A stretch of DNA of 64,000 bases from Azolla caroliniana (GCA_043228905.1 JBHGNT010000015.1:4650001-4714000); one strand, 5' to 3'. Positions 1 through 64,000 are shown, counted from the stretch's first letter. A program made the numbers and translations. The notes: generated by a model not told the origin, from the sequence alone.

Positions 1-834
1 TCCGTATATTTGGAGCTTGTGGGGCGGTCATCCGACTTCTTCACCATCGCGATCTTTAGATTCTCCATCTCCTTTAGCAGCTGCTCCACCGTAGACGCGT
101 CGACTCCCTTCTCGGCCGTAATCTCCCGAGCCCTCGGTTGATGGTCTTCCAATCCCGTTCTCGGTTTCGGAATCGGTTCCGAAACCCTCTTTTCTTCGTT
201 GGCAAGCCATTGCCCCCTCTTCGTGTACCGCGCGACGATATCCCGCACGCTTTCCCATGTTTCGGTGAGGCCGCTTTCAGTGGTCGTGTCCTCAAGAAGC
301 ACTCCGAGATCTTTCCGGTCCCGGACGTCCACAGCTCGCAAAAACATGATGACTTTGTCCGGTGCAAGAATAGTTTGATCTCTCGCGGACAACCTCCCGA
401 ACCGACTTTCGAATGTCGAAAACACTTCGAGGACCTTCAGCCCCTTACCTGACGTTTCCACCCAATCCTCGAATCCCCTCCGCGTTGCCTTGGAGGAGTC
501 CTCGATGGCAAACGTGGTCTTTAACGCCTCTTCGAATGCTTCCCACGTCGGATTTTGTTGTTGCAACCCGTGGATACTCCCTTGAAGCCCGTCGGTCGCC
601 ACCCGGTTAAAGGATGTCACTTGCAGTCCTTCCGAAGCCCGGCACCGGAGCATCTCCGCCTTGTAGTCCTGCAAATATCGCGACACATCCTTACCATTAA
701 ATTGCCCGTTGCGTTGCACGAGCCGCTCTACTGATGCCGAAATCTCCGACATCGTGCGTTGTTCTTGAAGCATCCGTTCGAACATCGCCATCATATTGTT
801 AGCTTGTTGAGCCTCCATCTCCTTGCCACCCGTC

Positions 835-852
835 TTCACGTCGGGTTCACCA
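835..852 (-). promoter_or_regulatory. Primer binding site complementary to the tRNA-Trp 3' end
   Basis: The plus strand reads TTCACGTCGGGTTCACCA, which matches the plant cytosolic tRNA-Trp 3' end plus CCA as I recall it. It lies 4 nt from the LTR end. Confidence 0.85.
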
Positions 853-1507
853 ACTGTGTCGTGCCTTTCGGCTCCGGATCGTTGCGTGAGTCGGGTGGGA
901 ACCACAGAGGTCTTGGACTAGGAGAAAGAAATTCGTGAGATAGAGATTAATTATGAGTAAATAGCAAAGAGAAAGATAAGAAACTCGTGAATCACACGAG
1001 TATACTATATTAATTGGTACTTAGGGTGTTAAGAGAGAAGTAGACGTATAAATCGTGAATCCCACGAATAATTTTTGTATTGATTAATCCTTAATCCAAA
1101 TAATCAACAACTCTTTACATATTTCTCTCCTCCTTATATAAGGAAGGAAGAGCTAAGCATGGCTTCATGCTTTTTTTTTACAAAAAGTGTTCATGTCCAC
1201 TAAATGTGCATGTGATGCTTTTTTATTTCCTAAGTATAGGGCTCATGCACGCTAGATGTGCATGAGTTATTTTTAGTGTCTCGTGTTTTTTCTTTTTCAT
1301 ATATTAAAGAATACACGATTTACCTTTTAATAAAGGTATGCATAAATAAAGGTCTTATACATATTAAATCTATATTTAAAGCACTTAAGATAAGTTAATG
1401 TAATGGTAAGGTTGGGGTTTGTCAACGTGGAGGTGCAGAGTTTGAATCACGCCCTGCGCAGTAGTGAGTATTTCCTTTCTTTTTACATTTATGTCTCTTT
1501 ATCCGGC

Positions 1508-1652
1508 TCTTCCTTGCCGGTATGCCGTTTTCTTCCTTGCCGGTATGCCGTTTTCCTCCTTGCCGGTATGCCGTTTTTCCTCCTTGCCGGTATGCCGTTT
1601 TCCTCCTTGCCGGTATGCCGTTTTTCCTCCTTGCCGGTATGCCGTTTTCTTC
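1508..1652. repeat. Tandem array, 6 copies of a 23-24 bp unit (TCCTTGCCGGTATGCCGTTTT(T)CY), inside U3 of the element A LTR
   Basis: Direct head-to-tail repeats with no spacers. Confidence 0.95.
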
Positions 1653-2410
1653 CGGTTCTCCCCGAGCACTCCATTCTCTATCCGGAGGGACAAAAATATA
1701 ATTTTCACATAGTGTGCAACCTACACTATGACAACGTATAATAAATAAAATAAAATATTAAAAATATTTATTACGTGCATAGGGTAGGATTCGAACCCTA
1801 TACCTCCACATCGACAAACCCCAACCTTACTGTTGTACTAACTTATCCTAAGTATTTTAAATATAGATTTAATATGTATAAAGCCTTTATTTACGCCTAC
1901 CTTTATTAAAACGAAAGTCATGCATTTTTTAGAATGCGTGAATACTTTATTTATAAGAAAAATGTACACCAATAAAAAATGACTCGTGCACATCTAGCGA
2001 GCATGAGCACTATATTTAGGAAATAAAAGCATAGTGTAAAAAGGCAACTCATGCACATTTAGTGTGCTTTAGAAAAAAGCATGAAGCTATGCTTAGCCTC
2101 TTCCATCCTTATATAAGGAGGAGAGAATGATGTATGGGGGTTGTTGCTTATTTTACAAGGGTGGATTAATATAATATAATCGTGGGATTCACGATTTTGC
2201 TAACTATTTTTCTCTTTTAATCTGAGTACTCACTAATACACTATACTCGTGGGATTCACGAGTTTTTCATATCTTTCTTTCTTACAACATATTTCATGTT
2301 CTTCATTGCCTTAGAATCTTCTTTTCTCCTAGTCCAAAACCTCAGTGGTTCCCACCCGACTCACGCAACGATCCGGAGCCGAAAGGCACAACACAAGTGG
2401 TGAACCCGAC

Positions 2411-5400
2411 ATGAACACCGGTGGCAAGGAGATGGAAAATCAACCGGAGGCTAACAACATGATGATGATGTTCAAGCGGATGCTTCAAGAACAACGTGCG
2501 ATATCGGAGATAGCGGCGGCAGTAGAGCGGCTCGTGCAACGGATCAGGCAATTCAACGGGAAGGACGTATCACGCTATCTTCGGGACTACAAGGCGGAAA
2601 TGATACGATGCGGGATTTCGGAAGGACTGCAAGTGACATCCTTCAACCGGGTAGCTACCGACGGGCTTTAAGCAAGTATCCACAGGCTATGACAACAAAA
2701 TCCGACGTGGGAAGCATTTGAAGAGCTGTTAAAGATCATGTTCTCTATCGAGGACTCCTCCAAGGCAATGCGGAGAGGATTCGAGGATTGGGTAGAAACG
2801 CCGGACAAGGGGATGAAGGTCCTCGATGTGTTTTCAGCATTCGAAAGTCGGTTTGGGAGGTTGTCTGCGAGAGATCAAGCTATCATCGCACCAGACAAAG
2901 TTATCATGTTCTTATGAGCCGTAGACGTCCGGAACCGGAAGGATCTTGGAGTGCTTCTAGAGGACACGACTACTGAGAGTGGCCTCACCGAAACATAGGA
3001 AAGCGTGCGGGATATCGTTGCGCGATACACAAAGAGGGGGCAATGGCTTGCCAACGAAGAAAAGAGGCTTTCGGAACCGATTCCGAAACCGAGATCCAAA
3101 TCAGAAAACCATCAATCGTGGGCTCGGGAAGCTACGACCGAGAAGGGAATCGACTCAACTACGGTGGAGCAGTTGCTGAAGGAGATGGAGAATCTAAAAA
3201 TCGTGATGGTGAAGAAGTCGGATGATTGTCCCACAAGTTCCAAGTATATGGACTGTCGGTGCATATGGTGCGATAGCACCGAACATGATCGGAGGGATTG
3301 CGACGAGCACAAGGAAGCCCCTCCGACTGAACTTCCGAAAAGGCGGCATGAAGAAGGTCCTAGAGGAGGAAATAACGGCAAAGAGCAATTACGCGACAAC
3401 CGCGGGAATACGTGTCGGGGAGTCATTGGGAGCAAAGGTGTCTTTTTGGCCGGAAGTGCTAGAAAACACTGAGAAAAACGACTCTAACGAGATCCAAAGC
3501 ACTGCGGAAGGCATCTGGGAAGCTACGGGATGGGAGTGCCCCGTCGATAAGAATAGCGTATACGCCCTATGTCAATTACATGAGGTGTATGTGGATGAGA
3601 AGCAGCGACGCACGGAGGATGCGGCTGGACCATCGAAGACACCGGAGAGCTGGAACTCCGACGGAAGAGGGAAAGGAAAAATGATTTCGGCATTCAAGCT
3701 CGCCTCGGACATCGAACAACAAACGGACTTGAAAAAGGTGTTCAAGGAGAGAATTCTTGACAGCCAGGTAGATTTTTCGCTTCGGGAACTACTCGGAATA
3801 GCAAAAAAAGAGTTCCATGATCTTCTTGTGGATCTCGTAAAAAGAAAAAGACAAACTACTGAGGAAAATGCGCCGATGGTGAATGCAAATACCATTCTGA
3901 TGAACGACACCGAAGTGGAGGACGAGATTCCGAATTCCCACTATACAAAGCCACACTGGGTGCGTGCAACTACAGAGACTCCGGTCCGAATCGGCAACAT
4001 CAAAGAGCCCGTGCTAGCATTGATTGATCACGGATCGGAGATCAATTTGATGTCCAAAGAGTTCTACCAGAAGGGGAAGTGGCCTATTAACACCAATCAT
4101 GGATGGAAGATCTGGGCGGCCACTAAAGCAATGGAAGATCTATTTGCGGCTTGTCCGGATGTGACGGAAGATCGGGGATGTCGAGATCGACCAAAATTTC
4201 TTCGTACAAGACGAGGTCTCACACTCAGTGATCCTCGGGCAACCCTTTCTCACGGCATCACGGATGGAGACGAAGGTGCTCGATAGCGGTGCGGCTTTTG
4301 CACGAATTCGGAGCCAAACGGAGGGAAATCCGTCCAATTCCTAACGGTGCCGGCAAATCATGAAAGGAACAAGAGAGAGCTCTTGTCCCAAACAAGGATG
4401 GATTTTTAGAGCGGACTGTTGCGGAGTGGGGAAGTGATAGTCCGAGAAGCCCTGATACCCCACATAGGAAGAAAACTCTCGGATCACAACAAGTACGAAT
4501 CGGTTCGGATGGGGCATCTACATACACAGCCGTAACCGGAGGAATGAAGAAAGAATACCGAAAAGTGGAGGATAAGTTATGGTCGGCATCGATAATAAAA
4601 TAAGATGAAGAAATCGTGGGAATAGTTGAAGAAATGTTCTATGGAAGCACGCTACAACGGCTTGAAGAGCTCGCGAAAGATACAAGCCAGGGAGACCGGG
4701 TAGTCCCGGTGGAATCGGTCGAGATGTACGAGATCATTGTGAAAATGGGGCCGGATGCGCTCCGCAAAGAAGAAGCAATGGTAAGTACGAAATACAGGAC
4801 CGTGGAGAAGAAGGTGAAACCGGCCGCGGGACCACTACCCACCGATAGCGAACAAAAGAGGAAAGAAGTCTCGGGAGATCCAACACTTCAGAAGTCCGTG
4901 GATATTTCTCGGGAGCCTTCACGGATGAGACCCGGAAGAAACTTTGGATCGGTGGAGGTGGTTTCCTTTTACAAAATGAAGAAGAACGATTCCGAGGGAT
5001 GTTGAAACAACATGGGGAAGCATTTGCATTCACATCGAGGGAGATAGGGTGCGTTGATCCGAAGATAGTGGAGCCGATGGTGATCTTCACGATTGACCAT
5101 GTGTTGTGGAACCTGAAGCCGATTCCGGTGCCACGGGCGCATATTCCGAAAGTCATCGACTTGCTCAAGGAGAAGGTGGCGATGGGGATTCTAGAGACAT
5201 CAAACGCTCCGTACTCAAATCGATGGTTTACAGTTCCGAAGAAGAATGGGTCACTCCGATTTATTCAAGATTTGCAACCGGTGAACAAGGTCACGATCCG
5301 GAACTCCGGAGTCGGTCCGATAGTGGACGAATTTGCGGAAGCATTTGTCGGTCGCGCGATATACTCCATCGGAGACCTATACTCCGGATATGACCAATTC

Positions 5401-7849
5401 CAACTAGCCGTGGAGAGCCGAGACATCACTACCATGCGGACACCGATAGGATTAGTCTGTATGTGCACACTACCACAAGGCGCAACAAACTCGGTCGCAC
5501 ATATGATGAATGCAATGAACAAGGTGCTCCGGGACTGCATTCCGGAGATAACGATGCCGTTCCTAGATGACATTCCAATGAAAGGATGCGCGGTAGAAGA
5601 AAAAGATGAAACTATGGATGATCGGGGATGCCGAAAGTTCGTAGTCGACCATATTCATGATTGCGAGAAAGTGCTTCGAAAATTAGAAGATGTGCACCTA
5701 ACACTTTCCAGTGAGAAATCGACATTCGGGCAAGAAGAAATATTGGTAGTCGGACATCTATGTGGGCCCTACGGCCGAAGACCGTCACCAACCAAGATCG
5801 ATGCGATTCAAGCTATGAAAGAAGTATACGAGTCACAATCCGAAGTCCGAAGGTTTCTTGGAGCATGTGCGTTCTATCACATATGGATTCCGCACTATGC
5901 ACATATTGCGGACCCACTCTATCACTTGTTGCGGAAGGGTAAGAAGTTCGAATGGAAACCGGAGCATACCAAAGCCGTGAAGAAGCTCAAGAAATCACTA
6001 TGGAGGGCAAAAGCACTAAAGAAGCCGAACTATGACTGACCAATCATAGTAACGGTTGACACAAGTCCAACCGGAATCGGATGGGTCATCAATCAAGCCG
6101 ACTCGGATGGTTCGCGATATCCAATCCGATTCGGAGCAAAGGTTCTCAACGAGAGGCAACGCGGATATGCACAAGTCAAAAGAGAATTATGGGGAGTTGT
6201 GTCGACAATCAAATCAGATCGAGATTATTTGATTGGAGCCAAAGTAGTGATCGAAACAGATTGTCTTCCAATACTCGGGATGATGCGGTGTTGCACGATA
6301 CTGGATGTAGCTATGCTAAGATGGATTGCATATGTTAAGTCGCTTAATCTGGAGGTATGACACATCTCCGGAAAAGACAACGCGGTAGCGGATATGCTAT
6401 CAAGGGCACGGTTCGGAGATGACATAACCGAATCCGATAATGAAGAAGTTTCCGAAGACTACTTTGCTTCGGAGCACATATGCCGGGTGAATGTAATCCG
6501 AGAATTCTGGGAAGAAGAATACGAGAGAGAAAGCTTGCTGATCGGGAAAGTGCTACAAGAAATCGAGGAATCATCGAACAATAAAGAGAAGAGAGCCGAG
6601 ATCCGAAGTAAGAAGCGGCAAGTCCGAAAGTTCTTCTTGAGAAATGGATTAATATGGAGGGAGCCGAAAAGACCGGATGGCATACCACTTCGGGTAGTTG
6701 GGACGAAAGAGCAATGAAACCGGATAATGTCCAAATTTCACAAATCCGATTGGGCTGGACATTGAGGAACGTGGGCAACTTTTGTGAAAATCAAACAAAA
6801 ATATTGGTGGAAGAACATGTACAAAGATATAGCGGAGTTCACGGAAAGCTGCGAGAAGTGTCAAATCTACTCCGGAGTTCGACACCAAGATGAGTTACAT
6901 CCAACATTCTCATCGACAATCAACTTCAAATGGATGGTCGATATTGTAACCATGCCAACAGGAATCAGACAAAAGAAGTACTTGGTGTTAGCTCGGGAAG
7001 ATCTCATAAACCAAGTAGAAGGTCGGCCGTTACGAAGGAAAACATGTTCTGTAGCATGCCAATTTCTTTTGGAGGAGGTGTTTTGCAGGTACGGGTGCGT
7101 AGGACAAGTGATTGTGGATCGGGGAGAACTCGACTCTAATAAAGCTAAGGAATTCTTCACCAAACATAGAGTTCGGTTAACACTGACAACGACATACAAT
7201 CCGGAAGCCAACGGGAAGATCGAACGAGGACATAGTCCGATCGTCAAAGCACTTGCGAAGGCATGCGATGGAAGGGTGAAGGATTGGCCGCAGATGCTTC
7301 TGTATGCACTATGGGCGGATCGGACGACGCATAGCTCCGTAACCGATTACATGCCGGTAGAACTCATGATTGGACAAGAACCGGTGATGCCAATGGAAAC
7401 CGCGATCGCGACATGGACAGTGCTACCGTGGAAGGAAGAGATGAGCCGGGAAGAACTACTAGCGGTCCGGATATGACAACTAGAGGGAAGACCAGAAGAC
7501 ATAGCGGAAGCAATACACCGACAACAAGAAGCGCGATTCCGGAATAAAAGTCGGTTCGACACAAAGCACCGACTACGACCGCGGAAGATTGAAGAAGGAT
7601 ATTGGGTGATTGTCTATGACAGTAGTTTGGATCATCAACATACAAACGATGTGGAAGTTCGCGAAAAGGTGGTTCGGGCCATACGAGGTTCGGAAAGTTT
7701 TCGACAACGGAACTTACCGACTATGCGAGTTGGATGGAACGATGCTACAAGTGCCTATAGCCGGGAAACGGGTGAAGATTTTCAAGAAGCGGAGTGATGA
7801 AGAACCCTATGTGATCCTAGACAAGACCGACAAACGAAGATCGCGGTGA
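2411..7849 (+). pseudogene. Disrupted gag-pol of element B
   Basis: CCHC knuckle CIWCDSTEHDRRDC, protease ALIDHGSEIN, RT LPQGATNS...FLDD, RNase H, integrase core (VDRGE...YNPEANGKIER) and C-terminal WFGPY. Multiple stops and frameshifts. Confidence 0.9.
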
Positions 7850-7987
7850 TGCGGGAAACGAAGAAAGTGGATTACAACTCATAGTCGACTTAAGGGGAGA
7901 ATCGGAGGAAGCTTCGGATGAAGGTGAATAGCAAGCATCGGGGACTTCGGCACATACCGGAGGATGTGCGGGTTCGGAGGGGGCGAG

Positions 7988-8706
7988 TGTCGTAGTGTGA
8001 ATCACACACTACGTGAAATATGTAAAATACTATATCTGATTTAAAGTACGTATAATAAATAAAATAAAATATTAAAAATATTTATTACATGCATAGGGCA
8101 GGATTCGAACCCTGTACCTCCACGTAGACAAACCCCAACTTACCATTGTACTAACTTAGCCTAAGTATTTTAAATATAGATTTAATACGTATAAGACCTT
8201 TATTTACGCCTACCTTTATTAAAACTAAAGTCATGCATTTTTTAGAATGCGTGAATACTTTATTTATAAGAAAAATGTACACCAATAAAAAATGACTCGT
8301 GCACATCTAGCGAGCATGAGCACTATATTTCGGAAATAAAAGCATAGTGTAAAAAGGCAACTCATGCACATTTAGTGTGCTTTAGAAAAAAGCATGAAGC
8401 TATGCTTAACCTCTTCCATCCTTATATAAGGAGGAGAGAATGATGTATGGGGGTTGTTGCTTATTTTACAAGGGTGGATTAATATAATATAATTGTGGGA
8501 TTCACGAATTTGCTAACTATTTTTTTCTCTTAATCTGAGTACTCACTAATACACTATACTCGTGGGATTCACGAGTTTTTCATATCTTTCTTTCTTACAA
8601 CATATTTCATATTCTTCATTGCCTTAGAATCTTCTTTTCTCCTAGTCCAAAACCTTAGTGGTTCCCACCCAACTCATTCAATGATCCGGAGCCGAAAGGC
8701 ACGACA
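7988..8706 (+). repeat. Intact 3' LTR of element B (719 bp)
   Basis: TG...CA ends with a 6-bp terminal inverted repeat, preceded by a PPT, with a TATATAA box at ~8423. Confidence 0.95.
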
Positions 8707-11700
8707 ACGTTGCGCACACTGAAGGTGTTCCTTGGTAGGTCACGCCATGAACAGACTAATCACCCCGTTCGGGTAGCTGAAATCTGGTCGGGTGATGGTC
8801 AAGTATATAAGGCTTCAGACTATCTGTCGGAACCTCGTCGGGTCGCATACCTTTCCGGAATCTATCCAGAGGAGTCAAGACGGACTTACAGTTTGCCATC
8901 CCGAATTTGAAGAGCATACTCATCACATAATATCGTTGCCTGATCAGTATGCCTTCGGGGGTGTGGACCACTTCGATCCCGAGGAAGTAAAGAAGGTCCC
9001 CCAGATCCTTCATGTCGAATGATGCCGCAAGCTGGAGCTTCATGTAGTCAACCTCACCTAGGTCGGCGCCGGTGATGACCAAGTCATTAACATAAAGTAA
9101 AATGCTAACCGGCCCAAGTTGACCTTTCCGGATAAAAAGTGAGGAGTTCGATTTTGACGTCGCAAAGCCCATCCAACGCAATCGTTGCGTGATCTTCGCG
9201 TTCCAGGCACGAGGGGCTTGCTTTAGTCCGTAAAGGGACTTCTTCAACCGGCACACCGCCAAGGTGTTCGTTCCGGAGTGAAATCCGGGGGGTTGTACCA
9301 TGTACACCTGTTCCTCAAGCGCACCTTACAAGAACGTATTCTTTACATCCATCTGATGTAAGTGCCACCCCTTCGCCGCAGTTACTGCGAGCAAAACGTG
9401 GACGATCATCATCTTCGCGACCGATGCAAACGTCTCATCGTAGTCGATGTCATGTTGCTGCGCGTAGCCTTTCGCTACTAACCGGGCCTTGTATCGGTTG
9501 ACCGAGCCATCAGTGTTGTACTTGACCTTGTATACCCACCTACATCCGATCAGTGTCACACCTTTCGGTGCATCAATCAGGTTCCAGGTTTCATTTTCCG
9601 CCAATGCGCGCATCTCTTCCTCCATTGCGGCATGCCAATTCGCATCCTTCGCCGCTTCTGCGTAGCTCTCCAGCTCACGCACTTCCGCTACACAGGTCAT
9701 GTACGCATAATGATGCACCATATACTCATTATATCCGAACCGCACGACAAGGTTCTTCTGGCAGGTAGATCGGCGTAATTGCTCATTAGCCGATGTTGAG
9801 GCTTTCTTAGCCGACATGAACTTCGCTCTTGAAGACCCGTCATCACTTCCCTCAGAATCGGACTCGCGTTGATCCGACTCGTTCCTATCCATGCCGTAAT
9901 CCGACACCTTCTTCTTCCCTTTTTCCTTGCGCGTAAGCTGTCTCCTCGGCTTCTTGCGCGGGGAATGCACGACCGAGTCTCCACTACTCGCCGGCTCTTT
10001 TTTTGGATTGGTCAAACCGACCTAGTCGCTCGTTCGGTCCACTTAGTCGAAATGAAATCGGACTCTCATCGAGGGTCTTGATTTCGCGGTCATCCGGAGG
10101 CATTCCAGCCTCGCTGACCTCATCATCAGAACTCGGGTCCGGAGATCTGGAGTTGGAGTTGAGGTCCGGAGTCGGAGGTAAGTACCAGGACGCGGACTCG
10201 TCAAACACAACATCGCGGCTCACACGAGCTTGTTTGGTTCAGGGGTTATAACACTTATAACCCTTCTGTTCGTCCAAATAGCCGACTAAGATACACTTCT
10301 CAGCTTTAGCATCCAAATTCCTCTATTCCTCCTTCGGCACATGCACATACATAATGCTACTGAAAACTCTCAAGTGTCGTAGATTTGGCTTCCTTCCGAA
10401 ATACAACTCATGCGTCGACACTGTCTCCGATCTGATTCTGGATGTACACCACGCGGTTCGTACCGCCTCGTCCCAATAGAACTTGGGCAAGCTCTTTTCT
10501 TCCAGCATTGCCCGCGCCGCTTCGACAATCGACCGATTTTTCCTTTCAGTCGCACCGTTTTGCTCCGACGTATATTTGCAACTGAATTCGCTCTGAATTC
10601 CCATCTGTTGCAGATACCCGTTGAATTGACTGGAAAAGTACTCTTTTCTGCCATCTGACTGCAGGCACTTGATCTTTCTTCTTGTTTCCCTTTCGACGAA
10701 ACTCTTGAGGTCCCGGAAACAGTCAAAGACTTCACTCTTCTTCTCAATGAGGTAGATCCACGTGTGTCATGTATAGTCATCGATGAAGGAAACGAAATAG
10801 CGACTCCTGCCAAGACTAACGTTCTGTGCCGGCTCCCATACATCGGAATGTATCAAGTTGAGCTTGTTCTGGCTCCGGTTACACTCGTTAGGGAAAGGAA
10901 GTCGGTGTTGCTTCCCTAGCTGGTAGGCTTCACAAATTTGTGCCTTCTGGCCACTAAATTTGGGCAATCCGAACACCACCTGTTTCGATTGCATGTCTTG
11001 AAGCTGTTGATAGTTGACGTGGCCTATCCACTTGTGCCATAGGTCGATATCTGACTCGACTTTTTGTCCTTTCGCGAACATTGCAGGGTCACCGTCACTA
11101 GAGTCGAGGATAAACATCCTCCCGTCTCTGCGCCCTTGCGGGATAACTCGGCCTTCTTCCTCGATGAAGCACCCGAGATGTGTGAACCGAACTTGCATCC
11201 CCTGGTCGACAATTTGCCCGACCGACACCAGATTCTTCGTGATTGTCGGGACGTGTAACACGTTCATGAGTTTCCCTTTCTGCCCGACATGACTAAGGGG
11301 AACTTCACCGACATTTGCAATCGGATGCGGAGTGTCGTCTCCGGTTGCGACTACTCCCAATTGCATCGGTTTCTCAAGGTATGAAAACCACTCCTTGTGG
11401 CACGTCATGTGGTTCGATGCGCCGGAGTCGACGTACCACACCTCGTCCGATTTCAGGGTGGACTTCTTCATCGAGTTCGCTTCGTGTTTCGTCACGAAGG
11501 CTGACCCTTTTTCGGCTTTTCCGGATCCTTCGGCATAGTGCGATCACTGCCGATTACCCTTGTCGATTTGTCCAGAATCTGATCCGGATCCAGTCCTCTC
11601 CGAATCGGCACGCTTCTTCCAGCACTCGCTCTCCTTGTGGCCTTTCTTGCCACAGTACCAGCATTCCGCGATGGGTTTCCCTTGCAGGTTCTCGTCACCT

Positions 11701-12872
11701 CGACTCCCCCTGTTTCCGGAGGGTCCGGAATTATTGTCAACATCACTTTGGTGCCTCCTTCCTTGGTCCTGTCGGCCGCTTCCATTGCGCACCGACTTGC
11801 CTCGTCCGCCACGACCACGGGGCCTATCTCCCTCCGTGTACAACATCTTGTTGTCGACATGCGTGCTCATCGACACACCCCCGTGGTTCTCCTCTATAAG
11901 GAGCATCGACTTTAGGTCGAAAAACGACTACGTATTCTCCCGTGTACACACATCAATTCAGAACGCTCCGAACTTCGATGCCAGTCCCCCGAGACAGATC
12001 TGCACCATCTCTCCTTTCTTGACGTTCACATCGATAGAGGCTAAGGAGTTGCATATCTCTTTGATCTTCGAGGTGTAATCAGCCATCGACAAGTCGTGTT
12101 GTCATAAGTTGCTCAGCTCCTATCGGAGTTGAAGCTTCTTGGTTGTGGTGCTTGCGGCAAAAATCTTCTTCAGATTTCCCCAAGCATCTTTCGGCATTTT
12201 CGCATCCCAAATATAGCTCAGAAGTTGTTCGCCCACACAAGACACAAAGCAATAGAGAACTCTGCTCGCTGACTGTTCCCGAGCCGGGAAGTCTTTGTGT
12301 GTCAAATCGGGTGTTGTGTCATTTGCTCTGTTGACATAGCTCCAGTAACCATGCCCGAGTAGGGACTGGCGCATCTTGTAAGACCAAGACGCATAGTTGT
12401 TTCTGTCGAGCTTCTCTGTCGGAAGCGAGCTAGCCATGCCTCTATCCATTTGTTTTTCCTGTTCATTGTGAAGGTTAGGTTTTCTTTCTCGAGCTAAGGT
12501 CGGCCGCAGAGGTTCTCAACCCTCACGCTTTGATACCATGTAAAATGAATAGCGTGCGAAAGCAATAGAAAACCGAACACAGAAACGCCGGTTTAATGGA
12601 GAGCTTGAATATACACAATACACGGGAGAGACAGACAGAGAGAGGGAATGCACACAAAAACTCAATTAAAAAATAATACTCGGTCTATACATAGGATGTG
12701 CTCAGTGACAAAAGTACTGACACGTACTTCAATGCTCATAAGTGAGCTCTACACTAACTCCCAAAATATATTCCTACGCGGAATATCTTTCCAACGGCCT
12801 CGCGGTTTACACACTGTTACGACATCTCGTTGCGTACTGGTTTGCATAATAGTTTACGCACCCAGTTTACGT
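8707..12872 (-). mobile_element. Ty1/copia LTR retrotransposon (element C), degenerate; cut in RT by element B and in its 5' LTR by element D
   Basis: Gag (KLDRNNYASW), knuckle CWYCGKKGHKESEC, protease WYVDSGASNH, GAG-pre-INT LWHKWIGH, integrase, RT (KARLVAKG, KSLYGLKQAPRAW). iMet PBS TGGTATCAAAGC at 12527-12538; LTR starts at 12539. Confidence 0.93.
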
Positions 12873-15545
12873 TGTCGCGTTGTTACGCGCGTGCGTGGGG
12901 AAAGGCGGGACCACGGGGGTCTTGGACTAGGGAGCGACAGAGCGTAGGAAGTCGTGCTTCACTGCTTTTGAGGCATCTCAGAAACACACCGGAAGCAACC
13001 GAAGGGAGAGAGAGCGAGAGTGAGAGAGAGAGAGCATGCTTAACACCGACTCACGCACACACACACACACACAGCCCGACCTGACTCACGCCCTTATGTA
13101 CAGGAAACGCAGGGAAGAAGGGGAGCACCCGACACCAACAAGACGCCAATATACACAGACAGACGCAAACGTATATGTATATATATAGAAGAAGAATACA
13201 TTCCCGGCTTCGAGCCGGACCAAGATAGTTTACAACAGTCGTCTGCTGTCAAGCCGCCGTCGGGGAGCTCTCGGGCTCGTCGCGCCGAGCGGGGTCTTGC
13301 ACAGGAGATAAGCTGCAGCCAACCCTAAACGAACACGAAGGGGAAGAAGAAGAAGCAGAAGAAACCTAACCCTAAACCTACCGGTATACCCTCTAATCCA
13401 AAATGGCAACCCCTTTACAAAGGACGTTCCCTTCCTTTTATAGAACAAGGAAAGGGAGGCGTTACAACGTGGGACAAAACCTGACTTTCATGGGATCGTC
13501 TGTCCCGACTTGACTACTCTTCGGCGCCATAAAGGCGCTCTCGTTATTCACATCAAATGTACATGGGTGCGTACACGCGCTGCACCCCGCCGATGTAGCC
13601 AATGTTTCCCGGTTTTCGCCTATGGCCGAAATTCTTCACAACGCACCAGTCCGGCCTAACTGATCATTCCCAACCGATCCGGCCAATGTTGAGCTTGTAT
13701 CTCAACAGTTTTTAATTGCCATATCTTTGGCTCCAATACTAACCTTAGCCAGTTCCCTATGAACCTCAACGAGGGCTGCGTTTAATGGGGGTAGTTCAAT
13801 TCCCATTTGGAGTATACCGACATTCCGTTGTCTGCCTACTCTGGCCAGTGGCCCCTCATCCTCGCTTTCCGCCGTTTTGTTAGCGCACGCTCAATCATTT
13901 GTTGTTCCATGTGCTCCTCGACCATCCTTTGTGAGACCTTTATTTGTTGGGTCGCCAAAAATTCCATGAGTTTATAAGTAATTCCGAAATGTAAAAGTGT
14001 GCCGAACTCATGGGTTCTGTCTGGAATGTCCGGATACTTCAAGACCTCGCTTTCCGCCGTAAATACTCCTTTCCCCCGCTGTGACTGGACCGTAATGATC
14101 GGTCGTGGTTTCCGGATTATTTTGAAAGTGGTGTTGGGCTCCGTAGCTGCAGAACTATCGACCAATGTGGTCATGTCAGTGTCCGCAATTGTGTCTTTGT
14201 TCGCGGTTGTGTCTTTGACTAATCCGCGCCCATCTTTCCTGTCCAGCCTACGCCGTTTCGGGCTCGGGCTTTCCTGGCATTGCTCAGCTTCCTACTCTTG
14301 CGAGCTTCCTCCCTGCTCGCCAGCCGTTCTCCCTGTGTTGTCCACGTGCTAGGCTGGGAAGATTGGGGTTCATCTTCCCATTCCAGGGTAGCCAACTCCG
14401 CTAACCTCCGTTTCGCGGAATGTGGCGGCTACGTGGGTTTGCTAGGCTATGGTGCGGGTAGACCTCAGGGTGGAAATAGTATCGTCAGATACTGTTGTAT
14501 GATTGGCCTTAGCTTTTTGCCGCCTTGATACGCCTGCAAGCCTTCCTGTAATGTTGGTCCCATAATTACCCCCCAATCGACCGCGCGCCCTTCGAAGGTA
14601 TCAATGATGATGCATGCCTTCTGCTTTGGCAACCCATAGGCATTTACATGCATGCATCCTACCTCCAACAAGAACTTGGCTATTTCGCGAAAGAAGGGGT
14701 CAGGAATTTCCTTTGTCCTATATGCTTTGGCGGACGCCGAATATGCCCCAAAATATCTCTGCAAGGTTTTCGTAGGAGGGATGTCGAAATGTCTTTCTCC
14801 AAGCGATGAAAAGTCAAGCTTCTTCCGGATGGATGCGCTGGTGACCGTGTCTATATTGAGTTTCCTAGCAATGTCCAGGGCTTTAGGGTGAGCAAGTGCC
14901 TCGGCGACTTTGATGTATCCATCCAGTCGCTTTTCGATGAGCCATCTCCGCAAGGTGGTAGAAATAGTGATCGGCATCATAGGTGGGTTAGACTCGTGGG
15001 GAGTGGGTGAGGTTTGCTAGCTATGGCGAAAGTGGGTTGTGTGGTATGATGGAGAGGAGGGTGAGTGAGGAGAGCGACGAGGGTTAGAGGCCGAAGATTG
15101 GTTTTTGTATTGTGCAGAAAACCTTCTATTTTCTTCTTTTTGTGGCCTAGGGTTCATTGGTCGGTGAGCTATCGTGGTGCCGTGTGTTCTTTTAATAGCG
15201 TCACTATCTTCTCTCTTTTTTTCTTTTTTTTTCTTGTAACGGTTACATACAATATTACTATTACATTGTAATACAAGTGGGTCCCTTTTAATGAATTAAT
15301 CCACGGATTCTTCAGTCGTGTCGTTTACGGCGTGGAACAGGTTTGGAGGCACCGATCATAGGTAGGGTTTTAGTCAAAACCCATTCACTTTTTGTCGTAA
15401 CACTTCCCTGGCTAGGGTGCCTAGTTGAAACTTGTCATTTTCCGCGCCAACTATCCAGTATGGCCCCGTACAATGGAATCTTAATTTTCTTGGCATTTGT
15501 CCCATCCGTGTTTGAAAGACTAAGACCACTTTGCCGAGCACTTGA
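12873..15545 (-). mobile_element. 3' part of a Ty3/gypsy element (element D): integrase C-terminus, extra ORF, 3' LTR (~12873-13707)
   Basis: GPY-type integrase tail (KLRFHCTGPYWI, 15374-15540). The LTR ends ...CGCGACA and shares the U5 motif CCTAGTCCAAGACC..GTGGT with A/B. TATAAAA at ~13436-13442 (minus). The LTR 5' boundary is tentative. Confidence 0.75.
13836..14980 (-). pseudogene. Disrupted extra ORF (~380 codons) between integrase and 3' LTR of element D; function unknown
   Basis: Two sense-strand pieces (171 aa at 14465-14980, 112 aa at 13836-14174) in different frames, with coding-like composition. Confidence 0.6.
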
Positions 15546-15549
15546 TATG

Positions 15550-16030
15550 GCCAAGACAGAGATATTGAGATTAAGATTTTAACTCTTGATTTAAGAAACA
15601 AGATATATCATCAATGAATTTTCTTCTCATTAATTTCTTAGTTTATACATGGCTCCATAATACATTTTCATCCATCCTTTTATAGATGCCCCCATGCATA
15701 TGATGCATGTTTGCCATTTGGCGCTCATGTATTACGGGTGGTGCATGATAACCATGTCACTCATTTTAGCTCTCATGCATAAGAATTTACATGTAAAACT
15801 ACAATGATAGAAATATAATTTTAACTAAATATCTTAGCTTAGTGGTAAGCCAATGGACTCCTAACTTGGAGGTGCAAGGTTTAAATCTTTACTTGCCCTC
15901 CTTGTATATGTATATATATTTATATATTTGTTTATCTAGTCGCCCGATGTCGTCGCCTCGCCGGATTACCGGCTCCATTGCCGCCGGCGCATGTCGATCG
16001 TCGGTTACCGTCCAATTCCGTTTTGGTTGG
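15550..16030 (-). repeat. LTR-like fragment with TATA box and tRNA-like A/B-box cassette
   Basis: Same layout as the element A LTR: CCTTTTATAG at ~15680, then A-box 15835-15845 and B-box-like 15879-15887. Boundaries approximate. Confidence 0.5.
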
Positions 16031-16406
16031 CCAAAACCTTTACGAGTGGCTAGGCCACCTCCACTCTTAGTTCAAGCTACCTTGACCTCTCTATGCTCCA
16101 CACATAAACACAAAGATAATAGCTTTTGCTCTACCTTATATATGGTGAGAGCCTTATTCGTCCTGTCTATGTGGGATATCTCACAATTTTTTCTTTTTCT
16201 TTCGCAACTTTTTACCCACATAAGTTGACACTTAAATGTATGTTTCTTATGTAAGAAAGTGCACCTCTTCAAGATCTTCGTCTTTTATACTAAGATATTA
16301 AACTTACTTAGAATTAGTATATTCACTATTATTGTTTTATATGATTGACACTTGATTTCGTACGTCTTATGTGATTTTCACACCATTGCCAAAAATCTTC
16401 ACGACA
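16030..16406 (+). repeat. LTR 3' fragment; a related end occurs at ~25837-25867
   Basis: CCTTATATA box and an end ACACCRTTGCCRAAAATCTTCACGACA shared by both sites. Confidence 0.45.
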
Positions 16407-17045
16407 TCACAGTATTTTCGCGTAGTGCTTTTGCTTCTACCTACTTGGTGCAGTAATCCGTAGCCACTAGGATATACTTATTTTTGCGTAGTGCTTTTGC
16501 TTCTACCCACTTGTTCCAGTAATCCTACGGCCTACCCCCCTTGAGAAGAAGTCTCTCTCCTTCCTCTCTATCACTAATCTCCCTCTCTACGCCACTCTGC
16601 GATGGTAATGACAATTTTTCTTGCTTCTATTTCTAATGTATCTAAGGCATGTTGGACAGTGCCTTTCAACCTCCTCCCCCTTCCGTTACTCTCTCTGCCA
16701 AAAGAAAACCATAGCCACCCTAGAGTTCGTCTCTGTGTTTAGGTCTCTATGTCTCTAGGTGTGTGTATGTTGTATGTGTGCATCTTTAGCCTTCTTCTCT
16801 CCCTAGGTGTGTGTATATGTTGTATGTGTGCATCTTCAGCCTTCTTCTCTCCACATTGTGGATCTCCAAGTTAAATATGGAGGCTTTCAAAAAGAAGCTA
16901 GACACAGTCATGGGAGTGAATCGCAATCAAGACATGGAAGTCATGAAGAGGAAGTATTCTATTCTTTTCCAAATCACGAAAAATGGATTTGGGAGCATGT
17001 GGGAAGACTATGAGGAAGCAAAAGAGAAAGGGAACAAAACAGAAA

Positions 17046-18031
17046 TGTAATCCGAGTGCCGACCGAGCAACTGTTGGCTGAGAGACGGCTTGGAAAGCAG
17101 TTGAGAAGAGCTCAAGTCAACTGAGATAGCTAGAGAGTTCGGCCGAGACAACCGACCAGACAAGGCTGGCCCTACAGATGGTTCGGCAACCATTGGATGA
17201 AGACGACCGGCATCCGACAGTCAACCGGACACAAAAACAGCCACAAATAAACCCAAGCACGGACGATAGCCGAGAGTCAACCCAAGCACGGTCGAGAAGC
17301 CGAGATTTGGCCCAACATGACCAAGAAGCCGAGAGTACGACACGTTCGAGAAACGGTCGAGATGTAGCCAAGACCCAATAATGAGAGGACCGAGAAACGG
17401 TCGCGACACAGCTGAAGTCCGGCAAGTGGCTGGAAAATGACCTAGATCATGTCATTTGGTATCTCCAAGCTTTTAAGTCTATCAAGCAACCTCTCCCTAG
17501 GAACTGTTTCGAAGGCTTTGTGGAAGTCCACAAAGCAACAATATAGTTTCTTCTTACGAGCCTTCGTTTGGTTAATTAAGCACCTAAGTGTGAAGATATT
17601 GTTGATATATCGAGCTCAATTTAGTTTAGATATTTAGTCAACCATGTAACTTCGTAGTTTCCTAGATAGAATCTAGTTAGGAGTGTTGACTATAACGCCT
17701 TAAATAGGAACTTGTACTTAATTGGGATATTCTAGATCCTCCAGTCCTAAGTACATTTAATATAGGACTTACACCTTAGTACCTATATTCTACTCACACA
17801 TGTGCACCTTTGCACATGAAATGTATATATACCTCATTGTGGGTATTTTTGTATTTTGATGATGATGATACTAATTTAATACATATAGAGTTAATCATAC
17901 CCCATCTTGTGTTGCTCATAAGTGTACTTCTCTCTCTCTTCCTCTTACACACATATCACTTAATCTTCCGCTTAACTTTATCACATAATTAGGTACTAAT
18001 TAACCCTTGCTTAATTACCTAATTATTTACA
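17046..18031 (+). mobile_element. Probable solo or recombined LTR (~986 bp)
   Basis: TGTAAT...ATTTACA ends, CCGAG-rich U3-like half and a TAAATAGG box at ~17700. It truncates the LINE RT. The flanks (AGAAA/GATAT) do not form a TSD. Confidence 0.55.
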
Positions 18032-21000
18032 GATATGGTCAATAGTGGAGAAGGCTCGTCTAAAGCCAGCCTCCTTAGGTGCTCGAAGACTTAATGTTTC
18101 CATATAATCGTTGAGCTCTACTTCCATTATTGCACCATATAGTTTAGTGAGTGTATGACCTATCATAATGGTCCTATATGCATTTGGGTCCATTGGGTCC
18201 CCTCCTTTATGTATAAGGGCCATTGTGTTCATGGTCCATTGTGGTGGAAAACCCTCGGCGAGGGCGTGGTTGAAGATTAGAGTGAGAAAGGGGGCTAGGC
18301 ACTCTTGAACATATATGATATGCTCGGCTCACAATCCTGTGTGGTTCATTGATTTCCTATGTTGTAATTTTTTTCTAACCTTCGTGACCCTAGAGGTCGT
18401 GAAAAGTGTTCCTATGGTAGGTCGAGGTGTGGAAGGCATTGGAATGGGTGGTTGGTTCGGGACATGGTAGAGTCTCTCTATATATGTGTGCCAAATATTG
18501 GGATCCTCGATGGGCGTTTGTGGTCTCAGTTCTCGTAGTCTCTTCCATGCAAGGGCACAATCCCTACTCATGAGCATGTGGTAGAGTTCCCAATATTGAG
18601 ATGCTTCCCAAGCTCGTGTTTTAGGACGTGTCATCTTGCGCATCTCTTTGCAATCTTGTACTGAGGAAATAGTACCACTAAGTCGCGACACTGTAAGTTG
18701 TCTATACAACTCTCTACAATCCTCATCATACCACTTGTTCTATGGCATAGACCCTATTCTACTGTGATTCGAGTGTTTCATGTACGACAAACTACTAATT
18801 TTTGTTGAGTGAAGGATGTATGTGTGTTTTGTAGTGAGGTTCTCTAAAGGCAAGGAAGAATCAAAAGAGGAGAGATGGGCTTGAACATGTCGGGAGTACA
18901 TGTGAGAGAGCTCATGCGCGAAATGTATTATGGTGTGATGGTTTGGTTGACTAGAGTTCGTGGCGTTGGAGGTGTCGCATTTTAGCTCAAAGTAAAGGAA
19001 GCTATGGTTTACACCAATAGGGCACGGGGCCACCCGGAAGGAGTTAACCATGTCGATAGCTTTATGGCATCCTATTAGGTAATCAACTGTGCTTTCCCCT
19101 CCTCCATGTGGGAAACATGTGAATTCTTCTGAGCCCGGCCACTTGGCTAACCCATTATATATGATCATCTGGTGTCGACTTCCAAGTTCAAGCAGATGAT
19201 TGCCAAAGCTTGTTGCGTCTGCACCTTGGTCTTTTGATGTGCGTGTTATGCCTATGGCTAAAGGGTCGACATTCACCATTTCTAGGTTTTTATCCATCTA
19301 AAATATTGTGCATTGTCGGGATTGGGTTCTCGCATTGAAATCTCCTATGAGAAAGACTTCACCTTGAGAAGAATATTGGATTATGTCATCCGATAAAGGT
19401 TCGTACGGAGAAGGCCCATGTGGTGCTCCGTCATCAACTTGTCGAGAATCGTTACCGGACACAACCGGCTTATCGTTCGGATGTTCACGTGCAGGGAACG
19501 TAAAGTAGAATGCACTCAAACAAAGTACGAAAAACAAAAATAGCACAACAGATAGAAACGCACGATCTTATCGTGGAAACCCGAAATGGGAAAAACCACA
19601 AGGGTCCACAAGCCCCGAGAAACAGAATCACTATGCTAAAAAAAAAGGAGTACAACTAGAAGCTCCGCGGCAACAACCTCGAGACTCTACTTTGTCAACA
19701 AACGGCTACATAGTTACACACTCTCTCACTCTCACTCACTTGATGTTACATAGTTACAAAGGCAACGACCTTCTAAGTAACTTTTAACAATGACTCCCCA
19801 TTATCACATTATGATTGCCCTAAGTACTTATACTAGTACACCTTTTGGGTTATTTACAAGTGTAGCCCATAAGGGCATATTTAGACTATTTACAAGTATA
19901 ATCTTTCGTGTTGGCTGTCTACACGATTTCGGTTTCGACCTTGGCCGAGTTTCTCATCAACTCGGCTCTTCTCTTCCCATTCGGAGGGACCCATTTCCTA
20001 ACAAACTCCCCCTTCACTCTGGCATGGGGTACTGCACCAATCTGATCTTCGGTCGGCACGCGCTCCAGCTTTTCGGCTAGTAACACTTTAGTCAACATAT
20101 CATATCCATTTTCGGCCGTGTGGACATTCACTAGAGAGAACTCCCTTTCTTCCACCCTCTTCTGGAGCCAATGATACCTCCATTGGATGTGCTTTGTCCT
20201 CGAGTGGTAGGCGGCATTTTTCGCAAGGTGGATGGCACTCTGATTATCACAATAGAGTCGGAATTCTTCCTGCCGAATTCCCAACTCACTGATAAAATCC
20301 TTCATCCATACAATTTCCTTGTCGGCCTTCACTATGGTCATGTACTTGGCTTTCGTGGTCGACAACTCCACGGCCTTCTGCAACCTCGATTGCCACGAGA
20401 CAGCTCCCCCTACATACGTCATTACGTATCCGGACGTGGATCGGCTTGTATTTGCATCAGCCGACATGTTTGAATCTGTGCAGGCTTCCAATGTGGGGTT
20501 ACCTAAGCCGAAATGAAGACACACGCTCGAGGTGCCTCTCAGGTACCGAAATATCCATTTCACAGCAGCCCAATGCTCTTTCCCGGGATTGCTCATATAT
20601 TGGCTGACCACTCCGACGGCGTATCCAATGTCCGGCCTAGTACACACCATTGCGTACATCAAGCTTCCAACCGCTGAGGCATAAGGAACTTTTGACATCT
20701 CGGCCTTTTCGGTTTTAGATTTCAGACATTGATCTTTACTCAACTTGCAATTCGTCGGTAGTGTCGAGCTGACCAGTTTCGCGCCTTCCATGCCGAATCT
20801 CTGGAGCACCTTTGTCACATATTTCTCATGTGACAGCCATAGCAATTTCTTTGTTCTATCCCGAACAATGTGCATACCCAGGATTTGCTTTGACGGACCC
20901 ATATCCCTCATCGAGAATGATCCGGTCAAGGCCTTCTTCAATGCTTGGATCTTCATATGGTCCTATCCTACAATTAGCATGTCGTCCACGTACAACAAAA

Positions 21001-24000
21001 GGATGAGGAAATCTCCTCCATCGAACTTCTTCACAAATACGCAATGATCGGCCTGCGTTTTGTGGTTCCCGTTTTCGTTCAGGAAGGATTCGAATTTTCG
21101 GTACCATTGCCGTGGAGTCTGCTTCAACCCGTACAAGCTCTTCCTCAATTGGCATACCAGGTTTTCTTTACCTTTCATTACGAATCCTTCCGATTGCTGC
21201 ACATATATCTCCTCTTCGAGATCTCCATGCAGAAACGCCGTCTTGACATCCAATTGTTCGACTTCGAGATCCATGTTGGCCGCAATGCTCAGCACAGTTC
21301 GGATGGATGTCATTTTCACTACCAGTGCTAATATTTCGTCGAAATCCACGCCCTTCTTCTATTGAAACCCTTTTACGACAATTTGTGCTTTGTATCTGGG
21401 TGGATTTTGGCCATCTCCTAGTTTCAACTTGTATACCCACTTATTTCGGAGTGCATTCTTCCTCTTCGGCAACTCGGTCAGTTCGTATGTGTGGTTCTCA
21501 TGCAAGGAATCCATCTCCTCTTGCATGGCACATAACCACTCTCGATTGTGGGTATCTTTCTTAGCTTCTTCATAGCTTTCCGGCTCCCCCTCATTGGTTA
21601 GCAGTATGCGTTCTTCATCCGGAAATCTTCGAGGGGCTCTTCGCTCTTTAAGGGGGTATCTTCGGCCTGCTTCGGTACGGTTAGTTCGTCTTCAACCTCT
21701 TCGTCCGAGTCTATTTCGGTTCCTCGTTTGGCCGACTCCCCTTGATCATCAGTCATTTCTCGATTTTGCCGAGTATTAGATCAATCGACTGGTACGGATT
21801 TGATTTCGATCAAACCGTCATCTACACAATCCAGCTGAGCATCGACTCGGCTTGATTCGGTGGTTGGAGATCTTTTCTCATTCTCCCAATCAATCATTGT
21901 CTTCTCTTCCATGAAGACAATGTCTCGGCTCCTAATCACCTTCTTCTCAGCTAAGTCCCATAGCCAATAGCCGAACTCATCATTGCCGTAACCGAGAAAT
22001 ATGCACGACCGAGATTTCGGGTCTAATTTCCCCCTCTAGTCCTTTGCCACATGCACAAAAGCAAGACAACGAACACCCTGAAATGTCAGTACGACACGTC
22101 TTTGCCGCTCCACACCCGTTGTGGAATATCACCATCCAAGGGTAGTGAGGGTGATCAGTTTATCACATATGTTGTTGTCATTAGCGCCTCAACCTAGAAC
22201 GTTTTCGGTAATTTCGCATGTGCAAGTATGCTTTAGACTCTCTCCATTATGGTCCAATTCATTCTCTCGGCCAGCCCATTCAGCTCTGGCATTTTTGGCA
22301 CGGTATACTCAAGCCAGATTCCTTCTTTTCGGCAATATTTTTCGAACGCTCCGTGGTACCCTCCACCATTGTCCGCTCGGACTGCCTTCAACTTACGGTC
22401 GGTTTCTCTCTCGGCCCTCATTTAGAACACTTTGAAGACGGATAACACTTGATCCTTCGTCTTCAGAACGGAAGTCCACAACTTCCGGCTATAGTCATTT
22501 ATAAAGGTCACAAAATATTGTGAACCACTATGCGATTTCGTGTCCACGTAGCATACATCCGTATGCACGAGTTCCAGCGGTATCCTCTTCCTCATTGGGG
22601 GCCTTGTTCGGAAGGATGTTCGATTTTGCTTACCGGCCAAGAAATCCATGCATTTCTCAAGTTGCACGTTCTTCACCTCCGGAATGAGGTTGTCCTCGGC
22701 AAGCTTCCGCATCCCCTTTTGGCTCATGTGGCACAATCTCTTGTGCCACAGTTCACTGATTGTTTCGGTTGCCACATTCACTTCCCCACGACATAATCAA
22801 GCATTCATTACATACAGTTTGTTGGTTTTCCGTGCTCGAGCCACGATTAGGCTCCCCTTGCAGAACGTCATGACACCATTCCGGATGCTACCTGTGTAGC
22901 CTTCATCATCCAGCCGACCAGCTGATATCAGGTTCAATCAAACCTTCGGAACATGTCGAACATCTCTCAGCACGCTTCTACAGCCAATTGAGGTCACCAA
23001 ACACACGTCACCAATGCCAACGATTCGGCATGCTTCTTCATTTCCCATCTTTACGAATCCGAGATCATCGGCCCTGTACGATGAGAAGAATTTCCGGTCA
23101 GGGGTTGGTGAAATGACGCACCCGAATCGACCACCCATGTCGATTCATCGCCGACAAGGTTCACTTCGTTCTGCTCGTAATGAGCAGCAACTCCTCCTCA
23201 CTTGTTACGATCGCCGATATGTTCTTGCTTTTCAAAAAAAAATTCGGTTGCACACCTTCGGCTCCCCCTTTTTCCTTTCACAAATGTCAGCAATTCTTTT
23301 GAAAGGGACCCGGCTTCCCGCAATGGAAGCACGTGGGCCTTCCTCTCGACTTCGACCTCGTCCTCAATTTGTCCCTGTTTTGGGGACTTCGATACCGGCC
23401 TCTTCCCTAGTTGTGGTCATCTTCTGTAACCAAGGCCTTCAGATCGGTTTCGGACTCCCGGTCCTTTCGGCAAGGTTCTTCATCTAGCAAGACATAGGGA
23501 CAATTGTTTTCCTTCCAGCCCGGCGTTGCCCAATGTGACAACTAGCATCTCCCAACTATCCGGGAGGGAACCGAGCACGAGTAATGTGAGTACCTCATCG
23601 GCGAGAGGTACTTCCAACAAGTTTTCCTAGTTTATTAGTCCCTACAAGGCATTCATGTGCTCCGCCATACTAGAGTCGTCTTGGTACCGAAGCCTCACTA
23701 CCTTCCGGAATACCGAAACCCAATTAACAACATTCTTGTTCTGGAACATGATGTCGATCTTCTCCTAGAGTTCATGAGCCTTACTTTCTTCATTGAAATT
23801 GTTGTACAGGCTCATGTCGATGAAGCACCGGATGTATGCCGTCATCTTCATGTGCATCACCTCCCACACTATGGAGTCGATCTTATCCGGTCTCTTGTCC
23901 CCGAACTGAACCGGCAACCAAAGATCTTTAACCACCAGCATATCCCTCATCTTTGACTTCCACACTGAGTAGTTGGAGCCGGTGAGCTTGAACACGTCGT

Positions 24001-24992
24001 CGAACGATTCTTCCATTTCCTATGTTGTTCGCTCTGATACCACTTTGTTGAGAATCGTGACCAGCCACAACCAGCTTATCGTTCGGATGTTCGGGTGCAG
24101 GGAACGTAAAGTAGAATGCACTCAGATAGAGTATGAAAAACAGAAATAACACAACAGACAGAAACACATGATCTTATCGTAGAAACCCGAAATGGGAAAA
24201 ACCACGCGGGTCCACAAACTCCGAGAAACAGAATCACTATGCTTAAAAAAAAAGGAGGAGTACAACTAGAAGCTCTAAGGCAACGACCTCGAGATTCTAC
24301 TTTGTCAACAAACGGCTACACAGTTACACACTCTCTCACTCTCACTCACTTGTTGTTACATAGTTATAGAGGCAACGACATTCTAAGTAACTTTTAACAA
24401 TGACTCCCCATTATCACATTATGATTGCCCTAAGTACTTATACTAGTACACCTTTTGGGTTATTTACAAGTTTAGCCCATAAGGGCATATTTAGACTATT
24501 TACAAGTATAGTCTTTCGAGTTGGCTGTCTACACGATTTCGGTTTCAGCCTCGGCTGAGTTTCTCATCAACTCGACTCTTCTCTTTCCATCTGGAGGGAC
24601 CCGTTTCCTAACACAACTATGCTCGCCCCTCAAGCCATATTATACCGGGATCCTTTCGGGGGGAAGTAACAAACGGCTATAAATATTGCATGATCCTTGC
24701 TAATGAGGACTTTCACCCACATAAAACAGGCTTCTAGGTTTGTCTTTAGTATTTCTATCCTATTATGTATCTCTCTCCGAAATAGTATTGCAACCCCTCC
24801 AGGCCGTCTAGTAGTGTGTTGACGTGAGGTTTGTCTAAAGACAAATTCCCAATGAAAACCATCAACTCATGGCAGTCCTCGATTCGGACTTTGATGTGTT
24901 TCTACTAAGAAAAATATATCAAATACCTTCAAAATCTCCTCTAGACGGCCCAGGTGTGTCCAAAGTGCACCGTTACAGTTCCATAAAGTCAT
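18032..24992 (-). mobile_element. Non-L1 LINE (RTEX/RTE-group-like by inference) ORF2 remnant: APE endonuclease plus start of RT, split by copia F
   Basis: MTLWNCNG...FLVETH (24992-24900), VCYFPP, GDFNART, STVDYL. RT N-terminus LIHKGGDPMDPNAYRTIMIG...AGFRRAFSTIDHI. Confidence 0.85.
19440..24613 (-). mobile_element. Full-length Ty1/copia element (element F, Tnt1/Tork-like), degenerate
   Basis: LTRs 24046-24613 and 19440-20003 (about 8% divergent by eye), TSD CAACT on both sides, iMet PBS at 24031-24042, PPT at 20006-20014. Gag, INT, RT (LYVDDML) and RH (YCDNQSAI) motifs. Confidence 0.97.
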
Positions 24993-27900
24993 CCTAATTT
25001 TATTGTCTGTCACATGGGCCACACGCCGTCAATAAGGGAGAGAGAGAGAATAAGGGAGAAAGAAAGGAGGACACGCGGATTCCAAAGAGAGAGCATGAGA
25101 GACAAAGAGAGAAGGGAATAAGGGAATAAGGGAGAAAGATCAACAGGGAACACAAAAGAAGCCGACACAAGAGACAACGATTCAAATCTTCACGTAAACT
25201 GATTTGAGAAAGGATTTCCAATTGTGGTTCCGAGCTGGCCACAACAAAATCAAGCTACAATGGCAAGACGAGATGCAACGGATCCGTGGTGAGCCGTCGA
25301 TCGGGGAGGTCACAGGTTCCCAACTGCGAGCAGAGGCCTCGCGCGATGGTGTTGGCGTCGTGCTTGAGAGAGACCAAGAGTGTTAGAGAGGCAAGGGTGT
25401 CAGAGACCCCTCTTCACTCCAAACACAAAATTGAGAAGCAAAGATCCTAAAAATCCCAACCTATCTCAAGAGAGAAAAGAAGAAGAAGGAGAACCCCCCC
25501 CTTTGTGACCCATCGCCCCTATTTATAGCACAAGGGAGGGCCGAGCATGCAATGACCTTTTTCTCACACCCATACGTGCATGTGCACCTAAGTGCACATC
25601 ACACTTACAAAGGTTTTGGTGCATTTGCACCTTACATTTTACTCTCTCTTTACATTGTTGTGTATATGTGCATCTAAACACAGATCAGATGTGCAATGTG
25701 TTTAAGCTTACATCTAACCTTTCTTTTCCAATTTTCTTTTCGTTCCTATTTACAACATGCTAGTATACATGTCTGACCATCACCCCTTTCATACGTGTGC
25801 ACATTGCACATTCTCGATTTGTCTATTCCACGCAATTTTCACACCGTTGCCGAAAATCTTCACGACATTGTACACATAAGAGAGCATTCACACATTCACA
25901 AAACTCTTACTCACATCTACATACACATTTACATACTTACAATTAAGTTCATGCAAATATACTCACACATATGTATATTCACATAATCAAACTTATACAA
26001 TACCCAAATTTGCACGTACCCAAAAGCCTATACCCTCACTAGAATTCTGGGGAAATAAATCTAACTCTTTGAAAATGTTGACATCCTCGAACACTACACC
26101 CACAAAGACTCGACACCCCATCCTTTCTAGTTCAAGTCCATGGTGGTCCCACTCACATTTAACACACGCGCTTGTGTCTTCGCGACATCGTTTGTGTAGT
26201 TAGTATGATTGACGATGTTGGATGAATTGGCATAATAGTTGTTTTGGGAATTTGAACATTTTAAGGAACTTTGTCCCCTCAAAGATAGATGATTTTTTTG
26301 TGTTGACATCGAGTAACATGTTCATAAAATGAAATCAAGTTTCGATTATGTGAGTAATCATTCCCAAGGTTCATACTAATACCCTTGCAAGAACAATCAC
26401 ATTTTCTCTCAATTTCGAATAAATCCTTAGTACTACATATCAAACATTATATCAATCAAAGTTTTCCATAAGATAATGAGTGTTGGGTATTCTTATATTT
26501 CTACATAGCTTCATAATATCTTCAATAAAAAAATTCAAGAAAGTATTGATTTTGACAAGTTGGCATTACTAGAGCTTTTAAAGGAATTTCAAACCAATTG
26601 CTTATTACATTGTGCTCTATGGCCCCAATTATAATTCTTATGCAATCAATACTTCCATAAAAATTTATAGGATAGGAATTAGGCTTGCCCGTTGTTCATG
26701 ATGACCAACTTTCATATATTTATTGAAAGAGCATCAAGTTGTGAAAAAGGTTCTCCAAAAGAAATTTATCAATTTGTCAAGGTTGAATTCTATCCAACCT
26801 AGAAAGAAGAAATTGTGTGGATATAGTTTGGAAAGAAAAACTTGTACTACGTTATATTTTTAACCTTTAAACCTCAATACCTCATTCATATACCTTTCCA
26901 TTATTTAAACTATGCTTGATCTTGTTAAGTTTGAGCACCATTGTAAAATGAGCTTAACGTGAAGCTAAAGCCTTTTGTGCCTAACTTGATTTAATATTAG
27001 AGACTATATTCAAAGGCATGTGAATCATAAGCTTAAACAAATGAAAGGCACATTGTGAAAGCATTGCCCTTGTGCATATACTTGAATGGGCTTTGAAAAT
27101 CCTTACGATTTCAATGTAATCTTGTGCATTAATTATTGTCCAACAAAACTTTCTGAAATCTTAATAACATAGACATGTCATGTAGTGGTAAACCTTGTGT
27201 ATTGCAAATCTTATAGATGAGGATTCAAGTTTGAGTAATGAATGTGTCTAATGCAAAAGATGCAAAAGTTCTGTATTCTACGATCATCCACACTAATTGT
27301 TTGCTCCTAAAAACATGGCTTTGTAAATCACTTTCTAAAATACAAGGGTGGATAAGAATACCATTGCCTTAGGGTGATGATACTAACAACAACATAATTT
27401 GTCATTTTTGGGGCATGTTGAATGTCAAATGTGTATAAAAACATACGCATTTCCATATAGTGTACACATTCATATGTGGGATGCAATCTCGTGTCTTTTT
27501 TGGGAGGATTTTAAATGTCAATGTGTCCACATATTTACACATGTCTATGTATGTGCATGCATTCACGCACAAATAAAGGACGAATTGGACTAAGCTCATC
27601 TTTAGGTGTGAGTTTCCATATATCCTTTCATCAACTTATGAATGTTATCGGTTCTCCTTGGGGTTGTGTCGAGGGTTTCAGCTATATATACCAAACTATT
27701 GCCTTGAAAAACATTTTATCTCCAACTCTACAAACACAAATAATCACAAGACAATTATTGCCATTGTTTCTTCTTGTTTGGGAGGGAAGCAAGGTTTCCT
27801 TAAGAAACATTTTACCTGAAAGCTCATGCTCAAACCTCTTACATATACCTCAAGGACTCCCTTGGGAGCTATAGTCTATTTCTAGTAACAAGAAAGTAGA

Positions 27901-28049
27901 ATCAAATATAACATTGAACCAATTAGACGGTGCTTTGATTAAACAAGTAACTGCGTAAACATGATAAATAATGTATAAAAAAGAATAGCAATGCATGAAA
28001 CAAATGTATGGATGCCAAACTTAGATTATGTATATGGCAATTGTTGCTA

Positions 28050-28240
28050 TGATGTGTCCCCTAAGGACAACTTTAATACATGATTTTGTGTGTTCTTGTC
28101 TTGTCGTTTTCCTTTAATTATATAAATTTTGGCTAATTTATGATGTATATCTCCATTGTCATTACATGATGTCCCCTTCAAACAACTTTAATGCATGATT
28201 TGATGTGTTGTTGCCTTGTTGTTTTCCTTTAATTATATAA
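28050..28240. repeat. Imperfect direct duplication (~75 bp x2)
   Basis: ATGATGT..CCCC..ACAACTTTAAT.CATGATTT...TTTCCTTTAATTATATAAA occurs twice. Confidence 0.7.
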
Positions 28241-29244
28241 ACATTGTTTACTTGGCCATTGGTCCCTATAATCGTAGTTTAGTACTATGAATGCTTAAAG
28301 CATATTCAACATACCTATCTTACACTTCATACATTATGGCCTTCCGACTATATAAACATTCATCAGACGTCCAACAATAAATGCACTAATGATCCACTCT
28401 TTATGTTTTTTTTAGCATTTCAACAAAATCAGGAGAGGTAAGGTCTCTTTTTTATAAGTTATAATAGGGAACTAGACTTATTTAGTTGAGTATGTCCATG
28501 TGTGGGAACCCTTTCTCATTCCATTGCTACCCATATCTACATCTATAGTCCATCCAGCTTTTGCACCTCCCAATGTGACGTCTAATCTAGTAGCTTTTTG
28601 TCCTTGATCATCATAGCCATTAATTGGGTCGTCAACAAATTTAAACCAAATATAAGTAAATTTTGTTTAGGAATACCTTGGTAGAGGTTAGTGTCCAAAA
28701 CAAAATATTAGTACGTAGAGATAGATATAGTTAGGGCCTTGTATGCTTAAATTATAATGTCATTATTACTTGTGTTGACATGCATGTATATGAAAGGTGT
28801 GAAAAGTCAAACATATAACCTAAGTAAAAAAGGATTATATTATATTTTCTATTACAAAAGTTGATCAAAATTAGTATTAAAGGAAGAGAAAGAGGAACGA
28901 TGCCCAAACCACAAACCACAAGGAAAGGCAATAATACAAACACTTCAAGGTGCGTGCAATTAGTGAGATCTCTATTTAATGCAATTCATATACCTCATTT
29001 GAGGCAATGCCATGCAAATCATATAGAAAAAGGAAACTTTGATGCAATACCACAATATGTTAGTGTTGATTAAATGGGGATGAAGTTAGAAAGAGGCAAC
29101 AAATTGCCTCAATACTAGTCGTTTGGCAATGCTAATCAAATGGGAATAAAGTTAAAAAATAAAAAACGTGATAGGAGAACTACAATACTCACATGTTATT
29201 CATCAATTACCGCTGGATATAGAGATTTTACAACTCTTTGATAT

Positions 29245-29825
29245 TGTGGTGTCCTTTTTGTGCAGGTGCGTGCCTTTTAGCACACCACCTCTTTTAGCAC
29301 ACATGTAGCTAAGCCAACCCAAATGGGTACCTTTGTATCTTCTATCAATTGAACAATAAGTAAGAAGTTAAGCAAGCTGGTTTTGATCCCTTTTATGTGC
29401 ATTTCACATAATTGGTGGAGAAGCGGGGTAAAATTTTAGCCACTACCACCTCATTCATGGCGTCCCAATTCCCTCTCGTCGCCTCCAAAGCTGACACCCC
29501 TATGCAGCCCAAGTTCTCGCAACCTCAAGAGCGGCCACCCCCCTTCCAAATGGAGCAGCTCCTACAAGTTCTCTCCAACGCCATGCTTTAAATCAACCAC
29601 ACGAATCAAGCTATGCTCTCCTTCCACTCCACTAACAAAAACCAGTCTTAAGATCAGCCAAATTCCAACATCCTTCTCTGGCTTGCCCTCTAAGGATGTC
29701 TAAGCTTGGTTGGACCACTTTGAGATAATCTCTAGTTACCATCAATGGTATGACGAGCGCAAAGATTTGGAAGTTCGCACCATGCTCGAAAATGTCACCG
29801 TCACCTGGTACGTCCAACAAGTAAG
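29245..29825 (+). mobile_element. Ty3/gypsy element G, 5' part: 164-bp LTR (29245-29408), tRNA-Ala-type PBS, gag fragment
   Basis: TGTG...CACA LTR, PBS TGGTGGAGAAGCGGGG at 29413-29428, gag-like WLDHFEIISSYHQWYDE...TWY. The LTR recurs at 41829. Confidence 0.8.
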
Positions 29826-31170
29826 TGTTGGCCCTAGGAGTATGATCCAGAGGAGAAGTGTGGATGGGGAAAGAGTGGGAGCGGATGAATATTATGTAAA
29901 TATTAGTTAGTAATTATTAGGGAAAGGACGATCGAGCGTTCAAGGAAGACATTGGAAAGGGTCCAGATGACATATCAAACCAAGTTCAAGGATTATGAGG
30001 AGTAGGCAACAACATTAGCAGCATTAATAAAGCAGATGAAGAAGGACAATGAGGAGACAGAGGACAAAGTGAAGATGGGCATAAAGCAGATCCTGATCAT
30101 AATCGGAGCTCGACAGGAATAGATGGAGGAGAAGATGGAGGATTGCTCCGTGGCGATTTGGAGCCAATGGGCCAAGCAGGCGACTGAACTTCAAGTTCTT
30201 CCAGCGGATAGCGAGAACCGGAAAAAGGACGGAGATCATTTCTACAAGATGGATGAAGCTAGTGTTATCACCATCCGGGAGGAGTTCTCCGATGACTTTT
30301 ACGCCATGGTCGATGCACAAATGGACGCGATCCGAAAGCGGCTTGAAAGATTCGAGGATGACAACGACAAACCACATTGGAGTTGGAAGGCTATGAGCAG
30401 GAGCGAGGATGGAAGGAAGCCGAGAAAAAAATTAACCAGATAAATATTAGTGAAGAAGAGCAGCAGCCGGAGCTAGGGACCTCCATACAACAGCAACCAT
30501 GGTTACATGATCAACAGCCGAATAAAGAGCCGGAGACGCAATGGACGAGAGCGTAGTTGGACACACAGAGACCGGAGCAGACGATAGAAGCAGGATCGGA
30601 GCCAGAACCAAAGGACAAGTAGCCGAAACAGGAGCAGCAATGACAAAGGACGGAAAATGGAGGAGGAACCACTCGAAACCTGGACCAGATCATATTGGAT
30701 TTACGCGATGAGGATTGATAGAGCTAACCCGTGGGTTCGACATGCAAGGCATTGTCCCACAGGCATGCCATGTGTTGGCCCTAGGAGTATGATCTGGAGG
30801 AGAAGTGTGGAAGGGGAAAGAGTAGGAGTGGATGAATATTATGTAAATATTGGTTAGTAATTATTAGGGATAGGACAGATCATGATAGTTGTATCGATCC
30901 AGATCCGCACCGATTAGTAGCGGGTAGCCGATAAGGCACCATTTTGTAATCTGTACCGGATGCCTATAAAGGATCCGGATTAATGTATGAATCTTATGGA
31001 AGTAATACAAACTTAGTGTTCTTGCTCTTAATCTTATTGTTATCTTGTGTACTTTGCCGTTTGTGCCATAATTAAGATCCGGATAAGTGTGTGGTTCCAG
31101 AAGACATTCCAAAAAGTAACCGGACAGTGTTAAGAGAATAAGATTCAAATTATCATCCATATCTCTGACA
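29826..31170 (+). mobile_element. Deleted LTR element (H): partial LTR 29826-29923, gag-like remnant, LTR 30773-31170
   Basis: A ~100-bp direct repeat starting TGTTGGCCCTAGG. The second copy has TATAAA and ends CTGACA. No TSD. Confidence 0.65.
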
Positions 31171-31214
31171 ACCCCTTTGAAGACGTGTTCGAGAAGGAGA
31201 CCCTGTGTTTGTGG

Positions 31215-31372
31215 CTAGTCCGGCCCAAGATAAACAATGTCGCACTATCAGCAAAATTTGATGAATTCTTCAGACTTAAACTCTCCCCCGTTGTCAGTTG
31301 GAAGGAATTTCAGCTTTCGACTGGAATGGTTCTCTACCATGGCATACCATTCCTGGAAGATCAAGAACACTC
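31215..31372 (-). mobile_element. Copia integrase fragment, same family as element I
   Basis: The minus strand encodes TDNGGEFKSEEFIKFC, homologous to 36857-36990. Confidence 0.75.
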
Positions 31373-34300
31373 CAAACGATCCTCTGCGCAAGGATTTGTG
31401 GGTAACTTTGGGGTTTCAAATACACACCACCGGGGGTGACAACCCGTATAACCATAAAATGGCGTAACTTTAGTCGATGAGTGGACAAAGTTATTATAGG
31501 AAAATTCGGCGAAGTGGAGAATATCCGCCCAGTCATCCTAATGATAGCTTAGAAAGCACCGAAGATACTGTTCCAGCGTTTGATTTGTTCGTTCTGCCTG
31601 GCCGTCGGTTTGTGGGTGGTAGCTGGAGGAGCAGGTTACAAGTGACCTTGAGCATTTTAAAAAGGTGCTTCCAGAATTTCGAGACGAATTGGGGTTCACG
31701 GTCATTGATGATATTATCAGGAAGGCCATGATGCCAACATACTTCATGCATGACAATTTCGGCGGTTTCTTCACTAGAGATTTCCTTAGTACATGGCAGG
31801 AAATGAGCCCTCTTCGTATATCAATGTACTATTGTTAAAATCACATTGAATCCCTTAGAGACTTGAAGATCTGTGATGAAATCTAGAGCAATGGATTGCC
31901 ACGGCTTGCTTGGAATTGGTAATGGTTCTAATAAACCATATGGATGATGCCTTGGCATTTTTGCTCTACAACATGTATCACAAGTCCGAACAAAATCTTC
32001 GACAAATTGTCGCATACAAGGCCACCAGAATGATCATTGTACTAAATCTAATGTCTTAGTACTACCAAAATGCCCAGCTGTATATGTGTCATGACAGTTT
32101 TGGACTACTCGAAGGCGGCAAGAACCATTAGGAACATACAAGAGTTTCTTAAAGAATAGTAATCCATCATGACATTCGAATTTTCGATAGTCCGTACCTG
32201 GTTGTTGTGACTCTGAACAAGATGCTCGAGAGGGATCAATTTGTGCTAGAATGGCTTGGGCGAAAGCATCTGTCTTCAAATCCTCACGTATGGTATCGAT
32301 AACGTGGGAATCTGAGGGCATGCCGAAGACCTGTGTGCTTGTAGTCGTGTCGGTCCAAAGATTACTTGCTTTTGGTTATCGAAAGTTGGCTCGCCGGGAC
32401 GTGGTGCTAGATACAAACGTCGTGATAATGCATCTGCCTTCCCTTGGTGCTTCCCTGGATGATATGTAATTTTGAAGTCGAAACGCATGAGGAATTGGGC
32501 CCACTGAGCTTGACGTCGATTTAACACACGAGCACTCTGAAAGTAGGCAAGGTTTTTGTGATCACTGAGTACGGTGACTTGATGAGCGAATCCCTCTAGA
32601 AAATGCCTCCATTGCTAATAGCTCCTTATCATGAATTTCACAGTTGATTTCGGCGGCGTCAAACTTGCGTGAGTGGAAAGCCACAGGATGTAGCTTTTCA
32701 TCATTACCTTGTTGTGACAGAATGCTACCCAATGCGAAATCCGACGCGTCCGCTTCCATGATGAATGGTTTTTCCGGATCAACGTGAGCTAGAATAGGAG
32801 CTAATGTAAATGCCTTCCTAAGATTCTCAAAAGCCATGTCCTCTTCTTTAGACCAAATGAACGATTATCCCTTCTTAGTAAGTTGTGTGAGAGGCAGAAT
32901 AAGCTTTGAGTAATCTTGTATAAACTTGCGGTAGAAATTGGAAAAGCCTAAAAAGCATTGCACATCTCGCAACAAACGCGGAGTTTGTCACTCTACCACC
33001 ATTTTGACCTTAGCTGGATCCATGGAGATGCCTTCTGAGGAGATGACATAACCCAGAAATTCCACCTGGTTGCACCCGAAACTACATTTTTCCAGCTTTG
33101 CATAACAAGACTATGTTCTCGAAGTCGTTTTAGTACTAACAGTACATGAGAATCATGCTCTTCTTGGGTCTTCGATTAAACCAATAGATCATCCAAATAG
33201 ATGATCAAAAAAACATCCAAGAGATCTCAGAATATATCATTTGCCATGTGCTGGAAAACTGTTGGCGCATTAGTGAGGCCGAACAGCATGACCGTATACT
33301 CGAAGTGCCCATATCTGGTGCGAAACGCGGTCTTCCATTCATCTCCTGGTCGGATCCGTACGAGGTTTTATGCTCCCCGTAAGCTTAGTGAAGAACCTTG
33401 CACCATCGATCCATTCTCAAAGACTTGAGATAAGGGGAAGTGCATACCTATTTCTGATGGTGACCTTATTCAAGCCACGGTAATCTACAACAAGACGAAG
33501 TGATCCATCCTTTTTCTTGACAAAGAAAAGGGGTGCGCCGGCTGGAGATTTCGAATGATGAATGAAACCATTTTCCAAATTCTCCTCTATATAGGCTCAA
33601 AGGACTTCTACCTCGGTTGGTGATAAATTGTAGATCGGTCCCCATGGTGGCTCTTTTCCCAGTTGTAAATCAATGGGGCAATCATACGGTCGATGGTGAG
33701 GAAGCATATTGGCTTGTACTTTATCGAACACATCGGCATAATGATGATACTTCTTGGGAAGTTGAACGGTGGACTCCTCTTTAGTGGTGTCGGAGGGTTT
33801 TACTGATATTGCGAAGAGAAACATTTCTTCCTTGCGTCCTTCTTCCCACAACTGATGTAGCGAAATGGTTGCAATCTTATGAGTAGATCCTCGGGCTTGT
33901 TGATACCGGATTTCTCTTGTTCTCCAATCTATGTCTAGGTTATGTAATTCAAACCATGGTAATCCTAAAACAATGGGATGTTCTGGGATACTAATTATAT
34001 TAAATGATACTACACACACTAGATTATCTAGGACAATATTAACGGGCTCTGACTCTTCTATGATATTTCCGGAAGCAATGAGATGACCATCAATGACTAC
34101 TACAGAGGCTAGACACGAGAGTTTTCTGAGAGATATCTGATGAGCTTGGGCAAAATTCCTATCCATGAAGCAAGAATTAGCTCCGGAATCTAGAAGTGCT
34201 AAGACATGTACTGGAGGGGTACTTTTAGTACTAACTGTTACTTGGGTTACAAACACATTGCTAACTTGGGGACAATTTACTACAATATGCCATGGTCCAC

Positions 34301-35822
34301 CGCAATAAAGACATAGTTGATTTGCTCGACGTCGCTGCTTTTCTTCTTCTGATAATGGTCCGCGATGACGTGTAGTGTCAATCTCCATCGGAGTCGGAGT
34401 ATTCATTGGAGACGCATTATATGACTCCCTCGGAAAAGGTTTTGCTACCACTGAGGCGTAGGTGGGCTCTGATCTTGCCCTCAGCATCTGGAATTGCCAT
34501 TCTGAATGTCGTTCGAAAAGGCGGTTGTCGCATCTCACCGCGCAATTGATTGCATCTGTTAATAACTTTGGTTCTTTGGGGAAGGTCAAGAGTAAATCCT
34601 TGACATTGTTGCATAAACCATAACGAAATTGCTCCATCAATGCTTGATCATCCCAAGGGATATCGGCAGCGAGTAGGCGGAAATCTACAGCGTATGCAGA
34701 GGCTAGACGATCACCTTGGTGTAATCGTCGGATTTTGTTGATTATTGTCCTTATGCTGTCAGTATCTCCAAAACAAGCTTTAAACTCACTTATAAATTCT
34801 TCAAAATTGTTTGGTAATGGAGATTCCTTTTCTAGCAACGGAGCAAACCATGCCAATGTTGAGCCACTAAGTAGGGTGCCTACTAGTCCCACTCGTGATG
34901 CATCAGTGGGATATCAAGAAGGATGCATTTGAATCACTAAACGTACCTGATTCAGAAAACCTCTAAACTGTGATCGGGTCCCATCAAATTTTGCAGGAAG
35001 ACCGATCTTGGGTTCTTTGTGAATCCCTTGAGTGCTTGATCCTTGTTGTTGTAGTGATACAATAGTCGCTTCAAGTTGTTGTACACGAAATGTCAGCTCC
35101 CCATGTTGTTGTTTTTCCAGCATTATTTGCTAAAGATCCCCCAACAAACGGTGATTTTCTTGTTCTAGTGCTACAAATTTCTCTTTTAAGCACTGGAACT
35201 CCGAGAAAACAGATTGGTATTCCTGAGTGCTAACAGTTTCCATTTTACTAGGGAGGATAAGAGGATTAGTATGAAGGTAAAAAAGGGGTAAGAAGATGAG
35301 GGAAACTGGAAAAAAGGGGATATGTAAGAAGATAAAAGGAAGAGGAGGAAAGGAGGAGACGGAAGGAGAACAAATCGGTTCAAATTGTTAGGAATTGTAC
35401 TCAGACAGAGAAGAAATTAGTATTAAGAGAGGAATATTAGTACTAAGAGGAATAGAGGGTGTAAAACACTCAAGAGAAGGAGAGAGAGTGTGTGTGTGAA
35501 TGAGTGAGAGATCGAGGGAGAGAAAATGATGATGACAGCGATATATTATGTGAGAAGAATATACAAGGAAGGCTAGGAGGCTTAAGACTGGCGTTGAACC
35601 GATTTGGTTCGAAATAATGTCTTGTGCCTCCTTTTATAGTGTTCTTAGGAGTAGTCCTGAAGCTTCTAGAATGTTCCAGAGAAATCTGGAATATACATTA
35701 ATTTTCTATTGTAAAACTTAAATAAAAATAATATCCTACGTATTACAATAGATAGTGTAATGGTCAAGAGCTCGACCCATGTAACATAAGGTCATGAATT
35801 CAAGTCTTGTCATATCATGACA
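31373..35822 (-). mobile_element. Tcn1-like chromovirus (Ty3/gypsy), 3'-truncated, with 5' LTR 35386-35822
   Basis: Gag PAKFDGTRSQFRGFL, knuckle CLYCGGPWHIVVNC, protease ALLDSGA, RT (YLDDLL), [27 protein letters not shown]. No tRNA PBS. Confidence 0.93.
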
Positions 35823-38800
35823 ACAACTACTGCAAGAAACCCGGACACAATAAAGCCAATTGTCGTGCACTCAAGGCCAAAAATGATAAGGCTCAGTGAG
35901 GCAAGCAGAAGAGTAGCCGACACAAGGAGATCAACTACGTCGGCTCTACAGCCGAAGTATTATCAAACGACCCGAACATACTATCAATTGAGAACCCAAT
36001 CAAATCAAAAGTTTTGTTTACAACTGAAAAATCGAGCACATGGCTCTTAGACTCAGGTGCGTCCTTTCATGTGACTCCTCATCAATCCCAATTCCGGCAA
36101 TACACAGCCCGACAGTCCGACTCAGTACAAAGTTCTGCTTATGACTGAAGAATTGAGCACATGGCTCTTAGCCTCGGGTGTGTCCTTTCATGTGACTCCT
36201 CATCGATCCCAATTCCGGCAATACACGGTCTGACATTCCGACTCAGTACGAGTAGGAAATTCGCAACATTGCGACATAATTGGAATCGGCACGGTAGAGC
36301 TCAACCTTGCAGGTGGCTCTACATTACTACTACACAATGTCCGACATGTACCTGAGCTCTCAAGACCACTGATCTCAGTCAGACAATTGGATGAAGACAG
36401 CATTCGTGTTGGCTTCTCATCAAGAGGGTGGACGCTCCACAAGGGGAAGCCCCTGCTTGCTCGAGGACCGAAGATACACTCATTGTATTCCTTGCACATC
36501 ACACTCAGAGAGGGTGACCTGTTTCTGGTTGACATCCCCGAGTCATCACTATGGCATGGACGACTCAGACACCTCAGCAAGGCCGACGTCACGCACTTAT
36601 TCCAAGCCGAATACATCCCCAAACTCTCCTTCTCGGATCATCAATTCTGCGAGCATTGCCAATAGGGAAAACAAACAGCCGCTACACACCCATCATCCGC
36701 CCCGAGAGAATCGAGTCCGCTCGATTTGGTCCACTCGGATGTCTGTGGTCCCATGCCACATCAATCTCTTGGCGGTGCTTTGTATTTCGTCAGCTTCATT
36801 GACGACTCGACTCGGAAGGTGTGAACTTATCCGATCAAAAGGAAAGATCAACACGAGTGTTCTCGATCTTCTCCGTTTGGCTCGCTATGGTGGAGAATCA
36901 ATCCGGCCAAAAACTGAAATGCTTTTGGACCAATAACGGGGGAGAGTTCAAATCAAAAGAATTCGTCAAAATTTGCTGACAACGTGGCATCAGACATTAA
37001 TTTGCGGCACCCCACAGTCTGGAGCAGAATGGAATTGCCGAGGGAATGAATCAGACAATTCAAGAAAGGATAGTTTCCATGCTCCAACACTCCAGACTGT
37101 CGGATGGCTTCTGGGCAGAGGCCCTACTTACAACAGTACACATAATCAGTATGTCGCCGAGCAGGCCTCTAGGACTTCGGATCCCTTAGGAACTATGGAC
37201 CGGTAGTAAGCCAAATTATAACAAGCTGAGGATTTTCGAATGCGAGGCATACACCCTCATCCCGAAAGATGATTGCCACAAACTTGCACCAAGGTTTAGG
37301 AAATGTATTTTCCTCGGTTATGGACCAGATGGTGAAATAGGATACCGACTCTAGGACCCCGAGCATAGACAAATCGTCTGAAGTTCGGACGTCGTGTTCA
37401 ACAAGTCAACTATGCATCAATCGGTTGAAAAACCCATCGAAGTCCGAAGGGTAATTTTCTCCAATGTGCCAACCCTTCATGAAGGCCCAGCTCACAACAC
37501 GCGGTCAATTTCAAACACCGACTTGGCAGTGTTAGACTCGGCACAGCCAAATGACTCGGATTTGGACCATCCGACCTCAACACCCAATGCAACCAGTCCA
37601 ATCATACCTCGACGATCTGAGACACTATCACAGCCCCCGGAAAGATACTCTCCTGATATCTTCCTCATGGATGTCGGAGAACTGACGTCATACGAAGAAG
37701 CATCGACATCAGCCGACTCGGCCACTTGGCATCTGGCAATGGAGTCCGAAATGAACTCCGTTCGTGCAAACCGCACTTGGGACTTGGTCGAATCACCGAA
37801 GGATCGACGTGCCCTTCTGTGTAAGTGGGTCTATCGAGTTAAGGAGACTCCTGACTTGGCCACCCTGAAATTCAAGGTCAAATTAGTAGCAAAGGGTTTT
37901 TGACAAGCATATTGTGTCAACTTCGACGAAATCTTTTCACCAGTGGTGAAAATGACCACCCTTCGCTTTATGTTGGGCGTAGTGGCAGCCGAGAATTTGG
38001 AGCTGATTCAGATAGATTTCAAAACGGCTTTCCTCCACGGTGATCTTGAGGAGGAAATTTATATGGAACAGCTGAAAGGCTTCGTGGTATCTGGTCAAGA
38101 ACATCTAGTCTTCCGACTCGGGAAGAGTCTTTACGGCCTGAAACAGATGCCACGACAATGGTACAAGAAGTTTGACAACTTCATCCAATCGATCGGCTTC
38201 TCCGAGAGCGATGAGGACCACTGCCTCTTCATGAAAACAGCTCGGGATGGATCACCCATCTTCCTCATCATCTACGTGGATGACATGCTCATCTTCGGTC
38301 GCCATGACAAAGAACTCGTTGAACTTGTTCTACAACTACAGTTAAAATTTGCCATGAAGGACCTCGGTCCGGCATGACACATCCTTGGTATGAAAATTAG
38401 TCGGAATCGAAATCGAAGACAATTGTTTCTATCTCAATCCGACTACATCGGCCGTGTCCTAGAATGCTTCAACATGCAATCGGTGAAATCTGCCTCAACC
38501 CCGCTCCCTATTAGCACTCGGTTGTCTCAGCATGAGTGTTCAACATCCGGTCTGGAGGGGGAAATTATGAGATCGATACCGTATGCACCGGCAATCGGCT
38601 CTCTAATGTACGCGATGGTCGCGACACGGCCCAACATCGCTCATGTCGTCATAGTCATCAGCAAGTTTATGCACAATCCTAGCCGATCGCATTGGAACGT
38701 AGTCAAGCATGTGTTCAGATATCTAGTGGGCACAAAAGACCTTGGTATTCTATTCGGCCCAAACGATATCTCAGGCATAGTCGGATACACCAACTTGGAC

Positions 38801-39791
38801 TTTGCAGGTTGCATAAACAGTCATAAATCAACAACCGGATATTGTTTTAAACTCTGCAATGGAGCAATCTCGTGGAAATCGAAACTTCAGGAGTGCACCG
38901 CCACATCAACGACCGAGGCCACATACGTAGCCGCGTTCGATGCAGCAAAAGAGGCCTTATGACTCGGTCGACTGGCTTGCACATTTTGACAAGCCGAAAT
39001 CGGCTCGGCTCCAGTTGTTTACAGTGATAGTCAAGGTGTTGTTGCTCTGTCAAAAAATCCGGTTCATCACAACGCCTCCAAGCATATCGACATTCAACAT
39101 CATTTCGTTCGGGACTGTGTCATTTCAGGGAAAATCGGCCTTGAGAAGGTACCTACAACCGACAACGTTGCGGATGCAATGACCAAGTGTCTCCCGGCGG
39201 ATCGATTTCTATCCCTTTGGCATCGAATGGGCGTAATGAAGAATCAATCCTATTAAATCGGACACTCAGAACGTTTCTCGGACAATAGACCTGGATAGTT
39301 CGAACTTCGGCTTCAATCTCTCCGAACTCAGCCAATTCAGCCTTCTGCTCTTCGGACTTCACCAACTAGAATGAATTCTCGATTGTTCGTAAACCTTGTA
39401 TCAATCTGTATTGTTCATTCATTTCAGTCTAGAGATTTCAGATGTATACGCCCATTACGGGGGAGTGTTGAATACATGCTTCTAATGGACGTATTCACAT
39501 TATCTCCTTTTGTACACACTAGGCTTAGGCTATTTATGTAAATAGTGAGAAGGGCAGTTTCCCTAAGCCAGTCAGTATATAAACTGACTTTGTAACCTAG
39601 TTACGTGTGGGTCGCGTTAAGTTGTAATACACTCTTGACATTGTGCCTAACTGTCTCTCTCTCTCTCTTGCGTACTAGTTGGTTTCTTTTCTGCCTTCGC
39701 TACCATCAAAGCTATGAACTTGCATCCATTTACGATCTTATTCTAGAAGAGTGTTGATCTTGTTCCGCATTAGATGATGGTATTCCCAACA
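35823..39791 (+). mobile_element. Ty1/copia element I, 5'-truncated, with 3' LTR 39466-39791
   Basis: Knuckle remnant, protease WLLDSGASFH, INT, RT IYVDDML, RH. PPT GGGGGAG precedes TGTTGAATAC...CCCAACA. Confidence 0.92.
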
Positions 39792-41436
39792 CCAGGAACA
39801 GGTCACCCTCTCTGAGTGTGATGTATAACGGGTACAGAGAATGTACTTTCGGTCCTCAAGCAAGTAGGAGGTTCTCCCTTTGGAGTGTCCACCCTCTTGA
39901 TGAGAAGTCGGCACAAATGTCATCTTCGTCCAATTGTCTGACTAAAATTGAAGGTTTGGAGAGCTCAAGTACATGTCGGACATTGTGTAGTACTAAAGTA
40001 GAACCACCTGGGATGTTGAAAGAATCTAACTGCTCATGAGCAACATTGGTCTTAGTTCATCTTCGATTGTCATCCCCTAAGCCGAAATCTGGGAGCTTAA
40101 ACTTTCGTACTCGTTCAAGTGAGCCTATACCGAGTCGGATTCTTTCATCCGCAGGTTGTAGAGGTGCCGAATCGAATATATATTTGTGGCAGGGACCTTC
40201 TTCTCATAAGTGTCTAACAATGTCTTCCATAGTTGAAAGGTTGTCGAACATGATTGCATTGTGAAGTACACTGACTCCGACAAGTGCATCCAAATGGTTT
40301 CTCAAACAATTCTATCAAGTTTCGTCCACTCATTCGGCTTGATTCCTTCTAGAGGGTTTTCGTTCTTGATTGGATCTATCTAACCCTTGACTATTAGATA
40401 TTCTTGAATTTGCTCCATCCAAAAGTTGAAGTTCAATCTGTCGAACTTCCTTAGACCCATCTCTGATGAGCCGGATGTTGATGCCATCTGTGTCGGTTGA
40501 CTAGACTCTGTTAGGAGTCGATTACGAATGGTGGTAGGATGGAGCTAACTAGCTCTCCCGATATTGTTCTAGTCAGATTTGAACACAATTCGTATCGGCT
40601 TCGATTATTGGTTGATTCTATCGGAAGTGACTATAGTCGATTGACTTAGTCGAGTTGAATAAGATTTTGTCAATTGGATTTCGAATGCTGATTTAGAGAT
40701 GTCGATCACAGATTTTGTGCCGATTATCCAGGCCAATCCTGCTTCAAGTGACTACGACAATGTCATCTAGCAAAGTGAAGCATGAATAGGAGTTGTTTCC
40801 TGGAGCTGGATCTTCTTTGAGAGGTTACAACAAATGACTAGGTAGTTTCTAACCTGATAAAGCACGATCAAGGCCGATTTGATAGAGATTCCACTCCTAG
40901 TAGCTCCAATCACTGAGGCAAGGTACAACCGACTGGCTTCCCTTAAGAGTGATCTAGTGAAGTAGAGTGTGAATCTTCAATTTTCTTTCTCTTCTCAAGA
41001 TGAGATCTTGAACTTCAAGGGAGATGAAACAAGGGAGACGAAACAAGAATATTGTTGAAGACTGATGAAGGTTGGGTGCGAGTGGAAGAACCTCCGCTCT
41101 GATACCAGATGTTGGGAACTGAGACTATCAGTGCGGAAACATAAACAACACCTTGAGATGAAGATCACCTAGTATGAGTAAGCAAGATAAAACAGAGAAT
41201 TTGAGAGAGAGACAGAGAGGCACGCAATGTAAAAGTATTATTCAGAGAATGGTTACAACACAATGGACGCGACAGCTCTCTTACAAATAACAACAACTTT
41301 TTGAGCTAGGTTACAAAGCCCTTTATATACTAACTGGGCTAGGGCAACTGCCCTTTAAAATATTCACATAAATGACCTAAACCTAGACTTTCCAAGAGAC
41401 AGTGTGAATACGGTCATTAGATACTTGTATTCAACA
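39792..41436 (-). mobile_element. Copia-family element J: 5' LTR 41110-41436, iMet PBS, unrecognised internal sequence, pol fragment 39792-40010
   Basis: The LTR is related to the element I LTR (TGTTGAATAC...CCCAACA). PBS TGGTATCAGAGC at 41096-41107. 39792-40010 is an inverted homolog of ~36300-36525. Confidence 0.75.
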
Positions 41437-41975
41437 AATACTTCATACATGTGTCAACACGGATCAGCTATTTTCGAGCACCCTATGGGCGTGACCCCCA
41501 ACTCTCACCAGAATCGTCCATTCCAAACTTGCCAGAAGCGGCACTAGGATGTGGGTCGAATTACCCTGACTTATGCTGATGGAACCAAAGTCCTTGTTTA
41601 CTTCCCGGTTCACCGATGCGGTCTCAACGAATCCCTCATGCACCGATGGATCGGCCCATTCACCGTACTTCGTGCCATCAAATCCACTACTTGTTCCGAC
41701 ACGATTCCAACGGCCGATTCACCTCCGCCCATGTTTCCCGCATCAAGCCCTATGCTACCCCAAACCCATCTTCTAGCACTCTTCCTTTCCCCATGTCGTA
41801 AAACTCCTTGTTTCTCTCAGGGGGGAAAAGTGGTGTCTCTTTCGTGCAAGTGCATGCCTTTTAGAACACCGCCCTTTTAGGACACCCTTTTACCACACCA
41901 CCCCTTTTAGCATGCATGTAGCTAAGCCAACCCAAATGGGTACCTTTGTATCTTCTATAAATTGAACAATAAATT
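41437..41975 (+). mobile_element. Element G, 3' part: integrase C-terminus, PPT and truncated 3' LTR
   Basis: KVLVYFPV...LMHRWIGPFTV...HVSRIKPY, then PPT AGGGGGGAAA, then an LTR from ~41829 matching 29245-29360. Confidence 0.8.
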
Positions 41976-43757
41976 GGAACACTCACATTGAACATATTAT
42001 GACTCCACAATGACATCAACTCGAAGCATATTGTTAATAATTTGATCGACACGCCCAATTTAACCATTAACCTAAGGATGACTCGAGGAACTCTTGATCT
42101 AAGAACTTTCGGACTTTATGAAGACTTGAGTCCAAAAGTTGTTGCTAAATTTCAAATTGCTAGCATTAACGACATTCATCAATAGCTTATACTAAAATTA
42201 GAACAACATATCAATGAACTATAGCCAATTCATGAGTTGTTATTATGGTTTTTAATTTGAATAAATCTAACAAAACTTGTTTGTTGATCAATAAAAACCA
42301 CCCATAAAGAGACACATCTTGATCTTTATGTTTGAGGTAGACTAATTAGAAAATGCATAAATATACTTTCCCATGTGCCATTAGGAATATGACTTTATAG
42401 AGTATTTTACGTATTTTATAAGTATTTAACATATTAAGAAAACGTATTTGACGTATTTTTAAATTGGGAGGTACTATATGGGTATTTATACGTTAAATAC
42501 GTATGGTATCCGTACCGTACCTAACTTACCTAACAACCTTGTTGTGGAGTGTGTGGGCTTCCCACTTTAGTAAGTGTGAGAATGCATGTGCCAAGGTCTG
42601 AAAATGTGTGACAATTGATTTTATGTATTTGTGCATGTATAATATGTGTGCATCTAGTGTGGAAGTAGAACACAAGGGGAAGAAGAAAACAATGTGAACC
42701 CTAAGTTCAACATTGAGGCTAGGGTTGGGTAGAGGATAGTTTACGAGGAGGTCAAGTGTCGGCCTCCTCATTTGTTGTAGACAACGATATGCAACACAAG
42801 AATGTTATGCAATAATTTGTGGCTCCTCTCAAACGTCTTATATGCATAATGAAGATGTTGCACATGAAGTTCAGTCACCTTGAAGGAACTCATTAAGTGT
42901 TGTAAACATGTTCTCTTGAGGAAAGCCTTCCCGAGAATTGCTTTCATATTGAGACATTGTGGAAGATGAGTGGTTTGTTTGGCTTAATCCTTACACAAAA
43001 GAATGTCTCCACAAGTTCTTTGGAAAAAGAGCTTGCACACTAATGGAGAGTTGTGCCAAGAATGTCTTTGCATTGATCCAAGTGGTTCAAAGGTTTATAA
43101 ATATGAGTTCACATATAAATTTATCAAGTTTATTATACAATGGTTTCTTTTATAGAGTGAGAGGGGTAAGGTGGTTATAAATCTTGCAATTACCACAAGT
43201 TTGATGGTAAGAACCCAACTTAATACTTGCCTTATACATAGGATGAGAAGAAATAATAATAAGATAGAGTTGGGATGATGGATATCCTAGAGTTTCAACA
43301 TTGTTGTGAAGTTATGCACGTGCATGTGAAAATGTGAATAGGGCTTGGAGGACCTAAACCTGGGAAGTTGGTTTTGGTGATAGAATTGACGATTATGATA
43401 TTCTTATTAAATATGCATTGAAGGTATCAGATCTTTTGGAATGTCCAACCATGTCTACATCTCGGCACGTCAGTTATGTAACTTAATATCGACATGAGTT
43501 TTCAGCTCCTTGTGAGTAGGTGAATATAAGCATATGAGCTTCTGTGTACTTATGAATGTATTTATGTACATATGTGTGTCATGTTCTCTATGTCTTAGTA
43601 TATAAGTATATTTATGTATATGTGTTTATATATGTGTATGTACATGAATGAGTATGCATACATATATTGATGAGTATGTGTAGAAGTATGTGCACATACA
43701 CGTGTAGATTTATGTACATGACAATGTTTATCTCAACAAGTAGGGGATGTATTGGAG

Positions 43758-43758
<1 letters not shown>

Positions 43759-43806
<48 letters not shown>
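43759..43806. repeat. (TG)n microsatellite
   Basis: Directly visible. Confidence 0.97.
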
Positions 43807-43807
<1 letters not shown>

Positions 43808-44099
43808 GGTTAGCGTTGCTTTGTATGCTCAAACGGGCACGTTCCTCCATACGAGGAGCGCACAAAGCCATTTCCTCTTCTACACGACTAGACTATAGTA
43901 ATTGCAATGAAGTATAACCTCTATACTATTCCAATATAGATTTCAATTGCTAAATTGAGAAATTGCATATTGAGCTATAATTCAATTGAATTAAACAAGG
44001 ATCAATCGGGGAAATTTTAGGCTATGAAAATTTTAAGCGCTAATGGGTTTGTGTGGAGATTAGCGTGTTTGAACTCTCTAAAAGAATACACTATTGTAA

Positions 44100-44285
44100 C
44101 TCACCAGAGGAACATGCGAGTCAAACACTCGAGTTGAACACACAAGTCTAACTCATCCAGACCTTGCTAGAGGAATGTGCGAGTTGAACACCCAACTCTA
44201 TCACGAGACCCAATCACACAAGACTTGAGCTTGCAAGAGGAACATGCAAGTTGAGCTCTTGACTCGACTACACAAGTCCAACTTT
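44100..44285. repeat. Three degenerate ~65-70 bp repeats (AGAGGAACATGCGAGTTGAAC core)
   Basis: The core recurs at ~44106, ~44169 and ~44236. Confidence 0.6.
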
Positions 44286-44881
44286 CAATTTGAATACATA
44301 ATAAAAAGCGCAATCCCAACACACGGAAAGGAACTCACAAAGGAATGCGAAGGTAAAATGCAACGAACACATGATCCCAACAATTGAAAGGAACACACAA
44401 ACCCATCACACAAAAGAAACACAAGAACCCATTGCCAAAAAGAACGTGGAGACAAAAGTTCCTTAAAACTTACACAAACACTTTCTTGAATCTAGCAAAA
44501 GACATTATTCCAAGCAACTCTTCATAGGTCATGCATCTTCCTTGGTTGAGGTTCCTGGTGGTCTTGCTCCAGTAGCACACACATGTTTATTGTCCACGAC
44601 AACGATGAGGATTATATTGTCAAAGACTTAGATAATAACTTTGACATTATGTTTTTAGGCTATGCAAGTGATCAATTCTTAAAATGGCATTGTCTTTAGA
44701 CTTTGCTTATAATTATACCGAACTCTATGTAAAACTTCCTTTTTATCAAAATTTGGTTTTATTCAATATTGTTCAATTTACTTCTGATATATTTCTCGAT
44801 GTCTTGTCATAAGTTCAATCTATATACCATTTATTGGTATCTTACAAAAATGTTAAAACCCACCAAAGACTAGTGAATTTT

Positions 44882-45413
44882 TGTTATGAAACAGTTCCCT
44901 CTAGATGGTAAGAAAGCACGAGTCGGATCGGATTGAGTGAATTAAATACCGACTGAAGGGATAAACCAAATCAGTCAATAGCTAACTCAACCGATCGATA
45001 ACCGAATCGGTCGAATCTGACTAGGCTATATTTGTAAATAGTTATAAATATACATGAGTATAAATATAGTTAGGGCAAGTAGTTAAGTGTGAATCATCAT
45101 TGTTGTGAAAAGTTATAGTGAGTAGTTGCCTTTGTAACTAGAGTGTTGTTAGAGAGAGTGTGAGAGAGTTGTAACTCTGTAACCATCTTTAGACGAAGAA
45201 GAACTTGAGGTTGTTGCCTCATAGTCTTTTATTGTATTCCTCTTGATATAATGATTTTGTTTGGTGTCTGTGGGCTCCCGTGGTTTTTCCCATTTCAGGA
45301 TTTCCAGTAAACATCATGTGTCCTCTTGTTCGTGTATTCATTTTTTGTTCTTTCATTTACCACTTGCGAGTGAGAATCGGTTGTGGCCGATCTTGTTCTC
45401 TCCAGTTTCAACA
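44882..45413 (+). mobile_element. Solo LTR related to the copia F LTRs
   Basis: Starts TGTTATGAAACAGTTCCCTCTAGATGG (F: TGTTAGGAAACGGGTCCCTCCAGATGG), contains GTGGTTTTTCCCATTTC, ends TCAACA. TSD ambiguous (T-run). Confidence 0.8.
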
Positions 45414-48400
45414 TTTTGTTTTTGCTCAAGAAGTGTTGGTAATTCTAACACCTTACATAAAATGCGTGAGCTATAAATTGAAACACTTTTGATCAAAGCA
45501 GAAGTGTCGGAATTTTCCGCACTACTTATAGATTTTAGTAGTGCCGGAAACTCTAGCACTCCGAAATCATTTTAAGATGTTGAAGTTTTCATATTTTTTA
45601 TTACTACCAAATTTTCTCGTGAAAATAGTAGCTGAAAATGTAGGTTCAACTTTGACACGTTTTTGGTAGAAATTATTTTGCTAAGTTTCTAACTATAGAC
45701 GAATGCTAGAAACAAGTCATTTAGTAGTACGGTCAACATCTTTGAAAATTTAGGATCCTTATCATGTACTATGGAATGATAGTCCGAGTTGATAATTATA
45801 TTTCTTTTTTTGGCATATAACATGTGTGTGTGAACACTTTTATAATAAGCATGGTTGAGGTTTAAGGAGTCACCCTCGATAAATAAGATAAGAAGTTAAG
45901 AAAAGATATTGAATGTTATATCATCCCATGGTTTTAAAACACTAATTGTGTTACCACAATTACCTACACAAGTTATTTGAATGCTAAATTTATAAATATT
46001 ACTACATATATATTTGTGTGACGAATATAAGTTCTGAAGAATAAATAACTAAATGGAGATTAAATCCAAATGGTAAGATTTAACCATTTGAAAGATAAGG
46101 TCAAGGATTTGAACTCCATTAGGAGCAATGAAATACCGATGTGAGCAATAATGTGGAAGTGATGACAAAGAAGTGGATATGGACATGGTAACGATAATTT
46201 TGCCAAAAGAAAAGACATTGGTACATGATAAAAGAGGTGCCACTCTTTTCCCACATAGAAACTCAAAAAATCACAATTTTTAGAACGCAAGCACATAACT
46301 TCGACAAAAATTTGATCATCGGGGTTTAGGGTTTCAAAATATTCTTCTTGAGAGGATATGAGGGTTTCGTGATCTTCATCGTGGGAAAGAGGCTCGTAGA
46401 GGATGGAATTTTGCGAATAATTGATACGAGGGTGCAACATGCCACACCAAAACTCAACAAAATTCTCTTCATCATTCTTCGCACCAAGTTCTACTAGGAA
46501 TTTAGTTATTTTTTTCCTTACCGTATATAAAAGGGTTTCTATAACCCATTCATTGCAATTTGGATATTCTACTTGAATTTATTGTAATTTGTGGAAATTA
46601 TATTTGTTTTAGAAATTGTACTATACAAATGTCGAAAGATTTTTAAATTGTGGTATTGGTAATTTAGGTCAAATGATGATCGTGGGAAAACTCCCACCTT
46701 AGAAATTCAAGCATCAAATGAAACATTCCACCTTGTTTGGATAATTTTACTAGGAGGTGGAATTCAGACCCACATTTTTTTATTAACTATTGTCGAATTG
46801 ACTCTATGAGGGTCACAACAAAATTTTCGGGTCAAAAATCTACCAGTTTCTTTTATGATAAAACAAGTTTAAGAGTGATGGGATTCTAACAACCATACTA
46901 AATTCTGAGAAATCCAATGCTAAACCAACCGGCCAATGCTTACATACCGAAGTAAAGTTCTTTCCTTTCCCAACAAGGGACTTTAGTGATTTCATCCCTA
47001 GGACATTTTATACCAAGATTTGAAACCTAGAGACGAAGAAGAGGCCTAGAAGTGAAGAGGAGGGGGGTCAAAAAAGTGAACAAAAGAAAAAGAGAAGGGA
47101 AAGGAGAGGAAAGAGAAACATGTTATTGTATTGGGCACGAAAATGAAAGAAATTTTCCAAGATACAAACTATGGGGTTCTGCCCATCTTGTGACCCAAGT
47201 TCCACCTATGTATTTATGGGTTTCTTAGTAATAAAAATAAGATAGGATTCAAGCTAGATAGCCCATGCACTCGACATCCAATCTAAACTGTTTCATATTA
47301 GAGCTATTAAAAAAGTACGATTTTGAATTAACATGTATTGTAGGAGTGTCTAGTTGTGTTTTTTGTGTATGAACACCAACATCTAGTCCCCCGCACGTAA
47401 TTGATCACATGTTTATAGAATTTGTAAGTATATTGAAGGTGTGGAAACATTAGTTTATTGCTTTAAATGGGGAATGTGAAGACTTATTCCAAGGTTTCTC
47501 ACATTTTTGGGTTTGTGCATATCCACACGGATGACATCATGGCACGGATGACATCATGGTGGGTTATATGCTTTGAGCATCCATGTTATTTTATTAATGG
47601 GAAAATCCATGGATGCTCTTATTGTGGAGCTTGGCTCACACGAAACATGAGGCAAAGATTGGACCCTATGCTTTGTCCGTTGCATAAATTCGTTTACCCT
47701 CAACCAATTCTATTAATTAGTATTATGTTGCATGTGATGTGATCGAGTTGTTAACAAGACAATATCGTCTTAATTAATGTCTTTTGCTTGGGAATTGCCC
47801 ACCGTTTCAAACATATGCATGCAAACAAAAATGATAAACCAAGAAAATGAGGTGGCACTTTCCATAATGTTAGGTAGTTTACGACCTGAACATCATAGAC
47901 ACACTGGTTTCCATGGAAATATATGTATGTAACGTTGCAATGTACATTTTGACCAATCTCTAATTAAACAAACTTACACGGTAGACCAAAATGATTGCAA
48001 TCTTAAGGAATGGATTAAATTTCGTCTTAAAGCAATTTCATTCTCCGTGCCATTAATCAAAAGGTGGAATAAGGCAACTAAATTGATAGTTCTCATTACT
48101 TTATTAGTGCAAGAAAAGGACAAAAGCAAAATTTGACTTTCAATTGCCTTCATTACTTTATTAGTTGGTGGACCTCAACAAATACTTGAGTTTTGATTTA
48201 CTTGTCGATTGTTCACATTCTAGAGATAGGACATAACAAGCTTAGTTTGTGATAGGATACCAATATTTTCTTACTAGAACCAACTATTATTCAAATCCAG
48301 ATCCGAAAAACTCAAAAATCAATTAGATATTAATTGCTTGAAAAGTAAAACTTCCAAAACTTTGTCTTCTATGATAATGTTGATGCGTGTATGGAATGGA

Positions 48401-50258
48401 GACATGTATAATATGATGGGTTCACACTTGTTTTTTTGTCGATATTATCGATATGAATGGATTCAATTATCCAATGCTTGTATTAGATACACAGTATACA
48501 CCATGTAAGAATATAATGGGATATGATGGACCCAAAATGGGCACGCACCCACATACTTTTTGAACCACGCTATTTCCTTGGACGATTCAATGCCTATGAC
48601 GTGTGCCAATAAAAATCACGAGTAGATGATGATGTAGCAACCAATGACCATAGATACAACCTAAACTCGATGACAAAATCACCAAAGACAAGTTTCTTCC
48701 ATTTCCTTCCTAAGGACTCACACAAACAATTATGCACATATGTATGCATCGTTGAGTCCAAGGAACATACCCTTAAATCAATTCAAATAGATCTATAAAG
48801 ATGACAAAATGAAAACATTGAAAGTGTGGAACATGTAATATTTGTAAGACAATGTTTGTATATAGTTTAACGTACATTTCTTAAGGTTTTTATCAAGGTT
48901 GCATCACGACCCTCAATAATGTATATTTACATGAATACTTTCTCGAAATCTTAGGTGGGTGTAACTTGGCTTGGGAATCACGTATTTACAATGCCATTGA
49001 AACATTAATGAAACAAAGATAAGCTTAACTAGAATTAGGGTGAATATTGATACTATCAAACTACAATCTCAATGTCATTACACCAAAAGGCACCAAAGGA
49101 GGACCACATATATAGTTGATAGAGTGAACATTGAAACTTGTGTTAAATGCAAGCCTTTGACAAAAAGCTTGACTATTACAACGACATTACAATTAAGGAA
49201 ATAACTGGAGAAACTTATGGAAGGATAGAATGTGGATAACTTTGGCATTGACATGGACCTACGACTATATAAATGGCAAGTTACTCATATGCATCTATTC
49301 TTTGAAGTTACCTTCTTGGTTCTCTCAACCATCACCAATAGGAAATATATATATTAACCTTACATAATCGAAGGTTGTCCTCATATCCAAGATACAAGAA
49401 TAGATTTGATGATAATAGCATGGGACACAAAGTGACCAATGTGTTTGATGATGGATCATGCCTTGGGGTTGTGTGGAGAGTATGGTTGTTTACTTTGGTC
49501 CCTTTGTGAAAACATGTATGCACGCTCTCATAACATCATTCCCTTCATATATACGACAAAGGGTGAAAAACAGGAATGTGGGTTCATTGATGTCATGTTT
49601 ATATATAGTACGACAAGCTACTCTTGTTCGCATCCTTGAAAGACAAATTGGACACCGAGCAATGGGGTGCAAGGAAACTAAAAATAAGGCGAACATGAGC
49701 AGAGAGAGAAGGCAAGGAAGAGAGGGGGGGTGGGGGGTATAAGGTGACAAGAGACAATTGACCCTAATATATCTTTGGCCTCCCGAGTTATTCAATCTTA
49801 CGATTCCTCATTTACTGGCATATGGTCTCTTAGTTTTGGGAGCTCATTTCATTTGGGCTTTCAATTTAATGTTCCTATTCAACGGTCGTGGATACTAGCA
49901 AGAACTGACCCGAGGCGAATCGTGTGCTAGCGCGAGTTAGTTAGTGACCCGCCCAAGAAGCATTGCTCATGAAGGGGGCAAAGATGCATCCATGCACCCA
50001 TGTGTACCCATTCATCTATCCATGCATCTATGGATCCATCCATATGAGGGGCATGGATGCATCCAGGCATCGATGTGTCTAATCCATGTGTCCATGCATC
50101 CATCCCCATGTATCCATCATCTATGTATCCATGCACCTGCATATGCATGAAAGACCCAAGGAGGATGGACAAACATATAGCGACAAATTCACCCATCACC
50201 CATAGCTCATGATAATGGAACCCACCTCCATTATCCATCTTTTGTCGTCTCTCTCTAT

Positions 50259-50260
<2 letters not shown>

Positions 50261-50302
<42 letters not shown>
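50261..50302 (+). repeat. (GA)n tract ~70 nt upstream of the GID1 ATG
   Basis: Directly visible. GAGA tracts are BBR/BPC binding sites in plants. Confidence 0.9.
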
Positions 50303-50304
<2 letters not shown>

Positions 50305-50370
50305 CTAATTGGATCCACCCCCCTTGTTGCCTACCTCTTAGGAAGAGTCCTCCTTCCTTGCACAGCATCC

Positions 50371-51618
50371 ATGGCTTCCCCAGCAGACCCCATCACTACC
50401 CCATCTGCATCAGATAATTGCAGGGTAAGAAGCTCTTTCCATACTCTAACACACAACCACAAAATCCCCTAGTTTCTGAACCCCCCCCCCCCCCCCCCCC
50501 CTAATCCCCTGTCCTCGAAAAACATTCGGATCAATTAGAGTTTCCATACATATATGCATCTCGATGTGATCTGTTTGTGCGGTTGTTTGCAGGGTGTTGT
50601 GCCTTTATCCACATGGGTTCTCATCTCTAATTTCAAGCTTTCTTACAACCTGTTAAGAAGGCCCAATGGAACCCTAGACAGACATCTGGCCGAGTTCCTA
50701 GACCGGAAGGTTCCCGCAGACCTGAATCCGGTCGAAGGAATCTCGAGCATCGACATAATCATCGATCGAGCGACAGGGCTATGGGGAAGAATCTTCTGGT
50801 CATCTTCCAGCCACATTAATGGTACTACACGCAGTATCAATGGGGATGAGAACCCATCATGTGATCCATCCCTTCCAAAAAAGCCCTTGCTTGTGTATTT
50901 CCATGGCGGAAGCTTCGCGCATTCGTCGGCGAACAGTGCAATCTACGATGCCATGTGCAGAAACCTGTCTAGGTCATGCAAGGTTGTGGTTCTCTCCTTG
51001 AACTTCCGGCGGGCCCCCGAGCATCCATGTCCGGCCGCATATGAAGACGGCCTTATGTGCGTGAGATGGGCCCAAATTGGGCTCGGGAGGCAGTGCCTCA
51101 CGAGGCTAGGGTGCGATCCGAGGAACTGTTATCTGGCCGGGGATAGCTCGGGTGGGAACATAGCCCATCATGTGGCGGCCCGAATTGGAAGCGAAATCGG
51201 GGGCGGCTTGTCTCTCTCGGGCATGATCTTGCTTATGCCTATGTTCGGTGGCGAGGAAAGAACCCCCGCGGAGAAGCTCCTAGATGGGAAATTCTTCGTG
51301 ACCGTGAAAGACCGAGATTGGTATTGGAGAGCTTTCCTTCCGATGGGCGCGAATCGAGACCACCCGGCTTGCAACCCATTCTCGCCATCGGCACCCTCAT
51401 TGAGCGAGGTTAAACTCCCCCCATGCCTTGTGGTTGTGGGTGGCCTAGATCTCCTTCAAGATTGGCAACTAAGGTATGTCCATTCGCTTCATCGACAAGG
51501 GAAGTCGGTGCAACTTATGTTCCTAGAGCAAGCTACCATGGGCTTCTTCCTTCTCCCCAACACAGAGCAATACTACTCTCTCTTGGAGAAGATGAGAGAG
51601 TTTCTCAAGCAACCCTAA
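50371..51618 (+). CDS. GID1: Gibberellin receptor GID1 (alpha/beta hydrolase fold); exon 1 50371-50424, GT-AG intron 50425-50592, exon 2 50593-51618; 359 aa
   Basis: N-terminal lid VVPLSTWVLISNFKLSYNLLRRPNGT, HGGSFAHSSANSAIYD, GDSSGGN, FVTVKDRDWYW, LDLLQDWQ. The catalytic His is absent (ATMGF). The short first exon and phase-0 intron (GTAAGA...TTGCAG) match the usual GID1 gene structure. Confidence 0.96.
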
Positions 51619-52831
51619 TAAATAAACACACACACACACACACACATAAAATCTTTACCCTTACATTTGAAATCCAATATACCCCCATGTTTTTCTTCAA
51701 TTAACCTTTTTACAAATCCCTTCCCCCATTATCAACATGCCTGTCAAGCATTAACCTTTGATATACCATCTGGAGATGATAACCTCATGTATTCTATTAA
51801 TGTGCCCAGCAAGAGGAATCCTCCATTGCATAGTAATTTGGAAGATTGTTCATCCATTTATTTGTTAGCCCCTCCATGGCATCCACACATGGATGAGAGT
51901 CACTATATGACTATATGGAGACCTTTTTTTTTACCTCATCTTCCATTGTCATATATTAATATTTGTTAATAAAATGATTGGTGTATATGCATGTGCTTGT
52001 TATTCAACGGCCAAATACAATTGAGTATTTATTAGCAAAAGGTGTGTTGTCTACACTAAAAAAAATTGAAAGAATGTTGTGTTTTGGGTTAAGGCACGAG
52101 CAATGTTACTGTGTGAAGGGATTATATCATTATTCCAACTAGAGCTTCTCCCATAAACTCTTCATAGCTCCTTGTTGATTGCTACCTCATAAAGAACAAA
52201 ACAAAAAGTTTCACTTAAGATCCTTGCCCAAATTTGGAAAGGAAGTTCTCTCATGACACAAAGGCAAGACTTAGCCTGACGATAACTAACTCCACCTACG
52301 GTAGGAGGGTTGAATCTCGATTCATAGTTACATAGAGTTCCTAATCATCACAATCATGTAGTAGCCTTAATGTTGTGTAGCGAAAGAAATCAATTAAGCA
52401 ATGTGAAAGAAAATTAGGAATTAGGAAGCAGAAGGAAATGAATGATTATGCAATGTGGTGTGTTTAAGTCATAGCTGTGCAATTTGGTGCGCTTACATCA
52501 TATCTATGCAATGATTATTTGTAAAATATGTTGATTGTTGCAAAGATATTTGAACTTTGACATCCATAAATGCATGCTCCACTTGTGATATAATCGCTTT
52601 GGGACAATTCTTGACGATCCTTACAAGTCATTGTCTTTTGTGTTTAGTTGAAGATGGTTATTGTGGAAAATTGTGTCCCATGTTCATGATGTTTTGTTTG
52701 GAGTTTTGTAACTAAGCCATTAAGAGGAACTTATGTTTGGAGGGGTTCAATGTCTAGAAATGCCAAAAGAAGAGGGAGGATTGCAACAATGTCTTTGGGA
52801 ATTGGGTTGGTTTGGGATAGTGAGAGACCAA

Positions 52832-53400
52832 GAATCCACATTGATGTGCACATATTGTAGTCTATAGCTTGACTATCCAAAATAAAGTCTTGACATCTAT
52901 TCTAAAATAGTATATCATGGGATGAACTCAAAAGTAATAGAAACAAGCCTATCCCTTCCAAGTGGTACATAAAGTCATAGAAACAAACCTATCCCTTGCA
53001 AGTGGTACATTGGACATGTTTGTATCAAGAATGCGCTTCTTACTAGCCATAGTTTCACATTTGATGTATATGTGGGATTAGGGAGATATATACAACTAAT
53101 GACACGCTTGTATTGAATCCACATTGATGTGTACATAGTGTAGTCTTTAGCTTGACTATCCAAAGTAATGTCTTGACATCTATTCTAAAATAGTATATCA
53201 TGCGATGAACTCAAAAGTAATAGAAACAAGCCTATCCCTTCCAAGTGGTACATAAAGTCATGGAAACAAACCTATCACTTGCAAGTGGTACATTGGACAT
53301 GTTCATATCAAGAATGCACTTCTTACTAACCATAGTTTCACATTTGATGTACATGTGGGATTAGGGAGATAGATACAACTAATGACATGCTTGTATTGAA
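52832..53400. repeat. Tandem duplication, 283-bp unit x2, each with an internal ~40-bp sub-duplication
   Basis: GAATCCACATTGATGTG recurs at 52832 and 53115. Confidence 0.92.
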
Positions 53401-54806
53401 GCTATAGAGAGATAGTTTCAAATTTGGTATATAGATGGGGGGCTTCACTTGGTAGTGGTACATAGTAGGGCTCCATTATTGGATCTTAGCAATTGGTTAA
53501 ACACATTGAGCAACAATTTGGAACTAGCCTTCTTGGTCCTCAATAGTTATTGAACATGTCCTTATGTTGGTTCCATTCATTAATCCTTCCTTGCTCCAAT
53601 TTTTTTTATGGTAGAGGAGTCAAGTTGCGGAATGTTAGCAATCCACTTTTGTAGTTATGCGACTACATGTACAACCCTAGGATTGATATTGTGATAAATC
53701 ATGATGAGGATAGAGTTTCTACATCTTGTTAATGTTTGGGGTAAACATGATTGTAATCATATCATGAAATTGCACAATGTTGTCGGTGGCCTTATGCAAA
53801 TCACTAGTCTTATACACATACATATATAGAGAGATCCCACTTTATGTATGTCTTGTATTGAAAAATGTTTTTGATGCCCTTGAGCAATTCATTAATTGCA
53901 AATACATATATAAGGAATCACTTTTCATGTGGCATTTGTATAGCCCCCATAGAGGATGATTTGACTATTTTGCATATATGATTAACTTATTAAGGATGGT
54001 ACTAGTATTGACATACAACCTTTCAAAAAGATGTGAAAGAGGAGAAGACATTGACCTTTCATTCTACATCAAATCAATAGTAAATGTCCAGGAAGGAACA
54101 CCTAAAAATAAAAATAGGCACCTCGTTTGATTTCAGTAAGCATACCATATGGGGTTCTAGCTAGAGATTGTAAATGTTTGTCGAAAGCCATCCTAGAAAC
54201 ACTTGTAGATGAGAATGTCCTCATGAATTTTCTTTGCAGGCAACCAATATCTTACATTTAGAAGAATATGAACATGGAATTGAAATTTGCAAAATCCTTA
54301 GAGACGAGAGAGTTGTCTACGATACCGATTTGTATGCTTTATATTGACATGATTGTGAAATGACATATATATGTCCGTCATTATGCATGTGTTGGCATTA
54401 AAGGAAAAATTTGGTCTATAGCTATATTATCTTAATTGAACTCTCCAACCATAAGGATTTTGGTTAACCCTTAGTACCTACCATTATAATGGCTATATCC
54501 AACACAATAAATCATGATTAGAAACGTATTTGACAAGTTGTTCAACATTATTATAAAGGAAGATCACTAAGTGCGATTTAAGGAGATCTAGTTTCGAGAT
54601 CTTTATTGAAAATGAACCCATAATTTCTTGTGTGTTGTGGTTTTTGTTGATTTCCATTTGAATTGTTGCCACTATAAATATTGTCAACCTAATGGAAGAT
54701 GAAGCGGAAAAGTAATTTATAAAAGATTATGTCAAAGTCTTTAGTAATATTGTCATTCAACATATTCTAGCATTGTTGCACCAATGAATTGAGAGAAATG
54801 ACTTGC

Positions 54807-54808
54807 TA

Positions 54809-54840
<32 letters not shown>

Positions 54841-54996
54841 AAGACTATGTCAAAGTCGTCAACAATAATGACATTCAACATATTCCAGCATGTTATGGTA
54901 GTAAGATAAGTGAGACAGGTGATTGGTTATACCAACATGTATATATGTATATGTATATACATATAATATATGTATACATACATACATACATACATG

Positions 54997-55046
<50 letters not shown>
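54807..55046. repeat. (TACA)n and (TA)n microsatellites
   Basis: Directly visible. Confidence 0.9.
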
Positions 55047-55048
<2 letters not shown>

Positions 55049-56153
55049 GTAAGTGCACTAGCTTACAAAAAAGACAAAAAAGCAAAAAGGTATGTAGCCT
55101 TCATGCTCATGAGATATATATACATATTAATACCACCCACTTAAAAGATATCATTGAGAAGATGTTGTGGCATCCTTGCTCTAATTTATAAACAAACCAA
55201 TAGAAACAACAATAGTAATAATAAAAAAGACTACAAGATATCCATTTTTAAAAGAAAACATAATGTGAAAACACATTAAAATCGTAGCTTGCCCTCGGCA
55301 TTTGTTCCCTTCAACTTCCCATGATGATGCTTGCTTATTTGAGTGGAAACCAGTTGTAAGATGTTTGGCATGATTTAACAAAGCTATGGATAAGTCTAGG
55401 TATATATAGACCTCACATTGTGTTACATGTTGATTTGCTTTGCTAATATGTTTTAGTTATGAATCAAGGAGAACCAAATTAGAATTCTCAAACTAATCTT
55501 ATAATAAGATCTTATTGTTGGCTAGTTTATATTGTTTGTTTAATGTCACTTGGGGACTCGAATATAATCGACTTTGATGTTCATAGTATGGATTTCGCCA
55601 CGATTTCTCTATATTAAATTCCCATGTTCCATGCTTATCCATGTTGGCACTTGGTTTTTTCAATCCTATCCATTTCACTACAAGCATCCTATTGAATTTT
55701 GAAGTTTAGAGCTATTGTAGCTCACTAGTTATAAGGGGTCAATCCTAGAGAGAGTATGCAAAAGCATGTTGATGCCTATTACATCTACAAATAATGTAGT
55801 GGCCTACTAAAATATTTTACATGATCTTCTGTTGAAAACTAGATGAAGTAACATTTTAATCAAGTAACAAATTGGTCATTAAGGCCAACAACCACAGGCA
55901 TTGAAAGCTTAATTGGGAAACTAATGAATTGTGGCGTGGTCTCAAAATACAAATTTGAGGGGTGTAATTGTTGTTTATGAATATATTAATGCAATTAAAT
56001 AGTATGGTGTGAGGATTATGTTGCATGATGTTCAATGCCATGTACACATTGTGATCATACCCATCCAATGTTTGAGGACCCATGTATTTTGTTCCATGCC
56101 CGTAACATAATATGTCCAAACAATTTATATTCCTCATTGAAAAATCACATACA

Positions 56154-59100
56154 CACCATGGATGAAGAGGAACCTCATCTCTGGCACATCCACCTGCGGA
56201 CTATCATAGACACCCAACTAACTCCAAGCTTTTTCTACTTCTATGAGAAGCATGAAGGGGCGATTGAAGCTCACAGGATAGCCCACAAACTCCACTCATG
56301 GATGTGGACCATCATTCCATCAATGGAAATGAAAGGAATACGGTTTCCTAAGCTATGCTCGGCCACAACCGAGACGTCGGATCAAGCACAGAAAATAGGG
56401 ATGTGGTGAGATGTATTTACACACGAAATAGTAAAGAAGAGAGTGCACTGGATGTTAACGTGGAAAACCCAAATCTGGGAAAAAACCACGGCAGCCCTCA
56501 GACTGCAAAATATCACTATATCAAGATTACAACAATGGGGCACAGATGCAACGACCTCTTGCTCCCTCGCTTCGCCACTAGGCGGTTACAATAGAGGCAA
56601 CAACCTCTTCCTCTCTCTCTCTCTCTCTCTTCTTTGTACACAGTTATGCTCTGAATTATCGCCACCATGATAATAACACAACCAACTCTACATCATCCAC
56701 TATTAAGTTTGCCCTAGGTCATATTTATACTAATATGACTTTCGGGCTATTTACAAATATAGCACAGTGGGCTCTCTGGAACATATTTACATATATGTCT
56801 CTTCAATCAGATGAGAGGTTCTCACTGGGCCTGCAACATCCGGTTCTCACTGGGTCTTCCATTGCCGGGTACTCGTCATCCGGTTCTCACCGGGTCTTCC
56901 GTTGCCGGGTACTCGTCATCCGGTTCTCACCGAGTCTTTCATTGCCGGGTACTCCACATCCGGATTCGGCCGAGGCCTATCATCCTCGGCCGAGTTGCTC
57001 ATCAACACTGTTCTTCTCACTTCCCATCCGGAGGGACCTGTTTCCTAACAGGAAATGACTAGCTGTCTAAATGGTGAGTGCTCCCCACTCACGACATGTT
57101 GTGCAAAGCATTAGGCACAAATCTCCCACTTCATTCCATGATTATGAAGATTGTAACATGGAATGTGCAAGGGCTCATGAGTTGACTAGACCAACAAAAC
57201 AAATGGAAACTAAGAAGAGATCTTGAGGAATATATATTAGGGGGTGCTACTGACATCATCATGTTGCAGGAACACCACCTTGATAGTACTCGTTTAAAGG
57301 AAGTCGGAGATCTTTTACCAGGATCATGGTGAACAATTTGGGAGCCAACAATAGGGGAGGATGGAAATCATGGTAGTACTTGCACTCTAATTCGGGAACA
57401 TCTAGCCCAAGGCTTCATACACCAGGAATCACTTATACCTGGTAGGGCACATTTTTGCAGATTGGCCATCCAAGGGCAACGCTGGAATTTCATGAATGTT
57501 TCTGCTCCAAATAACAGAACAGAAAGGGCAACATTCTGGGAACGCATCCACCTACAAGTAGCGGGTGCTGAAGAGTGGTGCATTGGAGGGGATTTTAATA
57601 TGATCGAATCCATTCACGATAGCTCCAACAACAACCCCATAGTTCTACAAGGAAGGGAACGTAAACAATGGGAGAAGTTATGTGTACAACTTAACCTGCG
57701 AGATGTCTGGCATTCTGACAACTTCCAACGAAAAAGGGACTCTCTCTTATTCTCCCTATCAAATGGGCGGAATAGTGGACCCACCCTTTCCCGCATTGAC
57801 CACATTTATTTGGGCGAGGCTTTAGAAGCGAAGGGAGGGTGGTGTCGCATAACTCCAGGCACGACTTTCTCTGACCATTACTCGGTAGTTGGTCATTTTC
57901 AATTGCACCGAAAATGGGGCCCATTCCAGCCTCGCATCCCGCACACTATCTATGCAGTTATAGAGGTGAAGGAATAACTCTCCAACCAATGGTCATTACC
58001 CATCAATGTCTCATCAACATCTGACAAACTTCTAGCTAAATTAACAAGAGCTTCAACTCTCCTACATGAGTTTGTCAAGACTAGAAGCAAGGATGCTCAG
58101 GAAAAGAGACAGAGGTCAAAACAAGGACTAATAGCCTTACAACGACTCCAATAGAGATACCCGTCATGTAGTTGGATTGTAGGACAAGTTGCCATGGCCA
58201 AACATTAACTCAGCATGGCGGAAAAGGAAATATACGACATGGAGTTTCTTGGAACCATGGCGTGATGGATTGAAGTAGGGGACAAAACCACAAAGGAATT
58301 CTTACGCTCCAAAGGCCCGAGGCACGCTAGAACAATGATGTGCAACCTCAACCGAGTGGATGGAACGACCACTAAGGATGGTGATGAAATGAGGAATATT
58401 GCCATAGGTTACTATAAGCACCTACTTAACGAAGATACTATGGCCATAGGGGAAGACATAAGCGAAGATATTATCCTCCAAAGCATACCCAAGAAAGTCA
58501 CGACGGAAATGAATACATGGCTCATGAGTCCCCTATCAACCATCGAGATATGGGAGGCCCTCTTTGATTTGGATGTAGATAGTTGCCCCGGAATCGACGG
58601 CCTCACCCCTCACTTTTTCACATGCCTTTGGTACACTATTAAAGAAGACCTCCTCCAGGCATATGAGGAGATCATCACGTCTGGAAACATGCCAAAGGAA
58701 TTTGGACAAGGGATGGTACATCTCATTCCTAAAAGTGGTGGTAGTGCCAACGACATTAGCAAGTGGCGGCCCATAACTCTTCTCAATACTACCTATAAGT
58801 TGCTCGCAAAAATCGTGGCACGCCGGTTAACACCTCTTCTCCCTCAACTCATTCATCCATCCTAGACAGGTTTCTTTAGAAATCGGAGCATCCCAGACAA
58901 CCTCTTCTCATTCTAGGAAGCAATAGCCCTTGCCAAGCGTACCAACAACAAGGTAGCGGTGGTGCTACTAGATTTTGAGAAAGCATATGACAGGCTTTGC
59001 TGGAACTTTCTTGAAAGTATGATGGGGAAACTCGGTTTCCAAGAGACATGGATCAAAGGCATTGCAGGACTTTATAGGAACGGAAGCAATTGCGTTTCAC

Positions 59101-61519
59101 TGGTAGGTGAAAGGGGCCCCTTTTTCTGACTATCCCGATCTGTATGACAGGGATGCCCACTAGCTCCATCCTTATTTCTATTATATGCCGAAACACTCTC
59201 TTGCTTTCTCAACTCACGACATCTCAACCTACGTGGTCTTCCTGTGCTTCATTCTCATCAAAGCATCCTGGATATAGAATTTGCAGATGATGCATCGGTC
59301 TACTTGCAAGGGGACTTGGAAAACCTACAAAAGCTTGAAAGTGGGTTAGCCGTATTTTGCAAGAGATCCAATGCCACGATCAATTGGCAAAAATCCTGTG
59401 CAATATGGATTTCTCATGAAACACATCCTGCGTGGCACCCACATCCCGCTTTCAAATGGATCAATCAAGGAGCGAGCACCAAATATTTGGGTTTCCAAAT
59501 TGGTTTCAACATACCGCCGGAGACTATGATTGCACATGTTATCCATTCCATTTGACAGAAGTTGATACATTGGAGTTCGAAAAAACTATCGCTAGCGGGT
59601 CGCATCATAGTGGCAAACCAACTACTACTCGCAACAACATGGTACAGTCTATCATGTTGGACAATCTCCAAGGACAATATACATCAGATTCAACGACTGG
59701 TACGCAACTACATTTGTTCTGGTAAGGAAGATTATGTAACTCGCGCCAAGGTGGCATGGCCTATACTCACAACACCTAAGTCGAGAGGGGGATTGGGTCT
59801 TGTTGATCTCCTCTCACAATCAAAAGCCTTACTTGCCAAATTTGTGGTGTGAGGACTCCAACCAGTAAATGACTGTTGGAAAATGCTAATGCGGTTACAT
59901 TTCGCTTACTTTAGGCCACGAAAAGGGGTTAATTGGGCCCCCCAAACGGGATGGATTCTAAACATGGATCTCAAACTTAGTTTCTCTCGCCAATTGGAGG
60001 ATAGATTCAGTGCATCCATGTGGAAGGCGTGGTGTGACATTAGATGAGGGCTCAAGTGCGATCAACTGAGTTCCAAACCTGCCTGGCTTAGTCAACGTAT
60101 CCTATGGAACCCATGTATCAAGGATGAATCTAATCAACTACTTGGATCAAGTAAGGGGTTGTCATGGGGATACATTGTAGAGGGTCCAGGAAAAAGTATA
60201 GAATGTTGGAGACGGTTTATGTCACTGCCACTACAAGATCAAGCCAACATACACCATGGAATCAGGGGCAAATGGACTATGAGATCGGAAATCAATAACG
60301 CTCTACTGTTTAGGGAAGCCGCTACTCATAAGACGACAATGGAGAAATGGATAGGCTACGAGGAGGAGGGATCTTTGATCCCGAGAGGTAGGGGATCACT
60401 AGAAAGGATCGAAGGCTCTAAATTGCGAGGCACTGAGACACCAACATAGAATAACGCAATTCGAGTACTCGCGTATACTGGTCATAAATGGATTGTAGAT
60501 CCTGATCCGATCAAAGTATAACCCGATTGGCACATATGTACTCATGAAAACACATGGCTACGTAAGGTCAGTTGGAATCCTTTGCAATGGACATGGCATG
60601 ATCCTTATGCAGAGCAAGGAAGCAAACCCATCACTTTCTTCCAATTCACAACTAGATTGGGTCGCCACATCCTAGCGGCTCAAACTGCCCGAGAGCCGAC
60701 TGCTGTAAAGGTTTGGCACACATATCAAGTTCCTCACACAATTATCACCAAGTTTTGGCAGAAAATCTGGAAACAACAACACGCGAGGCGAATTGCCACG
60801 TTCCAATGACTATTAATACATAAGTCACTACTGGTGGGAGCATGGAAACATGGGAACCTTAGCTCTCCTAACTGTGTAGAGTGTCCAAATGCAGTAGAAT
60901 CAATACGACACGCTCTGTGGGACTACCCAACGTCCCATCGAATATGGAGGGGGGTTGGCCGCTTGTTGCAATTATGCCAGGTGCAAGGCTCAATCAAGTG
61001 GGGAAATATATGTTGGCTATCATGGCAGACCCCAGTTGGCAGATACGAGCATTAGGAGGTGGGGATGACTTTGGTGATAAAAGCAGAAGAGGTTTTCTTC
61101 TCCACCATCGACAATGTCCACTCAACTCCTCTTAATGACAAATCGCAAGTTGTGTTGGAATTGGTCAGCCCAATAACTCTTTGGATTCTATGGAAACAAC
61201 AGTGTAGACGAGTCTTCTCCAACCAAACCACGCATCCAACAATGTTACTGCAAGAGATATGGAGTGAAATTGTAGCCACTTTAAAGATCCAATATGATGG
61301 CCTCAAGGGTAGCTCTGATGGAGTTGAAAGACAACGAATAGCCTTTATCCAACAATGGTCGTCCTCTCCCTTTCTTGAGTCAGTGGGCATCCACATAAGA
61401 TGGAACTATCGCGTCCCTATAGGGATTTGTACATAATAATCTCATTTGTAAAATTTTATAACTAATGGAAGGAGTTTTTTTTGGAAAAAAAAAGAAAAAG
61501 AAAAAAAGAAAAAGAAAAA
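56154..61519 (+). mobile_element. L1-type LINE, 5'-truncated, with TSD and A-rich tail
   Basis: TSD GAAAAATCACATACA at 56139-56153 and 61520-61534. ORF2 remnant ~57146-61436: MKIVTWNVQG, GDFN, SRIDH, FSDH, WRPITLLN, FADD, zf-RVT CVEC...H. Tail at 61486-61519. Confidence 0.95.
56330..57050 (-). mobile_element. Solo LTR (copia F-related, 721 bp) inserted in the L1
   Basis: TG...CA ends, TSD GGAAA on both sides, terminus GGAGGGACCTGTTTCCTAACA as in F. Internal 40-bp tandem array at ~56815-56965. Confidence 0.92.
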
Positions 61520-62815
61520 GAAAAATCACATACATTAGTGTACAATGAAGAAGTGACCAACACTTGTAAATATAGTTTACACAATTTACTTCTTGTAGAA
61601 TTAATGATTTGGGTATGCATATGGCATACCATGGCCAACTAGGCTATGGATAAAGTAACAAACTGCATTCACATGCTCGTGACTATTTGCTACCAAATCA
61701 TAATGAGGCACGACGAGGGAATCGTGGCCATGAACAATGCAAGGTGCGTTTCTAAGGGAGCATGTGATTTTCATAGTCAAATCTTTAATAACCTTTGTCA
61801 CCTGAAACCCGGCTTTGCACTGTTTTACTATCACTGTTAATTAGGCTCTGTCATTGATAACCCGACTCCGCTCCCATCAACTGTCAATGGTAACCCAACT
61901 CTTTTGGATAATCTGAGTAACCTAGCTGAAAATTTGTGCTAAGTTTCAAAAACTCAAAGATTAAAATCCTATTTAGAAAGAGATCAAAATATTTTAGTTT
62001 TAAATATATAAAAACTCCACCATTAAAATTGAAATGTGTGCAAATTGTCTTCCCAATGTAAAACAAAAAGCAAGAGATAATTCCAAAAACCGTTTCGTCT
62101 AAGATTTGGGCTACCATGAAGATTTGAGCATACACAAAAAATCCAATTATTTTTGAAGATACTAGAAACTTCAACTTACACAAGTTTCAAAAATCACAAG
62201 CTATGTAATGTTAATTTTGAAGACCGAAAACCTTTGACTATAAAGACCCAAAACCTAAAAATTAAAAACTGAATCCATACAAAAAACTCAAAGATCATGG
62301 CCCTTGTGGGGAGGATGGCAAAACACAACCACAATTTTTGCAGCAATCAACATTTGATTCCCTTGAAGTCAAGGTCAAACCATCACAATGCAAACACCGA
62401 GCCCTTGTTAGTCTCACATATTGACAACCACCTCTTAGCACGACGAGCAACTCTTTGTAGTCTTCCGACACGTGTTTTAGTCTTGTTTGGGGAGTTGCCA
62501 ATAAGTTCTTGCAAGATTTCGAAGGTGGCACCTCTTTTCGCACGAATTTGCTGGTTCTAATTGGTTAAACATTCGGATGGTATATTGGAAGAAGGCAATG
62601 CACGCATAGATGAGAAAATATGATTTCATAGATCTTCTATGAGTTGCCAACACTGCTCAACTTTAACCATGTTCATCGCTCTTGATCCTTGCTCAAGAAA
62701 TTGAAGTGATTATATAGTTTGACATGTTTCTTACTTCATTTGTTCCCTTTCACCGACTTCTGCATTGAAAAACCTTAGATGCTCTATGTATATGTATACA
62801 TATACATATAGATAT

Positions 62816-62866
<51 letters not shown>

Positions 62867-63236
62867 TGCAACCACCCGTGTGTCAAGCGGTAAGCAAACC
62901 ACATCCAAGAGGGTGGAAAAGGGAGAAGTGGTTGTGACACATGACCGTGATCTTTAAGACATAAATTTGGTGAACACGACATGAAGTGTCACTAAGGGGA
63001 GTTTTGGAATTAAAGTTCGCCGCAACGGAGGTCAGAAAATTGAGAAGATGGGGAACAAGGGCTTCAACATAGAGATGACAAGTTTCATGATGATGATGAT
63101 GAGTCGTATGTTGTAGGAGTAGAGGTCGATGAACCAGATGGAAAGTGAATTAACACTCGCCATGTAGATGGTCATTGAGAGGATAAACAAATTCACCCGG
63201 TTCCTCGAGGTCTATGAATACGAAATGGCCAATAGA

Positions 63237-63286
63237 TGTCGAGACTTGAGAATAGGAGAGAGAAAGATAAGATGACGATAGAAGGT

Positions 63287-63331
<45 letters not shown>

Positions 63332-64000
63332 ACTAGAAATGGAAAGAGAGTTTATATTATAAGAGAGCAAGGATTACAAAGAGTAGGCTAAGGGGCTACA
63401 AACTGGTGTTGAATAGAATGAGTTGTGATGAATGAATAGACACCTATTTATAGGTCCTTATGGCGTATTCTAGAATGTTCTAGAATATTTTAGATATTTA
63501 TGATATTTAATATAATCATGGAATATCCTAGAATGTTCTAGAATACCCAAAATATCTTGTAATAACTAATAATACATTTATTATAACTATACATCATATA
63601 TGTTATTATAATGGTTAAAGGTCTAACATATAGACCAAGAAATCTTGGGCTCGAATCCTTGTAAGGCCAAAATGTATGTCTTCATGACATTATCCCCCCT
63701 TTTTGACAACGACTTCCATGAGTTGGAAGACAAGATTTCGGACTTGGCTTATGGGGATATTTGTTGTGAAACGCAACATCCATTTCGGAGGCATTAGCAA
63801 AATTCTCGAGAGGTTCCCATGTTCGATCATTAGGTGTATATCCTAACCAGTCAACCAAATAATACAGTTTGTTGCGAACGATCTTGGAGTCAAGAATGGC
63901 AGCAACGTCATATTCGGAGCCATCCGAAACTTCTATTGGAGGTGGGGGAGATGTAAGACGACCTGGAATAGAGCTGGTTGTGTACGGCTGCAAAAGTGAA
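63237..64000 (-). mobile_element. 3' end of a chromovirus (Tcn1-like): integrase chromodomain, PPT, 3' LTR ~63237-63689
   Basis: YDVAAILDSKIVRNKLYYLVDWLGYTPNDRTWEP chromodomain. PPT AAAAAGGGGGA precedes TGTCATGA, the same LTR start as at 35822. The far LTR end is tentative. Confidence 0.88.

What the first reader, a model, noticed from the sequence alone, without database searches (positions are those of the whole stretch)
1396..63704. tRNA-like Pol III promoter cassette, always antisense, in the U3 of LTRs from unrelated gypsy lineages
Seen in sequence: six LTRs carry an A-box-like and a B-box-like motif 43-45 nt apart, which is tRNA-gene spacing. Element A: TAATGTAATGG 1396 / GTTTGAATC 1440 (+). 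Element B, both LTRs (minus): TAGTACAATGG 8153-8143 / GTTCGAATC 8110-8102, and 1840/1796. Fragment: TAGCTTAGTGG 15835 / GTTTAAATC 15879. Tcn1-like LTR: TAGTGTAATGG 35753 / ATTCAAGTC 35798. Second chromovirus: TATTATAATGG 63604 / GCTCGAATC 63649. Each lies upstream of the Pol II TATA box and points away from it. The intervening sequences differ and acceptor stems are lost. T-runs follow in A (1480), B (AT-rich U3) and at the PPT complement (63700). Established: Cassandra TRIMs carry a 5S-derived Pol III promoter in their LTRs, and TFIIIC-bound B-boxes can act as chromatin barriers. Inference: convergent capture or retention of a tRNA-type promoter as an LTR module (insulator against silencing, divergent antisense RNA, or integration cue). 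I do not know of this being described for these lineages.
Basis: partly seen in the sequence, partly recalled or inferred. Interest (0 to 1): 0.8.

Follow-up and report, generated by a model that had tools for sequence, protein, structure and literature searches.

The report
Backwards tRNA promoter in fern LTRs
Two unrelated groups of jumping genes in a fern carry, back to front and upstream of their normal promoter, a worn tRNA-gene-like promoter in their end repeats; it likely serves as a docking site for the RNA polymerase III factor TFIIIC in active copies, but a sister group multiplied without it and no function has been shown.

Summary
The motifs are real, antisense, upstream of the TATA box and above chance (4 strict hits against 0.6 in shuffles). 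But the six cassettes are two lineages, not six cases: A, B and the 15.8 kb fragment are Phygy-like; the two chromovirus LTRs are homologous, Tcn1-like. The cassette is a family trait, not a copy-specific SINE: 16 of 16 B-like and H-like LTRs from related contigs have it, as does a third Tcn1-like LTR. Evidence for selection is mixed. Between subfamilies the boxes and spacing persist while the middle and stems are lost, and high-coverage contigs keep the core B box (6 of 6 against 2 of 12). Within family B the boxes are no more conserved than their neighbours, and the essential C is often lost. Only 1 of 6 window copies has both boxes intact. tRNA-like LTRs are known (Helenus TRIMs, sense, non-coding); antisense in coding elements is a variant I did not find in print. 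This scan noted similar cassettes in fungal-like genomes. Function is untested.

The parts
857..1733 (-). 5' LTR of element A (Phygy-like, same family as B); sits where the first 60 nt of B's 5' LTR should be, next to an ACGT site
1389..1459 (+). tRNA-like cassette of A (A box 1396-1406, B box 1440-1448; B-box C lost in this copy, kept in the 98% identical L044)
1734..2393 (+). 5' LTR of element B, lacking its first 60 nt; PBS at 2398-2410
1776..1846 (-). cassette of B 5' LTR (A box with 2 mismatches, core B box intact)
3213..7797 (+). gag-pol remains of B (DUF4100, RT, RNase H, integrase; no chromodomain hit; several stops)
7988..8706 (+). 3' LTR of B, 96% identical to the 5' LTR, followed by ACGT; TATA-like box near 8422-8433
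8090..8158 (-). cassette of B 3' LTR: the only window copy with both boxes intact; T5 23 nt after the B box
12873..13643 (-).
15530..16000 (-). LTR fragment F, H-like subfamily (TATA-like box near 15678-15690); ends approximate
15829..15898 (+). cassette of F (A box perfect, B-box C lost)
35386..35822 (-). 5' LTR of element C, Tcn1-like: self-priming PBS (35371-35383 pairs with 35594-35606), TATA-like box near 35631-35639, heat-shock-like TTCTAGAA array at 35654-35682
35746..35816 (+). cassette of C; the B box ends 16 nt from the LTR's outer end
63150..63689 (-). 3' LTR of chromovirus E (chromodomain ORF 63685-63999, PPT complement 63690-63704), homologous to C's LTR; lower end approximate
63598..63668 (+). 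cassette of E (one mismatch in each box)

Best explanation
Two unrelated fern gypsy lineages (Phygy-like and Tcn1-like) carry a family-wide, antisense tRNA-like A/B-box cassette in U3, likely captured separately from tRNA genes or tRNA-SINEs, which likely acts in actively multiplying copies as an optional TFIIIC docking site beside the Pol II promoter rather than as the element's own promoter. Shown: presence, position, orientation, family-level spread, loss of the tRNA fold, absence from one sister subfamily. Inferred: (a) at least two captures, because the two lineages' cassettes share only tRNA-invariant positions; (b) spread by normal copying of U3 into both LTRs, with U3 blocks exchanged between subfamilies; (c) selection on the boxes in master copies and decay in old copies; (d) TFIIIC, with or without Pol III, keeps the outer edge of the LTR open or blocks silencing or read-through from the flank, as tRNA genes do in yeasts; (e) the antisense bias arises because a sense cassette would fire into the TATA box and R region.
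For: The cassette with about 20 nt of flank and the neighbouring AT-rich run is the only significant U3 alignment between B and two of three H-like LTRs (z 5.6 and 8.2; L072 under z 3), while H shares only its first 50-90 nt with cassette-less G. B against H LTRs picked by a U5 anchor, not by boxes: identity TAAG 0.89, variable-loop AGGT 0.75, B box 0.67, middle 0.35, flanks 0.31-0.56. Block 8090-8230 is the most conserved part of the B LTR (0.78-0.85 against 0.56-0.64 for the rest of U3 and R-U5; TATA region 0.69). Core B box intact in 6 of 6 contigs with coverage of 20 or more against 2 of 12 cassettes on contigs under 10 (p 0.0015; confounded by subfamily and by differing assemblies). Three diverged Tcn1-like LTRs keep it at the same place. 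In four runs with four organism labels no change of 15% or more is listed at the B-box C of C, and A-box changes fall at 35754 (A/G, allowed), 35757 (free position) and 35755 (15-18% in two runs). Same side and orientation in both lineages. Precedent: a fission-yeast tDNA barrier works in either orientation (PMC2040200, passages); Pol III complexes block neighbouring Pol II read-through (PMC4228148, passages).
Against: 0 of 16 complete G-like U3s carry it, several on high-coverage contigs, so the lineage amplifies without it. Within B the boxes (A 0.85, B 0.78-0.82) are no more conserved than the middle (0.78) or the upstream flank (0.85). The B-box CpG survives in 4 of 14 B copies against 168 of 228 at 21 other CpG columns (p 0.0009), and 8 of 9 CpG changes hit the essential C; this may mean an amplified master had lost it, which the tree cannot resolve. 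The H A box is out of register by one base (B-H identity 0.46). In the C family a third to a half of the depth laid through the B box keeps C's A at the first core position, so a weakened B box seems to have amplified. Polymorphic places in the C cassette (6 of 44) against the flank (14 of 54) do not differ significantly (p 0.21). Terminators are not conserved. No binding or RNA data.
Confidence: 0.45

Rival explanations
1. Passenger: an old tRNA-SINE or pre-tRNA retrocopy landed in U3 of an ancestor in each lineage and has been copied along. Only antisense insertions survived, because sense ones harm the Pol II promoter. The boxes do nothing now.
For: G-like LTRs do without it. No box-specific conservation within B, and fast loss of the essential C. 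An imperfect direct repeat flanks cassette plus T-rich tail in some B copies (p below 0.05 in 4 of 8 related copies, 0 of 6 H-like), as an old target duplication might. A decayed tRNA-like match at 46069-46114 outside any recognised LTR (E 0.011) hints at free SINE-like copies. Kojima 2024 says many Repbase LTRs hold tRNA-like pieces.
Against: Between B and H the middle has drifted to near random while TGGTAAG, AGGT, the B box and the 44-nt spacing persist, and the rest of U3 is not alignable. High-coverage contigs keep the core B box.
Confidence: 0.35
2. Antisense RNA promoter: Pol III transcribes a short RNA outward. From the 3' LTR it would be complementary to U3 and the PPT of the element's RNA and could damp or tune the element.
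For: Always present in antisense; T5 runs 23-42 nt after the B box in A, B and E; both boxes intact in B's 3' LTR.
Against: No near terminator in F or C; the transcribed middle is not conserved between subfamilies; 5 of 6 window copies have a damaged box.
Confidence: 0.12
3. Integration cue: the cassette attracts Pol III-targeting retrotransposons, as tRNA genes do for Ty3.
For: Lead from earlier scan notes on fungal-like genomes (e1-10420520, e1-10420559; unchecked). One interrupted B-like LTR (L051) breaks about 40 nt upstream of the A box.
Against: The other 4 of 5 interrupted B-like LTRs break at LTR positions 88, 266, 287 and 492, not in front of the cassette (some may be assembly joins). 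A abuts B at an ACGT site downstream of the cassette, and Phygy-like insertions follow the NCGN motif.
Confidence: 0.05
4. Chance motif pairs in AT-rich U3.
For: C passes only a loose pattern; at loose settings the window gives 9 pairs against 4.0 in shuffles.
Against: Strict 4 against 0.58; 17 against 0-3 in 156 kb of related loci, 15 of them antisense in an LTR U3; fixed spacing and extra tRNA marks (TAAG after the A box, AGGT before the T arm).
Confidence: 0.03

Closest known systems
Helenus (TRIMp3; Kojima 2024, PMC10886601; read parts 1-4 of 6 of the text, searched passages, two searches in the supplement)
   Same: tRNA-derived sequence in both LTRs, conserved around boxes A and B, tRNA fold mostly lost, proposed repeated origin by SINE2 insertion into an LTR; one plant family (Selaginella). 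The paper notes that 'not a few' Repbase LTRs hold tRNA-like pieces.
   Different: Helenus elements are 311-1263 bp, non-coding, and the tRNA part is sense (sense motif counts 76/120/43 against 6/7/2 for their reverse complements in the supplement), proposed to drive the element. Here the hosts are 7-kb-class elements with gag-pol remains and a Pol II TATA-like box, and the cassette points outward. The paper expects autonomous partners not to share long LTR stretches with TRIMp3.
Cassandra TRIM (PMC7215508, passages; PMC10886601)
   Same: Pol III promoter boxes inside plant LTRs, present in ferns.
   Different: 5S rRNA-derived (type 1 promoter), non-coding; reported to transcribe the element itself.
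Phygy clade of non-chromovirus Ty3/gypsy (Neumann 2019, PMC6317226; passages and one supplement search)
   Same: A, B, F and G: NCGN 4-bp target preference, short compact element, no chromodomain hit, PBS like a tRNA-Trp 3' end (match recalled; Phygy uses tRNA-Trp in 81%).
   Different: Defined from Physcomitrella; the passages seen mention no tRNA-like LTR sequence; no tree against REXdb was possible.
Tcn1 clade of chromoviruses (PMC6317226)
   Same: C: self-priming PBS; E: chromodomain; homologous LTRs.
   Different: Described from mosses and club-mosses; no Pol III cassette turned up in a search for Tcn1 with polymerase III (listing only, one hit opened).
tDNA and B-box chromatin barriers of yeasts (PMC2040200, PMC4228148; passages)
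   Same: A/B boxes next to a Pol II promoter in repeat-rich chromatin; the barrier works in either orientation.
   Different: Shown for real tRNA genes or ETC sites in yeasts, not for plant LTRs; the fission-yeast barrier needs an intact A box and upstream TATA.

Membership tests
Helenus / TRIMp3 | tRNA-derived sequence with boxes A and B in the LTRs | tested here: met
Helenus / TRIMp3 | short (about 1.3 kb or less), non-coding TRIM | tested here: not met
   B spans 1734-8706 with RT, RNase H and integrase; C has gag, protease, RNase H; E has a chromodomain
Helenus / TRIMp3 | tRNA part in sense orientation, able to drive the element's own RNA (seen in the supplement, not stated as a rule) | tested here: not met
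   antisense in all cassette-bearing LTRs; extra sense A box only in L012 and L015
tRNA gene | cloverleaf with acceptor, D, anticodon and T stems | tested here: not met
   ARAGORN 0 in the window; no Rfam tRNA match in the window or 5 loci; folds are not cloverleaves
Type 2 Pol III promoter | A box and core B box GWTCRANNC at tRNA spacing | tested here: inconclusive
   both intact in 1 of 6 window copies; core B box intact in 6 of 6 high-coverage contigs and 2 of 12 low-coverage cassettes
Type 2 Pol III promoter | TFIIIC/Pol III binding and a transcript | not testable with these tools
   needs ChIP or stranded small-RNA data
Copy-specific SINE insertion | present in one copy, absent from sister copies, with its own TSD and tail | tested here: not met
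   present in 9 of 9 B-like and 7 of 7 H-like LTRs and across the C family; only a weak flanking repeat in some B copies
Phygy clade | 4-bp NCGN target site | tested here: met
   ACGT beside A and B; many LTR right flanks read NCGN or a CpG-decayed form; left-right TSD pairs confirmed only in single cases (L073)
Phygy clade | PBS for tRNA-Trp | tested here: inconclusive
   shared PBS seen in A, B and loci; its match to tRNA-Trp is recalled, not checked against a tRNA from a call
Phygy clade | RT/RH/INT placement with REXdb Phygy | not testable with these tools
   REXdb not held; named relatives of B's RT are from Riccia, Adiantum and Calypogeia, plus one Olpidium MAG and one bacterial record that is a likely contaminant
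Tcn1 clade | self-priming PBS complementary to the 5' LTR | tested here: met
   13-nt complement 33 nt after the TATA-like box in C; L022's second LTR is followed by a similar PBS
Tcn1 clade | chromodomain at the end of integrase | tested here: met
   PF00385, E 7.9e-11, in E; C is cut before that point
Tcn1 clade | RT placement with the Tf1/Sushi group | not tested
   C's RT is broken and E's lies outside the window

The most novel reading that the evidence does not exclude
Protein-coding LTR retrotransposons of at least two unrelated lineages have each adopted a backwards tRNA promoter as a working part of U3, using host TFIIIC/Pol III as a portable shield for their Pol II promoter, with subfamilies swapping it for other U3 modules; in one subfamily it was duplicated into a two-way unit around a palindromic B box.
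Probability: 0.3. Interest if true: 0.75.

Novelty: new variant of a known kind. Interest (0 to 1): 0.45.

Why it matters
If the cassette works, plant retrotransposons would be using the Pol III machinery without being transcribed by it. That would add a cis-acting anti-silencing route, and scatter many TFIIIC sites through a fern genome. Subfamilies with and without the cassette in one lineage give a natural control, which makes the idea easy to test. If it is a passenger, it still extends tRNA-bearing LTRs beyond Helenus TRIMs to coding elements and is a source of false tRNA or SINE calls.

Tried and rejected
No whole genome is held, so no genome-wide census was possible. ARAGORN and Rfam found no tRNA. 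Viral contigs gave nothing with B's RT, C's gag-protease, an RT alignment or the U5 pattern. Genome contigs gave no pattern match and four short RT loci with no full cassette match and at most a loose PBS-like hit, so other hosts could not be tested. L064 shows a sense B box and AGGT at the edge of the locus, but its record could not be extended, so it is unresolved. In one search none of the 40 differences shown lies in 8050-8158, but 72 rows were hidden, so this was not used as support. The value 0.17 for the middle of C against L022 is a one-base register artefact and was dropped. An early note that C's weak B box is pure copy decay was corrected: one search shows two states. A note that G is a solo LTR with a TSD was not confirmed. 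The tree of 12 B LTRs is too poorly resolved to say whether loss of the B-box C is inherited. Telobox counts (1-3 in all 16 G-like LTRs, 0-1 in B, 0 in H) suggest a different module in G, but window LTR G has no exact telobox. Ten literature searches found no description of an antisense tRNA-type cassette in coding plant LTRs. Most were seen as listings only; subscription papers and Repbase entries are not covered, and Kojima's remark on non-TRIM LTRs is not itemised in the parts I read. Same-genome notes on tRNA ends replacing the PPT concern a different feature and were not used.
Full report
Setting. The window is from a fern: the best named relatives of the GID1-like ORF at 50539-51615 are from Adiantum, Ceratopteris and Lygodium, at 60-66% identity. 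It is a nest of gypsy, copia and LINE remains (126 ORFs of 92 aa or more scanned). No whole genome is held.

The observation. Five of the six motif pairs read as quoted. The sixth, in B's 5' LTR, has a damaged A box. All six lie in U3, 115-270 nt upstream of a TATA-like box, on the strand opposite the element. The fold is gone: ARAGORN and Rfam see nothing. By the yeast core B box, whose invariant C is needed for TFIIIC binding (PMC4228148, passages), only B's two LTRs pass, and only B's 3' LTR has both boxes intact.

Two lineages, not six cases. A and B are 81% identical over 1.5 kb; A sits where the first 60 nt of B's 5' LTR should be, beside ACGT, so it probably inserted there. They have ACGT flanks, a shared PBS and no chromodomain hit, which fits the Phygy clade (NCGN target, tRNA-Trp PBS in 81%; PMC6317226, passages and supplement; the tRNA-Trp match is recalled). 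C has a 13-nt self-priming PBS, E has a chromodomain, and their LTRs align: both are Tcn1-like. B's RT matches C's RT region at 31-34%. The two lineages' cassettes share only tRNA-invariant positions (A box 0.69, B box 0.66, middle 0.19, T stem 0.14) and show no significant local alignment over the cassette, so I infer at least two captures.

Family-level census. They cluster into G-like (38), B-like (33) and H-like (12) LTRs plus small groups (103 loci with 150 nt or more upstream were clustered). I picked the 32 loci whose U3 was held; the rest end or break before it. The cassette is in 9 of 9 B-like and 7 of 7 H-like LTRs (two H rows are one contig and two are near copies) and in 0 of 16 G-like LTRs. 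The window's own LTR G (about 12873-13643) is of the cassette-less type. A box scan of all 156,443 bases gave 17 pairs against 0-3 in 6 shuffles: 15 antisense in an LTR U3, 1 sense in U3, 1 outside an LTR. Among them is a third Tcn1-like LTR in L022, 78% identical to C, with the cassette at the same place. Fragment F is H-like. L012 and L015 carry a second, sense A box facing a palindromic B box, and the other H LTRs hold worn remains of it. Both families are very abundant in four runs with four organism labels. So the cassette is not a copy-specific SINE, and it is not needed by the whole lineage.

Is it under selection? For: between B and H LTRs the only significant U3 alignment spans the cassette and its near flanks (two of three H LTRs), while H shares only its first 50-90 nt with G. 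In that comparison TAAG (0.89), AGGT (0.75) and the B box (0.67) outlast the middle (0.35) and flanks (0.31-0.56); the A box scores 0.46 because H is one base out of register. Block 8090-8230 is the most conserved part of the B LTR. The core B box is intact in 6 of 6 contigs with coverage of 20 or more, which likely stand for young collapsed copies, and in 2 of 12 cassettes on contigs under 10 (p 0.0015; confounded by subfamily and assembly; L109 left out for want of a coverage value). In the C family no change of 15% or more is listed at the B-box C, A-box changes fall mostly at free positions, and contigs clipped at 35796 (25, 13 and 11 in three runs) continue with a B box that meets the core pattern.

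Against: within B the boxes are no more conserved than the middle or the upstream flank. The B-box CpG survives in 4 of 14 copies against 168 of 228 at other CpG columns, and 8 of 9 CpG changes hit the essential C. In the C family, contigs laid through the B box (31-54% of upstream depth) keep C's weakened first core position. Polymorphic places in cassette and flank do not differ significantly (6 of 44 against 14 of 54, p 0.21), while the heat-shock-like block shows none in 29. Terminators are near in A, B and E, but not in F or C.

Mechanism. I favour, at 0.45, an optional TFIIIC docking site that is kept in active master copies and decays after insertion. It would keep the outer edge of the LTR open or block silencing and read-through from the flank. 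In fission yeast a tDNA barrier works in either orientation (PMC2040200, passages), so the antisense bias needs its own cause; I infer that sense copies interfere with the TATA box. The passenger reading (0.35) is close behind. Antisense RNA (0.12) and landing pad (0.05) have little support: 4 of 5 interrupted B-like LTRs break away from the cassette's start. Nothing here shows binding, transcription or an effect.

Relation to what is known. Helenus TRIMs (PMC10886601; parts 1-4 of 6 and supplement searches) carry tRNA-derived A/B boxes in their LTRs, in sense orientation, in short non-coding elements, and the paper says many Repbase LTRs hold tRNA-like pieces. Cassandra does the same with 5S rRNA (PMC7215508, passages). 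This cassette fails Helenus membership on size, coding content and orientation. Ten searches found no account of an antisense cassette in coding plant LTRs, within the limits of the library. This scan's earlier, unchecked notes describe similar cassettes in fungal-like genomes; they are leads, not support.

Verdict. A real feature, a new variant of a known kind, with function open: interest 0.45.

Noticed in passing
window 35654-35698 and 63465-63546: Both Tcn1-like LTRs carry arrays of TTCTAGAA units like heat-shock elements (motif recalled) between the cassette and the TATA box; in C's family 35670-35698 shows no variant of 15% or more in four runs, so these elements may be heat-inducible.
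   Followed up: partly
L012 and L015, U3: Two cassettes face each other and share one palindromic B box, probably from an inverted duplication; other H-like LTRs and fragment F hold worn remains of the second half.
   Followed up: partly
L064 1-120: A B box with the AGGT mark lies in the sense orientation about 90 nt upstream of a G-type TATA box; the A box would lie beyond the locus edge.
   Followed up: no
G-like LTRs (e.g. L026, L040, L048), R-U5: All 16 cassette-less G-like LTRs hold 1-3 telobox motifs (TAGGGTTT); B-like LTRs 0-1, H-like none. Possibly a different promoter module.
   Followed up: partly
window 46062-46120: Weak tRNA-like A/B match in AT-rich DNA outside any recognised LTR (E 0.011 with the cassette profile); possible decayed SINE.
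   Followed up: partly
window 1511-1653: Six copies of a 23-nt GC-rich tandem repeat in A's U3, between the cassette and the LTR end; absent from B, present in L044.
   Followed up: no
window 50539-51618: Open 359-aa GID1-like gibberellin receptor ORF amid retrotransposon remains, at most 69-70% identical to any database protein listed.
   Followed up: no
L122, L123 (and protein P0232): RTs 63-66% identical to element B lie in short contigs of bacterial genome records; likely plant contamination of those assemblies.
   Followed up: no
L056 about 900-1000: H-like U3 holds repeated palindromic units around CCATGG and GTGCAC that fold into long hairpins.
   Followed up: no
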